Source of the DNA: a virus
DNA: 64,000 bases
Reading direction: 5' to 3' (one strand)
Virus record (IMG/VR): IMGVR_UViG_3300008108_007099
Span: 1-64,000 of that record
Positions 1 through 64,000 of the stretch are shown piece by piece (the first letter of the stretch is position 1; every line of letters begins with the position of its first letter). Under the pieces are notes generated by a model, which was not told the DNA's origin, made no database searches, and saw only the letters and a program-made list of their open reading frames with translations. The position numbers and the translations under genes are program-made.

Positions 1-1
1 C

Positions 2-1522
2 AATGAAAGGCTGCTTCCAGACGATAATCCGCAAAATGTTATAGACCAGCTTGCGGATGCTACCGTTTGGATGCCATATTACCCTTGGCCACTTAAAAAC
101 GGCGAATATTTTACTTTATACGGAAGCGAAGCTGTAAAGTTATATCAAATGATACCGCAGTTAAATACTACTGCGACATTAGAAACTATATATATTGGAC
201 CACCTATTATACAGGGCGAACCTCCTAAATATATTGCCCTAAATACACAACAAAACATGGCTGTAGTGCCATTATTCCCCGCAACAAATGGTTACGATTT
301 CCAAAATACACCGGCAACTCTTACTGACATAAATATTGGATTCACGCAAACTGATTCTAATCCACAACTTGTTTTCACTACTGTAACAAACAACAGCTCT
401 ATTCCAATGATAGTAAATATCAATGGAACTATTTATACAGTAACAACCGGTCAGACTTTCAATAATACTACATTGTTGAATCAGAATGAAACTGTCAAAA
501 TAACAAGTCAGACTTCAGGAATATTCACTCAAGGGCTAGTTTTCGGCACAGTAGCTGTTTCGCCTTTGCCAAGTCCTACTGCAACACCTTTGTTTAGTGC
601 AAGTCCTACTCCAACTCCCAGTGGTACAGAACCTACTGCCACGCCAACTCAAAGCCCATCAAATACTGCTTCTCCTACACCAACAAGAAGCCCAACCCCC
701 ACACCAACTGGATCTCCAACCAATACCCCTTCGCCGACAAATTCCCCTAGCAACAGTCCTTCGCCTACCCCAAGCAGTACGCCGATTGTACAACCACAAG
801 TTATAGCACTTGGTTATAATCAAGGAGTAGAAGTTTATAGTTTTGACGCTGGAAGTACCTATTCGTTGAAAAATCCCGGCACAATGCCGTGGTATGATGT
901 TACATACAATTCAGATTTAGATGAATGGACTGCAGTAACTACAAGTGGAAAGATTTTTTACAGTTTAGATGGTGTAAATTGGGTTCAAGTTTTTAGTAAT
1001 ACAAATTATAGTTTTAGAGACGTTTGTTTTGGCTATACAAGTTTAAGCACACCCATCACCATAGTTTTGGATTACAATGGAAATGTAACATATAGCACTG
1101 ATAACAGAACTTGGTCCACACCAGTTAATCTCGGCATAGGCAATCTGAAGACCTGTGTTTATTCCAATGGCAATTTCGTTATTTTGCCAGCCAATGGCAC
1201 AAAAACCATGCGCAGCACGAATGGAGTCACATGGACTGCGGGTGCTAATTTGCCTGCTTCTGGTGGATGGAATGGCGCGGCATCTGATCCAGCTACAAAC
1301 AGGATTGTTGGACTGCTTTATGGCTCTACAACGGCTGTTTATTCTGATAATTACGGCGTTAGTTGGACTACCGCGACTTTACCAGCAGCAGCAACTTGGG
1401 AAAACGTTGTATTTACAGGTTCAACTTTTGTTGCGGCTGCAAGTCAGGGCACGCCTGCTGTAGCAGTTTCTTCTGACGGTGCAACTTACCGCCTCCGACT
1501 CCCGCGCCAACCGCAACAGTAG
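2..1522 (+). CDS. Virion-associated protein with PT/PS linker and BNR/Asp-box (SxDGxxW) propeller; 5'-truncated, and probably the N-terminal part of the downstream giant gene
   Basis: Frame is open from base 2 ([11 protein letters not shown]...), so the start lies outside the window. Contains [33 protein letters not shown] Asp-box repeats and a TPTPSP linker. The final [10 protein letters not shown] looks out of frame. Confidence 0.7.
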
Positions 1523-1617
1523 CCGCAACTGCTACACCAGCTCCATCCAGCACAGCTGCAACACCTACGCCAAGTCCTACCACAGCAAATTGCTTAGCAC
1601 TCAATATTGAAAACAAC

Positions 1618-4600
1618 ATGACAAATACGCCTATATCAGGCGGATATTCATTTGTAACTTTGGCAATGACGCCCGGTGACTCTGCAACTTCTGCATATGA
1701 CGTGCTTTGTTCTCCGACTGATGTACGTATTGTAGGAACCGCAGTTGGTACTGCCACTGTGTATACAATTGTTGGAGGAGTTCCGACCCCGTATCCATTT
1801 ACAAATACTTCATTTGACCAAATCTGGACTTTAAATACTGGGGATCAACTTGCAATTTATGTTGCAGAGCCAGACAGCGTTAGCGGAAACATTACATATA
1901 TTACGACAACACCGACTCCAACAACGACAGCCGCCACGCCAACTCCAACACCAACTGATAGTCCGTTGCCAACAACCAGCGTCACAGAGAGTCCATCTCC
2001 TACACCTAGTGAATCACCTTCGCCGACACCAACTGATAGTCCTACTCCTAGTCCTAGCATGTCCGAAAGTCCATCGCCTACACCTAGTGACTCGCCGAGT
2101 CCAACCCCAAGCGAAAGCCCAACGCCTTCCCCCAGTCCTTCTAATAGTGCAAGTCCTACACCGAGTCCTTCGCCTAGTGAAAGCCCAACGCCTTCCCCCA
2201 GTCCTTCTAATAGTGCAAGTCCTACACCGAGTCCTTCGCCTAGTGAGAGTCCAACGCCGTCCCCCAGTCCTTCTAATAGTGCAAGTCCTACACCGAGTCC
2301 TTCTCCTAGTGAGAGTCCAACGCCGTCCCCCAGTCCTTCTAATAGTGCTTCGCCCACACCGAGTCCTTCGCCTAGTGAAAGCCCAACGCCTTCCCCCAGT
2401 CCTTCTAATAGTGCAAGTCCTACACCAAGTCCTTCTCCCAGTGTGACTGAAAGTCCTACCCCTTCACCAAGTCCCTCTAATAGCGCTAGCCCAACGCCTA
2501 GTCCCTCACCTAGCGATAGTCCCACACCTTCACCAAGTCCTAGCAACAGTGCTTCGCCAACACCAAGTCCTTCTCCCAGTGTGACTGAAAGTCCAACGCC
2601 TTCTCCCAGTCCCTCTAACAGTGCATCACCAACACCAAGTCCATCTATTTCCCCTTCAGTAACTCCTAGTCCAACTCCTAGCCCATCAGCGGCACCAACA
2701 CAAGATCTATTCGTTTGGGGCGGTAATTCATCTGGACAACTAGGACTTGGAAACGTTGTCCCAAGAAGTAGTCCAGTAATATTAACGGGTGCAAATTTCC
2801 AAAACATACCATTTGGCGCTAATGCCGTTGGCGCATTGCAAGTCAATGGCGAAATGTATGTTTGGGGCGATAATACCTTCGGGCAGCTAGGATTAAATGA
2901 TACCACTAACAGAAACAGTCCTGTAGTATTAGCAGGAAGCTTTTCACAAGTTTCAATAAATAGCACCTCTGCTGGTGTAAGAAAAGACGGCACTTTATGG
3001 TCATGGGGAAATGCCGGCACCTACGGCGCTACCGCTTTAAATACTGTACTCTCCAATAGCAGTCCATTACAAATAGGAAGCAGCAGTGATTGGCTCAAGG
3101 TAGTTACCAGATATTCACCCAATACCTTAATGGCAATAAAGACTGACGGCACTCTCTGGGGCGCTGGCAATAACTCTAACGGCTGCTTAGGAGACGGCAC
3201 TACTGTAAATAGAAGCAGCTTAGTTCAGAGTGGATCTGATAATAATTGGCAGGATATTCAAGTTGGAGTTAATTTTGCTGTAGGATTAAGAAAAGATGGT
3301 ACGATTTGGACCGTAGGGGCAGGCTTATCAGGCAATCTTGGAAACAATAGTGTCGCCGACAGGTCTAGCTGGATACAAGTTGGTGCCTCCAATAATTGGG
3401 TTGCAATTAGTTGCAAACATCAACCCGTTTTGGCATTGAATAATTTGTCAGAATTGTATGTTTGGGGAAATGGAAGCACCGGTGGAACCGGCCTAAATGC
3501 AGTAACCAGTGTGTCTTCGCCAACCTTGCTCATGACAAATGTTTCTTACTTTAGCGCAGGACCGTCTTTCGGATCTGCCATTAAAAATAACAACACATTA
3601 TGGACATGGGGCGTAGGAACAAACGGAAGACTTGGCTTAAATAGCACAATAAATGTTTCTTCCCCAACGCAAGTTGGATCGAATTCTAGCTGGATAGGTG
3701 TTGAGTGCAATTTTGATACTACCATGGCATTATACACTTATTTAACTCCAGTTCCAACCGCGACTAGTACTCTCACACCAACTCCAACGCCTTCCGTTAC
3801 GTCAAGTCCTACTCCAACGCCAAGTTATTCAGAAAGTCCTACACCTAGCCCTTCACCGACACCAACCGACACACCTTCACCAACACCAAGTCCTACACCT
3901 AGTCCTTCAGCTACGGCTATGCCATTAACTTGTCCTCAAGGAGCAATGTATTTTGATGGGAGCAACGTGAGTTACCTTAGTATTCCAGATAATGCGTCTC
4001 TTAACCTAGGAACCGGAAATTTCACAATTGAGTGGTTCCAGAATATGTCCTCTAGTTCTGATGCTGATGCCCTTGTTTTCTCTGTGGGTGTATCGCCATC
4101 AGCAGTTATAGGATTTGGCATCGAACAACCAATTGGCGATCCATCAAATGCCACTATGACATTCTATGAAAACAGCGGCTCTGCTGTTGTCAATACGCTT
4201 CCTAGAAGTTACATTTTTGGCAACTGGTTTCACATAGCTATTTGCCGAGCGGCAGGGGTAATTAGATTCTTCCTAAACGGCCAGCAATTTAATTATATTA
4301 ACAGCACCTTTAATATTACTTTTGGTGGAGCACCTTTATCTATTGGTTGCGAGCTGTCTACTCCTGCAACCAATATGTTCAAAGGTAACATCACTAATTT
4401 CAGATGGATAAAGAATAATGCTCTTTACACCTCTAACTTTAGTGTTCCCGCAACTCCATTAAGCGCCGTTACTGGAACTGGATTGTTATTAGATAGTTTA
4501 ACGCCAGCAACAGTAAGCACTGATACTTCTGGGAACAATAATACTGTAAATAACAGCAATGTAATTTATACAGCTTGTAACGGCACTACTGCTACGCCAG

Positions 4601-7600
4601 TTCCAACTAATAGCCCGACACCGACAGCTACCAACGCAATCACAGCTAGTCCCACACAAACTCCTACAAATACTGTTACACCAATACCAACTGGAACGCC
4701 AATTCCTACAACATCACCGACACCAGCTGGACCTACTCCAACGCCCTTCGTGGGACCTCTAAGCTGCCCAACCACTAGCGATGGCTTTGCAACATTTAAT
4801 GCCATATTTGGAACAACTTGGATAATTGAAAATAATAATAATTATGTAGTTGGCACAGGGGATTATACAGTAGAAGTATTTGCCAATCCTTATGCTAGCG
4901 GTTCTGCCGCAATTTATTGGTCTGTCGGTGGATTCTACTTTACTATGTACTCATTCTTTGGCTCTCCTGTAGAACCAAGACTTTATTACGATGGAAGTAA
5001 TTACATAGCTTTCCCGACTATTTCTGCTGCCAGTTACCTCACCAACAGGTGGAGACATTTAGCTATAACCAGAAGTAATGGCGTAACCTATATGTGGTTG
5101 GACGGAACTCTCTGGGGTCAGTCTAGTACGGCTTATGACATGCAAGATGGAGCCAGCGAGTTGTGGATTGGCGGAAACTCAAATGATTCAATATTCTGTT
5201 TCGGCGGTCAAATGACAAACTTCCGCTACTTAGTTGGAGCGGCTGTTTATACTCAGAACTTCACGCCTTCTACGCCATTGGCCAATTTGAATGGCACCAA
5301 GTTGTTGCTATTAACATCAACAGCTCAAACAATCAATACAGACAGCAGCAGTCTAAATAAAACAGTTACATCCATAAATGGCATGATTTATACTGGCTGC
5401 AATGGAACTACACCAACACCGACTCCGAGCGTGACAAGAAGTCCAACCCCAACACCCAGTCCTTCTGCAACACCTCAAGCAGCCTTCCTGCAGTGTCCGG
5501 GTGCTAACGGATCTTATATATTTGCCGCAAGCCAGCTAGAAGTACCTTATAACAATGGTCTAACCATTGGAACAAGTGATTATACAATTGAATGCTTTAT
5601 GTATCCGACTGGATTTGGCGTACAAGGCACGCTATTTGCTTTCGGTCCATATTCCGGCGGCATATCACTAGAGTTTGTTGGATTTGGAGCACAAAAAGGA
5701 ATCAGACTTTACAGCCAATCTATTGGCGCTCAGGTGCTTGGCACTTTGACCACTAACTACTACAACCAATGGAGCCATGTGGCGCTAGTTAGAAGCTCAG
5801 GCGTTACAAGTCTTTATCTTAATGGCGCATGGCAAGGCAGCACATCGGCTTCGTATGATATCAATGACACCACCAGTTCACTGTGGATTGGAAATGATGG
5901 CAGTCTTGATAGCGGTGTAAGTTTCGGTGGAAACATAACAAGCTTCCGTTGGACTAAGGGAAATGCTATTTATACCAGTAATTTCACACCTCCATCTTAT
6001 CCATTAACAGCGCTTACCGGAACTGAATTGTTGCTAAACACAAGTTCTGCCAGTGGCATAACTACTGACGATAGTGGATACAATAGAACTGTAGTCAATG
6101 ACAATGTGAGCTTTAGCGTCTGTCCAGCAACGCCGACACCAACACAGAGCCCGAGTGTCACACCTAGCCCAACTCCTTCAGGAACTCCAAGTCCAACTCC
6201 TAGTTTCACACCGAGTCCAACTCTGAGCCCTACACCTAGTAACTCGCCAAGCCCGACACCTAGCTTTACGCCTAGTCCAACACCTAGTCCTTCTATTAGT
6301 CCGACTGTTACAGAAAGTCCAACACCGAGTCCTTCACCTTCGCCAAGCAATTCACCAACTCCCACACCAACTCCAATAGGAGGATTCTTATTCTCGACGG
6401 GAATTAATCAATTCGGGCAAATTAACTTCAATGATGATGTAAACCGATCCAGTTGGACACAAGCTGGTTCCGACAAGTGGCTAAAAGTATCAACCGGTTA
6501 TGGTATATGCACTTTCGTTAAACGATTTGATTCTACTTGGTGGGTAACAGGTTATAACCAATATGGCACTCTTGGTATTGGAACTCTTCAAGATAAGAGT
6601 AGTTATGTCCAGTTTAGTTCTAGCACTGACTGGAAGGACATATATACGAATGATTATTCTACATTCGGCGTTAAGAATGATGGCACACTGTGGAGTTGGG
6701 GTGCTGCGTATCTAAATGGCAGGGATGTGGCCTCAAGTAGCCCAATGCAGGTAAATCTGCCTTCAACTGTTAAATCATTCTCTATAACACAAAATGGCAT
6801 TTTGACGGCATTGAATGACGGCAATGTTTATGCTATAGGAATTAATAACAATTACAGATATACGGACTCTACTCCTATGTATGCTTTGTTGTCTAGTCCT
6901 ACGATGATTCTTGGTGGTGGCGTTTGGGCTAGTGCAACCAGTGGATATTCTTCTAGCCTCTTCATAAAGAATGATGGAACACTTTGGGGCGTAGGAGCGA
7001 ACGCTTATGGTATGCTATTCCAACCTTCAAGCTTCGTGCGAGCATCGACTCCAATTCAGATTAGCGTCGATACCAATTGGGAAAAAACTCAATCTATTAA
7101 TGATGGTAGCTATTTTGGATTGAAAACTGACAGTACTTTTTGGGTTTGGGGCCAAAACGCTTATGGTCAATTGGGCACAAATAATACAATTTCATATAGC
7201 AGTCCTGTTCAGGGAACTTCATTGACATGGAGGCAAGTACATGCTTGTAGCTACAATGTAGCTGGCATTGAAGCTTCTACTGGGCAGTTATATGTTTGGG
7301 GTCAAAACACTTATGGTCAGGCCGGTAATCAAAACACTAATTCTATAAGTTCTCCAACACAAGTATCCGTTTCACAAGTTAATAGCTGGGCATATGTGGG
7401 TGGCGGTTTCGGCAATTTCTCTGCTATCGGGGATTTATATCCGACTCCTACGCCTACAAGTACAGAAGCAACCTTAACACCTACTCCTTCACCAAGTGTA
7501 ACTGCTAGTCCTACGCCTAGTCCTTCGCCTTCTCCAAGTGTTACCGAGAGTCCAACACCTAGTCCTTCACCTTCACCAAGTGTTACCGAGAGTCCAACAC

Positions 7601-10600
7601 CTAGCCCCACACCAAGTCCTTCAGCAACTGTGACACCTCAATCTTTCAATATATGGGGTGCAAATTATGATGGTCCAGCAGGAAACAATTCTGTAGTCAA
7701 CTTTACCTCCCCGGTAATTTGGGCCAGCAATGTACAATACAAACAAGTTTCTTACGGTAGAACTGAAACAGCATTCATCAAGAATGATGATACATTGTGG
7801 TTATCCGGAAACAATGCATACGGTCAACTTGGCATTAATTCTACGGTAAATAAAAGTTCCCCAGTACAAGCAATTACAGGCGGTTCTTGGATATTTGCTA
7901 GTGCTGGTGCAACAGTTCTTGCAATAAAAGCTGACGGCACTCTTTGGGGATGGGGTTACAACTATTATGCAACAGTTGGAAACAGCACCAAAAACGTGTA
8001 CGTATCAACCCCTGTACAGATAAGTGCAGCAACTAATTGGGTATCTTGCACAACATCTCAGAGAACGGCATATGCTATTAATTCCCTAGGGCAGATGTAT
8101 GTTTGGGGATACAATGGCAACGGAACTTATGGCACAAATACCACAGTAGAAGCAAGCAGTCCTGTACAAGGACCAACTAATAAATCATGGTCTCAAGTAG
8201 CCGGAAGTTCTTTCGGTTCTACTATTGCCTTGGCAACGGATGGCACTGTCTGGACTTGGGGCAATAATTACAGAGGATTTTTGGGTAATAACACAGCCAT
8301 TTCTAAATCCACGCCTGTTCAAGTAGGTTCAGCTACGAACTGGGCTAAAGTAGCATCCGGTTACTGGCACGCCGTTGCTTTGAAAAATGATAACTCTTTG
8401 TGGGTATGGGGATATGGAGGCGACGGCGCACTTAGTCAAAATAATACTATTAATTACAGTTCGCCAGTACAAATTGCCGGTAATTGGCTCGACGCAACTG
8501 GTGCATATGATGCTACTTGGGGCATTAAGTCTGACAATACATTTTGGGCCTGTGGTGGAAACGGATCAGGAGAACAGCCATTTACAGGCGCAAGCAGAAG
8601 CAGCATGATTCAAGCTGGTGGCGCAGGAACTTATTTGTCGTTTGTAAAAAATATATGTGATGCTTTTGGCGGTATTGCTCGAATTTCGCCTCCTACAGCA
8701 TCTCCAAGTCCTTCTGCCACACCAACGCCAACACCAACACCTAGCGGAACCGGTCCTACACCAAGCCCGAGTGCTACCGGACCTACTCCGACTTCGACGC
8801 CTACTCCACAAACCTTTAACGTCTGGGGCGCAAATTATGATGGAACAGCAGGAAACAATTCTGTAACAAACTTTACTTCACCAGTTACTTGGGCAAGCAA
8901 TGTAACATACAAGAAAGTATCTTATGGCAGAACTGAAACTGCATACATAAAGTATGACAATACATTATGGCTGTCTGGAAACAATGCTTACGGACAATTA
9001 GGAATAAATTCCACTTCAAATAGAAGTTCATACGTTCAGGTAATTACTGGAGGAGAATGGTCTTATGTATCGTCAAATCAGGTGACATTGGCTATAAAAT
9101 CAGATGGGACCTTGTGGGGCTGGGGCTATAATTACTTTGCAAATATTGGTAATAATAGTAAGGTTTATGCATCTTCACCGGTTCAAATCAGTGCGGCAAC
9201 AAATTGGGTATCTTGCACATCTTCTCTTAGAACATCCTACGCCATCAATTCTCTAGGACAACTTTATGTTTGGGGCAATAATGGTTCGGGACAATATGGT
9301 CTCAATAATACAACTGATGCAAGCAGCCCTATTCAAGGTCCTACTAACAAATCTTGGAGTCAAGTAGCAGGCAGTTCTTACGGTTCTACTATTGCTTTAG
9401 CAACAGATGGAACCGTCTGGACTTGGGGCAACAACTATAGAGGATTTTTAGGAAATAACACAGCCACTTCTAAATCAACACCCGTACAAGTAGGCTCTGC
9501 AACAAACTGGAGTAAGGTTTCTGCTGGATACTATCATGCTGTTGCTATGACAAATGACGGATCGCTTTGGGTGTGGGGACATGGCGGTTATGGACAATTA
9601 GGTCAAAATACGGCTGTAAATGCCAGTTCCCCAGTGCAGATAGCCGGTATATGGTACGATGCAACAGGTGCAACACAAAATACTTGGGCTATAAAATCCA
9701 ACAATACATTGTGGGCATGTGGTAGCAACAGTAGCAACCAACAGCCAATTTCTGGCGCTGCAAATATCAGCAGTATAACTCAAGTTTCTGGTTCTTCTCA
9801 GTATTTGAATTTTGTTCCTGTAAACGATAACGCATTTGGCGGTATAGCAAGTATTTCAACTAGCTTACTTTCAACACCAACGCCAACTCCTTCCCCAACA
9901 CCGGCAGCTTTTGAAAGCTGGTATTTCTGGGGACAGAGCAACAATGGTCAAATGGCTTATGATAGCACAAACACGGTATTAAATTTATACAACTATTATC
10001 CAACTAGTGTTTATGATAATTTATACACTGGGACTGCTACAGTATTCATTAAGAAAGACGGCACCATGTGGGGAGCTGGTCTAAATACCACCGGCGGCTT
10101 AGGAATCAACGATATCATAAATCGTTCCAGCATGGTCCAGATAGGTTCTGGATATACAAGTGCAGCGATAGGACTAGCACAAAATTATTTCCTTAAACCT
10201 GACGGCACATTATGGGCATCTGGCACCAACAGTTCTGGTCAATTGGGCATAAATTCAGCAGTGAATGTTAGCAGTCTGGTGCAAGAATCGCTAGGTAAAA
10301 CTGACTGGGCTATGGTATCCACTGGCAATGGTGGCGCAGCAGCAATAGATACTTCAGGACGATTATGGACAGTAGGAAGTGCCAATAATGGCGCTCTAGG
10401 AAACAATACAGGCACCGGCAACAAATCTAGTTTCATACAAATTGGTGCAGATACAACTTGGTCTACGGTTTCCTACGGCAATGCCAGATGTGCAGCACTA
10501 AAGACAGATGGAACCATATGGTCATGGGGATCGAATAGTCAGGGTTCATTAGGTACTGGAGATGCTGCGTCCCGAAGCAGTCCAACACAAATTGGCATAG

Positions 10601-12846
10601 GAACCACATGGACTAAATGTATGATAGGTTATGGCGTAGTAGCACTTAAGAATGATGGTTCCATCTGGGGTTGTGGAAATAACAGTAGTGGACAGCTAGG
10701 AACAAACGATGTTTTGTCTAAAAGTTCTTTAGTTCAAGTTGGCGCATCTTTTGTCGAAATAGGAGCAAACTCTTCTAACATATTCGGAATTAAAAGCGAC
10801 AACACACTTTGGGGCACTGGAACTGCAACAGCATTATTGTCTGCCAGCCCAGTCAACGTCAGCAGTATAATCATGGTCAACAATACTGTTGCGTGGACTA
10901 GTTTTGCACCGGGTCAAATGAATTCTATTGTTATGGCGGCTAAGGGAACAGGCGGTATTTTGCCCACGCCAACTTTAACATCAAGTCCAACTCCGACACC
11001 AACTCCTAGTGCGACACCACAAGGTTCAAACTGGTGGGTATGGAGCAGCAATACAGTTGGAAATCTTGGTAACAATACAACTACTAGTATTGGAGCTTTG
11101 AATTTATTTTATCCTTCAAACCAATATGATGATGTTTCCCAAGGTACTGTTGGTGTGTTTGATAAAAGTGACGGAACATACTGGCATGTCGGAGCAAACA
11201 CAGGTGGTCAATTAGGTCTTGGAACTATTACAAATATAAGTTCGCCAGTTCAAGTGACTGGCGTAAATTATATTACATATACCAACGGAAGTAGTAGTGG
11301 TTTTAGAATTCTCACTAATGGCACATTATGGGGTTCAGGCACTGCAAGCAACGGAGTTTTGGGAATTAATCGCACGACAGCCACTAGTTCACCAATTCAA
11401 GAATCGTTAGGCAAAACGGATTGGGTTAAAGTTGCTTCAACGGGTTCAAACACAATTGCCTTAGATTCTTCAGGAAGAATTTGGACAACTGGGTTTGGAA
11501 CAAATGGTGCATTAGGCATAAATTTAGCAGTAACCGTCAGCACATTCACACAAGTTGGTTCTAATACAAACTGGTCCGATATTAGAGCAGGCACAGCCAA
11601 CTTAGCAGCCAAAAAGACTGATGGTACTTGGTGGGTTTGGGGAATAAATTCAACAGGTCAATTGGGAAGAGGTAATTCAATAAATGTAAGTTCGCCTGTT
11701 CAATTCCTTTCTGATAAGACATTCAGTAAAGTCCTATTGGGCAATACTGCTACTTTTGGATTGACCACTACTGGGGAAATTTTCGGGACTGGAAGTGGAA
11801 CAACTGGATATTTAGGCAACAACAGTGTTGTTAATGTTTCAAGTCCTGTGTTAATGCCCGGTGGTCCTTGGATTGATTTAATGCCAACCATGGGATCGGC
11901 ATTATATATGATTAAGAATAACAACACATTGTGGGCAACAGGTAACATCAACGGTAATCCAAGCTTAAACGCTACTCTTGTTAACGTGAGCAGTCCAATA
12001 CAAATTGATGCAACGAAAACTTGGACTAAATTCCCAACATTACCGTTCAATAATTCAGGCGGTATTGCGGCTTTTGCAGTTGAGGGAGCAACACCGACAC
12101 CTTCGCCAAGTGCTTCACCAGCGCCTACTGCAACTCCAGCACCTACCTTTGGTCCTTTGAGTTGTCCTTATGGAGCACAAACATTCTCTGCTAGTGCTCC
12201 AACAGCCTTAACAATTCCAAATGGAGGCGATTATGCTATGGGCACCGGAGACTTTACTGTTGAATGGTGGCAAAATGCAACGGCTGGCTGGACTACTTTT
12301 GGATATGGTTTAAATCAATATGTATTTTCTGTCAATGACAATCAATTTGCATTCTCAGAATATCTAGAACCACCATATATTGATCCACAGATTGTAAGCT
12401 GGGTTTTCTATGCAAATGGAACTGCTTATACTCTTTACACATACAATTATGTTTTTGGTGGAACAAGTCTTTATGGCAACTGGTTGCATATTGCTGTGGT
12501 TAGAGCTTCTGGTGTGGTAACTCTTTACATAAACGGTATAGCCCAAGGAACCGCCACAGTTACAGATAATATCACAGACACGTCAACATTGTACGTTGGT
12601 GACTTTACTACACATGATTCTTTTGGTTACTATAACTACAACGGTTTGATTACAAACTTCAGAATTGTTAAGGGAACAGCAATTTACACCAGTAATTTCA
12701 GTGTGCCATCTGCTCCGTTGACAAATGTTAGCGGTTGCAAGTTGCTAATGCAAGTCAACAGTTCTGGAACGCTGCTTACTGACTCTAGTAGTGCAGCCAA
12801 GACCGTAACAAATAGTTTAGGAACCGTAACTTACACAAGTTGCTAA
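1618..12846 (+). CDS. Giant (3742 aa) multidomain adhesin/tail-associated protein: 6 RCC1-like propeller regions, 4 LamG/ConA-like domains, mucin-like S/T/P linkers
   Basis: Recurrent DGTLWxWGxNxxGQLG...SSPVQ blades (RCC1-like); GTGDFTIExW...W.HIA.xR..G...G.ITNFR LamG-like motifs; long SPTPSPSP linkers. The frame is open from 1477. Confidence 0.85.
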   Translation: MTNTPISGGYSFVTLAMTPGDSATSAYDVLCSPTDVRIVGTAVGTATVYTIVGGVPTPYPFTNTSFDQIWTLNTGDQLAIYVAEPDSVSGNITYITTTPTPTTTAATPTPTPTDSPLPTTSVTESPSPTPSESPSPTPTDSPTPSPSMSESPSPTPSDSPSPTPSESPTPSPSPSNSASPTPSPSPSESPTPSPSPSNSASPTPSPSPSESPTPSPSPSNSASPTPSPSPSESPTPSPSPSNSASPTPSPSPSESPTPSPSPSNSASPTPSPSPSVTESPTPSPSPSNSASPTPSPSPSDSPTPSPSPSNSASPTPSPSPSVTESPTPSPSPSNSASPTPSPSISPSVTPSPTPSPSAAPTQDLFVWGGNSSGQLGLGNVVPRSSPVILTGANFQNIPFGANAVGALQVNGEMYVWGDNTFGQLGLNDTTNRNSPVVLAGSFSQVSINSTSAGVRKDGTLWSWGNAGTYGATALNTVLSNSSPLQIGSSSDWLKVVTRYSPNTLMAIKTDGTLWGAGNNSNGCLGDGTTVNRSSLVQSGSDNNWQDIQVGVNFAVGLRKDGTIWTVGAGLSGNLGNNSVADRSSWIQVGASNNWVAISCKHQPVLALNNLSELYVWGNGSTGGTGLNAVTSVSSPTLLMTNVSYFSAGPSFGSAIKNNNTLWTWGVGTNGRLGLNSTINVSSPTQVGSNSSWIGVECNFDTTMALYTYLTPVPTATSTLTPTPTPSVTSSPTPTPSYSESPTPSPSPTPTDTPSPTPSPTPSPSATAMPLTCPQGAMYFDGSNVSYLSIPDNASLNLGTGNFTIEWFQNMSSSSDADALVFSVGVSPSAVIGFGIEQPIGDPSNATMTFYENSGSAVVNTLPRSYIFGNWFHIAICRAAGVIRFFLNGQQFNYINSTFNITFGGAPLSIGCELSTPATNMFKGNITNFRWIKNNALYTSNFSVPATPLSAVTGTGLLLDSLTPATVSTDTSGNNNTVNNSNVIYTACNGTTATPVPTNSPTPTATNAITASPTQTPTNTVTPIPTGTPIPTTSPTPAGPTPTPFVGPLSCPTTSDGFATFNAIFGTTWIIENNNNYVVGTGDYTVEVFANPYASGSAAIYWSVGGFYFTMYSFFGSPVEPRLYYDGSNYIAFPTISAASYLTNRWRHLAITRSNGVTYMWLDGTLWGQSSTAYDMQDGASELWIGGNSNDSIFCFGGQMTNFRYLVGAAVYTQNFTPSTPLANLNGTKLLLLTSTAQTINTDSSSLNKTVTSINGMIYTGCNGTTPTPTPSVTRSPTPTPSPSATPQAAFLQCPGANGSYIFAASQLEVPYNNGLTIGTSDYTIECFMYPTGFGVQGTLFAFGPYSGGISLEFVGFGAQKGIRLYSQSIGAQVLGTLTTNYYNQWSHVALVRSSGVTSLYLNGAWQGSTSASYDINDTTSSLWIGNDGSLDSGVSFGGNITSFRWTKGNAIYTSNFTPPSYPLTALTGTELLLNTSSASGITTDDSGYNRTVVNDNVSFSVCPATPTPTQSPSVTPSPTPSGTPSPTPSFTPSPTLSPTPSNSPSPTPSFTPSPTPSPSISPTVTESPTPSPSPSPSNSPTPTPTPIGGFLFSTGINQFGQINFNDDVNRSSWTQAGSDKWLKVSTGYGICTFVKRFDSTWWVTGYNQYGTLGIGTLQDKSSYVQFSSSTDWKDIYTNDYSTFGVKNDGTLWSWGAAYLNGRDVASSSPMQVNLPSTVKSFSITQNGILTALNDGNVYAIGINNNYRYTDSTPMYALLSSPTMILGGGVWASATSGYSSSLFIKNDGTLWGVGANAYGMLFQPSSFVRASTPIQISVDTNWEKTQSINDGSYFGLKTDSTFWVWGQNAYGQLGTNNTISYSSPVQGTSLTWRQVHACSYNVAGIEASTGQLYVWGQNTYGQAGNQNTNSISSPTQVSVSQVNSWAYVGGGFGNFSAIGDLYPTPTPTSTEATLTPTPSPSVTASPTPSPSPSPSVTESPTPSPSPSPSVTESPTPSPTPSPSATVTPQSFNIWGANYDGPAGNNSVVNFTSPVIWASNVQYKQVSYGRTETAFIKNDDTLWLSGNNAYGQLGINSTVNKSSPVQAITGGSWIFASAGATVLAIKADGTLWGWGYNYYATVGNSTKNVYVSTPVQISAATNWVSCTTSQRTAYAINSLGQMYVWGYNGNGTYGTNTTVEASSPVQGPTNKSWSQVAGSSFGSTIALATDGTVWTWGNNYRGFLGNNTAISKSTPVQVGSATNWAKVASGYWHAVALKNDNSLWVWGYGGDGALSQNNTINYSSPVQIAGNWLDATGAYDATWGIKSDNTFWACGGNGSGEQPFTGASRSSMIQAGGAGTYLSFVKNICDAFGGIARISPPTASPSPSATPTPTPTPSGTGPTPSPSATGPTPTSTPTPQTFNVWGANYDGTAGNNSVTNFTSPVTWASNVTYKKVSYGRTETAYIKYDNTLWLSGNNAYGQLGINSTSNRSSYVQVITGGEWSYVSSNQVTLAIKSDGTLWGWGYNYFANIGNNSKVYASSPVQISAATNWVSCTSSLRTSYAINSLGQLYVWGNNGSGQYGLNNTTDASSPIQGPTNKSWSQVAGSSYGSTIALATDGTVWTWGNNYRGFLGNNTATSKSTPVQVGSATNWSKVSAGYYHAVAMTNDGSLWVWGHGGYGQLGQNTAVNASSPVQIAGIWYDATGATQNTWAIKSNNTLWACGSNSSNQQPISGAANISSITQVSGSSQYLNFVPVNDNAFGGIASISTSLLSTPTPTPSPTPAAFESWYFWGQSNNGQMAYDSTNTVLNLYNYYPTSVYDNLYTGTATVFIKKDGTMWGAGLNTTGGLGINDIINRSSMVQIGSGYTSAAIGLAQNYFLKPDGTLWASGTNSSGQLGINSAVNVSSLVQESLGKTDWAMVSTGNGGAAAIDTSGRLWTVGSANNGALGNNTGTGNKSSFIQIGADTTWSTVSYGNARCAALKTDGTIWSWGSNSQGSLGTGDAASRSSPTQIGIGTTWTKCMIGYGVVALKNDGSIWGCGNNSSGQLGTNDVLSKSSLVQVGASFVEIGANSSNIFGIKSDNTLWGTGTATALLSASPVNVSSIIMVNNTVAWTSFAPGQMNSIVMAAKGTGGILPTPTLTSSPTPTPTPSATPQGSNWWVWSSNTVGNLGNNTTTSIGALNLFYPSNQYDDVSQGTVGVFDKSDGTYWHVGANTGGQLGLGTITNISSPVQVTGVNYITYTNGSSSGFRILTNGTLWGSGTASNGVLGINRTTATSSPIQESLGKTDWVKVASTGSNTIALDSSGRIWTTGFGTNGALGINLAVTVSTFTQVGSNTNWSDIRAGTANLAAKKTDGTWWVWGINSTGQLGRGNSINVSSPVQFLSDKTFSKVLLGNTATFGLTTTGEIFGTGSGTTGYLGNNSVVNVSSPVLMPGGPWIDLMPTMGSALYMIKNNNTLWATGNINGNPSLNATLVNVSSPIQIDATKTWTKFPTLPFNNSGGIAAFAVEGATPTPSPSASPAPTATPAPTFGPLSCPYGAQTFSASAPTALTIPNGGDYAMGTGDFTVEWWQNATAGWTTFGYGLNQYVFSVNDNQFAFSEYLEPPYIDPQIVSWVFYANGTAYTLYTYNYVFGGTSLYGNWLHIAVVRASGVVTLYINGIAQGTATVTDNITDTSTLYVGDFTTHDSFGYYNYNGLITNFRIVKGTAIYTSNFSVPSAPLTNVSGCKLLMQVNSSGTLLTDSSSAAKTVTNSLGTVTYTSC
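2116..2445 (+). repeat. Five near-identical 66-bp tandem units encoding [22 protein letters not shown]
   Basis: Units begin at 2116, 2182, 2248, 2314 and 2380; degenerate copies continue to ~2690. Confidence 0.9.
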
Positions 12847-12857
12847 AAAGGTGAAAT

Positions 12858-13040
12858 ATGGAACAGTTTAAATGCTCATGTTGGAAATGTGGATGGGAAA
12901 GAACATCCACTAATGGTCAAGCGTCTTTCAACGATTTGACACCTGCACCTTCCGCTGACCCGAATAATCCGGCTGTGCTGAAAAGGTACAGGTGTCCTTC
13001 GTGTGATCGAATTGTAAGAGCTATGCCAGTTACTTCGTAA
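12858..13040 (+). CDS. Small zinc-ribbon-like protein (60 aa)
   Basis: CSCWKC and RCPSC Cys pairs; AAGGTG SD-like sequence upstream. Confidence 0.6.
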   Translation: MEQFKCSCWKCGWERTSTNGQASFNDLTPAPSADPNNPAVLKRYRCPSCDRIVRAMPVTS

Positions 13041-14679
13041 ATTCAACCCAAATCGACAGGTCTGGCAGCAGATCGAATGTTTCTGCAAGGATTTGCTTGT
13101 TGCCTTCATTGAAGTTGCAACGCTTAACCTTGAATCCAGCTTCTTCACCAATCTTCTTGAGGCTCACACCGTCATAAGCAATTCGGTGTCCCTCAAATAA
13201 CAATGACCAGAACTTGAATGATTGACAAGCATTCTTTGCAGAAACAACATTAATCTCGTCAAACATGCCCAACTGATTATTTTTATAATAATTTGTAATT
13301 CTTTCTGCGTCCGGAACTGAAACCCTCATAACAGCACCGGGCTTCATTACCCTGTAACACTCCTGAAGGAATTTCAACCCTTCTTCCCAAGTCAGGTGCT
13401 CAAGCATATGACAAGACGCAATAAGATCAACAGTATCATTTCCGAGTCGCATTGGTTGTCGCGCATCCATATGAACAAACTTGTATTGGTATCTGTCAGC
13501 CCATTGTCCAAGCTGAACAACATCCATGTTTAGCCAGCCATGATGATACATCGTGGTAAAGCTGCCAATATTCAGCTTAAGTTTTTCATCACCAGCAGGA
13601 ATGGCAGTGGAAATAATTCCTTTTTCCATGTCTTCCTTGTCGCAAACAACTTGTGTCTTAGGTGCTCTTTCATCCCACCAAGCCTTGTCATGTAGACTAC
13701 AGTGAGTCTGGTCAAATCCATCGTCATTTTCACCGAAATCGATTCCATGTATGCCGCGTTCACTCACACGGTCAATCTCTGCCAAAACTTTTGGAATAAA
13801 TTCTTCTGGAATGTGCTCCATTACAGCTATGCTGTAACAAAGGTCGAATTCCTTATCCTTAAAGGGCCAAGGGAAGGTGCAAACATCAAATTCAAGTACC
13901 GAATCGGTGACCCTAGTAAGATGGCAGTGCTTGGAAATTTCAACCCCCTTAGCGGGGATTCCGGCCTGTTCAAATCTACGAACTAAGTAACCTCTGGCAG
14001 CACCGACTTCTAATACTGACTTTGGATTAAGCTCCATCAGCTTATTGAATGTTACCCAGTGTACTGGGTAGTCCCAATAACCCTCGTAGGCATATCCGCC
14101 TACCTTGCCACCACCATTAAAATAATGCTGGTCGAATAATGATTTGCGTTCTTCACTAGATTGTTCTGCCACAGCTTTCCCCTTTTTTGCTTCAATCATC
14201 ATATCAGTTTTTAAATCCCCCCAAGGGAGCACGGTCACTTGGTCAAAACCTACTTCAGACAACAATCTGATTGCGTATTTTGGATTCAAACTGTTTTTGT
14301 GAGTATTATCTTCGTAATCTTGATCACCAAAAATTATACAGGAACAGAGATCGTCCCATTCATCATGTTCCAGAACCCACTCCATTTGTCTTTCAGTATT
14401 TGCCGTAATAAATACCGCGACTCCACCATCATTTAATATTCTATAGCATTCTTCCATAAATTTCTTGACTTTACGCCAAGAAATATGTTCAATACAAAAC
14501 TTACTAAAAATACCATCGTATTCTTTATCTTGGATTGGCAAAGGTTCATCAAAATCAGCAACAATGTCAACATTTGGAGCTTCTCTGACATCTAAATTAG
14601 GTCGAAATACTGGAACAGTACCTCCTCCCAATTCTATAACTTTCATTTCCTTAGTAAATGGAAGAGTGAAACCATTCAT
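13030..14679 (-). CDS. Protein with three tandem class I SAM-dependent methyltransferase-like domains
   Basis: Three motif sets: VIELGGG...FCIEHI...ECYRILNDGG; VLEVGAARG...AVMEHI; LNIGS...HMLEHL...ECYRVMKPG. Start reassigned to 14679 (ATGA overlap with the upstream stop, GGAG SD). Confidence 0.85.
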   Translation of the reverse strand: MNGFTLPFTKEMKVIELGGGTVPVFRPNLDVREAPNVDIVADFDEPLPIQDKEYDGIFSKFCIEHISWRKVKKFMEECYRILNDGGVAVFITANTERQMEWVLEHDEWDDLCSCIIFGDQDYEDNTHKNSLNPKYAIRLLSEVGFDQVTVLPWGDLKTDMMIEAKKGKAVAEQSSEERKSLFDQHYFNGGGKVGGYAYEGYWDYPVHWVTFNKLMELNPKSVLEVGAARGYLVRRFEQAGIPAKGVEISKHCHLTRVTDSVLEFDVCTFPWPFKDKEFDLCYSIAVMEHIPEEFIPKVLAEIDRVSERGIHGIDFGENDDGFDQTHCSLHDKAWWDERAPKTQVVCDKEDMEKGIISTAIPAGDEKLKLNIGSFTTMYHHGWLNMDVVQLGQWADRYQYKFVHMDARQPMRLGNDTVDLIASCHMLEHLTWEEGLKFLQECYRVMKPGAVMRVSVPDAERITNYYKNNQLGMFDEINVVSAKNACQSFKFWSLLFEGHRIAYDGVSLKKIGEEAGFKVKRCNFNEGNKQILAETFDLLPDLSIWVEFTK

Positions 14680-15689
14680 GAAAGTAACTCCTTCCATATT
14701 TTGATGTAGCAATCTTTAACCTTATCCCAAGTGTATCTTTGAACATTGGTAGCACAATTTTTTGCCATAAAATCAAATGTTTCTTTATTATTTTTCAAAT
14801 AATCTATCGCGTTCATAATCTGACGCGGATCTTTTTTCTTAACAATGATACCGCAGTCATTTACTGTATCAGCACCACCAGCACCGTCACTTGCAATCAC
14901 GGGCCTATGACAATTCATAGCTTCTAAAATTTCTATACCAAATCCCTCAGTTACACTAGGCTGTACGTAAACATTACAACTGTTGTAAAATTTCTCAATA
15001 GATTTCACATAACCAAGGATGTTGACGTGTCCTTTTGTCATTCTTCTTATATAAGGTAACATACCAACACTTTGTGAACCCGCGAGTTGCAGAACTGCGT
15101 CTTTATAACCCAATTCCTCCCAAGCTCTTAAAAGGTAAATTAGTCCCTTATCGGGACCTATTTGACCAAGGTATCCAACAGTAAAAGTTTTTGGATATTT
15201 ATCTGGCCTCATGGGGTAGCATCCGTGTGGAACTACCTCGATTGGATTTGCACATCCAAAACCTTCCATGACAGACTTGCTATGGTAGGAAGGACAGATG
15301 ATTTTATCTGCTATTTTGTAAGAGTGTAAATATTTGGCAAAAAGTTCTGGATCAGTTAAATGGGGCAATTCATAATTTATGCCATATAGCGCAAATTCTT
15401 CTTTGCTAAGTTTTACGTCATGAGCTGCCGCAGTGTAGGTAATTTTTACGCCAGCATCTTTAAGTCTTTGTGAAAATCTAGGAAATGTTCCAGAATAAAA
15501 ATGTGCTAATTTAACACCAGTCAAATCAATTTCTGGAATAGCGTTTTCAGTTGCAAAAGGGTCTTGTTGTGGCGGAGGATTGACTACAGTAACAGGACCA
15601 ACTTGAGCAAGGGCTTCGAGTTCATGCTTGGTTACATGACCGCCGCCAGTCTCAACACCGATACGATCTGCAGTTACGTATAGTAACAT
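14676..15689 (-). CDS. GT4 (GT-B, Glycos_transf_1) glycosyltransferase
   Basis: YLGQIGPDKG...YVQPSVTEGFGIEILEAMNCHRPVIASD signature. Confidence 0.9.
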   Translation of the reverse strand: MLLYVTADRIGVETGGGHVTKHELEALAQVGPVTVVNPPPQQDPFATENAIPEIDLTGVKLAHFYSGTFPRFSQRLKDAGVKITYTAAAHDVKLSKEEFALYGINYELPHLTDPELFAKYLHSYKIADKIICPSYHSKSVMEGFGCANPIEVVPHGCYPMRPDKYPKTFTVGYLGQIGPDKGLIYLLRAWEELGYKDAVLQLAGSQSVGMLPYIRRMTKGHVNILGYVKSIEKFYNSCNVYVQPSVTEGFGIEILEAMNCHRPVIASDGAGGADTVNDCGIIVKKKDPRQIMNAIDYLKNNKETFDFMAKNCATNVQRYTWDKVKDCYIKIWKELLS

Positions 15690-15692
15690 TTA

Positions 15693-16712
15693 TTACCACC
15701 CACCTGTTTCGACAGCTTCCTTGCAAAGATTTTCGTACTGAGCAATCATTCTGGCATAACTGAATTGTGAAGCCCACTCTCTGCAATCATTCCTCTTTAA
15801 ACCAGATACAGCGTCGGTCTTTATAAGTTCTTCGATTTCTGCTTCGCTCTTGACTAGGAAACCGGTTTCTCCATGCTTTACAGTTTCGCGCATAGCTCCG
15901 TTATCCCATGCAATTACGGGCATACCACAAAGCTGTGCTTCAACAGGTGCCAATCCAAATGGCTCTCTGAAAACCTTATTTGGATGCAACAATGCTTTGT
16001 TTGTATTGAACCATGCTGCGCACTCTGTTCTATTTTGTGGTCCAACATATCGTAGTCTTGGATTTAAAGCACAGTTACTCTTTAGTTCTAGTGCCAATTG
16101 TGGTTCGCCGGTAAACTTATCATCACCAACCATATCTAGTCCTACGCCACACTTGATCGCAGATTGTTGAGCTATTTGAGGACCCTTGATAGTACTCATG
16201 CGTGCCAAGAACAAATATCTATCGTTGCGCTTTTTACCTTCATCCTTATAAAAATCAACATCCACACCGTTGTAAGCCACTCTGGCTTCTCTCTTAAGGT
16301 GATCTCTACATCCATTTGCTTGGTCTTGGCTTATGCAAACTAAACAAGGCTTTTCGACTGGAGGAGGCGAATTGTACATGGTATGTACTGGTGCATGAAG
16401 TACTCCAAGGACAGGTGCCTTCAAAACACCTTCTACCTTAAGCATGTATGACCACTTTTCCCAACTGTGATCAATAACCACATCAAAATTAGGAAGTTTA
16501 GCCCAATATCCGCTGTATGCTTGCTTTTCAGCTTCACCTAAAGTAGTGCCATGCATAAGCGCATCAGTCTTTGACTCTTTCGGGGCGACCAGCATAACTT
16601 CATGTCCTCTGGCTTTAAGGCCATTAGCACAAAGCCAGCTAACCATTTCCAATCCCGCGTAGCCGGATGGAGGACAAGAGATAACAGTCGTTGAAACTAC
16701 ACAAATTTTCAC
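15693..16712 (-). CDS. GT4 glycosyltransferase
   Basis: PPSGYAGLE N-terminus, FLARMSTIKG, REPFGLAPVEAQLCGMPVIA, ETVKHGETGF. Confidence 0.9.
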   Translation of the reverse strand: MKICVVSTTVISCPPSGYAGLEMVSWLCANGLKARGHEVMLVAPKESKTDALMHGTTLGEAEKQAYSGYWAKLPNFDVVIDHSWEKWSYMLKVEGVLKAPVLGVLHAPVHTMYNSPPPVEKPCLVCISQDQANGCRDHLKREARVAYNGVDVDFYKDEGKKRNDRYLFLARMSTIKGPQIAQQSAIKCGVGLDMVGDDKFTGEPQLALELKSNCALNPRLRYVGPQNRTECAAWFNTNKALLHPNKVFREPFGLAPVEAQLCGMPVIAWDNGAMRETVKHGETGFLVKSEAEIEELIKTDAVSGLKRNDCREWASQFSYARMIAQYENLCKEAVETGGW

Positions 16713-17368
16713 AGCTTTAGCTCCAAAGGTTTGAGTTGACCGCCGAAACTTTCAGATAAACCAACATGGCGGCACTTTACGCTGGTATCACAGAATACCT
16801 TCATGCCATTCTTGCGTAGATGGCGAATATAGGTAAAATCTTCAGAAGTTCTTTCATTTGCTGGCAAGTCTGGTTTATCACATCGCCATTCAAACCATCG
16901 GCAATCCTTGCTTACAGGCGGCATGTTTGTAAGTGTATCTCTGTGTATTAGCAAGCATCCTGATCCAACCAAATCACATTCAACCAATGCGTTATCTGTA
17001 TATTGTGTAATCCAATCATATCCAGTTTTATCTTCTTTTTCTTTCAGCATTACAGGCACAAGAGGCGAAGCTCTGCGATAATACAGGCCACTAACTATAG
17101 GAAGTTTGTGGGCCATCAACCTATGAATGGTATCAGGAGGCACCAAAAGATCGTCATCCAAAAAGAATAGCCATTCCCAACCAAGCTCCAATACTTTTTG
17201 GCAACCGGTATTTCTAGCATGATCGAACGGCATGCCAGAAACGAAGGTATATGTGCCGGGAATCTGTAGATTCCTGAAGTTCATCGCCCAAGTTGTTGTA
17301 ACTAATTCTCTGGTTAAGGTGCAAACTAATACTCTATTTTGATTTACGATTTCCCAAGATCCAGCCAT
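16709..17368 (-). CDS. GT2-like (GT-A) glycosyltransferase
   Basis: HARN...WLFFLDDD (DxD), VGSGCLLI, SEDF, GMKVFCDTSVKCRH motifs. Confidence 0.85.
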   Translation of the reverse strand: MAGSWEIVNQNRVLVCTLTRELVTTTWAMNFRNLQIPGTYTFVSGMPFDHARNTGCQKVLELGWEWLFFLDDDLLVPPDTIHRLMAHKLPIVSGLYYRRASPLVPVMLKEKEDKTGYDWITQYTDNALVECDLVGSGCLLIHRDTLTNMPPVSKDCRWFEWRCDKPDLPANERTSEDFTYIRHLRKNGMKVFCDTSVKCRHVGLSESFGGQLKPLELKL

Positions 17369-17573
17369 TGAAGAACCTTTTCTATAAAGAGATTTATAGC
17401 ATAAAATAGTATGGACGGAATAATTATATCCAAAAAGAAAATAATAATCAAATTCTTGCTAAATATTTTAAGAAGGATTTGTAATAGTAAAAAAATTAAA
17501 GGTTTATGTATGTAATTTTATACATATTTTATAACCTTAATTACTTGTTTATTTTGTAAATTTAGGAGAATGT

Positions 17574-18077
17574 ATGGCGGATTTAAATCAGTGGCAGGCA
17601 GCCCAGAATGTAAACATAGTTGGACAAAGCGGCGCAGCAGTTGTCACTGACATTATTTCCGGCAATCCGCAAGGACTTGTTGTACGTAATATTCCTACTA
17701 GCGGTCTTACTCAGCCAGTAGCAGAAACACCTGAATCTTCAAACTATTTTGCTCCAACATCTTACAACAGTAGCGATTATGAAAGTTTTGGTGTGGCAAA
17801 AACTAGCGCGGGAAATTTATTTGGTTTTTGTGGATATAACGCAAGTGAACAATACATGTTTTTGCAAGTCCATAATTCTGATTCAATTCCTCAGAGCGGC
17901 GATAGCCCCACAGTAATATTAAGTTGTCCTCCCTGTAACAACTTCTTCTGGGATGGAGGAAAGTTTGGAATTTATTTTTCCAGCGGCTTGACGTGGACTG
18001 CCAGTACAACAGGGAATATTTATACACCACAAACAGTATATAGTGGTAGTGTTTGGGTGAACGTTTTCTACAAATAA
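17574..18077 (+). CDS. Hypothetical virion-associated protein (167 aa, SG-rich)
   Basis: AGGAG SD; first gene of the + strand fibre operon; no family recognised. Confidence 0.65.
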   Translation: MADLNQWQAAQNVNIVGQSGAAVVTDIISGNPQGLVVRNIPTSGLTQPVAETPESSNYFAPTSYNSSDYESFGVAKTSAGNLFGFCGYNASEQYMFLQVHNSDSIPQSGDSPTVILSCPPCNNFFWDGGKFGIYFSSGLTWTASTTGNIYTPQTVYSGSVWVNVFYK

Positions 18078-18088
18078 TAGGATAGAGT

Positions 18089-20248
18089 ATGGCAGTAACC
18101 TCAATGAATTGCGGCTTTCAAATAATTCTCTCCAGTGGTTCTATCCAGTCTGGGCAGATTGGAAATGCCGCCGTAAATAGCGGAAATATCGCCTCAGGAC
18201 AAATCGGCGCAGACCATTTAGCCAGCGGTCTACTAGGGCAGCTAAGTTTATCTTCTGGGGACGTTACTAGCGGCTATTTAGGCAACGCGTCAGTTGTAAG
18301 TGGAAGTATCGGCAGTGGTCAAATTGGCGGATTCCATATTCAGAGTGGATTTATTTATCCGGGTAGTAATGTATCAATTACAGTAGATTCAAACAATAAT
18401 TACCAAATTAACGCCACCGTAAGCGGTGGTGTTGCTGTTAATCCTCTCACATTTTCTAGTGGTTTAGCTTTAAACAGCGGTAGTTTCTTTGACGGATCTC
18501 AATCCATGATAGCAGGTATCGCTTCTGGCGGTATCACTGCAAATCTGATTGGCAGCGGCGCTGTCACAACAAATGCTATTGCTAGTGGCTCGGTTACTTT
18601 AGAATCTTTAGCCAGCGGCGTACAGTCTTCATTTGTGATTGGTTCTGGAAGTGTTACAAGCGGTACATTAGCGCCAAGCGCAGTAACTAGCGGCACAATA
18701 GCCTCAGGATCAGTATCCTCACAAGATATTGCTAGCGGCTTAGTTTATGCTGGGGCAAATGTTACTGTTTTTATTGATGGACAAAACCGATACCAAGTAA
18801 GTGCAACTCCAAGTGGTTCACTTTCAGTTCTTCCTTTGAATGTAGGAAGCGGCTTAATTTTAACTAGCGGTACATTCTTTGATGGATCCTCAGTCAATGC
18901 CATAGGCATAGCCAGCGGCGGAGTTGTAAGCGGAAGCATTGGAAATGATGCCGTATTGAGCGGCAATATCGCCTCAGGCCAAATTACAACACAACACTTT
19001 GCTTCTGGTGTTCTCCAGTCCTTCTTTTTGACATCTGGTGATGTTACAAGCGGATTTATAGGAGATGGTGCAGTTGTCAGTGGAAGCGTGGCAAGCGGCG
19101 CACTTGGATACGTTCATTTAAACAGCGGATTCGTATTCCAAGCTGATTTACTAGTAACTCTAAATAGCGGCAAAACATTTGGAAGGTATGATAGTGGTGA
19201 CACTATTCCTGCATCAGGTTTGAGCCCTTTACAAGTTATAGAATTGGCGCTGAATGAACCGCTCCCACCTTTGGTTTCTGGTTATAGTGCCACTGTAATA
19301 CAATTTAATCAACAGTCTATAAGTAATGTACTAAATTTCAATTATAGCTTCCCAGTGAGCGGTGTTGCTGTTTCAAGTTGTGATTTAAGCTGGAGAAGAA
19401 ATAATTCAGGACCGTGGACAAATTTGACAAATGCCATAGCAAATCCTTTGAATTACACTCACACAACAACTAACACAGCTTTTAATGTTCAGCCATTCAA
19501 TTACAGGTATACAGTAACTGATACTGCTGCAAATTCTACTATACAGTATGTTAATATAACTCCTCAATCTTATGACCCGCCCACCATGGATCTTTCTGTT
19601 ATTGCCAACAGTTTATTTGGGCCTGAAAGTAATTTGGTTAGGGAAACAGGTAATACAAATAGCATTTTGAGTGGAACAATAACAAGGAATGAAACCTTCG
19701 TAAATCTTCAAACAATAACATTACAATACTTGCTAAGTGGCACTTGGGTTGATGGGTATGGCCCAATAAATATTTCTGGATCGGCCACATATACAACTCC
19801 CGCGCAGTCTGTAAATGATAGTGCGTTAGGTTATGCGAGTGGAACAGCTTACAGAATACATTACACTGACATTTATACTAGCGGCAATTCTTCTCCAACA
19901 AATGTGGAATTCCATAATGTAATTTGGTATGGCCCAAGTAGTATAATTCCATCAAATTCAGCACAAATTAGAGCTTTGTCTGGAGCGATATTTGATAATG
20001 GGATAAATCCATTTAACCTCAACACCGGAACAACTGATAACAACTTTGCAGTAGCGATGCCATCAGGACAAGTTTTGGCTTTGGCATTAGACATTACAGC
20101 TGCCAGCTCTGATGTAACAGCTAGCTACAGCGGCAATCCATTCAGCGTGGACAACGCCGCTGCGCTTGCTACTCCATATAACGTTTACACCATGACGAAT
20201 GCTATTCCGTACAACACGGACCACATTCAGCAAATCTATAGAAGTTGA
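18089..20248 (+). CDS. Fibre-like protein: N-terminal IASG repeats plus C-terminal beta-rich domain
   Basis: SGNIASGQIG repeats over the first ~350 aa, followed by unique beta-strand-rich sequence. Confidence 0.7.
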   Translation: MAVTSMNCGFQIILSSGSIQSGQIGNAAVNSGNIASGQIGADHLASGLLGQLSLSSGDVTSGYLGNASVVSGSIGSGQIGGFHIQSGFIYPGSNVSITVDSNNNYQINATVSGGVAVNPLTFSSGLALNSGSFFDGSQSMIAGIASGGITANLIGSGAVTTNAIASGSVTLESLASGVQSSFVIGSGSVTSGTLAPSAVTSGTIASGSVSSQDIASGLVYAGANVTVFIDGQNRYQVSATPSGSLSVLPLNVGSGLILTSGTFFDGSSVNAIGIASGGVVSGSIGNDAVLSGNIASGQITTQHFASGVLQSFFLTSGDVTSGFIGDGAVVSGSVASGALGYVHLNSGFVFQADLLVTLNSGKTFGRYDSGDTIPASGLSPLQVIELALNEPLPPLVSGYSATVIQFNQQSISNVLNFNYSFPVSGVAVSSCDLSWRRNNSGPWTNLTNAIANPLNYTHTTTNTAFNVQPFNYRYTVTDTAANSTIQYVNITPQSYDPPTMDLSVIANSLFGPESNLVRETGNTNSILSGTITRNETFVNLQTITLQYLLSGTWVDGYGPINISGSATYTTPAQSVNDSALGYASGTAYRIHYTDIYTSGNSSPTNVEFHNVIWYGPSSIIPSNSAQIRALSGAIFDNGINPFNLNTGTTDNNFAVAMPSGQVLALALDITAASSDVTASYSGNPFSVDNAAALATPYNVYTMTNAIPYNTDHIQQIYRS

Positions 20249-20260
20249 TAAGGAAGAACT

Positions 20261-23200
20261 ATGTCATTAACACCCGGTTTACAATTACCATACGGAATCC
20301 AACCAGTAAATCCTGTTCCTGTTGATGCATGGTCAGGACCTTATACTGGTGCAAGCTTAAGCGCTGCAGTAGCTGCCGCCAATGCTTCGATTCCTTCAGC
20401 CGTAAGATTTCAATCCTTGCAAGTACGCCTTATTGTAGGCGGAACATCTTACCTTTATTGGTATAAAGATGGCATAACAGATTTAGATTTAGTGCCTGTA
20501 GTTGTAGGCTTGCTTTCTGGGCAAGTAACTAGTGGATATTTGGGTGATAATTCTGTCACCAGTGGCAATATTGCTTCAGGGCAAGTCGGACAATTTCATA
20601 TTAGCAGCGGAACAATCAACTCTGGACAAATTGGTGATAATGCCGTTGTAAGTGGAAATATAGCAAGCGGAACAGTTGGAGAGTTTGAGTTAAGCAGTGG
20701 CGCTGTTCACAGAGAACAAATAGCCCTAAATGCTGTTAACAACGAACATCTTGCCGATAATGCTGTCACAAGCGGAAAAATTGCTTCTGGTCAGATAGGA
20801 CAGTTTCATTTAAGTAGCGGCGCAGTCAATAGTGGTCAAATTGGTGACAATGCAGTCCTTAGTGGAAACATTGGTTCAGGCCAAATCGGCGCTTATCATA
20901 TTGCTTCTGGTGTAATTAACAGTGAATTGATTGCTTCCGGCGCAGTTGGACCAGAAGAAATAGCCAATGATGCTGTTGTTTCTGGCAAAATAGCATCCGG
21001 CGTGGTAGGTTGGTTCAACCTTTCAAGCGGTGCTATTCTTAGCGGCACCATAGGAGACGCTGCTGTAACATCTGGGAATATCGCCTCAGGCGTTATCACC
21101 AGCGTAAACCTAAGCAGCGGATTAGTGGGTAGCGGACATATAGCTGATGGCGCTGTAAATAGTGGCAATATATCTTCGGGTCAGATCGGCCAATTCCATT
21201 TAAGCAGCGGAACAGTTAACTCTGGTCAGATCGGTGATAATGCCGTATTAAGCGGAAACATTGGTTCCGGTCAAATCGGCGCTTACCACATTGCTTCTGG
21301 TGTAATTAACAGCGAACTTATTGCCTCTGGCGCGGTTGGCCCAGAAGAAATTGCTAATGACGCAGTTGTCTCTGGTAAAATAGCATCCGGAGTAGTTGGT
21401 TGGTTTAATATTTCCAGCGGAGCAATTCTTAGTGGAAATGTTGGAAATGATGCCATCACAAGTGGAAATGTCGCGAGCGGACAAATTGGATTGGATCATC
21501 TTGCAAGCGGAGTTTATGAACTATTTACAATTTCATCTGGCGAGATTGTAAGTGGTTTAATTGGAAACTCAGCAGTCAATAGTGGAAATATAGCGTCTGG
21601 ACAAGTTGGTCAATATCATTTAAGTGTTGGTGCTGTAAACTCAGGACAAATCGCAGACAATTCAGTACTTAGCGGCAACATTGCTAGCGGACAAGTTGGT
21701 CAGTATCACCTAAGTAGCGGTGCTGTTAATTCGGGGCAACTTGCTGACAATTCAGTTGTAAGCGGCAGCATTGCTTCCGGACAAGTGCATCTATTTGCCT
21801 TGTCTAGTGGCGCTGTAATGTCCGGACAACTAGGGGATCAATCTGTAAATTCTGGAACAGTATCAAGCGGACAATTAGGCAGTGTGCATATTGCTTCTGG
21901 CAGTATTTACGGATTTAATATCGCCGCAAACACAATCACAAACGAAAATATCGTAAATGACACATTTAGCATCAACAGCACACTAATATCTCTTGGTGGT
22001 TCTTATACGTTAAGCGCATTACAGGTAGCAAGTGGTCTACTTGGTGGCCCATACAATGGCAGCAGCGGCGCTCTCATTGGAATAGCAAGCGGTGGCATCG
22101 TAGCTCAAATGATTGGCTCTGGCGCAATCGTAAGCGGAGCACTAGCCAGCGGCGCAATATATAGCGACAGCATATCAAGCGGCTCTATTACCAGCGGCAA
22201 GATATCTGACGGGGCTGTCACCAGCGGTTCAATTGCAAGCGGACAAATTGGTAATGCACATATTGCCAGCGGAGCAATTCTAAGTGGTCAAATAGGAAAT
22301 AATGCGGTTGTAAGTGGAAATATCGCTTCTGGCCAAATTAGCACATCCGATTTATCAAGTGGCGCAGTCAATAGCGGACAGCTTGGAAATGGTGCAGTAA
22401 ATAGCGGCAACATTGGCTCCGGACAAATCGGTGCAATGCACCTCGCTTCCGGTGTTATCAATAGTGAATTGATTGCTTCTGGCGCAGTAGGACCTGAAGA
22501 AATTGCGGATAACGCGATCATAAGTGGCAAGCTTACAAGCGGTGTAGTTGCTTGGTTTAATATGGCGTCTGGCGCAATCCTTAGCGGATCTGTCGGAAAT
22601 GATGCAATTACAAGTGGAAACATTGCCTCTGGACAGATTGGATTAAATCATCTTGCTTCAGGCATATTAGATTTATTCACCATTTCTTCTGGAGAAATTG
22701 TTAGTGGCCTAATAGGCGACTCTGCTGTCAATAGTGGCAACATAGCTTCTGGACAAGTCGGCCAATTCCATCTAAGTAGCGGCGCTGTTAATAGCGGACA
22801 AATTGGCGATTTTGCCATAGTTAGTGGCAATATCGCATCCGGCGTAATCACCAGTGTAAACCTTAGCAGCGGACTTGTTGGAAGCGGTCATATTGGCGAT
22901 GGAGCGGTACTAAGTGGAAGCGTTGCATCTGGCCAAATTGGTCAATTCCATTTAAGTAGTGGCGTTGTTAATTCTGGACAAATAGGCAATGATGCAGTCG
23001 TATCTGGAAGCATTGCCTCCGGTCAAGTGGGACTAGACCACTTAGCCAGCGGGCTTTATGAGCTATTCACAATTTCATCTGGTGAAATCGTAAGTGGTTT
23101 GATTGGCGATGCAGCAGTTAATTCTGGAAATATAGCTTCTGGACAGGTTGGTCAATTCCACCTAAGCAGTGGGGCTGTTAATAGTGGCCAAGTTGGCGAT

Positions 23201-26200
23201 TCAGCTATAGTATCTGGCAATATTGCCTCTGGTGTAATCAACAGCGTAAACCTTAGCAGCGGCCTTGTAGGAAGCGGTCATATTGGCGATGGAGCAGTAC
23301 TAAGTGGTAGTATTGCCTCCGGTCAAATTGGTCAATTCCATCTAAGTAGCGGTGCTGTTAATAGTGGACAACTCGGTAATGATGCGGTTGTATCTGGAAG
23401 TATCGCTTCTGGCCAAATCGGAACCTATCATATTGCTTCCGGTAGCATTACAAGTGAATTAATCGCATCTGGAACAGTCATTGCCGTTGATATTGCTGAC
23501 GATGCGGTTGTCAGCGGCAAAATCGCCAGCGGAGCAGTAGCATGGTTTAACCTTAGTAGCGGAACGGTAAACTCAGGGAATATAGGAAACGAAGCTGTAA
23601 CATCTGGCAATATTGCTTCAGGACAAGTAGGAGTAGATCATCTTGCAAGTGGTGTGCTTGCTTCAATTATAATTGAATCTGGCAAAGTAACCAGCGGAAT
23701 GCTTGGTGATGGCGCAGTAAATTCTGGAAATATAGCAAGTGGTCAAATTGGCGAGCACCATATCGCTTCTGGCGCGATAATAAGCGGCGCACTTGGAAAT
23801 GATGTAGTAATCAGCGGAAAGATTGCTAGTGGTCAAATTGGCTGGTTTAATCTTGCCAGCGGCGCTATTGTAAGCGGTGGTTTGGGTAATGAATCAGTAG
23901 TTTCAGGATCAATAGCAAGCGGAGCAATTGGTTCAACTCACATTTCTTCTGGCGGTGTTGATTTTTATAACTTAGCCCCTGATTCGGTCAGAAGCGGAAC
24001 AATTGCTAGCGGAGCAATTTCAGCTGACAATTTAGGTAGCGGCACAATTTCTAGCGGCAAGATTGCTGACGGTGCTGTACTAAGCGGAAGCATTGCATCT
24101 GGACAAATAGGAACTGATCATATATCTTCTGGCAGCATTACAAGTTTGCTACTAGCCGATGATTCTATCGTAAGCGGCAAATTAGCATCAGGTGTTGTTG
24201 CTTGGTTTAACATGTCTTCTGGCGCAATACTTAGCGGCAATGTTGGAAACGATGCAATCACAAGTGGCAACATCGCTTCTGGCCAAGTAGGATTAGATCA
24301 TTTAGCCAGTGGATTATACGAACTATTCACAATTTCTTCTGGCGAAATTGTAAGCGGACTTATCGGTGACGCAGCAGTCAATAGTGGAAATGTTGCTAGT
24401 GGGAGCATTGGCTCTGTTCACCTAGCTAGCGGCACAAGCTTGTCCATGCTTAATGTTGTGCCGCAAGCAAATAGCGGTTTCTACTATATTCCAGTATTAA
24501 GCAATAATAGTGGTGCAGTTGACGCATTTAGTGTAGTAGAATTCGGTTTAAATCCTGCAATCTCCTTGTTAACATTGCCCACATCTGGAGCAGGGTCAAA
24601 CTTTAACATCTGGGCAGGACCTGCTCAAAACAATACAATTATTGGTCAATATGATGCAGTTTCAACTAGTCCAAATGTTGAAAGATCAGTAATTATCGGG
24701 CCTACAACTGCAGGCGCTATAACGAGCGGGGCTAATTTAATTGCTATAGGTGTTGGCGCAATGCAAGCGGCAACAGAAGCAGTTGGGTCTATAGCTCTTG
24801 GCGAAAACACCTTGCAGTATGGTGGCGGATATAATGTAGCAATCGGCCATAACGCATTGTCAGATGTAAGCGGTCAACTTAATGTAGCAATAGGCACAAA
24901 CGCATTAACACAGTTAAAAGCCGGCATGAACAATGTCGCCGTTGGAAGCAGTGCTGGTTCCAGCTTGCTAAGTGGATACAGCAACATTTATCTTCTAGGA
25001 GATACTGGTGCTGTAAGTGGTGAAGCAATATTCGAGATTGCTATCGGTGGAATCGGTCTTGGTCAAAACAATACTACTATTGGCTGGAATCAAACCACCA
25101 CTAATGCGACAATTTATGGCTTGACAAATTTACCACAAGGTTTGGAAGTAGTTATGTCTGGCAACGTAAATGCCAGCATAAACGCAAGTGGTATTATCAA
25201 CGGCACCTTAGCTGACGGAATAGTTACAAGTGGCAGTATTGGCTCTGGTCAAATCGGAGCTTATCACTTAGCTTCTGGTGTAATTAATTCAGAACTAATT
25301 GCTTCCGGTGCAGTAGGACCAGAGGAGATTGGCGATAACGCAATCATAAGTGGCAAGCTAGCCTCTGGAGTTGTTGCTTGGTTCAACATGGCCTCTGGCG
25401 CTATTCTCAGTGGCTCCGTTGGAAATGAAGCAATTACATCTGGCAACATAGGATCAGGCCAGATTGGCGCATATCATTTAGCTTCTGGTGTAATCAACTC
25501 AGAACTAATTGCTTCAGGCGCAGTAGGACCAGAAGAGATTGGCGATAACGCAATAATCAGTGGCAAGTTGGCCTCTGGAGTTGTTGCTTGGTTCAACATG
25601 GCTTCTGGAGCTATTCTCAGTGGCTCCGTTGGAAACGAAGCAATTACTAGCGGAAACATAGGTAGTGGCCAAATCGGTGCTTATCACTTGGCTTCTGGTG
25701 TAATTAATAGTGAACTAATTGCATCCGGCGCAGTAGGACCTGAGGAAATTGCCGACAACGCAATTATAAGCGGCAAGCTTGCAAGCGGCGTAGTTGCTTG
25801 GTTCAATATGGCGTCTGGCGCAATCAATAGCGGCAACCTTGCAAATGAATCAGTTACAAGCGGTAACATAGCCAGCGGTAGCATAGGCGGTGTACACATA
25901 CAATCTGGCGGATTGACAGGCGAAGATATCGCTGCGGCAACTATTCAAAATAACAATTTAGTAAACAGCACAATTACTTTAAACGGAAGCATCACAGCAC
26001 TCGGCGGCTCTTACACCATTTCCACTTTAACATTCGGAAGCGGTTTGCAAGGCGGTCCATATAACGGTTCTAGCGGTGCAACCGTTGGAATAGCAAGTGG
26101 CGGTGTCACATCGGGAATGTTAGCAGACGGCTCTGTAGTATCAAATACTATTGCAAGCGGTCAGGTTGGACAATTTAACTTAAGTAGTGGCGCTGTAAAT

Positions 26201-27169
26201 TCAGGTCAAATTGGAAATAATGCAGTCGTTAGCGGCAGTATTGCATCAGGACAAATTGGTCTAGACCACTTAGCAAGTGGAGTAGCAAATCTCTTTACAA
26301 TTCAATCCGGCGAAATAGTAAGCGGATTGATTGGCGACGGTGCTGTGAACAGCGGCAATATTGCAAGTGGGCAAGTAGGCACCGATCATATAGCAAGCGG
26401 AAATATCACAAGCTTGTTGCTTGCAAACGATGTAATTGTAAGTGGCAAAATTTCTTCCGGTGCAGTCGCTTGGTTCAACTTATCTTCTGGAACTGTTAAC
26501 AGTGGAAATATTGGTAACGCGGCTGTACTTAGTGGAAATGTAGCATCCGGTCAAATTGGATACTACCACCTAGCTAGCGGAACACAGTTCACTGTAAATA
26601 ATGCGTCTAATAACAGAATTATGACCAGCATAGATGCCTCTTCGGCAGAAGCTGAGTCCAATTTGACCTTTGACGGAACAACACTAAGTGTTATTTCGAC
26701 AAGCGGTCAATCAAATATATTTACCCTCAATGGTGTATCTGGAAATCTTGTAACAGTTACAGATACCAGCACCAATGTTGGTAATAACGTCCTGACAGTT
26801 AATGCTCCGAATAGTGGACAATTTGCATTTAGCTCGTATGGTTATTTGCAAGTTAATTCGGCAGTTTTAACTGGCCAAAATGCCAATGTTACCGTGTATC
26901 AAATCCCCGATACGGTAAGCACTTCAGCATTCTTCGACTATAGCATAGTCGAAGCTGGTGGAGCACGGCGTGCTGGAACGGTAATGGTTGTTTGGGATTC
27001 GACAGCCAATACTGCAGCTTTCAATGATGTGTCCACAACGGATCTAGGAGGACCAACAACAGACCTTCAGTTTGTTGCCTCCGTGACGCCTTCGGACTAT
27101 CTAGAACTGGTTGCTAATATCGCAGGAGGATCTTGGGATATTAGACTTTCGGTGCGTTTAACACCGTAA
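20261..27169 (+). CDS. Giant fibre-like repeat protein (2302 aa)
   Basis: 5/10-residue periodic repeats (AVxSGxIASGQIG); NxAIG..AL beta-roll-like block at ~24630-25130; C-terminal domain paralogous to that of the next gene. Confidence 0.75.
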   Translation: MSLTPGLQLPYGIQPVNPVPVDAWSGPYTGASLSAAVAAANASIPSAVRFQSLQVRLIVGGTSYLYWYKDGITDLDLVPVVVGLLSGQVTSGYLGDNSVTSGNIASGQVGQFHISSGTINSGQIGDNAVVSGNIASGTVGEFELSSGAVHREQIALNAVNNEHLADNAVTSGKIASGQIGQFHLSSGAVNSGQIGDNAVLSGNIGSGQIGAYHIASGVINSELIASGAVGPEEIANDAVVSGKIASGVVGWFNLSSGAILSGTIGDAAVTSGNIASGVITSVNLSSGLVGSGHIADGAVNSGNISSGQIGQFHLSSGTVNSGQIGDNAVLSGNIGSGQIGAYHIASGVINSELIASGAVGPEEIANDAVVSGKIASGVVGWFNISSGAILSGNVGNDAITSGNVASGQIGLDHLASGVYELFTISSGEIVSGLIGNSAVNSGNIASGQVGQYHLSVGAVNSGQIADNSVLSGNIASGQVGQYHLSSGAVNSGQLADNSVVSGSIASGQVHLFALSSGAVMSGQLGDQSVNSGTVSSGQLGSVHIASGSIYGFNIAANTITNENIVNDTFSINSTLISLGGSYTLSALQVASGLLGGPYNGSSGALIGIASGGIVAQMIGSGAIVSGALASGAIYSDSISSGSITSGKISDGAVTSGSIASGQIGNAHIASGAILSGQIGNNAVVSGNIASGQISTSDLSSGAVNSGQLGNGAVNSGNIGSGQIGAMHLASGVINSELIASGAVGPEEIADNAIISGKLTSGVVAWFNMASGAILSGSVGNDAITSGNIASGQIGLNHLASGILDLFTISSGEIVSGLIGDSAVNSGNIASGQVGQFHLSSGAVNSGQIGDFAIVSGNIASGVITSVNLSSGLVGSGHIGDGAVLSGSVASGQIGQFHLSSGVVNSGQIGNDAVVSGSIASGQVGLDHLASGLYELFTISSGEIVSGLIGDAAVNSGNIASGQVGQFHLSSGAVNSGQVGDSAIVSGNIASGVINSVNLSSGLVGSGHIGDGAVLSGSIASGQIGQFHLSSGAVNSGQLGNDAVVSGSIASGQIGTYHIASGSITSELIASGTVIAVDIADDAVVSGKIASGAVAWFNLSSGTVNSGNIGNEAVTSGNIASGQVGVDHLASGVLASIIIESGKVTSGMLGDGAVNSGNIASGQIGEHHIASGAIISGALGNDVVISGKIASGQIGWFNLASGAIVSGGLGNESVVSGSIASGAIGSTHISSGGVDFYNLAPDSVRSGTIASGAISADNLGSGTISSGKIADGAVLSGSIASGQIGTDHISSGSITSLLLADDSIVSGKLASGVVAWFNMSSGAILSGNVGNDAITSGNIASGQVGLDHLASGLYELFTISSGEIVSGLIGDAAVNSGNVASGSIGSVHLASGTSLSMLNVVPQANSGFYYIPVLSNNSGAVDAFSVVEFGLNPAISLLTLPTSGAGSNFNIWAGPAQNNTIIGQYDAVSTSPNVERSVIIGPTTAGAITSGANLIAIGVGAMQAATEAVGSIALGENTLQYGGGYNVAIGHNALSDVSGQLNVAIGTNALTQLKAGMNNVAVGSSAGSSLLSGYSNIYLLGDTGAVSGEAIFEIAIGGIGLGQNNTTIGWNQTTTNATIYGLTNLPQGLEVVMSGNVNASINASGIINGTLADGIVTSGSIGSGQIGAYHLASGVINSELIASGAVGPEEIGDNAIISGKLASGVVAWFNMASGAILSGSVGNEAITSGNIGSGQIGAYHLASGVINSELIASGAVGPEEIGDNAIISGKLASGVVAWFNMASGAILSGSVGNEAITSGNIGSGQIGAYHLASGVINSELIASGAVGPEEIADNAIISGKLASGVVAWFNMASGAINSGNLANESVTSGNIASGSIGGVHIQSGGLTGEDIAAATIQNNNLVNSTITLNGSITALGGSYTISTLTFGSGLQGGPYNGSSGATVGIASGGVTSGMLADGSVVSNTIASGQVGQFNLSSGAVNSGQIGNNAVVSGSIASGQIGLDHLASGVANLFTIQSGEIVSGLIGDGAVNSGNIASGQVGTDHIASGNITSLLLANDVIVSGKISSGAVAWFNLSSGTVNSGNIGNAAVLSGNVASGQIGYYHLASGTQFTVNNASNNRIMTSIDASSAEAESNLTFDGTTLSVISTSGQSNIFTLNGVSGNLVTVTDTSTNVGNNVLTVNAPNSGQFAFSSYGYLQVNSAVLTGQNANVTVYQIPDTVSTSAFFDYSIVEAGGARRAGTVMVVWDSTANTAAFNDVSTTDLGGPTTDLQFVASVTPSDYLELVANIAGGSWDIRLSVRLTP
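25247..25876 (+). repeat. Three 210-bp (70-aa) tandem units
   Basis: GQIGAYHLASGVINSELIASGAVGPEEI... units start at 25247, 25457 and 25667. Confidence 0.85.
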
Positions 27170-27229
27170 AAGAATTTTGGTTCATTTTATCATAAATATG
27201 GTTAAGTAATATTTTTAAGGAGCATTTCG

Positions 27230-30200
27230 ATGGTAGCTAATAATCAATTGGTTTCAAGAACAGGTATAGTCATTACAAGTGGCTATACATTTAATGGTGT
27301 GCTAGCTGACGGATTAGTCAACAGTGGCACAATCAATTCCGGTCAGATTGGTCAGTTTCACCTAAGCAGCGGAGCAGTCAATTCCGGACAAATTGGTGAC
27401 AACGCTATCGTCGGAGGAAGCATAGCTTCTGGCACTATTACAGGATTCAACTTAGCATCAGGAACAGTTGCTAATGTTAATCTTGTTGACCCCACCATGA
27501 CCCTAGCTGGTAGTTCTACTGCCCTAGGTGGAAGCTGGGACCCTGCCGCTCTAACCACATCAAGTGGCTTGCTTGCCGGAACCTACTATCCTTCTGGTGC
27601 CCTAACAATAGGAATCGCTTCTGGCGGTATCTCAAGCGAACTTCTTGCTGACGGATCAGTCGTTAGCGGCAAGCTGGGCTCAGCAGCTGTTACAACTTCT
27701 AATCTATCAAGCGGTGTAGTCACCAGCGGTTATATTGGTGATTCAGCCGTTCTTAGCGGCAACATTGGTTCCGGCCAGATTGGTTCAATCCATTTCGCCA
27801 GCGGTACTGTCGAAGGTCTTATCGGTTCTGGAAGCGTTCAAAGTGGCGATCTTGGCCTTGGCGCTGTTAACAACGAGAACATTGCTTCCGGAACTGTTGC
27901 CAATGACAAACTAGTAAACAGCGCAATAACAATTGCCGGGTCAAGCACTGCTCTTGGCAGTAGCTGGGCTGCTGAAGGATTAACATTTGGAGACGGTCTT
28001 GCTTCAGGTATCTACTATCCTTCTGGAGCGCTAACAGTTCAAGTTGCCTCTGGCGGAATCATAACAGATATGATTGCGGATTTGGCAGTTACCAATGACA
28101 AGCTTGGCGGAACATCTGTTACTTCCGACAAAATTGCAGACTATGCAGTTGTTAGCGGCAAACTAGCAAGCGGCGCAGTCAGCAACCTTGACATTGCCTC
28201 TGGCAGCATTGGCAATGATAGGCTAATGTTCCCCAGCATTAATATTGCTGGATCTGATACTACTCTTGGTGGTAACTGGATTGCTGAAGGAGTTACATTT
28301 GCAAGTGGTCTTTCCGAGCTAACTTACTATCCCTCAGGATCGGCAGTTGTCGGCATCGCTTCTGGCGGTGTGATTACCAATATGATTGGTGATAACGTGG
28401 TCACCAGCGGCAAACTAGGCGCTGGTGCAGTAAACACTGACAACATTGCTAGCGGAGCAGTTGCTTCTGGCAATCTAGCAAATGGCGCAGTAAACACAGA
28501 AAACCTTACTGACGGTGCAGTTGTAAGCGGCAAGCTTGCTAATGATTCTGTTAACACCCTCAACATAACTGACGGCGCAGTTGTGTCTGGCAAGCTAGGG
28601 ACTGGTGCTGTAACTACAAGCAATCTATCGAGTGGTGTAGTCACCAGTGGTTATATTGGTGACCAAGCCGTTCTAAGCGGAAATATTGGTTCTGGACAAA
28701 TTGGCGCTATACACTTTGCTAGTGGCACGGTAGAAGGCCTAATTGGTTCTGGTAGTGTAACTAGTGGCGATCTTGGAATTGGTGCTGTCAATAACGAGAA
28801 CATTGCCTCGGGCACTATTGCTAATGATAAACTAGCAAACAACAGCCTCACCATCGGTGGAGCTACAGCGGCCCTAGGTTCTGGAGTTGAATATTCATCT
28901 TTAAGTACTTCTAGCGGTTTGCTTAGTGCAACTTATTATCCATCTGGCGCTCTTACCATTGGCATCGCTTCTGGCGGTATCTCAAGCGAACTTCTTGCCG
29001 ATGGTTCAGTAGTAAGCGGCAAGCTCGGCACAGATTCAGTAAACAGTGCAAACATAACTGATGCAGCAGTTGTGAGCGGCAAGCTTGCAACTGACAGTGT
29101 TGCAGCCGCTAACATTGGTGCTGGCGAAGTCGTAAGTGGCAAACTAGCTACTGACTCTGTTAATACAGCCAACATCACTGATGCAGCAGTAGTATCCGGC
29201 AAACTTGCAACTGACAGTGTTGCAGCCGCTAATATTGGAGCTGGCGAAGTTGTAAGTGGCAAACTAGCTACCGACTCTGTCAACACCGCCAACATTACAG
29301 ACGCAGCCGTAGTTTCCGGCAAGCTAGCAGCAAATTCAGTAGCAGCAGGCAACATCGGTGCAGGCGAAGTTGTAAGTGGCAAACTCGCAACTGATTCAGT
29401 CAATACAGCCAATATTACAGATGCAGCCGTAGTCAGCGGTAAACTAGCAGCAAACAGTGTTGCAGCAGGCAATATTGGTGCAGGTGAAGTTGTAAGCGGC
29501 AAACTAGCAACTGACTCTGTCAACACTGCAAATATTACCGACGCCGCAGTAGTTTCTGGCAAGCTAGGAACTGGTGCTGTAACTACAAGCAATCTATCAA
29601 GTGGTGTAGTCACCAGCGGTTACATTGGTGATTCAGCCGTTCTAAGCGGCAACATTGGTTCTGGTCAAATAGGTATAATCCACCTCGCAAGTGGTACTGT
29701 AGAGGGCTTGATCGGTTCTGGCAGCATTGGTAGCGGCGATTTAGCAATTGGCGCTGTAAACAATGAGAATATTGCAAGTGGAACAATAGCCAACGATAAG
29801 CTTGCAAATAACAGCCTCACCATCGGTGGTGCTACAGCTGCTCTAGGTTCTGGGGTTGCCTACGAAGCTCTTACTATAGGAGCTGGTTTATTTGGAGGCA
29901 CCTACTATCCTTCCGGCGCAGTCACGATTAGCATCGCATCTGGCGGTGTACTTTCGGACATGATTTATGACGCAGCAGTTGTTAGCGGCAAGCTCGGCAC
30001 AGACTCAGTAAACAGTGCAAACATAACTGCCGCAGCAGTAGTTTCTGGTAAGCTTGCAGCAAACAGCGTTGCAGCAAGTAATATTGGTGCTGGAGAAGTT
30101 ACAAGCGGCAAGCTTGCTAATGACTCTGTCAATACTGCAAATATTACTGACAACGCAGTAGTTAGTGGCAAGATTGCTTCCGGTTCTCTTGAATTCGTTA

Positions 30201-31681
30201 ACATTGCTGGCACAACAGTTTCCGGCCAACTTGGTCTGAATGTTGTAACTTCTGCAAACATCGATGACGCAGCAGTAGTTTCCGGTAAGCTTGCAGCAAA
30301 CTCCGTTGCAGCAAGTAACATCGGCGCAGGCGAAGTTGTAAGCGGTAAGCTTGCTAACGACTCGGTCAACACAGCAAACATTACTGACAATGCAGTAGTC
30401 AGCGGCAAGATTGCTTCGGGATCTCTCGAATTTGTCAACATCGCAGGCACTACAGTTTCTGGCCAACTCGGCTTGAATGTTGTAACTTCTGCAAACATTG
30501 ATGACGCAGCCGTAGTTTCCGGTAAGCTTGCAGCAAACTCCGTTGCAGCTAGTAACATTGGTGCAGGCGAAGTTGTAAGCGGTAAACTCGCAACCGATTC
30601 GGTCAATACTGCAAACATTACAGATGCAGCAGTAGTTTCTGGCAAGCTAGCAGCTAACAGCGTTGCAGCAGGAAACATTGGTGCAGGCGAGGTTGTAAGT
30701 GGTAAGCTCGCAACTGACTCTGTAAACACAGCCAATATTACCGATGCAGCAGTTGTATCTGGCAAACTAGCAGCAAACAGCGTTGCAGCAGGCAACATTG
30801 GTGCTGGTGAAGTTGTTAGTGGCAAACTCGCAACTGACTCTGTTAACACAGCTAATATTACAGACGCAGCAGTTGTGTCTGGCAAGCTAGGTACTGGTGC
30901 TGTAACTACAAGCAATCTATCCAGTGGTGTAGTCACCAGTGGCTATATTGGTGATTCGGCTGTTCTAAGCGGAAACATAGGTTCTGGCCAAGTTGGACTA
31001 GTCCATCTTGCTAGCGGCACTGTAGATGCTCTTATCACAAGCGGTGTAATAGTGAGCGGCGACCTTGGTATCGGCGCTGTAAACAACCTCAATATTGCTA
31101 GCGGCACAATCAGCCAAGACAAGTTTGCTTCTGGAGCATTCTTTGTTCTAGATAATCCTGCTGATAACAGAATCGTTACAAGCTTGGCTTCTGGAACTAA
31201 TAGTGCTACCGCTGAAACAAACCTTACATTTAACGGTGGGGCATTAGCCTTCACTGGTGTAAGCGGAACAGTCTTTGCAGCACAAGACCTAACTCTAACA
31301 AGTGGTAACTTGCTAAATGTTTACAGTGGTACATTCACAGTAAGCAGCTACGGTTATACGCAGAACACTGCTTCTAGCTTTGCTGGACAGACTGCTTCCT
31401 TTGCTGCCTTCACACTTCCTGACACCTTAGCAACTGGCGCATTCTTCGAGTATGTCGCAATTGACACTGCAACTGGCGCTCGCAGAGCAGGAAATGTTAC
31501 CTGCGTATGGAACGCCGGGACAAATGGTGTTGAGTACCTTGAGACATCAACTATGGATTTAGGAGGAAGCACAACAGGTCTAATATTCAGCGCAGCAATT
31601 GCATCTGATGTTTTGACCTTGACCGCAAACATCACTGCTGGCACATGGACAATTAAGTTGTCCGCCAGAGTAATTGAATAA
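27230..31681 (+). CDS. Giant fibre-like repeat protein (1483 aa)
   Basis: 40-aa repeats DSVNTANITDAAVVSGKLAANSVAAGNIGAGEVVSGKLAT; YYPSG modules; AAGGAG SD. Confidence 0.75.
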   Translation: MVANNQLVSRTGIVITSGYTFNGVLADGLVNSGTINSGQIGQFHLSSGAVNSGQIGDNAIVGGSIASGTITGFNLASGTVANVNLVDPTMTLAGSSTALGGSWDPAALTTSSGLLAGTYYPSGALTIGIASGGISSELLADGSVVSGKLGSAAVTTSNLSSGVVTSGYIGDSAVLSGNIGSGQIGSIHFASGTVEGLIGSGSVQSGDLGLGAVNNENIASGTVANDKLVNSAITIAGSSTALGSSWAAEGLTFGDGLASGIYYPSGALTVQVASGGIITDMIADLAVTNDKLGGTSVTSDKIADYAVVSGKLASGAVSNLDIASGSIGNDRLMFPSINIAGSDTTLGGNWIAEGVTFASGLSELTYYPSGSAVVGIASGGVITNMIGDNVVTSGKLGAGAVNTDNIASGAVASGNLANGAVNTENLTDGAVVSGKLANDSVNTLNITDGAVVSGKLGTGAVTTSNLSSGVVTSGYIGDQAVLSGNIGSGQIGAIHFASGTVEGLIGSGSVTSGDLGIGAVNNENIASGTIANDKLANNSLTIGGATAALGSGVEYSSLSTSSGLLSATYYPSGALTIGIASGGISSELLADGSVVSGKLGTDSVNSANITDAAVVSGKLATDSVAAANIGAGEVVSGKLATDSVNTANITDAAVVSGKLATDSVAAANIGAGEVVSGKLATDSVNTANITDAAVVSGKLAANSVAAGNIGAGEVVSGKLATDSVNTANITDAAVVSGKLAANSVAAGNIGAGEVVSGKLATDSVNTANITDAAVVSGKLGTGAVTTSNLSSGVVTSGYIGDSAVLSGNIGSGQIGIIHLASGTVEGLIGSGSIGSGDLAIGAVNNENIASGTIANDKLANNSLTIGGATAALGSGVAYEALTIGAGLFGGTYYPSGAVTISIASGGVLSDMIYDAAVVSGKLGTDSVNSANITAAAVVSGKLAANSVAASNIGAGEVTSGKLANDSVNTANITDNAVVSGKIASGSLEFVNIAGTTVSGQLGLNVVTSANIDDAAVVSGKLAANSVAASNIGAGEVVSGKLANDSVNTANITDNAVVSGKIASGSLEFVNIAGTTVSGQLGLNVVTSANIDDAAVVSGKLAANSVAASNIGAGEVVSGKLATDSVNTANITDAAVVSGKLAANSVAAGNIGAGEVVSGKLATDSVNTANITDAAVVSGKLAANSVAAGNIGAGEVVSGKLATDSVNTANITDAAVVSGKLGTGAVTTSNLSSGVVTSGYIGDSAVLSGNIGSGQVGLVHLASGTVDALITSGVIVSGDLGIGAVNNLNIASGTISQDKFASGAFFVLDNPADNRIVTSLASGTNSATAETNLTFNGGALAFTGVSGTVFAAQDLTLTSGNLLNVYSGTFTVSSYGYTQNTASSFAGQTASFAAFTLPDTLATGAFFEYVAIDTATGARRAGNVTCVWNAGTNGVEYLETSTMDLGGSTTGLIFSAAIASDVLTLTANITAGTWTIKLSARVIE

Positions 31682-31735
31682 TAACAATACTGAACTGATA
31701 TATGAAGGTAACCAGATAGGAATATAGGGAAAACT

Positions 31736-34700
31736 ATGAGTCACGAATTAAAAGCTATAACTGGTCTATTCGTACCGAGCGGTTCATTGATCCAAGGGAC
31801 CTTAGCTTCCGGCACGGTTACTTCAGGTAGTATTGGCGCTGGTGCCGTTGTTAACGGCAACATCGCTTCAGGACAGGTTGGGACATTTCAGATAGCCTCT
31901 GGAGCAATAACGGGAAACCTTATTGCTTCAGGGGCTGTCGCCTCTGTTGACTTAGCAGATAATTCTGTAGTCAGCGGCAAAATCGCAAGTGGTTCAGTAT
32001 CGTGGTTTACTCTTGGAAGCGGAGTTGTTAATTCTGGTAATCTCGGAGTAAATTCTGTAGTAAGTGGCAATATAGCAAGTGGTGCGGTGGGTCTTTTCGG
32101 CTTGGCTTCTGGCGTTGTTGTTTCTGGTATAATTGGAAATAATGCAGTAAATAGCGGGAATATTTCGAGTGGTGCAGTTGGATTATATCAGCTTGGTGTA
32201 GCTTCTGGTACAGTAGAGGGAAAACAACTTACACTAGATGCCGATACCGGCATGTTAACTTGGCAAAGTCCACAGACAACAGTAGCCCGTGTGAAAAATG
32301 GCACAGCTGCTATTATTTCAGGTCTAGCTGTTGTTTACATTTCTGGTGGTGCTGGCGCAAATCCTTTTGTTGCACCAGCCCAAGCGAATGCGGACTTAAC
32401 CTCCTTAGCCACTTTCGGAGTAGCGGCTGCCAATATAGGAGCTAATGCCGAGGGAACTGTTGTAACTCAAGGCATTTTAACAAATGTAAATACAAGTGCT
32501 TTCAATGACGGCGATGTACTATTCTTAAGCCCAACTGTTGCAGGAGCAGTCACAAATGTAAAACCCCAAGCTCCTGACCACCTTGTTCTTATTGGCTATG
32601 TAACTAACGCAGCAAATAATGGCACAATTGAAGTTGCAATTCAAAACGGATATGAAATCGAAGAACTGCATGATGTAAAAATATTATCCGGTAGTTTGCA
32701 GTCCGGACAAATTCTACAATATAGCTCAGGCGTTTGGTGGAATCAAAACTTTGTTGCGGGCTCAACAAATCTAGGTAGCGGCTCTGTCACATCTGGTGCT
32801 ATCGCTTCTGGCCAAGTAGGACCTAGTGCTTTGGCTAGTGGTGTAATTGCAGGACTTATCGTTAGTGGTTCAGTACAAAGTGGCGATTTAGGTACTGGGG
32901 CAGTAAACAATATAAATATTTCTAGTGGTACGATTTCCAATGACAAGCTTGTAAATAACTCAATTACCATAGATGGCTCTTCCACTGCGCTAGGCGGCAG
33001 CTACTCTTCGCAGGCACTTACTACTTCTAGCGGACTGTTGGCCGGTACTTACTACCCATCTGGTTCTATTACAATAGGTATTGCCTCTGGCGGAATAGTA
33101 GCACAAATGATGGGCAGTGGTTCAATAACTGCCAATGCTATTGCGTCAGGTCAGGTTGGCCCAAATGCTTTGGCCAGTGGCGCTATTGCTGGACTTATTG
33201 CAAGTGGAGCTATTGGCAGTGGAGACTTGGGAATAGGCGCTGTAAATAATGAGAATATAACCTCTGGAACGGTTGCAAATGATAAGTTGGCAAATAGCAC
33301 CGTAACAATCGCAGGTTCAAGTACTGCTCTTGGAGGTTCTTGGGCTGCAGAAAGCCTTACGGCAGCCAGTGGGCTATCAGCAGTTACCTATTATCCTTCC
33401 GGAGCAGCAGTCATAGGAATAGCTTCCGGTGGTGTTATTGCTCAGATGCTTGCAAATGGTTCTGTAACATCAGGGGCAATTGCTTCTGGGCAAGTTGGCC
33501 CAAATGCATTGGCTAGCGGCGTAATTGCAGGCTTAATAGTAAGCGGATCGGTACAAAGTGGCGATTTAGGACTTGGCGCTGTCAACAACGAAAATATTGC
33601 CAGTGGCACTATAGCTAATGACAAACTCGCAAATAACTCAATTACTATTGATGGCGCTTTAACTGCTCTAGGCGGAACGCGCAGCTCATTAGCCCTGACA
33701 ACATCTAGCGGCTTACTTGCCGGTACATATTATCCATCTGGAGCCTTGACAATTGGCATAGCTTCCGGTGGCATCACCAGTCAGTTGCTTGCCGATGGGG
33801 CTGTAAACACTAATGATATTGCTTCTGGCGCAGTAGGAACAAATCAAATAGCATCTGGAGCGGTTACTGGCACTAATATTGCCGCGACCACAGTTGCAAA
33901 TACAAATTTAGTAAACAGCACAGTTACGATTGCGGGTTCTTCCACTGCACTTGGCGCTTCTTGGGCAGCAGCCGCTCTTACGACAAGTAGCGGATTACTT
34001 GCTGGAACATATTATCCTTCTGGTGCGCTGACAATTGGAATTGCATCTGGCGGCATAGTTGCCCAAATGATGGGCAGCGGTTCGGTCACAAGCAACGCAA
34101 TTGCATCTGGCCAAGTAGGAACATTTGCACTAGCCAGCGGTTTAATAACAGGATTGATTGTCAGCGGTTCAGTACAAAGTGGAGACCTTGGTCTTGGTGC
34201 TGTAAATAATGAAAACATAGCTTCTGGAACTGTTGCTAATGACAAATTGACAAATAGCACAGTCACAATTGCCGGTTCAAGTACTGCTCTTGGAGGTTCT
34301 TGGGCGGCAGCAGCATTAACTACCGCAAGCGGCTTGCTTGCCGGCACATACTATCCATCTGGCGCGCTCACCATTGGCATAGCATCTGGTGGAATTACAA
34401 GCCAAATGCTTGCCGATGCATCTGTTACAACAAATGACATTGCTTCTGGTGCAGTAGGAACGAATCAAATAGCTTCAGGGGCAGTAACCGGAACCAACAT
34501 TGCTGCAACAACCGTTGCAAATACAAATTTAGTAAACAGCGCAATTACAATAGCTGGTTCTTCTACATCTTTAGGTGGAACTTGGGCAGCCGCTGCACTC
34601 ACAACAAGTAGCGGATTACTTGCCGGCACATATTATCCATCAGGTTCGCTTACAATCGGAATTGCTTCCGGCGGCATAGTTGCACAAATGATGGGAAGCG

Positions 34701-36031
34701 GATCGGTAAATAGCAACGCAATTGCTTCAGGACAGGTAGGGCCTTTTGCGTTGGCTAGTGGCGTAGTTGCCGGGTTAATTGGAAGTGGTTCAGTACAAAG
34801 CGGAGACCTTGGTCTTGGTGCTGTCAATAATGAAAATATTTCAAGTGGAACTGTTGCTAATGACAAATTGACAAATAGCACAGTCACAATTGCCGGTTCA
34901 AGTACTGCTCTAGGTGGCACTTGGGCAGCCCAAAGTCTAACAGCAGCCAGTGGCTTATCAGCCGTTACTTATTATCCCTCTGGAGCAGCTGTCATAGGAA
35001 TTGCATCAGGTGGCGTATCATCTGGAATGCTTGCTAATGGATCAGTAGTTAGTGGCTCTATAGGTTCTGGTCAAATTGGACAGTTCCACTTAGCTAGCGG
35101 TGCCGCTAATTTGCTTCTCACTAGTGGAATAGTAGTGAGCGGCATGGTTGGAAATGCTGCTGTTACTAGTGGTAGCATTGCCAGTGGCTCTATCGGACAA
35201 ATGCACCTCAGCCAGCTTTTGATTCCCAAAATGCAAGCTCCCGGCAGACTTTCACTCTATAGTGGTGCTCCTGTTGTAAGCGGCGGATACATAAGCGGCG
35301 CAAACAAATTATACTACAATCCTTACAACGGAAGTACTATATCTCTGTTCGATGGCGTTTCATGGTTAGAATATGAAATTAATCAGCCAGTCATGCTAGA
35401 TTTGAATACTGGCTTGCAATCCGGAACCATGTATGACATTTTCATGTTTGGAAATGCCGGAATATCTGGTTCACCATCTTTAGCAGCGGTCAACTGGACA
35501 AGTGGCGGAAACAGAGCGCCAATAGTATATCAAAATGGAATACCTTTAAGCCAATTTACAGGCGGAAGATATTTAGGAACTATTAGAACAACAACAAGTT
35601 CTACGTCTGAAGATAGTCCATACAGAAGATTTGTATGGAACTATGATAACAGAATTACAAATACTTTATATTACACTGACAGCACTCAGCACACTTACAA
35701 CAGTCCTACACCTAGAGTGTGGAACCTGAATTCCGGTTCACGACTTGAATTTATACAGGGCGTAGCTGGCATAGGTGCGTCTACCTCATGTTTTGTAGCC
35801 AGCTACGTGACTCCCGGTGCAACTAGTATTTGCAGCTTTGAGAGTGACGGAGTCTTCAGCGGAACTAACTACAATGTTTTCAATACATTTACTGGTTTGT
35901 TCTGGTCACAAAGCATGCTAATGGTAGGAAATTGCAATGAAGGATATAATTACCTCCAATTGATGGAATCATGCCAGAGTGGAACAGTAACGAATGTGTC
36001 TATGACTTTAACAGGGACAATAGAGGTTTAA
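31736..36031 (+). CDS. Giant fibre-like repeat protein (1431 aa) with C-terminal phage tail-fibre-associated domain
   Basis: IASG and YYPSG modules; internal domain ending NGYEIEELHDV; C-terminal GRLSL.SG.PV...YLGTIRT...RRFVWNYDNR. Confidence 0.75.
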   Translation: MSHELKAITGLFVPSGSLIQGTLASGTVTSGSIGAGAVVNGNIASGQVGTFQIASGAITGNLIASGAVASVDLADNSVVSGKIASGSVSWFTLGSGVVNSGNLGVNSVVSGNIASGAVGLFGLASGVVVSGIIGNNAVNSGNISSGAVGLYQLGVASGTVEGKQLTLDADTGMLTWQSPQTTVARVKNGTAAIISGLAVVYISGGAGANPFVAPAQANADLTSLATFGVAAANIGANAEGTVVTQGILTNVNTSAFNDGDVLFLSPTVAGAVTNVKPQAPDHLVLIGYVTNAANNGTIEVAIQNGYEIEELHDVKILSGSLQSGQILQYSSGVWWNQNFVAGSTNLGSGSVTSGAIASGQVGPSALASGVIAGLIVSGSVQSGDLGTGAVNNINISSGTISNDKLVNNSITIDGSSTALGGSYSSQALTTSSGLLAGTYYPSGSITIGIASGGIVAQMMGSGSITANAIASGQVGPNALASGAIAGLIASGAIGSGDLGIGAVNNENITSGTVANDKLANSTVTIAGSSTALGGSWAAESLTAASGLSAVTYYPSGAAVIGIASGGVIAQMLANGSVTSGAIASGQVGPNALASGVIAGLIVSGSVQSGDLGLGAVNNENIASGTIANDKLANNSITIDGALTALGGTRSSLALTTSSGLLAGTYYPSGALTIGIASGGITSQLLADGAVNTNDIASGAVGTNQIASGAVTGTNIAATTVANTNLVNSTVTIAGSSTALGASWAAAALTTSSGLLAGTYYPSGALTIGIASGGIVAQMMGSGSVTSNAIASGQVGTFALASGLITGLIVSGSVQSGDLGLGAVNNENIASGTVANDKLTNSTVTIAGSSTALGGSWAAAALTTASGLLAGTYYPSGALTIGIASGGITSQMLADASVTTNDIASGAVGTNQIASGAVTGTNIAATTVANTNLVNSAITIAGSSTSLGGTWAAAALTTSSGLLAGTYYPSGSLTIGIASGGIVAQMMGSGSVNSNAIASGQVGPFALASGVVAGLIGSGSVQSGDLGLGAVNNENISSGTVANDKLTNSTVTIAGSSTALGGTWAAQSLTAASGLSAVTYYPSGAAVIGIASGGVSSGMLANGSVVSGSIGSGQIGQFHLASGAANLLLTSGIVVSGMVGNAAVTSGSIASGSIGQMHLSQLLIPKMQAPGRLSLYSGAPVVSGGYISGANKLYYNPYNGSTISLFDGVSWLEYEINQPVMLDLNTGLQSGTMYDIFMFGNAGISGSPSLAAVNWTSGGNRAPIVYQNGIPLSQFTGGRYLGTIRTTTSSTSEDSPYRRFVWNYDNRITNTLYYTDSTQHTYNSPTPRVWNLNSGSRLEFIQGVAGIGASTSCFVASYVTPGATSICSFESDGVFSGTNYNVFNTFTGLFWSQSMLMVGNCNEGYNYLQLMESCQSGTVTNVSMTLTGTIEV

Positions 36032-36034
36032 AAA

Positions 36035-39000
36035 ATGGCTGTATATACACTACAACAGTTCAACGATGCGGTCGCTGCGGTTTGCCCAATTACGGGTGTA
36101 ACAGTAAGTGGCAATGGCGTGTTGGGATATTTCCCAGCCGCTGGAGCTACATCAGGACAGCTTTCTGCTGCTAATGGCGTTGTTGCTACTTACAGCGGAC
36201 AAGTAACAAGCGGAACACCTCAAGGACCAGTTGCTTCTGGCAGCTTCAATGCGGCCATTTTGTTCAGCGGCACAGTCGTATCTCCAAACATGGGAAGCGG
36301 CTCAATCTTATCAAATTCAATTGGTTCTGGTGCTGTTACTTCTCCAAAATTAGACGTTGGTGCTGTAGGCGCAAACGCCATCGCATCTGGTGCAATTACT
36401 AGCGGTAAATTAGCAGATAACGCCGTTTTCGGCAACATGGTTGCCTCTGGTGCAATTACAGCAAATAAACTTGGCATTGCATCAGTAATGAATTTAAATT
36501 TGAGCAGTGGTTCAATTACTAATGACAAGCTGGTTAATAGCACTGTCACTATTGCTGGTTCATCTACAGCATTGGGTGGTTCTTGGGCTGCACAAAGCTT
36601 GACAGCTGCCAGCGGATTGTCATCGGTAACTTATTATCCTTCCGGCACAGCCATATTTGGAATTGCATCTGGCGGCATCGTTGCTCAAATGATGGGCAGT
36701 GGTTCAGTAACTACAAATGCTATAGCTAGCGGATCTATCACGGCAAATCTTTTGGCAAGCGGAGCTGTAACCGACATTGTTGGAAGTGGTTCTGTGACAA
36801 GTGGCGATGTCGGCATCGGCGCAATTAACAACTTGAATATTGCTTCAGGCACAATAAGCAACGATAAATTAGTAAACAGCGCGGTTACAATTAACGGAGC
36901 TTCCACAGCACTTGGAGGTTCTTACAATAATTCTACACTTACTTTAGGCGCGGGATTAGCCGGTGGTTCCTACAACGGTTCTGGTGCTGTAACAGCAAGT
37001 GTTGCTTCGGGCGGAATTACTAGCCAGATGTTGGCAGATTCTGCAGTTGCATCTGGTGATGTCGCTATTGGAGCAATAAATAACCAAAACATAGCTTCTG
37101 GCACAGTTGCAAATGACAAATTAACAAATAATTCAGTAACAATTGCAGGAAGTTCTACAGCATTAGGTGGAAGCTGGGCAGCACAAAGCCTAGTTCATGC
37201 TAGCGGTCTTTCCGCTGTAACTTATTATCCCTCTGGCTCGGCTGTAGTAGGTATTGCTTCTGGCGGTATCGTTGCTCAAATGATGGGTAGTGGATCTGTA
37301 ACTGCCAATGCTATTGCTAGCGGTTCAGTTACTGCCGACGCCTTGGCTAGCGGTGCTATTTCGGCGATAGTTGGAAGTGGCGCAATCACTAGCGGAGACT
37401 TAGGACTTGGCGCAGTAAATAATTTAAATGTTGCATCAGGAACTCTGTCAAACGACAAGCTTGTAAATAGCAGCGTTACAATCGCTGGATCTTCTACAGC
37501 TTTAGGTGGGTCTTGGGCTGCTTCCGCTCTAACAACTGCATCTGGATTGCTTGCCGGAACTTATTATCCATCAGGTTCACTGACAATTGGAATTGCTTCC
37601 GGAGGCATTACTAGCGAGCTTCTCGCTGATGGCTCAGTAAATACAAACGATATTGCTTCCGGTGCAGTCGGAACAAATCAAATAGCATCCGGTGCTATTA
37701 CTGGCACATCCATATCATCTGGAGCTATTACAGGTGCAAATATTGCTTCTGGCACTATTACAGGAAGTAAGCTAGCTGCCGCAACGGTACAAAACGCTAA
37801 TCTCGCAAATTCATCTATAAACATAGCTGCTCTAAATGTGCCACTAGGCGGGTCTTGGACTCCACAAGCCTTAACCACCGCTAGCGGTTTGCTGGCTGGA
37901 ACATTTTATGTAAGTGGTGCGCTAACCATTGGTATAGCTTCTGGCGGAATTACAAGTCAGCTAATAGCCGATGGGGCTGTTAATACAAATGACATTGCTT
38001 CTGGAGCAGTTGGAACTAACCAAATTGCATCAGGTGCTGTCACCGGAACAAACATAGCCGCAACAACTGTTGCTAATGCAAACCTCGTCAACAGCGCTGT
38101 AACTATCGCTGGTTCCTCAACGAGCTTGGGCGGTTCTTGGGCAGCTCAATCCTTGGTACATGCTAGCGGTCTTTCTGCTGTAACCTATTACCCATCCGGT
38201 TCTGCTGTAGTTGGCATTGCTTCCGGTGGCATAGTTGCCCAAATGATGGGCAGCGGGTCAGTCACTGCCAACGCAATCGCAAGCGGTTCGGTTACTGCCG
38301 ATGCTCTTGCTAGTGGCGCAATATCCGCCATCGTTGGCAGCGGTGCAATTACTAGTGGCGACTTAGGAATTGGCGCTGTCAACAATCTGAATATTGCTTC
38401 AGGCACCGTAGCCAATGACAAACTTGCAAATAGTACAGTAACCATTGCAGGTTCCAGCACCTCCCTAGGTGGTAGCTGGGCTGCAGCAGCACTTACAACA
38501 GCTAGCGGATTGGCCGCAGGAACATATTACCCGTCAGGCGCTTTGACAATAGGCATTGCTACTAACGGAGTAGTCACAGCTATGATTGCTTCTGGTGCAG
38601 TGGGGACTAATCAAATTGCTTCAGGTGCTGTCACCGGAACAAATATAGCAGCAACAACTGTTGCCAATGCAAACCTCGTTAACAGCGCTGTAACTATCGC
38701 TGGTTCCTCAACGAGCTTGGGCGGTTCTTGGGCAGCTGCAGCACTTACAACATCTAGCGGATTGCTTGCTGGCACATATTATCCATCAGGCGCACTGACT
38801 ATAGGATTAGCTTCCGGCGGAATTACAAGCCAATTGATTGCTGACGGTGCTGTTGGAACAAACGAGCTTGCCACAAGTGCAGTGACTAATGACAAAATTA
38901 CAAGTGGTACTGTTGCTAATGACAAACTTGCTAATAGCAGCGTAACCATAGCAGGCTCCTCTACTGCTCTAGGCGGTAGCTGGGCAGCCCAAAGTTTGAC

Positions 39001-42000
39001 GGCAGCAAGCGGTCTTTCATCAGTTACTTACTATCCTTCTGGATCGGCTGTAATTGGAATAGCTTCTGGCGGAATCGTTGCACAGATGATGGGTAGCGGT
39101 TCTGTCACCACAAATGCAATTGCTAGCGGTTCTGTCACCACAAATGCATTAGCAAGCGGAGCAATTTCAGCAATCGTTGGAAGCGGAGCAATTACTAGCG
39201 GCGATTTAGGAATCGCAACTGTGAATAACTTAAACATAGTAAGTGGAACCATAAGCAACGATAAACTTGTAAATAGCTCAATCACTATCAATGGTGCATC
39301 AACAGCACTAGGTGGAAGTTATGCTAACGCTGCCTTGACACTGGGCACTGGTCTCACAGGTGGTTCATATAATGGTTCAGGTGCAGTCACTGCAGCTATC
39401 GCTTCGGGCGGTATTACAAACGAAATGATTGCAGACAATGCAATCACTACAAATGACATAGCTTCTGGTCAAGTAACTGGAGCCAAGATTGCTGCAACCA
39501 CAGTGGCAAATGCTAATTTGGTCAATAGCGCAGTCACAATTGCAGGTTCTTCCACTGCACTAGGTGGTAGCTGGGCCGCAGCAGCTTTAACTACCGCAAG
39601 CGGACTAGCAGCAGGAACTTATTATCCTTCAGGCGCTCTTACCATAGGAATTGCAACAGCTGGCGTAGTAAATGCGATGATTGCTAGTGGAGCGGTCACA
39701 GGCACAAGCATAGCCGCTTCAACTGTAGCAAATGCGAACTTAGTAAATAGTGCTGTAACAATTGCAGGTTCTTCAACATCCTTGGGTGGTTCTTGGGCTG
39801 CTCAAGCACTTACAACTGCCAGTGGTTTATTGGCAGGAACTTACTATCCATCTGGAGCACTCACTATTGGTTTAGCATCCGGTGGAATTACAAGTCAATT
39901 AATTGCAGATGGGGCCGTTGGAACAAACGAGCTTGCCACAAGTGCAGTAACTAACGACAAAATTACAAGCGGAACTGTTGCTAATGACAAACTTGCAAAC
40001 AGCACAGTCACAATCGCTGGCTCGTCTACTGCCTTAGGTGGAAGCTGGGCTGCACAAAGTCTAACTGCCGCAAGCGGTTTATCTGCTGTAACATATTATC
40101 CTTCCGGAGCGGCTGTTATAGGCATCGCTTCTGGTGGAATTATAGCACAAATGATGGGTAGTGGTTCTGTAACTGCTAATGCAATCGCTAGCGGTTCGGT
40201 TACTGCAAATGCACTAGCTAGCGGAGCAATATCAGCCATAGTTGGTAGTGGTGCAATTACCAGTGGAGATTTGGGAATTGGTGCAATTAATAATCTAAAC
40301 ATATCCAGCGGAACAATTAGCAACGATAAGCTTGCAAATAGCTCTATTACAATTAACGGCGCTTCAACAGCGCTTGGTGGCAGCTATGCAAATGCCGCTC
40401 TAACACTTGGAACTGGCTTAACTGGTGGTTCATACAATGGATCAGGTGCCGTAACTGCAGCTATAGCTTCCGGTGGCATAACAGGAGAAATGATTGCTGA
40501 CAACGCAATCACAACAAATGATATTGCGTCGGGACAGGTTACAGGAGCCAAGATTGCCGCAAGCACTGTGGCAAATGCAAATCTTGCAAACAGCACAATT
40601 ACAATCGCTGGATCTTCTACCGCCTTAGGCGCAAGCTGGGCAGCAGCAGCCCTAACAACTTCTAGCGGCTTGACTGCTGGTACTTACTATCCTTCAGGCG
40701 CTCTTACCATAGGGATTGCATCTGGCGGCATCGTTGCCCAAATGATGGGAAGTGGATCAGTTCTATCGGGTGCAATTGGCTCAGGGCAAATTGGGCCAAA
40801 TCATTTATCTTCCGGAATTAGCGTTACCACTGCCACAAAAATAAGTATAGAGGGAACAAACGCCAGCGGTCTATATCCTGTAGTATTTACAAGTGGCATC
40901 GCTAGTAGCAACCAAGCCTATTCATGCTCTGGACTATTTTACAATCCGGCACTCAGAAGCCTTGATATAGTTTGTTATTTGAGCGGCGGTACAACCGGTG
41001 GCGTTTCAATATTCCCCGGCAACAATGGTACAGCAACGATTGTGGGTCAAAATGCAGCCAGAAACGGTGCCAGTACTGGTGCATTCAGCACTATTATTGG
41101 CAGGGATGCACTTGCAAGCGGATCATCGGAGGCCAACAGCGTTATTATAGGATATAGGGCAGCATGGGGATCACAAGGTACCGGCGATAACGTTATAATC
41201 GGCAAAGAGGCCGCAGCAAACGCTGTGGGAACTAGTTTAAGCGTTCTTATAGGTGATTCTGTTGCAAGTAGAGGATTTGGGAATGGTACTTTTGGTAACG
41301 TTGCTATCGGTGCCGCAGCTGGTACGACTGCTGATGGCGTATTAATGTATGAAAGTGTGCATGTTGGAAGGCAAGCCGGCTCAGCTGGCCCTGCATTAGC
41401 CAGCGGCACAAGTGGTGGTAGTAATATTTACTTAGGCGCATATACCATGCGTGGTAGCGACGGTGGTCGTTGGAACGAAATAGTAATTGGCTGCAATATG
41501 AGTGGCCTTGGTACTAACACCATCACTATGGGACGAACTGATACTGCTTCCGGTAGAATTTATGGAAATATCAACTTCCCATATGGAATTTCGTTCCCAT
41601 CCGGCGGTATCACATCAGGTGGTGTTTTCACAGCTTCCCTAGGATCTGGATTGGTCCGAAGTGGAGCTATAAGCTCTGGTCAGATAGGAATAAATCATCT
41701 CGCTGCAGGCGCATGGTCTGCCAACCAAGTCTTAGGTCAAGATGGCGCAGGCAATCTAGACTGGATTACACCAACTACAACAGTGAATAGTGGTGGAATT
41801 ACTAGCGGCATGCTAGGAATTGCTTCAGTAAACAATATCAACATTGTTTCTGGAACCATAAGCAACGATAAACTTGCCAACAGTGCCGTCACAATCGCTG
41901 GTTCTTCAACATCCTTGGGTGGTTCTTGGGCCGCACAAGCTCTGATACATGCCAGTGGTCTATCTGCCGTCACTTATTATCCTTCTGGACAGGCCGTTGT

Positions 42001-42913
42001 TGGCATAGCATCTGGCGGAATCGTAGGAGAAATGATTGCCGACAACGCAATCACAACAAATGATATTGCATCGGGACAAGTGACAGGCGCTAAAATTGCC
42101 GCTACCACTGTAGCAAATGCAAATCTCGTAAACAGTGCTGTTACAATAGCCGGTTCTTCTACGGCACTTGGTGCAAGCTGGGCCGCAGCAGCCCTAACAA
42201 CAGCCAGTGGTCTTCTAGCCGGCACATACTATCCATCAGGTGCTCTGACCATCGGCATAGCCTCTGGCGGAATTACGAGCGAACTAATTGCAGATAATGC
42301 GGTTGGAACTAATGAAATTAGTAACGGATCAGTTACTAATGCCAAATTGCAAAATAGCGCAGTCACGATTGCTGGCTCATCTACTTCTCTCGGCGGTAGC
42401 TGGGCGGCTCAAGCTCTTACAACAGCAAGCGGACTAGCAGCAGGAACATACTATCCATCAGGCGCTTTGACGATAGGTATTGCTACAGCCGGTGTTGTAA
42501 CTGCCATGATTGCTTCTGGCGCAGTTGGTAGCAACCAAATAGCTTCTGGCGCTGTCGGCGAACTACAGATGTCCAACACAGTTGCCAACAAGACAATTAT
42601 TGGCGATATTCAGACAATAAGTGCCCAAACAGGCGCTTACACGTTAGCATCTGGTGACGCCGGTAAACTAATTACAGTTAATGCAGCTGGCGCAACCATA
42701 GTCACAATACCAACAAACGCTACTGTACCTTTTGCGGTTGGATCACACATCGACTTCATTCAGCTTGGTGCTGGACAGGTCACAATTAGCGGCAATACTG
42801 GTGTAACCATAAATTACACTCCCGGCAACAAGCTTAGAACCCAATACGCTGGTGCTTCTGTAATCAAGATTGCCACAGATACTTGGTGTTTAGTTGGCGA
42901 TATTTCAACATAA
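36035..42913 (+). CDS. Giant fibre-like repeat protein (2292 aa)
   Basis: Many TIAGSSTALGGSWAA.ALTTASGL.AGTYYPSG modules; Gly-rich beta-roll-like block at ~41020-41570; C-terminal YTL...DAGKLI...F.VG..I...QLGAGQVT domain typical of phage fibre tips. Confidence 0.75.
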   Translation: MAVYTLQQFNDAVAAVCPITGVTVSGNGVLGYFPAAGATSGQLSAANGVVATYSGQVTSGTPQGPVASGSFNAAILFSGTVVSPNMGSGSILSNSIGSGAVTSPKLDVGAVGANAIASGAITSGKLADNAVFGNMVASGAITANKLGIASVMNLNLSSGSITNDKLVNSTVTIAGSSTALGGSWAAQSLTAASGLSSVTYYPSGTAIFGIASGGIVAQMMGSGSVTTNAIASGSITANLLASGAVTDIVGSGSVTSGDVGIGAINNLNIASGTISNDKLVNSAVTINGASTALGGSYNNSTLTLGAGLAGGSYNGSGAVTASVASGGITSQMLADSAVASGDVAIGAINNQNIASGTVANDKLTNNSVTIAGSSTALGGSWAAQSLVHASGLSAVTYYPSGSAVVGIASGGIVAQMMGSGSVTANAIASGSVTADALASGAISAIVGSGAITSGDLGLGAVNNLNVASGTLSNDKLVNSSVTIAGSSTALGGSWAASALTTASGLLAGTYYPSGSLTIGIASGGITSELLADGSVNTNDIASGAVGTNQIASGAITGTSISSGAITGANIASGTITGSKLAAATVQNANLANSSINIAALNVPLGGSWTPQALTTASGLLAGTFYVSGALTIGIASGGITSQLIADGAVNTNDIASGAVGTNQIASGAVTGTNIAATTVANANLVNSAVTIAGSSTSLGGSWAAQSLVHASGLSAVTYYPSGSAVVGIASGGIVAQMMGSGSVTANAIASGSVTADALASGAISAIVGSGAITSGDLGIGAVNNLNIASGTVANDKLANSTVTIAGSSTSLGGSWAAAALTTASGLAAGTYYPSGALTIGIATNGVVTAMIASGAVGTNQIASGAVTGTNIAATTVANANLVNSAVTIAGSSTSLGGSWAAAALTTSSGLLAGTYYPSGALTIGLASGGITSQLIADGAVGTNELATSAVTNDKITSGTVANDKLANSSVTIAGSSTALGGSWAAQSLTAASGLSSVTYYPSGSAVIGIASGGIVAQMMGSGSVTTNAIASGSVTTNALASGAISAIVGSGAITSGDLGIATVNNLNIVSGTISNDKLVNSSITINGASTALGGSYANAALTLGTGLTGGSYNGSGAVTAAIASGGITNEMIADNAITTNDIASGQVTGAKIAATTVANANLVNSAVTIAGSSTALGGSWAAAALTTASGLAAGTYYPSGALTIGIATAGVVNAMIASGAVTGTSIAASTVANANLVNSAVTIAGSSTSLGGSWAAQALTTASGLLAGTYYPSGALTIGLASGGITSQLIADGAVGTNELATSAVTNDKITSGTVANDKLANSTVTIAGSSTALGGSWAAQSLTAASGLSAVTYYPSGAAVIGIASGGIIAQMMGSGSVTANAIASGSVTANALASGAISAIVGSGAITSGDLGIGAINNLNISSGTISNDKLANSSITINGASTALGGSYANAALTLGTGLTGGSYNGSGAVTAAIASGGITGEMIADNAITTNDIASGQVTGAKIAASTVANANLANSTITIAGSSTALGASWAAAALTTSSGLTAGTYYPSGALTIGIASGGIVAQMMGSGSVLSGAIGSGQIGPNHLSSGISVTTATKISIEGTNASGLYPVVFTSGIASSNQAYSCSGLFYNPALRSLDIVCYLSGGTTGGVSIFPGNNGTATIVGQNAARNGASTGAFSTIIGRDALASGSSEANSVIIGYRAAWGSQGTGDNVIIGKEAAANAVGTSLSVLIGDSVASRGFGNGTFGNVAIGAAAGTTADGVLMYESVHVGRQAGSAGPALASGTSGGSNIYLGAYTMRGSDGGRWNEIVIGCNMSGLGTNTITMGRTDTASGRIYGNINFPYGISFPSGGITSGGVFTASLGSGLVRSGAISSGQIGINHLAAGAWSANQVLGQDGAGNLDWITPTTTVNSGGITSGMLGIASVNNINIVSGTISNDKLANSAVTIAGSSTSLGGSWAAQALIHASGLSAVTYYPSGQAVVGIASGGIVGEMIADNAITTNDIASGQVTGAKIAATTVANANLVNSAVTIAGSSTALGASWAAAALTTASGLLAGTYYPSGALTIGIASGGITSELIADNAVGTNEISNGSVTNAKLQNSAVTIAGSSTSLGGSWAAQALTTASGLAAGTYYPSGALTIGIATAGVVTAMIASGAVGSNQIASGAVGELQMSNTVANKTIIGDIQTISAQTGAYTLASGDAGKLITVNAAGATIVTIPTNATVPFAVGSHIDFIQLGAGQVTISGNTGVTINYTPGNKLRTQYAGASVIKIATDTWCLVGDIST

Positions 42914-42958
42914 TTAACTATATTATGGTAATTCGTAGGAGAAAGCGGTAGATTTAAA

Positions 42959-45193
42959 ATGCGTAGAGTAATGATATATTCGAGGCCTCAATTCACCTCT
43001 ACCCCTACGCCCACAGCTTCTCCTACGCCATCGCCTTCTCCATCTGCAACACCTGAACCAACGCCAGTTGCCTTAAATGCATTTTTGTACGGTTGGGGCG
43101 GCAACGGATACGGCCAACTTGGAAATAACACTTCTACTGATACCAGATTTGCTGTGCAAACTGTGATGTCATCCAATTTCTGGAATACAGTTTCTGATAC
43201 TATTGACGGCAGCACATATGCAATTAAGACCGATCTAAGCATGTGGACATTTGGCTACAACGCATACGGTCAATTGGGCGACAATACAACTACAGTCAGA
43301 AGTTCTCCAGTACAAGTAACGGGAAGCAACACCAACTGGGTAAACGTTAACGGCGGATTAAATCACGTTATTGGCATTAAGACGGACGGCACTTTATGGA
43401 CTTGGGGTCAGCTGTGGGAAATAGCAAATGCTGGCCAAACCCATACTTTAGGTCTTGCAGCAAACAATACTCTATGGGCATGGGGCGGAAACGCCTACGG
43501 GGAACTTGGTACATCATCTACTAACAGTGCTTTAACGCCTGTACAGATTGGTACATCTACGGCTTGGAAGTATATAACAGCTGGATTCCAGAATTCTTAT
43601 GCTGTTAAAACAGATGGTTCACTGTGGGGCTGGGGCAGAAACAATCTTGGCCAGCTTGGTCAAAACAATGTAACCAACCTTAGCAGCATGGTTCAGATTG
43701 GGACTGGCAACTGGGTAAGCATAGCTGCCGGCGGTGGTTTTATGCTAGGCGTTAAAAATGATGGCACTATGTGGTCAGTTGGCGATAATACTTTTGGACA
43801 GTTGGGAATTGGATCTAGTACAACTGCATTTAGTAGCATAACACAAGTTACCGTTGGATCTACATCTTGGTCTAGCGTGAGCGCAGGTTATCAATTCGGC
43901 GTTGCGTTGCAGAAAAATGGCACGATATGGACATTTGGAAGAAACCTCTATAGTGCTTTGGGCAATATTGCAAGTTTTGGTTCTACCAGCATAAACACAC
44001 CAGAACAAGTAACTACTACAGGCCTTTCATGGGTTTCAGTGGTTGCAGGCGGATATCATGTAAGTGCCCTAACATTAAGCACTCCTATACCAACAAGCAG
44101 TCCTGCTCCAACACAGGTTCCTACCGCTACAGCTACACCAGCTCCAACATCGAGTCCGGCTCCCACTCCATCTGTTACGCCAGTGCCAACAGCAAGTGCA
44201 ACTCCTGCTCCATCTGCAAGTGCAACACCAGCACCAACTGCAAGCCGTACACCAACACCAACGGCAAGCCCTGTTCCTACGAATACAGCAACACCGGCTC
44301 CAACCGCAAGTGTTACACCGAATCCGACACCGTCGCCGACTTCATTGCCTGCTCCAAGTCCAACTATAGATCCTACTGGCACTACCGTAGAATTGTGCTT
44401 TACAGACGCAGTGACAAGAGTAAATGGCGATATTGGAGCAATTACCTTCTCAGGATTTAATCCTGCATATGGCACCCTATCTGTTGCCTCATATAATTCC
44501 GGCAGCGGTACCTCATGTCTGATTTATGGTTTGAATCGACCTGCATACAGTGATGAAACAGCTATTACTATATCTTATGATTCATCTAACTGCTATCTTG
44601 CAAGGCTAAGTCCTTATCAATGTTTGCCGACCTACAACCTTGTGCCTGTAAATAATACCTCTACCAAGGCACCACCCACACCTACACCAACGCCGTCAAG
44701 AAGTCCTTCTCCGACACCATCGAGAAGTCCTTCGCCAACTCCTTCGCCTTCGCCATCTGCAAGTGCGGCAGCTACGGCCACACCAACGCCTTCACCATCT
44801 GCTACAGGTGGCAGCCCAACTCCCACACCTACAGGATTCGCAGGCTGCTACTCGCAAGATGCTACCGGACTAATGGATGTAACAGCAACTACATATGGAT
44901 TTGACTTTAGCAACCAGTTTACCAAGGGAAGTTCTACATTCTTATTTACGGTACTTGCTGATTGCAATGATATAACATTTACAGTGTTTGTCGATAATCA
45001 GAGTGGCACTGGTGATGTTAAGATAGTTGCGCCAAACGGTGCTGAAACTTTAGTTGGAACTGGCACTACTGGATGCCAGCACTTTACAGGCGTCCAACAG
45101 GGAGAAACTGTAGCCGTAGGTAAAGGCACAGCCGGTGCTACATACGGCGCTGGTACAGTCACAGGCTACATAGTAACTGGCGGCGGTTGTTAA
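42959..45193 (+). CDS. RCC1-repeat protein with S/T/P linkers and C-terminal Cys-containing domains
   Basis: WGxNxYGQLG/SSPVQ blades, TPAPTAS linkers, ends TGGGC*. Confidence 0.8.
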
Positions 45194-45235
45194 TTACTAA
45201 AAACATACTATAATTCTTTATAAAGGAGAAATAGT

Positions 45236-45805
45236 ATGTTTTTTCATTTAGAAGCATTTCATGATAATGCAAAACAATTTTGTGAAATTATCTCGAAGTT
45301 AAATTTTGTTGATAATACTTTCGGTCAAGAAGTTAAAAATTTCAATCATAAGCCTGAAGAATTAGCACAAGCTTTGAGCCATATTCTTGGCCGCCAACTT
45401 ATTCACGCGGAAGAATCAGGCGTATATAGAAAACCTTTGCCTTTTATTCATTTCGAAAATTGGAATCCTCAAAGTGCTTTTAACGCGGCTATAGCTCTTG
45501 AAGATACCAAATTCTTCACTTACAGACATAAAGAAACTAATGTCTATAACGTATTGCAAATGCCTGATAAGAATTTGGACATGGATCAGTTTATAAAAGA
45601 TAATTCACAAAACTTTGACAATTGGGAAATTATAGCCGATATCAATCTAAAACAGGGAGATATGGTAGTTTTCCAGCCTTGGATTTGGCATAGCTTCCAA
45701 GAAGGTAATTTAATTCAAGTATTCAGTTTCAATCGCAATGATAAACCATTAATCGAGGTTCCGGAGAGCTATGAAACTCCCGATGGTATCGTCCCTCCCG
45801 CCTAA
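45236..45805 (+). CDS. Putative 2OG-Fe(II) oxygenase-like protein (DUF6445-like)
   Basis: FIHFE ... MVVFQPWIWHS ... IQVF pattern resembling jelly-roll oxygenases; AAGGAG SD. Confidence 0.5.
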   Translation: MFFHLEAFHDNAKQFCEIISKLNFVDNTFGQEVKNFNHKPEELAQALSHILGRQLIHAEESGVYRKPLPFIHFENWNPQSAFNAAIALEDTKFFTYRHKETNVYNVLQMPDKNLDMDQFIKDNSQNFDNWEIIADINLKQGDMVVFQPWIWHSFQEGNLIQVFSFNRNDKPLIEVPESYETPDGIVPPA

Positions 45806-46208
45806 CTTTAAAGAGTGCGGAGAGTGCCACAAATGCTGCGAAGGATGGGTGGGAGGAGATGCTTTTGGCGTTCCTTTTCACCCGCATAGACCATGTGCTT
45901 TTCATCAAGGAAAGTGCTTGGTTTATTCATTCAGGCCCGATGTTTGCAAGAAATTCTTCTGTGCATGGGCACAGGGACTTTTTCCAGACTGGATGCGTCC
46001 TGATTTGACTAATGTTCTCATTTCAATAGGCGATTGGAGCAAAGGTCAGTACCTTAAAATAATTTTATGTGACACACCGATGCCGCAAAATGTGGAAGAA
46101 GAGATTAAAAAGTTTATTAATTTGCATAAAACACCGTGCATGGTTCATGATAATGGGAAAACCGATTTATACGGACAGCCAGAATTTATCAAAGAATTTA
46201 CTCAGTAA
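45771..46208 (+). CDS. Cys-cluster protein (YkgJ/CxxCxxCC-like, Zn- or Fe-S-binding)
   Basis: CGECHKCC...C.F....CLVY..RP.VC..F.C.W motif. Confidence 0.7.
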   Translation: MKLPMVSSLPPNFKECGECHKCCEGWVGGDAFGVPFHPHRPCAFHQGKCLVYSFRPDVCKKFFCAWAQGLFPDWMRPDLTNVLISIGDWSKGQYLKIILCDTPMPQNVEEEIKKFINLHKTPCMVHDNGKTDLYGQPEFIKEFTQ

Positions 46209-46900
46209 ACCTTGCTGCAAATCCTTACTTCCTCTTCGGTTTTATCCCTGTTTACTATTGTAGACCCCTCAGAAACATCGTACGCGAACAAACCAAGTTG
46301 CACCTGAGTGTATACATCAGCGCGCATAAAAACATCAATGCTACGAGTGACGCCACTAGCTATAACATTAGCCATTAACCTTCGCGCTATAAAAGGGTCT
46401 ACAGAATAAGCATGCGCCTTGTATAAACAATTTAATCCTTCCCATTTTAAATGGACCGGCACGGGTGCTATTTGTAACTTACCTTGCTGCTGTTCTTCAC
46501 AGCCCAAATATATAATTGCATTTAATGCCGGATGCTCAGTAAATGGCTTTACCATAACTGCATCATGTTCTAAAATTACAATTGGTTCATCGAGTTCGAT
46601 ACACTTAGCCCACAATGACACATGCCCTAAAAATGCAGCTACTTCGCCATTTTTAAGAGCACTATTTGGACACTTTATCCATTTCAACCACGGTTCGTTT
46701 TCCAAGTGTTTAGGAGCAATAATTCCTTCGCCTGTGCCGTCAAAACCATTCCACAGCACGTATTTTTGTCCGACTTCTTCGCAAGATTTTACACAGCGCT
46801 TAGTCATCCTTTCGGATTGAGCGTTTCCCGGCAATGTTAAAATATAAGCCTTATCTACTTTTACGTTATAGGCGTAAGATAAACTTTCTCTCATGTTCAT
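46202..46900 (-). CDS. GT25-like glycosyltransferase
   Basis: FDG...GEVAAFLGHVSLWAKCIELDEPIVILEHDA...AHAY...ID. Start reassigned to 46900 (ATGA overlap). Confidence 0.75.
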   Translation of the reverse strand: MNMRESLSYAYNVKVDKAYILTLPGNAQSERMTKRCVKSCEEVGQKYVLWNGFDGTGEGIIAPKHLENEPWLKWIKCPNSALKNGEVAAFLGHVSLWAKCIELDEPIVILEHDAVMVKPFTEHPALNAIIYLGCEEQQQGKLQIAPVPVHLKWEGLNCLYKAHAYSVDPFIARRLMANVIASGVTRSIDVFMRADVYTQVQLGLFAYDVSEGSTIVNRDKTEEEVRICSKVY

Positions 46901-47580
46901 TCTTTGGTTTTCCTTAATTCCGGAATAGTAGTTTGGCCCGGTACATCCATCGCAAATATGCCAAAGCAAAGAAAACTGCAACGGTTCAAGCTCATCATGC
47001 AATCGGCTGAGGTGTGTATTCCTCTCTCTAACACATGTGAAACTAAATTCTTAGCAGCGCACGGATCAATACTGTAAGCGTGCGTTCTAAGTAAGTGTCT
47101 ATAGTCTTTATTAAGTTGCGCATGAGGAGGAATTATACTCCAAAAGTTATTTCTAACCATCTCTTGACATCCGAGATATATAATACTATTTATGGCCATA
47201 TGATGGGTAAATTTTTGCAACATTACCGCGTCATGTTCCAACGCAATTAACGGTTTATCTAATTCTATACAACGGCACCACAAGCTAAAGTGACTGAGCA
47301 AGCAACAAACTTCTTGAGGTGTCAATTCATGATTTATTTGCTTTAACCAAGAAAGCCAAGTTTTTTCCTGAGCATGCGGAGGGACAACTATTCCCTGCAT
47401 CATATTTCCAGTGCCATCAAAAGCATCCCAGTATTCAGCTTTCTGGCCAACCTTTAGGCACGAATCCATACACCTTCGTGCCATTTTTTCGCTTAGATCG
47501 TGGTTTCTGATACGTATGATGTACGCATTCTCCACTTCGGGATTGTGCGACCAAGACAGAGTTTTGTTTAATACTTTCAT
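46897..47580 (-). CDS. GT25-like glycosyltransferase (paralog)
   Basis: AFDG...QEVCCLLSHFSLWCRCIELDKPLIALEHDA...THAY...AD. Confidence 0.75.
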   Translation of the reverse strand: MKVLNKTLSWSHNPEVENAYIIRIRNHDLSEKMARRCMDSCLKVGQKAEYWDAFDGTGNMMQGIVVPPHAQEKTWLSWLKQINHELTPQEVCCLLSHFSLWCRCIELDKPLIALEHDAVMLQKFTHHMAINSIIYLGCQEMVRNNFWSIIPPHAQLNKDYRHLLRTHAYSIDPCAAKNLVSHVLERGIHTSADCMMSLNRCSFLCFGIFAMDVPGQTTIPELRKTKE

Positions 47581-47581
47581 A

Positions 47582-48376
47582 TTAATATTTTAGGTTAAAT
47601 TGATTGTAATGAGATTCCAAAAAAGATCCCAACACTTCTTTGGCTGGCCTGCTTGTTTTGCTCAAATTCTTTCTTATATCATGAAGATTTTTAAGCCCCC
47701 AAGCAGCGTCTTTTTCTTCAGCGCAATAATTATGAATATTATCAAATTGATGATCTGCAAATTCATCTATTTCTAAAAATTTATACATATTGCGCAAAAC
47801 GTTTTTAGGATTTTTGATTAAATCATCATATTCAACAATGAACAAATTACTCAAGCAGTTTTTTATGCCATGGGTCATGCTATTGTAAGGGTCGGATACA
47901 TAATTTTCCCAAAGTATTTTTGCGCGGTTGGCAGTATTAACAGGCAATCCTTTATTGCGCAATTCAATATCTACAAAATTATTTGGGTCAGAATTCTTTT
48001 CAATCAGTGCAATGTAGCTTGTTAAAATATCAGCTACTGGTCTATTAGTGCAAATAATTTTCGGATTAGGATCGAAGAAAATTCTTAACGGAACAATATT
48101 TTTTGGATAACCTCTATGCTTATCTAAAATGTAAGGAGTTGTTATGTTTTCATAAAAACCGGATATTAAAGCCTTATAGATATTTTTTGATATAGTATGA
48201 TAATCAAATGTATATGTCTTGTTCACCATATCTAAAGCGCCATTTGTGGCGCAAAGAAGATCAAGAATTGGACTAGTTGGTGTTACTGTAAATCTTGTAT
48301 CTTGACCAATAAGACTTCCTAAAAGCGTAGATCCGCTTCTCGGTAATCCAGATAAGAAGAAAACTTTTTTATTCAC
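47582..48376 (-). CDS. Sulfotransferase
   Basis: 5'-PSB loop FLSGLPRSGSTLL, DK.R, 3'-PB-like R...DILTS, and VEYDDL...P. Confidence 0.85.
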   Translation of the reverse strand: MNKKVFFLSGLPRSGSTLLGSLIGQDTRFTVTPTSPILDLLCATNGALDMVNKTYTFDYHTISKNIYKALISGFYENITTPYILDKHRGYPKNIVPLRIFFDPNPKIICTNRPVADILTSYIALIEKNSDPNNFVDIELRNKGLPVNTANRAKILWENYVSDPYNSMTHGIKNCLSNLFIVEYDDLIKNPKNVLRNMYKFLEIDEFADHQFDNIHNYCAEEKDAAWGLKNLHDIRKNLSKTSRPAKEVLGSFLESHYNQFNLKY

Positions 48377-49727
48377 TTTTCAAACCTAAAGTTTTTACTA
48401 CCAATTGCTTTAGTTCTGTCGCGACATCACTCCAAATTTTAGGAGTTTTTTGTCTCAACAAAGTCATGTTTTTACCAAACCAAGGAGTTTTATCATTTTT
48501 AGTGTTGAAAATGTAATAGTCTGAGCAGGGAGTAAGAACAATACACTTTTTGTTTAATGCTCCTGCTATGGTTGAACTGACTGTCGGACATGTGATTGTG
48601 AGATCGAATGAATTTATGTAGTCCGCCATATCTGACAAACTATCCAACTCTCCTGACAAATCAACTATTTCTGGATAGTTTGCTAATTCATCCATGCATT
48701 CATTTTTTTGAATACTATAGAAGGTAACATCTAGGTCTTTCAGAGCCTCGTAAATTTCGGCAAGTTTAAAGTTTCTATAACGCGGATTAGGATTGCCGGC
48801 CCACCTAAGTCCTATTTTCTTTTTGCCCTTAAGTCTCTTTTTACCAGCTTTTAAATATGGACCTGTCCATAAATCTTTTTCATTTAAAGATAAAAGTATT
48901 GGCAAATACTGTGAGTATGTCCATTTGTAATCAGCGTATTTTTCTGGATCGAATTTAGTAATTATACTAAATCCATTTTTTTCATAGAATTCTGGGAGAC
49001 CTTTTCTGCCCTCTTTTTCGGCATTTTCGTAAAAGACATTGTATAGCTTTGGGTTTATCCCCATGTCTTTTAGATTATTTAAAAATCTTATGTTGATTAT
49101 CTCATCGCCTAGTCCAGCCTCAAGATATACAATCAAATTTTTGCAATCAGGAGTGCCTTCCCAGAACTCTAGCGGCAATTCAGTCCTGTTATGATATCTT
49201 CCATTTCTTTCTAGTCTTTGCACTTCATCTTTAGACATTATTACATGCTTCAACCCGTCTTTGAAATTTCCATTTCTAAGTAAATGGTGCGAAATACATG
49301 CATCATATTTTATTTGTTCAAAATTATTCAAATCTTTTCTGTCTATACTTTTGAGAACTTGGTAAGATTCTTCTTTTTGATTATTGTCATATAAGCAATT
49401 GGCTTTTTCAAACAATATTGCATTTACCGCTGATGAGTCGTTGACACTTGAAAGTATTTCCAACGCTTTTTCAAAATCATTTTCAATTTTGTAAGCTTGG
49501 TACAAAATAAAATTAATTGAAGACTTTTGTTCTTCCGGCAATTCTTCTAAAGCTTTATTTCCATGAAAAATACAAGCTTGCATGTCATTTTGATTAAAAA
49601 ACAGTTCAGTCAATAATGCATGCTCTAAAGGCTTGAACGCGCTTTTAGATAAAACTTTCAAAATATCGTTTAGCAATTCTTCTTCGCCGAAAATTTTAAG
49701 AGTGCGAAGAACAGCATATACATCCAT
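48369..49727 (-). CDS. TPR-like repeats plus GT9-like (GT-B) glycosyltransferase domain
   Basis: Helical N-terminal half; WEG...LIVYLEAGLGDEI..RF; KIGLRWAGNP; DLTIT...AGAL; TPWF..MTLLRQ. Confidence 0.75.
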   Translation of the reverse strand: MDVYAVLRTLKIFGEEELLNDILKVLSKSAFKPLEHALLTELFFNQNDMQACIFHGNKALEELPEEQKSSINFILYQAYKIENDFEKALEILSSVNDSSAVNAILFEKANCLYDNNQKEESYQVLKSIDRKDLNNFEQIKYDACISHHLLRNGNFKDGLKHVIMSKDEVQRLERNGRYHNRTELPLEFWEGTPDCKNLIVYLEAGLGDEIINIRFLNNLKDMGINPKLYNVFYENAEKEGRKGLPEFYEKNGFSIITKFDPEKYADYKWTYSQYLPILLSLNEKDLWTGPYLKAGKKRLKGKKKIGLRWAGNPNPRYRNFKLAEIYEALKDLDVTFYSIQKNECMDELANYPEIVDLSGELDSLSDMADYINSFDLTITCPTVSSTIAGALNKKCIVLTPCSDYYIFNTKNDKTPWFGKNMTLLRQKTPKIWSDVATELKQLVVKTLGLKSE

Positions 49728-51226
49728 TACTTAGTAATCCCTTTTTCTTTAAGAACTTCGCCTAGCTGAACCATAGCCTCGTCCCAAACGCGAGGAGATT
49801 TCTGTCGGACCAAAGTGACATTATCTCCATACCAATGTGTTTTATCTCCAACTTGGCACCACAAATAATATGCACTAATTGGCACCATAACTATTACTTC
49901 TTTGCCTTGGCTGGCAGCCATATGCGCAATGCTAGTGCAACTTGTAATTACCAAATCCAAATTGCTTATCAAAGCGAAAGTATCTTCCAAAGTTTCAAGT
50001 TTGTCTTCCAGATTAACCAGTCCGGGGAAATCCGGCAATTCTTCAATGCCGTCATGCTTTTGTAGACTATAAAAGTCTGCGTCAACGTCCTTCAAAACTT
50101 TATGCAACTGCTTCAACGGATATGAACGATGCAGGTCATGCTCATAGTGCTTGCTACCGCGCCATCGCAGTCCAATTTTGAGCTTCTTGCCTTTAAGCTT
50201 CCATTTCTTCTTGAACTCAGGAGATGCAGACAGGTATGGACCGTACCACAAATCCTTATACTGACAATTTAGATATATTGGCAGCCGCATGGACAAAGTC
50301 CAATATACATCCTTAATACCAGACTTCTTTACTTCACTCAAATCTTCAATTACTGGAATATTGTTCTTTTGCAAAATTTGAGTTAAACCAACACGATCGT
50401 TCTTGTCCCTGTCAGACTGTGTCGCGGTATACCAATAAGCGTTTATGCCTCTGTCTTTGAGATGCTTCATAAATCTGCTATTTATGATCTCATCGCCAAT
50501 TCCGGCTTCGCCATACACAATCAAATTCTTACAGTCAGGACTGCCTTCCCAAAATGTAAAACCAAGTTTTTTATTTCTTTCTTGCAAAGCTTCGGCTTGC
50601 CAAAGCTTCATCTTCGCGCCTTCTAACATAAAATTACGAAGACCTTCTTGGAACCTGTCTTCGTAAAGATAGTATGTTCCTAAATTGAACTTAATTTTTA
50701 TCTTGGTCTCATCATCAAGTTCATCAGCGTGATTAAACAGAGCATCTTCTAGAATATTTTTAGCTTCTGGTTTGCGTTCGAGAAGGTAAAGGCTGTATGC
50801 CTTGTCTAATGCTAAATTAACAGAAGGCGTAAATTTTTCCTGAATCTTGATATAAGCCATTGCCTTTTCAGGATAATTGCATCGGTTGTAAATGTTAATT
50901 AAATTACTTCGAAGAACATTTGTAAACTCATTGGCTGGAGATATGGCAATCGCCTTTTCTCCAGTTCTCATAGCACCATGCCAATTCTTAAGTTTAAAAT
51001 AACACTTGCTTACATTTTCTAATTGAAAAAATGTGCGAGAGTTTTTCTCAAAAGCGCCTACAACTCTATCTGCCAACTCTGGTTCGCCTAGTTTTTCCAA
51101 AGTTACAATAAATGGCTCCAAATCATTTATTCCCATATTATCCTGCTGCATAGCAGGATTCATTTGCTGCTGTTGAGGCAAATTTGGGTATGGAGGAGGA
51201 GTTCTGGGGAATTGACCTTCGTTCAT
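49727..51226 (-). CDS. TPR-like repeats plus GT9-like glycosyltransferase domain (paralog)
   Basis: EAGIGDEI, KIGLRWRGS, RSYPL, LDLVITSCTSIAHMAA, WYGDNVTLVRQ. Confidence 0.8.
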   Translation of the reverse strand: MNEGQFPRTPPPYPNLPQQQQMNPAMQQDNMGINDLEPFIVTLEKLGEPELADRVVGAFEKNSRTFFQLENVSKCYFKLKNWHGAMRTGEKAIAISPANEFTNVLRSNLINIYNRCNYPEKAMAYIKIQEKFTPSVNLALDKAYSLYLLERKPEAKNILEDALFNHADELDDETKIKIKFNLGTYYLYEDRFQEGLRNFMLEGAKMKLWQAEALQERNKKLGFTFWEGSPDCKNLIVYGEAGIGDEIINSRFMKHLKDRGINAYWYTATQSDRDKNDRVGLTQILQKNNIPVIEDLSEVKKSGIKDVYWTLSMRLPIYLNCQYKDLWYGPYLSASPEFKKKWKLKGKKLKIGLRWRGSKHYEHDLHRSYPLKQLHKVLKDVDADFYSLQKHDGIEELPDFPGLVNLEDKLETLEDTFALISNLDLVITSCTSIAHMAASQGKEVIVMVPISAYYLWCQVGDKTHWYGDNVTLVRQKSPRVWDEAMVQLGEVLKEKGITK

Positions 51227-51768
51227 TTGATCACCACCATTTTCACTTCAGTGCTTCTAATTACGTTGTTGAACCTTTTGGAAATTTCTGCAAGTTCTTG
51301 GAATTTAGAATTCCTGACCATATCAAGGTAATCGTCATCCGCTTGAATGTCATGTGACAAAATTTCAAAATCAATATCTACAAGATTGGCTATGCCATTA
51401 CTCTTGCCCATGAAATCTTGATACCATGAGCAATATTTCTTACTAAACTGTCGCAAAATTCCTAGGGTTATAGGCCTTTTGCAATCAATATCATCTAAGA
51501 AAGATTCGTGTCGCGGATGAACACTTCTAATTTCAATAGTTGCTCCGCTTTCACATACACGATAAATTTCTTTCAGTAGTTTTAAGAAACCATCGCCTAT
51601 GTATTCCAATACGTAGTTGAGAACTACATGGTCAACAGAGTTTTCTTTGTAGGGCAACTTGCCAGATTCTAGGTCTAAAACCTTATCTGGTTCTACGGAA
51701 GAGTCCTTATCAATATTCAAAAAGCCATCAAGCTTTTTAACACCACAGCCAAGATTGAGTTTTTGCAT
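51223..51768 (-). CDS. Class I SAM-dependent methyltransferase-like protein
   Basis: KLNLGCG...NID...VLEY...KEIYRVC..GA. Confidence 0.8.
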   Translation of the reverse strand: MQKLNLGCGVKKLDGFLNIDKDSSVEPDKVLDLESGKLPYKENSVDHVVLNYVLEYIGDGFLKLLKEIYRVCESGATIEIRSVHPRHESFLDDIDCKRPITLGILRQFSKKYCSWYQDFMGKSNGIANLVDIDFEILSHDIQADDDYLDMVRNSKFQELAEISKRFNNVIRSTEVKMVVIK

Positions 51769-51798
51769 ACATAATTATATCCATACCGGAGAAATCAA

Positions 51799-51918
51799 AT
51801 GCAAAAAAATAGTGAATATTTTGAAGGATATAAAACAGGATACAGAGAAGGAGTGCTGGTTATGTTTTTGCCAGCACTATTCGTATTTGTAAGTATGTTA
51901 TTGTTTATATTTGCTTAA
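51799..51918 (+). CDS. Unannotated small membrane protein (39 aa)
   Basis: MQKNSEYFEGYKTGYREGVLVMFLPALFVFVSMLLFIFA*; GGAG SD at 51788-51791; fills the gap between two - strand genes. Confidence 0.55.
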   Translation: MQKNSEYFEGYKTGYREGVLVMFLPALFVFVSMLLFIFA

Positions 51919-52835
51919 AGATGTAACAACCAACCACTAAGAATAAATGCCAGCCAAGTTCCGAGCGTAATTGGGAGTACATCACCATACCTAGTAATTA
52001 GATCCTCTAGCCACTTTTTCTTGTCCTCATTGCCTTCCTGAAGAAGTGTGTCCCCATCAAGTTGTACACCGCCATTAGGACCGGGAGGATTTTTGATTTT
52101 GCTACGAATGCGACCAAGCATAATTTTTGCAAATGCTAAAGCGCCGTCTTGCATAGCCTGTTGTACTCTTGTGTAGTCATTATTTTTCTGGATGTACTGA
52201 ACAATAACGTGGTGAACTTTATGCGGTCTAGGGTATAGTTTAATGTGATCATACCCACCATACCACTCCCAACCACCGATATTACTTGCTATGCGGCTAT
52301 ATTGATACTCATATGAACTATATAATGACCACTCTCCTGCTCTGCCCCAGATAGGAGTTGTTGGATCTATCATACCACCTTGTATAGACGCATATGCGCC
52401 GCCGGGGTAAAAATATTCTATCGGGATAGCTCCGCCTAAGTCGCTACTACTAAATGCAAATGTTGGCGTAGTTTTGTAGTATACATTCCTAATCCAGCCA
52501 ACTTCTGGTGGCATTTTGTAAATAGATTGACCGGGATTTGTTTTAAAAACATAGTAACGGAAGAACTCCATAGGAGCCCATTCTTCATAAATTTGGAATG
52601 CTAAGTCAACAGCTGCGTCCAGTTGTTGGTCATCTAATTCAATTGAAACAACGGGAGCTCCAAGCATTAGAAGAATGTAATCTTTAAGTTGTTGTGTAAT
52701 TTTAGCTCTACCCGGTCTTGGCCCTAGTAAAGCTACATCTAAGGGGTCTGAAACGCCTAAATTGCTTTGATTACCGCAATCCAAGCTATTTGTGGTGGGC
52801 ATTTTGATGTAAAGTTCGCTGGAATATCCGTTCAT
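51915..52835 (-). CDS. gp13: Neck protein (T4 gp13-like)
   Basis: LKDYILLMLGAPVVSIELDDQQLD...ALAFAKIMLGRIRSK...PGPNGGVQLDG..L..EG, typical of gp13-family neck proteins. Confidence 0.85.
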   Translation of the reverse strand: MNGYSSELYIKMPTTNSLDCGNQSNLGVSDPLDVALLGPRPGRAKITQQLKDYILLMLGAPVVSIELDDQQLDAAVDLAFQIYEEWAPMEFFRYYVFKTNPGQSIYKMPPEVGWIRNVYYKTTPTFAFSSSDLGGAIPIEYFYPGGAYASIQGGMIDPTTPIWGRAGEWSLYSSYEYQYSRIASNIGGWEWYGGYDHIKLYPRPHKVHHVIVQYIQKNNDYTRVQQAMQDGALAFAKIMLGRIRSKIKNPPGPNGGVQLDGDTLLQEGNEDKKKWLEDLITRYGDVLPITLGTWLAFILSGWLLHL

Positions 52836-52862
52836 ACTAATATATATTGACGAGGTAACAAA
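52836..52862. promoter_or_regulatory. Candidate bidirectional late promoter
   Basis: 27-bp head-to-head spacer containing the palindrome AATATATATT (52839-52848). Confidence 0.45.
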
Positions 52863-55800
52863 ATGTCTAGCAAGCAGAAAATGATAGAAATTTATGAAAG
52901 TTTTGCTACCAAATTGAGCAGCAAGGTAGTGAACGAAGCCGTAGAAAATTCAGCTCCAAAAATACCTCAATTGTTGAATGATATTGATATAGATTTCGTA
53001 AATCAGTTTGACCGCAAATATTGGGCTCAGGCAATTAAAAAGCGCTACGACATGTTTTTCCATTACTTGGTGAACTTAGATAAGTTGAGAAAAAAGGTTG
53101 CAGAACATTATTTTCCTCAAAAGCTAACTGACGCGAAATCAATATTTGATGCGCCGAAATTTGCTAATCTAGTACCATTCGTTAAAAAACGAGAAATCAA
53201 AAACCAAGCAGAGGCTGCTGCCAAGGCGGAAGCTACGAGAATGTTTCCTGCTGGCGCGGAAATAAACCCCACAGTTTTAAAACACCCTATTTTTAAAGAT
53301 ATTTCTGCTGATGAGCGGAGCGAATTGAGACAAATTATCGATAAGATAAACAAACATTATATTGCAGATACAGATAAAGAATTCAATAATTTCGTAGTTG
53401 GATCAGAAAATAAACCTAGAGACATTCAAGCAAAAGCATTTTTGAAAGATTTGGGTAGGAGTCTTGAGGGTAGCTATGGCAAACCAGATGGATATGATTT
53501 AAACAATCCGCGACGTATGGCCATGAGCAAGGATGGTGAAAGCAAAGAATCTAGGTTTGTTACTGATGGATTTATATTCCCAACAAAAAAAGAAATAGAA
53601 GATGCAATACGCACAAAATTGAAACACATTAGTAGAGGGATAAGTATTCCAGTCGATGATGCTGACAATAAAAGGTTAGAGGGTCATGCCTTAAGAAAAG
53701 ACAGAGTAACTAGCGATGAAGGAACATCGCCGCTGGAAAAACAACTGGTGCAGATGTACAAATTGCAAGCCAGACAAGAATTTGAGGCAAAAAAACAGGC
53801 AGATTCGCGTTTTAGATTTAAAGAGAGCGACATTGATAAGCGTGCTGCTAATTTAGCACGGCAAAAAATGAAGAGCTTTTCCGATGCAAAGGAGCTTGAA
53901 AATTACTTGATGACAGAAAAGGGAATTAGTCAGAAGGATTTGAAGGGATTGCAAAATCCTTTTCCAAACACAAAAATTGAAGAAATTGGCGACAAATTTA
54001 AAAACTTTATTATTCAGAGGAATAGGGCAGTTGAAATTCCACACAAAGAGATGGACGTGGTTGACATAACAGACGGAGTCAAAAATGTAAGAAAAGTTCA
54101 TAATCCAATTTTGAACAAAACCATAATGTTTCGTGATGTGAAACTAGAGCATCCTTTCGAAAGAAAAGAAGATAATTTAACACTTGATACAACTAAAACA
54201 AATTTGTCAGGCAGAGGTCTAGGAGAAAAAACATTTGACCCAATTTTATTTGACAGATTGTTAGAAAGATGGAAGGCGCTGAAAAATCCTAAGGTGCCGA
54301 AATCTGCGAAAGCGGGTATAGAAAATATACTCCAGTCACACGGATTAACAAAAGAAAGTTCCGTCAATCAGATTATTGACGCAGCAAAAAGATTTTATTA
54401 TCAAGAAGCAGAACCAAGCTCATATGTACAAGGCAGTGATGTTTCGTCTACCTACAGTCATCATCCTTTAAGAATGTCTGCAGAATCGAAGTTTTTCAAT
54501 AGGCATCATAATCCTAGTGAATATGATAAAGTTACAGAGATTTTATTTGATAAAGGTTCAAAATATAGACCTTCTGGCAAAACCTATGATACGCTGACAC
54601 TAATTGATAAGGCAATAAAAAGGTTTTTAAGGATTAAGAAAAATGATAAGCTAGGCGAGAAATTGCCAAAGATGATAATGCAAAGATCTTTTGGTGCTTT
54701 GAAAGCTTTGGCACAGGATCGCGTAATAAGTCAGCTTGCCGATCCAAGATTAATCATGGATGCAAATCTTGGCGTAACTGGCGCTCCGCCAAACTATTTC
54801 GGAAATGCAAATCTTATAAGAGAATTAGTCCATAAAGAAATGCTTAGGTATTTCAGGCAAAACCTTTTTACTGGCAGTATTCGTGGTAGGGGCGATTTTG
54901 TTGACATTTTGGATGCAGATGCAGAAGATTTAGCTTGCCGACAAGGTAAACGTTCTTACAGCACTGGAGACTGTTCGCTTAACATGGACATTAAGAGTCT
55001 TCAGGCAATGCAGAATTCTGGGTACGCAAAATCAACAAGTTCTGTAAAAGAATTAAAAGCTGACGAGATGTCAGATGATATAGTTTCTCAAAGACGACAA
55101 ATTCACAAAGCTATGGAAGGCGTTTATGAAATGATGAAAAGTCTTTATGTGGTTTTAAAAACAAAAGCTGCATTAGATAAGCACGGTCCAGCCATGCTAA
55201 AGGCAGAGCGTACTATCAAGCAAATGGAAGAGAAGTTCGCTGCAAATCCAAAGTTTAAAGATGTTAAAGACGTTTCTGCATTCAACGCAGCAAAAAAAGA
55301 AATTCAAAAATATAACAATGAAGCAAGAGACGAAGCAATATATCAAATTACACAATTCTTTGAAAACAATATGTCCAAAGATAGCGAACAGTTCCTTGAA
55401 GCTTTGCATAAAGATTATGTTACAAATTTAAACGACATACGTAAAAATCCAGCATTTTTGGCCAGAGTATCTATACCGCCTGAGTTAAAGGGCCCTGAAG
55501 ATGCCGGTGCTATGGCAGTTGCTGATTTGAAAACATTTCAAGATAGGTTTAAGGCGCGTAGAAAGGATTCTGCCGCTGCTGCAACAATTGATTCTAGATT
55601 TAGACAAGCAATTGAATCTTCGGATATGTCTCAGCTTGTAAAAACATTTTCTACGGCTGCCTTTGAAGAACCATCGCAGGCAGCAATATTGCACGATAAA
55701 TTAACAAAAAGACTGCCTGAAACAGAAGCCAATTTTTTCAAAAAAATGACCGATAAAGAACTTCAAGAAATTACCAAAAAGTTAGATGCTACAAATACGT

Positions 55801-56240
55801 TGCAGAATATTACCCATAATTTTTGGAATAGATTCCACTTTACAACTCCAGAGTTTGTGGAAGCTGATCCTAATACTTTGGTAGATTATTTTTCCAAAAA
55901 TTTGAAATGGCTAAATGATAAGAATCTAATATTAATAGTTCAAAATATGCTAGATGAATTTGACAGAACTCATGAGCACCCAGAAGAAAAAAGCAGATTC
56001 GATTCTGAGCAATTTAATCATCCCGGTTACATCAAGTGGAAAGAACATGTTAAAAAAGCAAGAAGGCAAAAACGAGATGCGTTAAATATGGGAATACAAG
56101 AGCTCGAGAAACGCCGAAAATACAATCAATTTGTGGCAAGAATTACGCATCCAGAGAGACTTGAAAAGATGCTAAGTTTTGCTAGAGAAGCAGAACAACC
56201 AGAGCGCAAGAAAGCTGGAAGACCAAAGAAAAACGTATAA
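52863..56240 (+). CDS. Large hypothetical charged helical protein (1125 aa), possible internal virion protein
   Basis: Long K/E-rich ORF with GAGGT SD; no family recognised. Confidence 0.7.
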   Translation: MSSKQKMIEIYESFATKLSSKVVNEAVENSAPKIPQLLNDIDIDFVNQFDRKYWAQAIKKRYDMFFHYLVNLDKLRKKVAEHYFPQKLTDAKSIFDAPKFANLVPFVKKREIKNQAEAAAKAEATRMFPAGAEINPTVLKHPIFKDISADERSELRQIIDKINKHYIADTDKEFNNFVVGSENKPRDIQAKAFLKDLGRSLEGSYGKPDGYDLNNPRRMAMSKDGESKESRFVTDGFIFPTKKEIEDAIRTKLKHISRGISIPVDDADNKRLEGHALRKDRVTSDEGTSPLEKQLVQMYKLQARQEFEAKKQADSRFRFKESDIDKRAANLARQKMKSFSDAKELENYLMTEKGISQKDLKGLQNPFPNTKIEEIGDKFKNFIIQRNRAVEIPHKEMDVVDITDGVKNVRKVHNPILNKTIMFRDVKLEHPFERKEDNLTLDTTKTNLSGRGLGEKTFDPILFDRLLERWKALKNPKVPKSAKAGIENILQSHGLTKESSVNQIIDAAKRFYYQEAEPSSYVQGSDVSSTYSHHPLRMSAESKFFNRHHNPSEYDKVTEILFDKGSKYRPSGKTYDTLTLIDKAIKRFLRIKKNDKLGEKLPKMIMQRSFGALKALAQDRVISQLADPRLIMDANLGVTGAPPNYFGNANLIRELVHKEMLRYFRQNLFTGSIRGRGDFVDILDADAEDLACRQGKRSYSTGDCSLNMDIKSLQAMQNSGYAKSTSSVKELKADEMSDDIVSQRRQIHKAMEGVYEMMKSLYVVLKTKAALDKHGPAMLKAERTIKQMEEKFAANPKFKDVKDVSAFNAAKKEIQKYNNEARDEAIYQITQFFENNMSKDSEQFLEALHKDYVTNLNDIRKNPAFLARVSIPPELKGPEDAGAMAVADLKTFQDRFKARRKDSAAAATIDSRFRQAIESSDMSQLVKTFSTAAFEEPSQAAILHDKLTKRLPETEANFFKKMTDKELQEITKKLDATNTLQNITHNFWNRFHFTTPEFVEADPNTLVDYFSKNLKWLNDKNLILIVQNMLDEFDRTHEHPEEKSRFDSEQFNHPGYIKWKEHVKKARRQKRDALNMGIQELEKRRKYNQFVARITHPERLEKMLSFAREAEQPERKKAGRPKKNV

Positions 56241-56246
56241 TGATTT

Positions 56247-56513
56247 ATGCAAAATGTTCTTCAGGACCCCGGATATGCAAATTTTTTAAAAACTCACGGT
56301 TTAATTGCGCACATTTCTAAGCTTGATATACCGGATGTAAATGAATTTTTGCCAGTAATTTACAAAGTATGTTCTACCATATCTTCCACTGATGAATTAG
56401 AAAACTTTGCTAAATTCCTCAATAAGATTTACGAAAGCGGATATTACAAATCAGCTGAAGACCATAAAAAGGCGCTGGCAGCTATGGGTCTTAATACCAG
56501 TCTTATAGTTTAA
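56247..56513 (+). CDS. Hypothetical protein (88 aa)
   Basis: ORF closely following the preceding gene. Confidence 0.55.
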   Translation: MQNVLQDPGYANFLKTHGLIAHISKLDIPDVNEFLPVIYKVCSTISSTDELENFAKFLNKIYESGYYKSAEDHKKALAAMGLNTSLIV

Positions 56514-57183
56514 AACTTGGCTGTATGTCAGTTGGGCCGCATACTATAAAGCATCCTTCAGGAGCGCTCCTTACACTATTAATTTTCCACCATCTTCTGG
56601 TATCGTTTTTAGGATAAAGAATTGAATTCTTAGTCAAAAAATCTAGGTGCGACCAGAAAATTAACTCCATGTCATCTTCTTTTATGATAAAATTTTCAAA
56701 AACAAAGTTTCTTGTGTATTTAATTTTTACAGTTTTGTCGGAATAAAGAGGATCGACAACTTCTTTTGTTTCAGCCAACATGCAATACATGATATCTTTT
56801 TTATAATTTCTTAATTTCTCGTTTACTGTCTGTGGTCTTAAAACTTCTTCGTCGGTTTCAGGTTGAGGAGACTGTGTTGGTTCTGGTTTTGTAAAATCTG
56901 GTATTTCAAATTCCTGAATTTTTACTTCCTCTTTTATTTTAGCCTCCTTAGGAGGAGGGGGAGGAGTAGGCATTTCAGGCTTTTGTTGTTCTGCCGTTAC
57001 AGTAGTTGTTGTTCCAAAATCTAGTTTTTTATTGGGTTTTTGCGGATTTTGTTTATTATTCACGATGTCAGGAGAGAAGTCCATGTTGTGGACTTCGAAA
57101 TTATCCCAAACTTCTTGAGACATCATTATTGGGTTGGGTCCGCGAACCTTATATACAGATCCATCTTTATTTTTAATTACCAT
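56503..57183 (-). CDS. Hypothetical phage protein with Pro-rich linker
   Basis: Likely start MVIKNKDGSVYK at 57183; DPLY.D motif reminiscent of neck-associated proteins. Confidence 0.6.
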   Translation of the reverse strand: MVIKNKDGSVYKVRGPNPIMMSQEVWDNFEVHNMDFSPDIVNNKQNPQKPNKKLDFGTTTTVTAEQQKPEMPTPPPPPKEAKIKEEVKIQEFEIPDFTKPEPTQSPQPETDEEVLRPQTVNEKLRNYKKDIMYCMLAETKEVVDPLYSDKTVKIKYTRNFVFENFIIKEDDMELIFWSHLDFLTKNSILYPKNDTRRWWKINSVRSAPEGCFIVCGPTDIQPSFKL

Positions 57184-57220
57184 GTTAATTATATATATAG
57201 TAAAGAGATCTGGAGGCATA
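57184..57220. promoter_or_regulatory. Candidate bidirectional late promoter
   Basis: 37-bp head-to-head spacer containing TATATATATA. Confidence 0.45.
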
Positions 57221-57670
57221 ATGGCTTTAGTTGTTCCAAATATTGGGGAAACCGCGCTACTTAAGAAAATGTTTAATCAAGAGCAGACAACAACTCTGCT
57301 TCTTAAGCTGTATTACAATGACGCTACACCAAACGCTTTTTCCACCTTATCTTCATTTAGTGAATGTGGGTTTTCTGGGGATCCTCCAACACCAAATGGG
57401 TCTTTTCCCGGTTATACAAACGCAACCATAACCAACAGCAATTGGGTAGTTGCTACTCCAGTTGGTGCTACCTATGCCGAAGCCGGATATGGAGAACAAA
57501 CTTTCACTTTTAACGCATATACTTCCGCTCAAACAGTTTTTGGATACTATGTGACAGACACTCTCAACAATCTGTTGTGGGCAGAAAGATTTACAAACGC
57601 ACCATTTACTTTGCCGCCCGCTGGCGGAACTATAGCAGTCACCCTAACTATTAATTTGGAAAATGTATAA
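57221..57670 (+). CDS. Hypothetical phage structural protein
   Basis: GGAGG SD then MALVVPNIGE...LKLY.ND.TP...GYYVT...LLWAERF, a pattern recurrent in phage structural regions. Confidence 0.65.
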   Translation: MALVVPNIGETALLKKMFNQEQTTTLLLKLYYNDATPNAFSTLSSFSECGFSGDPPTPNGSFPGYTNATITNSNWVVATPVGATYAEAGYGEQTFTFNAYTSAQTVFGYYVTDTLNNLLWAERFTNAPFTLPPAGGTIAVTLTINLENV

Positions 57671-59117
57671 GATTATCGTTAATATATGTTTTAAAGAATG
57701 GCTGTTAGTTGAAGATGAAAAATCTCAGCTAGCAGAGTTTAGTGTATTGAAAAACGATTACATAAATCCTTTCATAGACAGGCTCATACAGCATGGAGAT
57801 ACACATCCCGGATTTTTGACTCCATCACAAAAAACCGAACTTATGCATCTTAAGACATCTGACGACTTGTTTCACATGATGTCTTCGGCAGATCGGGGTT
57901 ATTTTGACAAAGCTGGTGCATTGACAGATAGCGATAAAATTAAAAAACTCATCAACCGCGAAATCGGCAAACTGAATTTTGATGCTGCTGGTAACTTGGG
58001 AGATTTAATACATCAAGTCAATACTGCTAAAACCTCAAAAAGTCTTCCAGAATACGATCCAGAAAGCGATGCAACTCCTTACAGAAGACATACTGTTGAC
58101 GACATAAAACAATTTTTAGATCACATTTTTAGTAGAAAAGTTATTTACACTACCAAGCGCGCCGAAAAAGATTTCGGGGGAACTGGCGGAGCAAAGGGTG
58201 CAACGGAAGATACGCCGGGCATCGAGGGATTAGCAAAGGTACAAGCAAAGGATCCAGAAGAGATTCGTGAACTTGGTGCAAACTTAGAGGCAAGGCGAAA
58301 GATAGACAAACTTTCAGATTGTGTCAGACTTATATTTACAAAACAGAATGAAAAATATGCTAGGAAAGCGAAAAACTATGCAAAGCAAGTTGAAAACTCA
58401 ATAGCTGACCCAGAGGAAAAATTGTCTGTTTCGCAATTAGTAGATTTGAAATTAGCCAGTTTATTTCAAATTGTTTCAAGATACATGAATGAGCGCGTAA
58501 CTTCTATAGACGAAAGAGGATTCCCAACTTCTAGTGATTTATTTGTACAAAAAGATATAGACAATGTTTTACAGGGCAGAGTTAAATTGCTCGATAGAAT
58601 AGTCAAGAGTGAAAATTTTATTCCATATTTACGTAAACTCATCAAGGATAACGACCCTGTAGCGGTTGATTTAGAGAAGGCCGTGCTTGGAATTCTATTT
58701 GTGGCGGCTGCCAAAAAAGCTTCGTCAACCTCCGGAAGTATCGCACAAGTTATGCCAGCCTTTATGGGATTGGAAGCAGTAAAATCAAACGCTGCAAATC
58801 AAAAATTCCTCCAGAATCTTAAAGAGAAATTCTTAGATGACAAAGTATTAACTGACAAATTTAATTTCAAAAAATTAGATGCTTTAAATGCAGTTTCAGA
58901 AGGAAAAGACGGAGCACTAGATTCTTACATGATTTCTCATACTTTTCCAGACATAAATAAGGGAACTGAAGAAGCAGCTACTTTCTTGAATTTTATGGAA
59001 AAAATGAAAAACACGAAAGAGCCTTTAATAGGAGCAAGGGGCGAAAGACTGACGTTAGATCTTGAAAAAGATTGTGAAGATGTTGCGCAGATTTTGCAAA
59101 AGGCTGGTGTTATATGA
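57663..59117 (+). CDS. Hypothetical protein (484 aa), possible internal head protein
   Basis: Overlaps the preceding stop; N-terminal FKEWLLVE motif. Confidence 0.65.
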   Translation: MYKIIVNICFKEWLLVEDEKSQLAEFSVLKNDYINPFIDRLIQHGDTHPGFLTPSQKTELMHLKTSDDLFHMMSSADRGYFDKAGALTDSDKIKKLINREIGKLNFDAAGNLGDLIHQVNTAKTSKSLPEYDPESDATPYRRHTVDDIKQFLDHIFSRKVIYTTKRAEKDFGGTGGAKGATEDTPGIEGLAKVQAKDPEEIRELGANLEARRKIDKLSDCVRLIFTKQNEKYARKAKNYAKQVENSIADPEEKLSVSQLVDLKLASLFQIVSRYMNERVTSIDERGFPTSSDLFVQKDIDNVLQGRVKLLDRIVKSENFIPYLRKLIKDNDPVAVDLEKAVLGILFVAAAKKASSTSGSIAQVMPAFMGLEAVKSNAANQKFLQNLKEKFLDDKVLTDKFNFKKLDALNAVSEGKDGALDSYMISHTFPDINKGTEEAATFLNFMEKMKNTKEPLIGARGERLTLDLEKDCEDVAQILQKAGVI

Positions 59118-59686
59118 CAATTTATAATTGCAACGGTAGGCCATATCGACCTACTGGAAGTCTTCAGCAATTTGGCGATGAATTGCCAGAGCATGCCTTA
59201 TTCAATCAATGGGATGAAGAATCTATAAGACAAGGTGGTTCTCCAATATTTTATTATGAACTTTTCGTAAATATGAACAATATCGATCCCATTTATTTGG
59301 AGACGAGAACAAAAATATACAGTCCGCAACCTGTGCAATTATGGTGTTATTACGAACCAGTTCCAAGTCAAAATTATCAGACTCCTTTTGGAATAGACAG
59401 CCCAGATGATATGTTGTTTGAATTCAATTATCAAACTGTTTTAAAAACTCTTGGACATGTGCCAAAAATAGGAAGTAGATTTTTTACACCATTTTTGAAA
59501 GAAAACTGGGTAATTATAGAACGAAAGACTGGCGAAATGAAAATGTACGGCGTGGTAAGATTACAATGTTTGTGTCAGAGATTCCAAGAAGATTCTGTTT
59601 CTGGCACTTCTGTTAATGAATCGCAGGGAGTAAATTATAGCTCTGTACTTCAGCCAGTTACACAACCTACATATAAAATAATTTAA
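59114..59686 (+). CDS. gp14: Neck/head-closure protein (T4 gp14-like)
   Basis: EESIRQGG..IFYY...DPIYLE...K.Y...FGI...D.M.FEF...PKIG pattern; genomic context. Confidence 0.65.
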   Translation: MTIYNCNGRPYRPTGSLQQFGDELPEHALFNQWDEESIRQGGSPIFYYELFVNMNNIDPIYLETRTKIYSPQPVQLWCYYEPVPSQNYQTPFGIDSPDDMLFEFNYQTVLKTLGHVPKIGSRFFTPFLKENWVIIERKTGEMKMYGVVRLQCLCQRFQEDSVSGTSVNESQGVNYSSVLQPVTQPTYKII

Positions 59687-59696
59687 AGGAGCATTT

Positions 59697-60386
59697 ATGA
59701 AAAGTTTTTTTGAATTTTACGACAAACTTAAGTCTAAGAGGCTTAATGAGCAGGACGCCATGGTGCCACCAAATATGGGCATGGGACAAGCACCTCCCGG
59801 TGGTCAAATGCCTAGTGCAGGAGGCATGGATAGCATGGGTGCTCCCGGTCAAGTTGCCGGGCAACAAGGAATGAACCTTGACGCACCGCAAGATATGGGT
59901 GGTATGGATCAGCTTGATGCTGACCAAGATGAGGGCAAGGAAGATTCTGACAGCCAAACCGCGCCACCAGAAGGAGAGGCCACAGCAGAATCTTTGTACC
60001 CCACGATTGACACTCTTATTAAATTCGTCAAGGATTACAGCGTTGGCGATGATGATGACAAAGATCAAAAGCGCGAAGAGCTTTTGTCGCAACTTGATGC
60101 GATTAAAAACAATATCGCTGATTTAACAGGAGTCCAGCCTCCATCAGGTCCATCCGACGAAGAGAGTGATGACAGCGTTGGGGCTAATCAGATTGACGCT
60201 TCAGCAGATGAAATTCCACCGGGAAAGCAAACTGCTTACGGTGGTGAATTCGGTGACCAAGCTGGAGGAGCAAGCATGCCAAATATGGACGGAACAGGAA
60301 ACATGTACGGCAACATGGATGGAGGTTCTAACCCTGCCACTACCGGTGGCGGCGCACTTGGATTTGGCGGCGCATTCGCCGGATAA
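59697..60386 (+). CDS. Acidic, Met/Gly/Pro-rich low-complexity protein
   Basis: AAGGAG SD; MKSFFEF..KL...LNEQ N-terminus; followed by a terminator. Confidence 0.7.
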   Translation: MKSFFEFYDKLKSKRLNEQDAMVPPNMGMGQAPPGGQMPSAGGMDSMGAPGQVAGQQGMNLDAPQDMGGMDQLDADQDEGKEDSDSQTAPPEGEATAESLYPTIDTLIKFVKDYSVGDDDDKDQKREELLSQLDAIKNNIADLTGVQPPSGPSDEESDDSVGANQIDASADEIPPGKQTAYGGEFGDQAGGASMPNMDGTGNMYGNMDGGSNPATTGGGALGFGGAFAG

Positions 60387-60405
60387 TAGATGTATTATTG
60401 AATTC

Positions 60406-60435
60406 AAAAGGAGGATCATTGGATCCTCCTTTTTT
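60406..60435. terminator. Bidirectional rho-independent terminator
   Basis: AAAAGGAGGATC-ATTG-GATCCTCCTTTT perfect 12-bp inverted repeat with T/A tracts, between convergent genes. Confidence 0.85.
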
Positions 60436-61222
60436 ATTTAAATAGCTTCAATTTCAACTTTACATAATTTTCAACTTTCATGCTAAGCTTGTTAACTAAT
60501 AATTTTAATTGCACCAGCCCATATAATTGTACATACTTTGATAATTTTTTATATAGATTGTCGAAATAATTATGTTGATTGTCTTTGTAACCTCTGGCTA
60601 TTATGCTTCTCCTGTTGGCAAATGTTGCAGCTTGCCATCTTCTATTGTTCTTTAATTCTGTACTCATTTCCTCTATAGTAATTTTTTCATTTAACACAGG
60701 AAATACTTGGCATATCTTATCGCCTTTCTTGAACCGTAGTGCCTGTCCTTCTCTGGGACTATTAAATACTATGAAGAATAAACTGCTCCACCAACTTGTT
60801 TCAAGGTGACCTGAAATTACGCATGCAACATTATCTTCTGAGTAGAATCTAGGATGATTTTCTATTCTCAAAACGTATTTTTCATCGACCATAATATCCA
60901 AGCATGTATTCATGCTAAAGTGTTTTTCTCCTAAACAACCAACTGGTATACCTATTTTTTGAACTATTTCTGTGTCTTTCTTCCAATTATCTTCTGCAAT
61001 TATTTGTATTTTACCATTCGTTTTACTGACGGTTATTTCTGTATTGAATGGATAACATATTTCTATCCCATAAGTATTTGCATCAACGAATGGTTTGCAC
61101 ATGTAAGGTTGTATTTTTTGTTCTTTTCTGTGCTCGGTAGGCGCGCCAGACCAGCCTTCTAATTCCAAATGTATTGGTTTTGGAGCAAATTCATTGTTTA
61201 AATGTCTGTATTTCAAATGCAT
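60434..61222 (-). CDS. DUF6065-like hypothetical protein
   Basis: C.PF.DAN.YG...SG.LET.WW...FKKGD.ICQVFPV; start set at 61222 on the basis of a GGAG SD. Confidence 0.55.
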   Translation of the reverse strand: MHLKYRHLNNEFAPKPIHLELEGWSGAPTEHRKEQKIQPYMCKPFVDANTYGIEICYPFNTEITVSKTNGKIQIIAEDNWKKDTEIVQKIGIPVGCLGEKHFSMNTCLDIMVDEKYVLRIENHPRFYSEDNVACVISGHLETSWWSSLFFIVFNSPREGQALRFKKGDKICQVFPVLNEKITIEEMSTELKNNRRWQAATFANRRSIIARGYKDNQHNYFDNLYKKLSKYVQLYGLVQLKLLVNKLSMKVENYVKLKLKLFK

Positions 61223-61255
61223 TTTTAACTCCAAGTACATAACTATTTTAGTACT

Positions 61256-62254
61256 ATGCAACCTATAGGCCCAAATCCAAATTCGTATGGCAAGTCTCTT
61301 AATGACTGCCAAGACCAATCACCGATGTGGAGGTCGGAAAACATTGATCCACCACCGGGATTTTGCGACCAGCCACCGGATAATCAGAACAATCAAGCAA
61401 ACAAAATACCAGCACCTTCTGACTGGTTTGATGACTTTCTAGACAAGAAATATATGCTGGGATCACAAAACAATGCTGATCCTATGCAAACCGGACAAAT
61501 TGTAAACAATCTTAATCCTCCAAACAGGAATGTCGTTTATCGATATGCAAGGTCGCTAAGGTCTTGTGACGAAGCTGTAATGGATTTGTTTAGAAATTTA
61601 GTTGTAATTGATGACGATGGGAAGAGCCATCAAGTACCTATCATATGGGCAACACAAGAACGCGCAGTTGCCGCCGTAGTTCAACAAAACGTTAGAAAAG
61701 ATCTTACCTTGGTTGTTGACAGAATCAGGCTCCCCATGTTGGCCATCAGTTCTACGGAATATGCAATTGATCCATCTCGATACACATATCACAAGGCAAT
61801 AAATTTCTTGAGTGATAACAAAGGATTGCCAACATTTGTGGAATCTGAAAGGTTTGAAAGAGATACGGTATTTGGGTTAGCAAGAGGCATTCCAATTAAT
61901 ATTGGCTACACAATGTACGCATGGACTCTTCAACTTGAGGACATGAACCAAATACTAGAACAAATCCTAACTAAATTCTCTCCTGTTGCATATATAAAAG
62001 TCAGAGGAGTACTCTGGGAAGTCTGCGTCAAATTAGATTCGATAGCAAACAATTTGGAAACAGAGCCCGGGGATGCTGCTTTAAGAGTAATTAAGTTTCA
62101 ATTTGGTATCACTGCCGAAACTTACGTTAATCAGCCGATTACACGAAACAAGGCAGTCCTTAATACTAAAGTTGATTTTGTTAATTCTCTTAATGAAGCG
62201 GAAATCTCAGAGGTAATTAAACGTCTGGAAGAATCGGTAGAAGGGGTACAATGA
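61256..62254 (+). CDS. gp15: Tail terminator / tail completion protein (T4 gp15-like)
   Basis: LF.NL.V...VPI.WA..E...LPM.A.....D..R...P.NI.Y....W....EDMNQILEQIL..F.P; lies upstream of the sheath gene. Confidence 0.8.
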   Translation: MQPIGPNPNSYGKSLNDCQDQSPMWRSENIDPPPGFCDQPPDNQNNQANKIPAPSDWFDDFLDKKYMLGSQNNADPMQTGQIVNNLNPPNRNVVYRYARSLRSCDEAVMDLFRNLVVIDDDGKSHQVPIIWATQERAVAAVVQQNVRKDLTLVVDRIRLPMLAISSTEYAIDPSRYTYHKAINFLSDNKGLPTFVESERFERDTVFGLARGIPINIGYTMYAWTLQLEDMNQILEQILTKFSPVAYIKVRGVLWEVCVKLDSIANNLETEPGDAALRVIKFQFGITAETYVNQPITRNKAVLNTKVDFVNSLNEAEISEVIKRLEESVEGVQ

Positions 62255-62454
62255 TTGAAATAACCAATATGCAGAAATCGCCAATACAATTGATTATCAA
62301 ATCAAAGCGCGCTTTGCATTCATATGATGTGATAGATATTCCCGGCGTTGGGAACGGACAAAATAAAATATTGATAGAAGAACATCTGCATACACCATAT
62401 ATAGATAGGGCAGAGAAGTCTGGTTATATCAAACAGAGAATTTTGAAAGATTAA
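62251..62454 (+). CDS. Hypothetical protein (67 aa)
   Basis: ATGA overlap with the gp15-like stop. Confidence 0.6.
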   Translation: MIEITNMQKSPIQLIIKSKRALHSYDVIDIPGVGNGQNKILIEEHLHTPYIDRAEKSGYIKQRILKD

Positions 62455-62470
62455 GACATAGGAGTAAATT

Positions 62471-64000
62471 ATGGCACTATTACAAAGTTTTCCGCCTTCA
62501 AACACAATAAGTCCTTCGGTCAGATTCACCGAACAAGACTTAACTTTGCTTACAACGACTCCAGCAACCAATGCTATTGGTTTGGTTGGATTTGCTAGTA
62601 AGGGCCCCATCAATACCCCTACTTTAGTAACGTCAACTTATGAATTACATACTCTGTTTGGCTACCCGCATCCTTCCCAAGGATACGCGCCATACTTGAT
62701 GTATGCTGCACAAAATGCTTTGGCTTTCACAAATGCAGTTTGGATTGTGCGTGTAGCAGATACTGATCCCAACTCTTTGTATTACGCAACCACAGCTAGC
62801 AAACAAGTACCTGCTGCAGGCGGTTTGCTTAAAGTCCATGGAGCATTGTTTGACGTAGGCGACACCATTTCTTATCCCGGCGTTGCAGACTATACATATA
62901 GCTTCCGTTGGGCTCTTAACGGAGTACTAAGCAGTAAGGTTGTTAAGTTGCGTACTGATGCTGGAAGACCAGCTCCGTTTACTGGTGTTCCTTACACTGT
63001 ACCGGAAATTGTTGATGAGCTAAATCTAAGTCTAAATCCAACGATTGATGGTGTCGAGTTCTTCTTGTATACTGACTCAAGCACAGGTCAGGAAGCAGTT
63101 GGGTTCCAGACAGTTTGGGCCTATGGCGACCAGTCCAGCTTAGAGCTAATCAGCGTACTTGACAATCTTGTTGGATCTACGCCTGCCACTACAGGAACTG
63201 CTCCTAATTACACTAACGTTAATAACGCTATCGGTTTAGGCAATGATATGACTGTTCCTGTTAAAACAGGCACTGCAACTCACTATCCTGCTTCCGCTTC
63301 AGTCGTTACACCCGGAATTTGGGACTTCCCAGTCGGCACTTACAACTTACAGGTAGTAACTGATGGATCTGGGCTTGTTAGCGTTGACAACGTTATTAGA
63401 ACTTATGATTTCTCTACATTATTAAGTGGAGCTTCCTATCCTACTACAGCACTTTTGGTTGCTGATTTGAATACAGCTATCACAACTATCGACCCAACTG
63501 TTGCAGGTGTTCCTCTTGAAGGAGTGCCAGTTTGCTTCCAGTTTGCAGCTAGTTCTGATGCTGTCCAAGTCACAACCAACACCGCTCTAACGGATGGTCA
63601 GGGATTGCTATGTGGTAGAAATGCCAAGATTAATGTTCGCGGCGGTACTCTCGCTGCAATATTCGGATTTAATGCTGCTGGCGTAACTGGACTAACACCT
63701 GACGGTGTAGCTGACAACGAGGACAGCGATGCTAATGACGGTATGTGGATTGGAACTAACAGCATTCCTGTTACCGATCCAACTTATTACACATTCGAGC
63801 TATTTGCTGACAGCCCGGGCATAGAAGGCAATCAGACCTTTGTTACCTTCAAGAAATATCCTGAAGGCAATACATTCAGCATGGATGTGTTCCTTCTAAA
63901 TCCCGTAACAAATGCAACTCTTCAGGTTGAAGGATGGGGTAATCTTTCTAAGGACCCAGACTCTGCTTTCTATATCCAAACTTACATTAATAGTTTTAGC
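62471..64000 (+). CDS. gp18: Tail sheath protein (T4 gp18-like), 3'-truncated; missing from the ORF track
   Basis: AGGAG SD; MALLQSFPPSNTISPSVRFTEQDLT...GLVGFASKGPINTPTLV...LFG.P...WIVRVA; later ADSPGIEGN; appears open to the window end. Confidence 0.9.
   Translation, partial: MALLQSFPPSNTISPSVRFTEQDLTLLTTTPATNAIGLVGFASKGPINTPTLVTSTYELHTLFGYPHPSQGYAPYLMYAAQNALAFTNAVWIVRVADTDPNSLYYATTASKQVPAAGGLLKVHGALFDVGDTISYPGVADYTYSFRWALNGVLSSKVVKLRTDAGRPAPFTGVPYTVPEIVDELNLSLNPTIDGVEFFLYTDSSTGQEAVGFQTVWAYGDQSSLELISVLDNLVGSTPATTGTAPNYTNVNNAIGLGNDMTVPVKTGTATHYPASASVVTPGIWDFPVGTYNLQVVTDGSGLVSVDNVIRTYDFSTLLSGASYPTTALLVADLNTAITTIDPTVAGVPLEGVPVCFQFAASSDAVQVTTNTALTDGQGLLCGRNAKINVRGGTLAAIFGFNAAGVTGLTPDGVADNEDSDANDGMWIGTNSIPVTDPTYYTFELFADSPGIEGNQTFVTFKKYPEGNTFSMDVFLLNPVTNATLQVEGWGNLSKDPDSAFYIQTYINSFS

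Follow-up and report, generated by a model that had tools for sequence, protein, structure and literature searches.

Why would a phage keep sugar-modifying enzymes on both sides of its tail-fibre genes? We addressed this question in the opening 64 kb (the window) of an IMG/VR virus fragment that measures 91 kb and is estimated to be 15% complete; here, two minus-strand gene cassettes (A, 13030-17368; B, 46202-51768) flank 25 kb of Ser-Gly-rich fibre genes (Table 1). T4-type tail genes mark the region as a structural module, with a gp15-like gene at 61256 and a gp18-like gene at 62471. The conserved gene upstream of cassette B encodes a protein that matches the PHROG family 'head-tail adaptor Ad2' over the C-terminal part of that family. 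The source is a huge phage with T4-type tail genes, and the region is its tail-fibre module. The replication module occupies 64-91 kb of the record, separate from both cassettes. Near-identity DNA searches with two window regions against 50,697 phage records gave no match. Our answer is that these enzymes probably serve to dress the phage's fibres in modified sugars.

Table 1. Features of the analysed window, in order of position.
Feature	Coordinates	Strand	Remarks
5'-truncated ORF, Thr/Pro/Ser-rich, with an 82-aa S/T/P linker	2..1522	+	
3742-aa adhesin-like protein: RCC1 propellers, four LamG, ten S/T/P linkers	1618..12846	+	Pfam
Triple class-I SAM methyltransferase fusion, cassette A	13030..14712	-	Pfam, E 7e-28
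GT4 (Glycos_transf_1), cassette A	14676..15689	-	89.3 bits vs cut-off 26.4; EX7E = EGFGIEILE
Second GT4 (Glycos_transf_1), cassette A	15693..16712	-	62.5 bits vs cut-off 26.4; EX7E = EPFGLAPVE
GT-A (GT2-like) glycosyltransferase, cassette A	16709..17368	-	DDD and GxGC..IHR motifs
First fibre-operon gene, 167 aa	17574..18077	+	Divergent from cassette A
Five tail-fibre genes (719, 2302, 1483, 1431, 2292 aa)	18089..42913	+	5/10-residue [IVL]-x-S-G-x repeat
744-aa RCC1 propeller protein, three S/T/P linkers, Cys-bounded C-terminal module	42959..45193	+	Pfam
Fe(II)/2-oxoglutarate (2OG) oxygenase fold	45236..45805	+	AF2 fold, H-x-E...H triad
Small cysteine-cluster protein, CxxCxxCC (PF03692) family	45771..46208	+	
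GT25 (PF01755), cassette B	46202..47002	-	33.5 bits vs cut-off 24
GT25 (PF01755) paralogue, cassette B	46897..47580	-	47.0 bits vs cut-off 24
Sulfotransferase, cassette B	47582..48376	-	Pfam PF00685/PF13469
TPR + GT9-like paralogue a, cassette B	48369..49727	-	EAGLGDE motif kept
TPR + GT9-like paralogue b (499 aa), cassette B	49727..51226	-	TPR 33-221, GT-B 227-499
Small SAM methyltransferase, cassette B	51223..51768	-	Pfam
Conserved structural gene upstream of cassette B	51915..52835	-	Same strand as cassette B
T4-type tail sheath stabiliser (gp15-like) and tail sheath (gp18-like) genes	61256..64000	+	

The initial annotation had listed seven glycosyltransferase-type genes, a sulfotransferase and four methyltransferase domains, and this inventory was borne out, as was the arrangement in two minus-strand cassettes of coupled genes, whose neighbouring ends overlap or abut. 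Within cassette A, the best NCBIfam match of the triple methyltransferase was a sugar O-methyltransferase (MftM), far under the cut-off of that model. The gene at 16709..17368 had been labelled GT2, which held in part: its product scored 17.5 bits against GT2 (PF00535), under the 23.3 cut-off, and PDB sequence and profile searches returned no match for it, while its DDD and GxGC motifs suggest a GT-A enzyme; we therefore call it GT2-like. The two GT25 proteins of cassette B are paralogues (41% identical), and the first of them likely starts at Met37 (46894), so that its overlap with the adjoining gene vanishes. The sulfotransferase scored 52.1 and 51.6 bits against cut-offs of 22 and 27, with an N-terminal GLPRSGST loop visible, and is 46.6% identical to a sulfotransferase in the tail-fibre module of Synechococcus phage S-SRM01. 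A transmembrane-like segment was found in none of the 10 cassette enzymes (no 19-residue window with a mean hydropathy >1.4), and Pfam families of flippases, polymerases, GtrA/B-type or initiating transferases were missing from the window. Against glycosylation of the virion, both cassettes lie on the strand opposite to the fibre genes, and no nucleotide-sugar or PAPS synthesis genes were found in the 91-kb record.

Two small plus-strand genes adjoin cassette B. The first encodes a predicted double-stranded beta-helix (AF2 model, pLDDT 85.6), for which the top Foldseek matches were all 2OG oxygenases (E values 1.8e-4 to about 2e-3). H72 and E74 are invariant in this family and the distal His nearly so; the Pfam PhyH match was below cut-off, and a PDB profile search gave PhyH at E 0.67. 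Across the family of the second protein eight Cys are invariant, CxxCxxCC included. The PF03692 model matched 23 of its 27 members (best E 1e-4), not the window's own protein, with which the PDB profile search was uninformative. ESM Atlas matches to both small proteins were unnamed viral clusters only. Relatives carry the CxxCxxCC gene immediately upstream of the methyltransferase and TPR-GT9 genes, and in one of them (L026) it is fused to the oxygenase. The sequence ACTATWWWW sits 14-45 nt upstream of both cassettes, the 744-aa RCC1 gene, the oxygenase, gene 57663 and gp15, and is missing at gene starts of the 64-91 kb replication region. It may be a weak hint of shared late regulation; window-wide there is no clear enrichment (23 matches versus 15.5 +/- 3.7 expected).

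By sequence, paralogues a and b of cassette B (32% identical) gave TPR matches only: neither matched PF01075 (GT9) at E <= 0.01 nor the GT41 model Glyco_transf_41 of Pfam. The AF2 model of the 499-aa paralogue b (pLDDT 86) comprises a TPR and a GT-B domain, and this predicted fold confirmed the protein-directed architecture proposed at the outset. The whole chain had SPINDLY and OGT (8dtf, 8fe6) as top Foldseek matches. Best structural matches of the GT-B domain were GT9 enzymes: 3tov with Z 16.9 (246 aligned residues), WaaF with 16.2, and, tied at 15.4, WaaC and TibC (4rb4, rmsd 3.3, 246 residues aligned); the next structural class reached Z 13 or less. Since a PF01075 sequence match is absent, we call the enzymes GT9-like and not members of GT9. 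A profile search of the TPR-GT9 family against the PDB returned TPR proteins only, and the catalytic domain is thus recognisable by fold alone. In Synechococcus phage BUCT-ZZ01, a homologue of the small methyltransferase of cassette B is fused to the GT9-like domain.

Relatives of the TPR-GT9 genes were present on 505 IMG/VR contigs, and the best 80 loci, equal to 35 lineages at 90% identity, were analysed. RCC1 genes occurred in 29 of the 35 lineages, followed by sulfotransferase (28), CxxCxxCC protein (25), methyltransferase (23), oxygenase (16) and GT25 (12) genes, counts to be read with the reservation that many loci are mutually related and that tail-fibre regions are accessory-gene hot spots, which inflates neighbourhood statistics. 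All RCC1 matches in the best 80 loci lie on the same strand as the TPR-GT9 gene, and ORFs stand close together or overlap in such loci, L018 and L021 being examples. The reverse selection agreed: loci picked by RCC1 alone contained TPR-GT9 in 61 of 78 cases, and in 22 of 24 where the locus was at least 18 kb long. Ser-Gly fibres were found near cassette B in only 1 of the 35 dereplicated lineages. Collagen-like fibre genes were present upstream in 27 of the best 80 loci; a link between GT25 and these fibres (14 of 26 loci with GT25 versus 13 of 54 without) was dropped because near-identical loci confound the counts. Our literature search found no paper describing an RCC1/TPR-GT9 module, a match for 'RCC1' being rejected as strain numbers of the Roscoff Culture Collection.

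Both RCC1 proteins of the window carry S/T/P linkers, as previously noted; these are long, up to 274 aa. The truncated ORF at 2..1522 probably belongs to the next gene, the RCC1 adhesin gene, or is paralogous to it; the 3' end of the adhesin gene converges on cassette A. The proposed role of these linkers as a conserved attachment context did not survive comparison: not one of the 143 cassette-adjoining RCC1 proteins in other phages has them, and we rejected the linkers as the acceptor site.

Cassette A follows a different partner. The five fibre genes match PHROG tail-fibre families, and their products contain 8.4-11.5 SG+GS dipeptides per 100 residues, versus 2.3 or less in the enzymes and all other proteins save the 167-aa fibre-operon protein (4.2), the gene of which close relatives retain along with cassette A. 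Ten of the 14 loci picked by the triple methyltransferase have Ser-Gly fibres within 10 kb, and 15 of 18 loci picked by a Ser-Gly fibre alone have cassette A, in most cases in the order fibre, GT2, GT4, GT4, methyltransferase on one strand. The co-occurrence of cassettes and fibre-type genes, suggested as a check in the initial annotation, thus holds far beyond this genome, with specific partners. What had to be given up is the idea of a single undifferentiated system acting on all fibres, as cassette B follows RCC1 and cassette A follows Ser-Gly fibres; in another lineage (L007-L015) the two cassettes adjoin each other. The reading of Ser-Gly as a proteoglycan-type attachment context, which would call for flexible, acidic and non-repetitive surroundings, was likewise rejected. 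The dipeptide recurs every 5 or 10 residues with I, V or L fixed at positions -2 and +3, that is, as part of a structured hydrophobic fibre repeat that is common in small phages, being present in tail fibres of 45-kb T7-like cyanophages, Lactobacillus phages and roseophages. If these small genomes lack such enzymes, as seems likely at roughly 45 kb, the fibres can fold without glycosylation, which would speak against our reading.

The pairing of RCC1 and GT9-like genes extends to cells. RCC1 genes adjoin a GT9-like gene in 22 of 35 loci from cellular genomes, mostly Bdellovibrionota. On the B. bacteriovorus Bd16 chromosome, a GT9-like gene, a methyltransferase gene and two RCC1 genes of roughly 1080 aa lie in a row. 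These RCC1 proteins carry twin-arginine-type signal sequences (SRRAFLL), which fits modification of a folded protein prior to export. The Bdellovibrio GT9-like homologue reached only E 0.26 against PF01075. Among cultured phages, S-SRM01 encodes three RCC1 proteins, a TPR homologue, a sulfotransferase, a glycosyltransferase and a sugar epimerase on one strand, after the tail-fibre genes. LR756511, the nearest huge-phage relative, shares flanking structural genes; it has no TPR-GT9 homologue, and its syntenic site contains no giant fibres or fibre island, which counts against glycosylation of the virion.

Taken together, gene linkage and family resemblance make glycosylation of virion proteins the best reading, to which we assign a probability of about 0.5; that each of the two soluble cassettes is dedicated to one class of fibre protein is part of this explanation and about as probable. 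The acceptors would be the linked fibre proteins, and the identity of the sugar, like a benefit in shielding, solubility or adhesion, is our inference. Most likely, cassette B would act with the 2OG oxygenase and the CxxCxxCC protein to modify the putative virion RCC1 propellers in the cytoplasm, ahead of virion assembly. Choice of the protein substrate would fall to the TPR domain, and attachment of the first sugar, which may be of heptose type, to the GT9-like domain; chain extension, methylation and sulfation would be left to the remaining enzymes. On the giant Ser-Gly-repeat fibres, cassette A would most likely build a methylated oligosaccharide. Tentatively, and with less assurance, we extend this proposal to an undescribed cytoplasmic protein-glycosylation system that aquatic phages, from T4-like cyanophages to huge phages, may share with predatory Bdellovibrio: a TPR-guided GT9-like transferase, possibly using activated heptose, would decorate folded RCC1 beta-propeller adhesins with sugars that are then methylated and sulfated, and a second cassette would do likewise for the giant beta-structured fibres of this phage.

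The main rival holds that, during infection, the cassettes alter glycans of the host envelope (LPS core, O-antigen or exopolysaccharide); masking the receptor would, for example, keep progeny off infected cells and debris, and the position beside fibre genes would reflect a need for enzyme specificity to keep pace with the receptor-binding proteins. The families GT9 and GT25 are classically associated with the LPS core and best known from it, the Pfam description of PF01755 reads 'LPS biosynthesis protein', and WaaC and WaaF are among the structural matches. LPS-core glycosyltransferases are likewise without membrane helices. Annotations of cyanophage glycosyltransferase clusters routinely point to modification of host LPS or of DNA. 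The published reading of such clusters as host-surface modification (PMC12801897) also supports this rival. We nevertheless consider it unlikely: the GT9-like enzymes bear a protein-binding TPR domain, the cassettes come without flippase, polymerase, initiating transferase or membrane segment, and the linkage is specifically to RCC1, in tight same-strand operons with structural genes. Moreover, the same pairing stands beside exported RCC1 proteins in Bdellovibrio, where masking a receptor would be senseless.

It is also conceivable that enzymes and RCC1 cooperate while the propeller is a lectin-like or scaffold partner and not the acceptor, the targets being another virion protein (capsid or collagen-like fibre) or a free or secreted glycoconjugate. 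The absence of S/T/P linkers from partner RCC1 proteins elsewhere, which leaves no obvious acceptor motif, favours this account, as do the collagen-like genes upstream in 27 loci, the inclusion of collagen galactosyltransferases in GT25 and the fact that the module adjoins different fibre types in different lineages. We think it quite improbable all the same, as RCC1 is by far the most constant neighbour whereas collagen-like and Ser-Gly fibres vary, and the only large neighbours at the Bdellovibrio locus are RCC1 proteins and one unknown 1038-aa protein. That the glycosyltransferases and methyltransferases hypermodify phage DNA against host restriction is the least credible alternative, and we give it hardly any weight. 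Phage glycosyltransferases are often DNA-modifying, according to literature cited in PMC12619734, and one methyltransferase domain has a very weak N6_N4_Mtase Pfam match (E 0.0019, below cut-off). However, the cassettes lie in the structural and not the replication module, no base-hydroxymethylation genes are nearby, and TPR, sulfotransferase, GT25 and the constant RCC1 linkage are foreign to known DNA glycosylation pathways.

Several known systems come close to these cassettes. The bacterial autotransporter heptosyltransferase systems TibC/TibA and Aah/AIDA-I (PDB 4rb4, 4rap) resemble cassette B in the GT9 fold of a soluble cytoplasmic enzyme and in the position of its gene beside that of a large surface protein, a repetitive protein that these enzymes decorate on Ser before export. 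The operon of one relative (L021) adds to the likeness with a heptose-activating HldE-like sugar kinase/adenylyltransferase (198.6 bits, below the 521 cut-off), a gene not found in the window's 91-kb record. The neighbour here, in contrast, is an RCC1 propeller and no beta-helix or AIDA-type autotransporter is present, an N-terminal TPR domain is added, sequence identity to TibC is only 7-8%, and extra sulfotransferase, GT25, methyltransferase and oxygenase genes accompany the enzyme. In FlmG, the flagellin O-glycosyltransferase of Caulobacter, the TPR domain binds the flagellin substrate (PMC7591256). FlmG and the GT41 enzymes OGT and SPINDLY share the order of an N-terminal TPR followed by a GT-B catalytic domain; the likeness to FlmG is one of architecture, the partner genes here being RCC1 and not flagellins, and unlike in GT41 the catalytic domain, taken alone, aligns best with GT9 enzymes.

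Giant viruses build methylated glycans on capsid and fibril proteins with soluble glycosyltransferases and sugar methyltransferases, as exemplified by chlorovirus A064R (two glycosyltransferase domains plus a methyltransferase) and by Mimivirus with its fibril glycosylation and the collagen hydroxylase/glycosyltransferase L230. The pairing of a 2OG oxygenase with a glycosyltransferase for collagen-like proteins is a further likeness, drawn by description; these are eukaryotic viruses, however, with unrelated gene order. To our knowledge, phage-encoded glycosylation of the own virion has been demonstrated only in mycobacteriophages so far. There, structural proteins of the virion receive sugars from phage-encoded glycosyltransferases (Freeman et al. 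2023, as cited in PMC12619734 and PMC12801897), with the glycans, as far as those citing papers relate, at the C-termini of capsid and tail-tube subunits of small actinophages. By contrast, the linked genes described here encode predicted fibres and propellers and come from T4-like and huge phages of aquatic habitats, and the putative enzyme set is larger and of another make-up, with sulfation, methylation and hydroxylation in addition.

If our reading is true, the structures by which a tailed phage recognises its host would here be coated with sulfated and methylated glycans. Such glycans would also be borne by the proteins that set host range in hundreds of abundant aquatic phages, and models of adsorption, defence evasion and particle stickiness would have to change. 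Bacterial protein glycosylation would gain RCC1 propellers as a substrate class and TPR plus GT9-like as an enzyme architecture, both of them new. Since both S-SRM01, a cultured phage, and a bacterium that can be grown in culture have the module, the question is directly testable, and for the surface biology of Bdellovibrio it would provide a testable lead.

Most of the gene inventory claimed in the initial annotation was confirmed with Pfam, which recognised in the window a triple-methyltransferase protein, two GT4 and two GT25 enzymes, a sulfotransferase, a small methyltransferase and two TPR proteins. The GT2 member, the fourth gene of cassette A, stayed below threshold but carries two motifs of the GT-A type, DDD and GxGC..IHR. 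Both GT4 enzymes of cassette A retain EX7E, and a membrane-like segment was found in none of the ten cassette enzymes examined. The overlap annotated between the GT25 genes vanishes if the downstream gene starts at its Met37, two bases past the upstream GT25 stop, and the alignment of the two GT25 paralogues likewise starts at Met37.

Positions of the features in the window and in the comparison loci
Feature	Sequence	Positions	Strand
Fibre and enzyme block	window	1618-51768	
5'-open ORF (ending 1522) and start of 3742-aa ORF (1618)	window	1474-1620	
RCC1 protein, 3742 aa	window	1618-12846	
Cassette A	window	13030-17368	-
Five Ser-Gly fibre genes	window	18089-42913	+
RCC1 protein, 744 aa	window	42959-45193	
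Oxygenase, 189 aa	window	45236	
CxxCxxCC protein, 145 aa	window	45771	
Cassette B	window	46202-51768	-
GT25 gene overlap, 106 nt	window	46894-47002	
Met37 start of downstream GT25 gene	window	46894	
Structural genes shared with LR756511	window	from 51915 onward	
ACTATWWWW before cassette A, 744-aa RCC1, oxygenase, cassette B, gene 57663 and gp15 (in this order)	window	17402-17410, 42917-42925, 45207-45215, 51805-51813, 57647-57655, 61242-61250	
Syntenic region	LR756511 (L002)	1-15400	
GT9-like/methyltransferase fusion, 571 aa	Synechococcus phage BUCT-ZZ01 (L004)	8281-9996	
Oxygenase/CxxCxxCC fusion, 288 aa	phage locus L026	8582-9448	
HldE-like gene, 438 aa	phage locus L021	13592-14908	
Collagen-triple-helix fibre genes	phage locus L014	15-6128	
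Collagen-triple-helix fibre genes	phage locus L018	1619-4192	
GT9-like/RCC1 operon	B. bacteriovorus Bd16 (L094)	7728-15994	

The two TPR proteins of cassette B are paralogues (32% identical), and the C-terminal halves of both lack a Pfam family match. An AlphaFold model of the 499-aa TPR protein, based on an alignment of 36 homologues (pLDDT 86), comprises a TPR solenoid (residues 33-221) and a GT-B domain (residues 227-499). Foldseek ranked SPINDLY and OGT top for the whole chain, and a structural aligner, applied to the catalytic domain, gave GT9 enzymes as the best matches (3tov, Z 16.9; WaaF, 16.2; WaaC, 15.4; and the protein heptosyltransferase TibC, 15.4). Among the TPR-GT9 proteins, the Asp of a GIGDE motif is invariant. 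'TPR-GT9-like' is therefore a fair label, borne out by the predicted fold and not by sequence.

The cassettes had been expected to co-occur with fibre genes across phages. They do, but in a partner-specific manner: cassette B accompanies RCC1 and cassette A the Ser-Gly fibres. Scanning IMG/VR with a TPR-GT9 alignment yielded 505 contigs, and the window proteins were mapped on the best 80 of these loci with 10-kb flanks, dereplicated to 35 lineages at 90% identity. In counts that, like those given below, rest on tblastn matches of the window proteins, at loci that are often inter-related and often truncated, the flanks of these best 80 loci held RCC1 in 29 of the 35 lineages, the sulfotransferase in 28, the CxxCxxCC protein in 25, the methyltransferase in 23, the oxygenase in 16, GT25 in 12 and a Ser-Gly fibre in one. 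RCC1 matches were co-directional with the TPR-GT9 gene in every case, and the recurrent order on one strand was RCC1 ... oxygenase, RCC1, (sulfotransferase), CxxCxxCC protein, methyltransferase, TPR-GT9, (GT25 x2). Conversely, TPR-GT9 was present in 61 of 78 loci selected solely by the RCC1 propeller gene; where such loci spanned at least 18 kb, it was found in 22 of 24 and the sulfotransferase in 19 of 24. The cultured Synechococcus phage S-SRM01 encodes on one strand a baseplate wedge, a long tail-fibre distal subunit, three RCC1 proteins, a TPR homologue (34% identical to the window protein), a 2OG oxygenase, a sulfotransferase (46.6%), a glycosyltransferase and a sugar epimerase.

In 27 of the 80 TPR-GT9 loci, the module is preceded on its own strand by genes for collagen-triple-helix fibres, one of which carries a Peptidase_S74 chaperone domain. 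Collagen-like fibres with GT25 and a 2OG oxygenase recall the glycosylation of collagen hydroxylysine, an association confounded by the relatedness among these loci.

The pairing extends to cellular genomes. Scanning one genome per prokaryotic species for relatives of the GT9-like domain gave 35 loci, mainly from Bdellovibrionota with some CPR and methanotroph genome bins, and in 22 of them co-directional RCC1 genes stood alongside. The clearest case is the complete chromosome of B. bacteriovorus Bd16, where housekeeping genes lie upstream of an operon encoding an unknown 1038-aa protein, a GT9-like protein (336 aa, no TPR), a methyltransferase-like protein (188 aa) and two RCC1 proteins (1091 and 1073 aa). 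Both RCC1 proteins start with a twin-arginine-type signal (SRRAFLL). Since the twin-arginine route exports folded proteins, these signals fit prior modification in the cytoplasm.

For cassette A, Ser-Gly fibres were located within 10 kb in 10 of 14 loci selected by the triple methyltransferase, and a contig end cuts three of the other four. Cassette A was in turn present in 15 of 18 loci selected by the fibre alone (38-74% identity), usually in the same-strand order fibre, GT2-like, GT4, GT4, methyltransferase. In one lineage (L007-L015), cassettes A and B are adjacent, and the pair lies between Ser-Gly fibres and collagen-like proteins. A 135-kb contig from an Acidimicrobiaceae MAG bin (L087) shows the arrangement of the window at 60% identity, with Ser-Gly fibres, a methyltransferase, two TPR-GT9, a sulfotransferase, two GT25, the CxxCxxCC protein and the oxygenase; it is probably a phage contig mis-binned with the bacterium, or else a hint at the host.

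The sequence contexts proposed in the initial annotation as glycan attachment sites, Ser-Gly and S/T/P linkers, did not withstand comparison. The five genes located between the cassettes have matches in PHROG tail-fibre families and exceed everything else in the window 2-5-fold in Ser-Gly dipeptide content. The dipeptides recur at intervals of 5 or 10 residues, and Ile/Val/Leu hold fixed positions two residues before and three after them; judged from sequence, such a periodicity typifies a regular beta-structured repeat and not a flexible linker. The same repeat occurs in tail fibres and host-specificity proteins of 45-kb T7-like cyanopodoviruses, Lactobacillus phage LP65, roseophages, Arthrobacter phages and others, and is thus an ordinary fibre building block. 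Long S/T/P linkers are present in both RCC1 propeller proteins of the window, the larger of which also has four LamG domains. In other phages, however, the 143 distinct RCC1 ORFs adjoining the cassette are all free of any S/T/P-rich stretch, even one of 20 residues, which rules out the linkers as the conserved acceptor. The 5'-open ORF preceding the 3742-aa ORF shares its Thr/Pro/Ser-rich make-up and S/T/P linkers, and the two may be one gene split by a frameshift or assembly error.

Two small proteins adjoin cassette B. The 189-aa protein matches PhyH weakly; its model (pLDDT 85.6) matched only Fe(II)/2OG oxygenases, including protein hydroxylases (P. putida P4H, NO66, MINA53), the sugar-acting HygX and KanJ, and AlkB homologues. 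Its conserved residues include H72-x-E74 and a distal His. The 145-aa protein is one of a family in which eight cysteines are invariant; the CxxCxxCC domain PF03692 was recognised in 23 of the 27 family members. This domain is also found in the flagellin lysine methylase FliB. Two natural single-ORF fusions, of oxygenase with CxxCxxCC protein and of GT9-like domain with methyltransferase, tie the module components together. When ADP-heptose synthesis genes were sought in five large relatives, one (L021) encoded an HldE-like bifunctional kinase/adenylyltransferase, matched full-length by the HldE model at 198.6 bits, below cut-off. It immediately follows the sulfotransferase within an overlapping operon of RCC1, CxxCxxCC protein, methyltransferase, TPR-GT9, two GT25, sulfotransferase and HldE-like genes, which hints at an activated heptose-type sugar as donor. 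In the 91 kb of the present phage record no ADP-heptose synthesis gene was found.

This record comprises 91,491 bases, of which the window covers the initial 64 kb; its completeness of about 15% (CheckV) indicates that the phage genome probably measures several hundred kilobases. Within the window lie genes for a T4-type tail sheath stabiliser (gp15-like, E 4.5e-19) and for a sheath protein; the remainder of the record carries replication genes, which encode a ribonucleotide reductase, an SbcC-like ATPase, a helicase and a family A polymerase. Its nearest database phage is the uncultured, 595-kb LR756511, with a gp15 homologue 47.5% identical and syntenic flanking structural genes. At the syntenic position of LR756511, giant fibres, RCC1 matches and cassettes were all absent; the entire 50-kb fibre and enzyme block thus behaves as a variable island. 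The motif ACTATWWWW sits 14-45 nt upstream of six gene or cassette starts in the window and was not found at gene starts of the replication region (64-91 kb); the motif may be an element of late promoters, although the statistics are weak.

Soluble glycosyltransferases in tight same-strand operons with one class of large surface protein are most simply explained if the enzymes modify that protein. Judged from the genes, cassette B would modify the RCC1 propellers and cassette A the Ser-Gly fibres, and we assign this virion-protein glycosylation a probability of about 0.5. The pairing of enzyme and surface protein persists across phages that are only 35-60% identical and in a predatory bacterium. 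Enzymes encoded beside the protein they glycosylate are known from TibC/TibA and Aah/AIDA-I, and the GT4 enzymes that act on Ser-rich adhesins are another precedent. FlmG/flagellin is a further one, in which the TPR domain binds the flagellin substrate (PMC7591256). Any fibre-linked reading is tempered by the tendency of accessory genes to gather in tail-fibre regions.

The main rival holds that the cassettes remodel host envelope glycans. Cyanophage glycosyltransferase clusters are usually interpreted in this way in the literature (PMC12801897), and the background of GT9 and GT25 in LPS synthesis agrees with it. Yet the rival leaves the TPR domain, the absence of any membrane component and the Bdellovibrio operon unexplained, and we consider it unlikely. 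Somewhat more doubtful still is that the RCC1 propeller serves as partner rather than acceptor, while modification of DNA by the cassettes is highly improbable.

A module of RCC1, GT9-like and sulfotransferase genes was not described in the literature searched, nor is it mentioned in the S-SRM01 genome paper. According to work cited in PMC12619734, mycobacteriophages are the sole phages in which glycosylation of the virion by phage enzymes is established. The window adds a second cassette linked to a second fibre class, the presence of both cassettes within a single fibre module, and RCC1 proteins bearing unusual S/T/P tethers; B. bacteriovorus Bd16 offers a cultivable system that carries the GT9-like/RCC1 pairing.

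Follow-up and report, generated by a model that had tools for sequence, protein, structure and literature searches.

A conserved glycosyltransferase gene block accompanies six phage fibre genes enriched in Ser-Gly pairs, putative sugar attachment sites

Ser-Gly pairs are enriched in six adjacent fibre genes

From the analysis of a 64,000-nt stretch of DNA from a very large uncultured myovirus (positions 1 to 64,000 of the IMG/VR record IMGVR_UViG_3300008108_007099, in the following called the window), we found that six neighbouring fibre genes have steadily gained Ser-Gly (SG) pairs, even in ordinary globular domains. In all 18 related loci examined, SG-rich fibre genes lie beside one conserved block of predicted sugar-transferase genes. 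The pairs are therefore possibly sites of sugar attachment, although this is inferred from sequence and structure prediction alone, in the absence of any chemical data. We found no paper describing such an SG excess.

In the six genes, SG occurs 2.7-3.9 times more often than composition predicts (Table 1), with shuffle z-scores of 2.9 and 12-23. For the 167-aa protein alone the excess is modest (P 0.01). All other genes of the window and of the rest of the 91-kb contig, including those for the sheath and neck, are at or below expectation. Two Ser/Gly-rich neighbours are depleted, a 3742-aa protein with an observed/expected ratio of 0.66 and the RCC1 protein directly downstream of the operon with a ratio of 0.42.

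An earlier note on this sequence had pointed to the saturation of all six operon proteins with SG, also in their non-repetitive domains, and this observation was confirmed. Its manual counts are exact: the C-terminal 369 aa of the 719-aa protein contain 14 SG among 23 Gly (2.6 SG expected, P 2e-8), the 167-aa protein contains 6 SG, and the C-terminal 267 aa of the 1431-aa protein contain 9 (3.7 expected). Eleven non-repeat segments chosen by eye together contain 76 SG compared to 27 expected, and a conservative subset without stalk edges contains 40 compared to 13.

We considered whether the excess could be an artefact of composition, of counting repeats, of a DNA-level word or of chance, because the five large proteins consist of 13-16% Ser and 11-17% Gly and most of their SG lie in repeats. 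However, the expectations are composition-corrected, non-repeat segments show the excess as well, and equally Ser/Gly-rich neighbours are depleted. Ser codons within SG belong to both the AGY and the TCN families and SG is encoded by many different hexamers, hence the signal is at the protein level. Together with the outgroup comparison below, which shows a gain of SG without any change in composition, these results rule out an artefact.

Table 1 Features of the SG fibre operon and its surroundings. Coordinates are those of the window.
Position	Strand	Feature	Observations
13030..14712	-	Triple methyltransferase (560 aa), last gene of cassette 1	Pfam Methyltransf_11/25/23 match in three stretches; 53-96% identity in all 18 related loci
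14676..15689	-	GT4 glycosyltransferase a (337 aa), cassette 1	Pfam Glyco_trans_1_4 and Glycos_transf_1, E 1e-25 to 1e-26; NCBIfam gives only generic GT4 matches; conserved in all related loci
15693..16712	-	GT4 glycosyltransferase b (339 aa), cassette 1	Pfam Glycos_transf_1, E 5e-17; 66-99% identical in the related loci
16709..17368	-	Small GT-A glycosyltransferase (219 aa) beside the operon, candidate initiating enzyme	Invariant FFLDDD and SEDF motifs; AF2 model pLDDT 80.5; Foldseek top hits STIV A197, COLGALT1, the LH3 GT domain and ppGalNAc-T2; 55-100% identical in 26 viral loci
17574..18077	+	167-aa protein, first gene of the SG operon	6 SG vs 2.0 expected; five of the six invariant down to 57% identity; no Pfam, PHROG or NCBIfam match
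18089..19138	+	Pentad-repeat SG stalk of the 719-aa fibre protein	35 SG vs about 11 expected (whole protein 49 vs 12.4); SG spacings of 5 and 10 residues; PHROG tail-fibre matches; no Pfam family (whole protein)
19139..20248	+	Globular C-terminal domain of the 719-aa protein, predicted tandem FN3/Ig-like sandwiches	14 SG; AF2 pLDDT 92; FN3/Ig fold; 0-7 SG in 110 distant homologues, 8-14 in the clade
20261..27169	+	2302-aa SG fibre protein	219 SG vs 60.2 expected, z 22.6; no Pfam family
27230..31681	+	1483-aa SG fibre protein	97 SG vs 28.6 expected; no Pfam family
31736..35227	+	Repeat part of the 1431-aa SG fibre protein	Whole protein 95 SG vs 30.4 expected; no Pfam family (whole protein); PHROG tail-fibre matches
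35228..36031	+	C-terminal domain of the 1431-aa protein, a widespread fibre-tip family	9 SG; more than 4400 representatives; far homologues average 4.2 SG, clade 9-10
36035..42913	+	2292-aa SG fibre protein	131 SG vs 49.2 expected; no Pfam family
42959..45193	+	RCC1-repeat protein directly downstream, internal negative control outside the SG set	Pfam RCC1; Ser 11.6% and Gly 11.0%; 4 SG vs 9.5 expected

Stepwise gain of SG in two unrelated globular domains

To find out whether SG is specific to this lineage, we compared two of the globular domains with their homologs. The C-terminal domain of the 719-aa protein is predicted to form tandem beta-sandwiches, with a Foldseek probability of 1.0 to FN3/Ig tandems, though with low global TM because of inter-domain angles. 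Its 110 distant homologs, at 40-48% identity, have a mean of 3.8 SG. The higher numbers in the clade of this phage are not accompanied by a rise in Ser or Gly, as both totals equal or fall below those of the outgroups. SG arose both by replacement of other residues by Ser before a conserved Gly and by replacement of Leu, Thr or Ser by Gly after a Ser. The pattern is nested, and the sister homolog P0116, whose lineage was reached through IMG/VR, gained about 9 SG at other columns. Among all 400 dipeptides, SG is the single outlier.

The same was observed in an unrelated fold, the C-terminal domain of the 1431-aa protein. Here, the clade with high SG numbers includes the homologs P0140 and P0136, and sites were gained at TA, TS, ND, TE and TT columns. 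Two homologs without SG-rich stalks also reach 9 SG in this second fold. A spill-over from any SG-rich stalk is ruled out, because collagen-like G-x-S stalks fused to the C-terminal domain of the 719-aa protein leave its SG count normal. The family of the 167-aa protein has no SG-free outgroup. Further unique domains of the operon proteins are a C-terminal domain shared by the 2302-aa and 1483-aa proteins and the mid and C-terminal domains of the 2292-aa protein.

In three domain families, the Ser of SG is conserved at 0.80-0.86 compared to 0.58-0.63 for other Ser, indicating extra constraint. The Gly of SG is also more conserved than other Gly, as would be expected for a turn motif. Mapping on predicted secondary structure placed 9 of 14 Ser of the 719-aa protein's C-terminal domain in loops and 3 at strand starts, which is compatible with exposed turns but not significantly above the loop background of 49%.

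These results bear on the inference of the earlier note that a short recognition motif was selected, rather than SG being a structural need of one fold. This interpretation is partly supported: its core is well supported by the gain of SG de novo in two unrelated domains only in this lineage, whereas SG in the repeats is at least partly structural and modification of the Ser remains an inference.

SG in the stalk is partly structural

In the repeat stalk, SG forms the turn of a five-residue repeat with the motif [IVL]-A-S-G-x-[IVL] and spacings that are multiples of 5. Despite this periodicity, no curated Pfam repeat family, such as the pentapeptide repeats, matches the stalk. An SG-type stalk also occurs in a complete 41.5-kb Terrisporobacter phage genome with no annotated GT, hence the stalk SG does not need a phage GT. 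Occurrence in phages lacking GTs had been set beforehand as evidence against a recognition motif, and for the repeat part it was found. The earlier note also held that comparable phage repeats usually read IADGAVT where the fibres of this phage have SG. This was only partly checkable: Arthrobacter phage Mimi uses AG, AQ or AD at the equivalent turn, but the Terrisporobacter phage fibre also reads IASGAV. A column-level outgroup comparison of the stalk repeats gave no result, because alignments at about 23% identity are unreliable.

A purely structural explanation is therefore possible, although we consider it unlikely. In this view, SG is how this fibre lineage builds tight turns, by Ser side-chain capping plus Gly, first in the stalk repeat and then by preference in the loops of its tip domains, without any modification, and the GT cassette acts on something else. 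Its support comes from the periodicity, the Terrisporobacter phage stalk, the position of most SG in loops, hairpins or strand starts of the model, and the conservation of the Gly. On the other hand, the homologous stalk of phage Mimi shows that Ser is not required. In the globular domains, SG replaced the good turn former Asn-Gly but also non-turn residues, such as a Leu present in 109 of 110 homologs and an Ile/Val-Leu pair, and more than 100 homologs fold without these SG. Moreover, Thr-Gly, Asn-Gly and Asp-Gly did not rise, and other beta-rich outer proteins of the same phage are SG-depleted.

A four-gene block is associated with SG-rich fibres

Next to the operon, on the opposite strand, lies a block of four genes (cassette 1) predicted to encode a GT-A, two GT4 enzymes and a triple methyltransferase. 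This block is adjacent to SG-rich, non-collagen fibre genes in 6 close and 12 distant loci, with the enzymes 50-100% and the fibres 32-76% identical, and in two different orientations, despite a rearrangement. We also searched 40 viral records with homologs of the C-terminal domain. Of these, 39 have SG-normal homologs and none holds the GT-A, although these records are fragments (9-84% complete), whereas the one SG-high record (L113, P0116-like) holds it. The link to glycosyltransferases suggested in the earlier note is thus supported by strict synteny, but the association amounts to a single co-inherited origin within one phage group and is not statistically independent.

The 219-aa protein is predicted to be a DxD glycosyltransferase of the GT-A fold, with a Foldseek probability of 1.0 to many GT-A enzymes (TMq 0.5-0.59), and its structural neighbours include protein-directed GTs. 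Its match to Pfam GT2 is below the cut-off (17.5 vs 23.3 bits), and a PDB sequence search with this protein, as with the two TPR proteins, found nothing. No sugar-nucleotide synthesis genes lie in the window, and phage GTs can also act on DNA or on host surfaces.

SG could also be a recognition tag for something other than glycosylation, which we consider unlikely. Candidates are another Ser modification (phosphate, sulfate, acyl), a docking motif for a fibre chaperone or decoration protein, for which the 167-aa protein is one candidate, or the removal of protease or defence recognition sites. The selection signal says only that SG matters, not why. A sulfotransferase and further methyltransferases lie in the window, and the 167-aa protein is co-operonic, conserved and without assigned function. 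However, the sulfotransferase cassette travels with RCC1-type proteins that have normal SG in more distant relatives, no kinase or other Ser-modifying enzyme was found next to the operon, and the only gene block that always accompanies SG fibres consists of three GTs and a methyltransferase. Whole-record searches of the relatives of a second cassette (cassette 2) were uninformative because these records are only 10-30% complete.

A putative Ser O-glycosylation tag

Our preferred interpretation, about as likely as not, is that SG is a selected surface tag on the six fibre-operon proteins and most likely the acceptor site where a phage enzyme attaches a sugar to the Ser hydroxyl. The adjacent cassette would act in the infected cell before or during fibre assembly, with the 219-aa GT-A as the candidate initiating enzyme, the two GT4 enzymes extending the glycan and the triple methyltransferase O-methylating the sugars. 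Acceptor sites in the stalk would come at a spacing of about 5-10 residues, while in the globular tip domains extra SG sites were added one at a time in loops and hairpins. The likely outcome would be a glycan coat on the fibres, serving as a shield against proteases or defences, or for solubility or adhesion. Our analysis demonstrates the excess, its lineage-specific stepwise origin, the extra constraint on the Ser and the strict synteny with the cassette, but that the Ser is modified, which enzyme does it and what the glycan does are inferred.

More tentatively, and somewhat less likely than not, a widespread group of very large aquatic phages may encode a dedicated protein O-glycosylation system with the bare dipeptide SG as acceptor, in which a minimal DxD GT-A starts the glycan, two GT4 enzymes extend it and the triple methyltransferase caps it. 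The phage would tune the glycan density on its fibres by gaining and losing SG sites in otherwise conserved domains. This would be a bacteriophage counterpart of the glycan shield of animal viruses and the shortest O-glycosylation sequon known.

Phage virion glycosylation has been shown chemically only in a few actinophages, and no acceptor motif that can be read from sequence is known for phages. If SG is such a motif, glycosylated virion surfaces could be predicted directly from metagenomes, and a small GT-A would become a candidate tool for site-directed protein O-glycosylation. It would also show that phage fibres evolve glycan density much as animal-virus spikes do, which bears on host recognition, resistance to proteases and grazers, and phage persistence in water. 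Without modification, the data would still document an unusually clean case of directional selection for a dipeptide across unrelated folds, which would need another explanation.

Comparison with known glycosylation systems

The gain of SG resembles the accumulation of N-glycan sequons on animal-virus spikes in its stepwise, lineage-specific gain and positional turnover of a short motif on exposed virion proteins without any fold change. The chemistry (N-linked, by host enzymes) and the motif (N-x-S/T) differ, and the comparison is an evolutionary analogy only.

In mycobacteriophages, phage-encoded glycosyltransferases decorate virion proteins (Freeman et al. 2023, PMC10527164, as cited in PMC12619734). 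There, the glycans sit on C-terminal extensions of capsid and tail-tube subunits, whereas the putative targets here are fibre proteins at a dispersed dipeptide, and the capsid-proximal sheath and neck proteins show no SG excess.

SdgA and SdgB are GT4-family enzymes that glycosylate the Ser of Ser-Asp dipeptide repeats in staphylococcal adhesins. The GT4 genes of cassette 1 matched the NCBIfam SdgA/SdgB models at only 38.5 bits (SdgA) and 27.6 bits against a cut-off of 800, which is generic GT4 similarity. The dipeptide is SG instead of SD, and the sites are not confined to a low-complexity linker.

In eukaryotic proteoglycan xylosylation, the minimal acceptor is likewise a Ser followed by Gly, and a sulfotransferase gene lies in the window. 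We reject this analogy because there is no acidic enrichment around SG, no GT14-type xylosyltransferase is among the fold matches of the GT-A, and the sulfotransferase cassette travels with RCC1 proteins and not with SG fibres.

The bacterial autotransporter heptosyltransferases (BAHTs) TibC and AAH hyperglycosylate many Ser, and not Thr, of the repetitive beta-solenoid surface proteins TibA and AIDA-I in the cytoplasm and are encoded next to the substrate gene. One mapped TibA site is the Ser of an N-S-G-G repeat turn (PMC4358343). In the phage stalk, the sequence pattern, Ser-specific and with the turn of a five-residue repeat, would fit such acceptors, with modification only inferred. BAHTs are GT-B, iron-binding dodecamers that use ADP-heptose, whereas cassette 1 contains no BAHT homolog, and here the tag extends into globular FN3-like domains. 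Only the TPR-499 protein of cassette 2 has Atlas neighbours with a TPR+GT9 architecture, and that cassette travels with RCC1 proteins.

Genomic context of the SG-rich fibre genes

The analysed region represents the first 64 kb of a single 91.5-kb viral contig and belongs to a divergent myovirus. A tail sheath, a sheath stabiliser and a neck protein matched PHROGs, whereas cultured phages gave only weak partial matches. Relatives were found on contigs of up to 390 kb that CheckV rates as only 10-30% complete, so the lineage is a very large phage.

Six genes, separated by gaps of 3-60 nt, encode proteins of 167, 719, 2302, 1483, 1431 and 2292 aa. Just upstream on the opposite strand lies a first gene block (cassette 1) encoding a 219-aa GT2-like protein, two GT4 glycosyltransferases and a triple methyltransferase. 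Downstream of the six genes follow an RCC1-repeat protein and then a second block (cassette 2) with two GT25-like genes, a sulfotransferase, two TPR proteins and a methyltransferase. As listed, the two GT25-like ORFs overlap by about 100 nt. In the related locus L082 they abut without overlap (232 and 227 aa), so the longer start call at 47002 is probably too far upstream.

Positions of the features discussed in this part of the text
Feature	Record	Position	Strand
Six-gene SG fibre operon	window	17574-42913	+
Cassette 1 (219-aa GT-A, two GT4, triple methyltransferase)	window	13030-17368	-
219-aa GT-A	window	16709-17368	-
RCC1/LamG giant protein (3742 aa)	window	1618-12846	
RCC1-repeat protein directly after the operon	window	42959-45193	
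Cassette 2	window	46202-51768	
Two GT25-like ORFs	window	46202-47002 and 46897-47580 (-)	
Two TPR proteins	window	49727-51226 (-) and 48369-49727 (-)	
389-410-aa protein between fibres and cassette	distant loci L095, L107, L108, L110	about 8750-9930	-
Tail fibre of Terrisporobacter phage TVCOM_ph1	L116 (PP197245.1)	17387-18370	

SG is overrepresented in six proteins only

The excess of the Ser-Gly dipeptide (SG) described in the earlier note was confirmed. The composition-corrected ratio of observed to expected SG (O/E) is 3.0, 3.9, 3.6, 3.4, 3.1 and 2.7 for the six proteins, with shuffle z-scores of 12-23 for the five large ones. Every other ORF of the contig is at or below expectation. This includes two internal controls that are just as rich in Ser and Gly, the RCC1/LamG giant protein (O/E 0.66, z -3.0) and the RCC1 protein directly after the operon (O/E 0.42, z -2.0), both of which are significantly depleted in SG, the opposite of their fibre neighbours. 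The 219-aa GT-A itself has 3-4 SG against 0.6-0.8 expected in close relatives, located in conserved motifs (SGMPFD, VSGLYYRR, VGSGC), but the numbers are small and this is probably due to chance or to fold motifs.

The manual counts in the earlier note are exact. The unique C-terminus of the 719-aa protein has 14 SG among 23 Gly (expected 2.6, P 2e-8), the 167-aa protein has 6 SG, and the C-terminus of the 1431-aa protein has 9 SG. Non-repeat segments pool to 76 SG versus 27 expected, and a conservative subset avoiding the stalk edges gives 40 versus 13. The Ser of SG is encoded by AGC, AGT, TCT, TCA, TCC and TCG in many hexamers. The signal is therefore in the protein and not in the DNA. An artefact is excluded.

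SG at the turn of a five-residue stalk repeat

In the repeat regions the motif is [IVL]-A-S-G-x-[IVL], and the distances between successive SG are 5, 10, 15 or 20 residues. The stalk is thus a five-residue-period repeat with SG at the turn. Pfam has no model for it, and only PHROG tail-fibre families matched.

Two cultured-phage fibres matching this stalk give opposite lessons. Arthrobacter phage Mimi uses Ala-Gly, Ala-Gln or Ala-Asp at the same place (6 SG versus 5.7 expected), so Ser is not a need of the fold. In contrast, the tail fibre of Terrisporobacter phage TVCOM_ph1 has an IASGAV-type five-residue repeat stalk (14 SG versus 4.2 expected), and no glycosyltransferase is annotated in its complete 41.5-kb genome. 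SG in the stalk alone therefore cannot be read as a sequon for a phage enzyme.

Stepwise gain of SG in globular domains

The decisive test came from globular domains for which outgroups exist. The C-terminal 369 aa of the 719-aa protein are predicted, with a pLDDT of 92, to fold into tandem FN3/Ig-like sandwiches. This domain has more than 100 metagenomic homologues at 40-48% identity, which are fused to quite different N-termini (collagen, RCC1, F5/8-C). In 110 of these the domain has 0-7 SG (mean 3.8, expected about 3.2), whereas it has 8-13 in the nine close relatives that share the SG stalk and 14 in the query. Ser and Gly totals are the same or lower in this clade. Of all 400 dipeptides, SG is the strongest outlier (11.8 versus 3.8).

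Inspecting the alignment column by column, we found that SG arose in two ways. Either the residue before a conserved Gly changed to Ser (from Asn, Thr, Leu or Gly), or a new Gly was created after Ser, where 109 of 110 homologues have Leu or where most have Thr or Ser. At one site, an Ile/Val-Leu pair became Ser-Gly. The pattern is nested along the lineage (8, then 11, then 14 SG). At the new sites none of the 110 outgroups has SG, so these are gains and not losses. The homologue P0116, which is the sister of this clade and has the same kind of stalk, has 13 SG, of which about nine lie at other columns, so both branches went on gaining sites.

As a control, we considered lineages whose stalk is collagen-like G-x-S and thus also rich in SG. 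Their C-domain is normal, with 1-7 SG. In several other phages (loci L008, L010, L014, L016 and L032), giant collagen-like G-x-S proteins are encoded just downstream of the homologous C-domain gene, for example a 2381-aa protein with 610 SG and about 82% of its length in G-x-x runs. These represent a second, different kind of Ser/Gly-rich fibre.

The result was replicated in a second fold. The C-terminal 267 aa of the 1431-aa protein belong to a very large fibre-tip family with more than 4400 representatives. Sixty-one far homologues average 4.2 SG, while the query and its close relatives have 9-10. The sister pair P0140/P0136 (35% identity) carries the same IASGQ[IV]GQFHL stalk and has 10 SG each, five of which lie at their own columns, where other homologues have Thr-Glu, Thr-Thr or Ala-Thr. 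This test is weaker than the first, because the family baseline is already above expectation and two homologues without SG-rich stalks also reach 9. The family of the 167-aa protein has no SG-free outgroup, but five of its six SG are invariant down to 57% identity.

Within the clade, the Ser of SG is conserved in 80%, 85% and 86% of cells in the three domain families, compared to 58%, 62% and 63% for other Ser in the same domains (Fisher P 3e-4, 2e-3 and 9e-3; cells are not phylogenetically independent). The Gly of SG is also more conserved than other Gly in two of the three families. Of the 14 SG serines mapped on the FN3-like model, 9 are in loops or hairpin turns, 3 are the first residue of a strand and 2 are mid-strand, while 49% of all residues are in loops. 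This is compatible with exposed acceptor sites but does not discriminate.

Association with a glycosyltransferase block

In six close loci, cassette 1 is 86-100% identical while the fibres have diverged to 48-76%, yet the fibres keep an O/E of 3-4. We identified homologues of the 219-aa enzyme at 55-67% identity on about 20 further viral contigs. In all 12 of those loci that we analysed, the block GT-A, GT4b, GT4a, triple methyltransferase is intact and lies directly beside non-collagen, SG-enriched fibre genes (O/E 2-4, P < 1e-4). There the fibres run tail-to-head into the cassette, whereas in the window the two diverge. Adjacency therefore survived a rearrangement. RCC1/LamG-type neighbours accompany the block in only 2 of the 12. 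In several distant loci, a 389-410-aa protein with weak similarity to the 219-aa GT-A (22-23% identity, E 1e-6 to 1e-8) lies between the fibres and the cassette. It may be an extra GT paralogue and is absent from the window.

We further searched 40 viral records holding homologues of the 719-aa protein's C-domain for the GT-A. The only record with a match is the one that holds the P0116-like SG-high gene, whereas the 39 records with SG-normal C-domains, which are fragments and 9-84% complete, have none. Taken together, this amounts to one co-inherited origin and not to repeated independent associations.

Cassette 2 behaves differently. In relatives at about 55% identity (loci L083-L086), its methyltransferase, TPR protein and two GT25-like genes, with or without the sulfotransferase, lie beside RCC1-type proteins with normal SG content. 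Cassette 2 therefore more likely serves the RCC1/LamG mucin-like proteins and not the SG fibres.

The 219-aa protein has invariant FFLDDD and SEDF motifs and a GT-A model with a pLDDT of 80.5. Its best structural matches are the viral GT A197 of STIV, human collagen galactosyltransferase COLGALT1, the GT domain of LH3, Mimivirus R699 and polypeptide GalNAc-transferases. Since GT-A folds are all alike, the share of protein-directed enzymes among these matches is only a hint.

Interpretation and relation to previous work

We are confident that Ser-Gly is under positive, operon-specific selection that no single fold explains. The core inference of the earlier note, selection for a short motif rather than a structural need of one fold, is well supported, whereas its reading of SG as a possible sequon is only partly supported, and SG in the repeats is at least partly structural. 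The most economical cause, which we consider about as likely as not, is an acceptor tag for the adjacent glycosylation block. A structural turn idiom is the main rival but appears unlikely, and another kind of tag is less likely still. The excess, its lineage-specific gain, the constraint on the Ser and the synteny follow from the sequence comparisons, whereas modification of the Ser and the part played by the adjacent enzymes are inferred.

There is precedent in bacteria, where TibC and AAH heptosylate Ser, and not Thr, in repeat turns of TibA/AIDA-I, including an N-S-G-G site (PMC4358343). Phage virion glycosylation is known from mycobacteriophages (Freeman et al. 2023, as cited in PMC12619734). 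A full-text literature search found no paper on a Ser-Gly acceptor motif in phages, while a 2025 paper on large aquatic "moraphages" lists four core glycosyltransferase families of unknown role. New in the present analysis are the outgroup-polarised, stepwise gain of SG in two folds, the control with collagen-like stalks, the counter-example for the stalk from a phage without an annotated glycosyltransferase, and the synteny with the cassette.

The two TPR proteins of cassette 2 are 34% identical paralogues with a conserved C-terminal domain of about 280 aa. Sequence searches of the PDB with both proteins found nothing. Their neighbours in the Atlas include bacterial TPR + GT9 (heptosyltransferase-family) proteins from Cyanobacteriota and Campylobacterota, which the TPR-499 protein resembles. 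This is a lead only, but the two proteins may be protein-directed glycosyltransferases.
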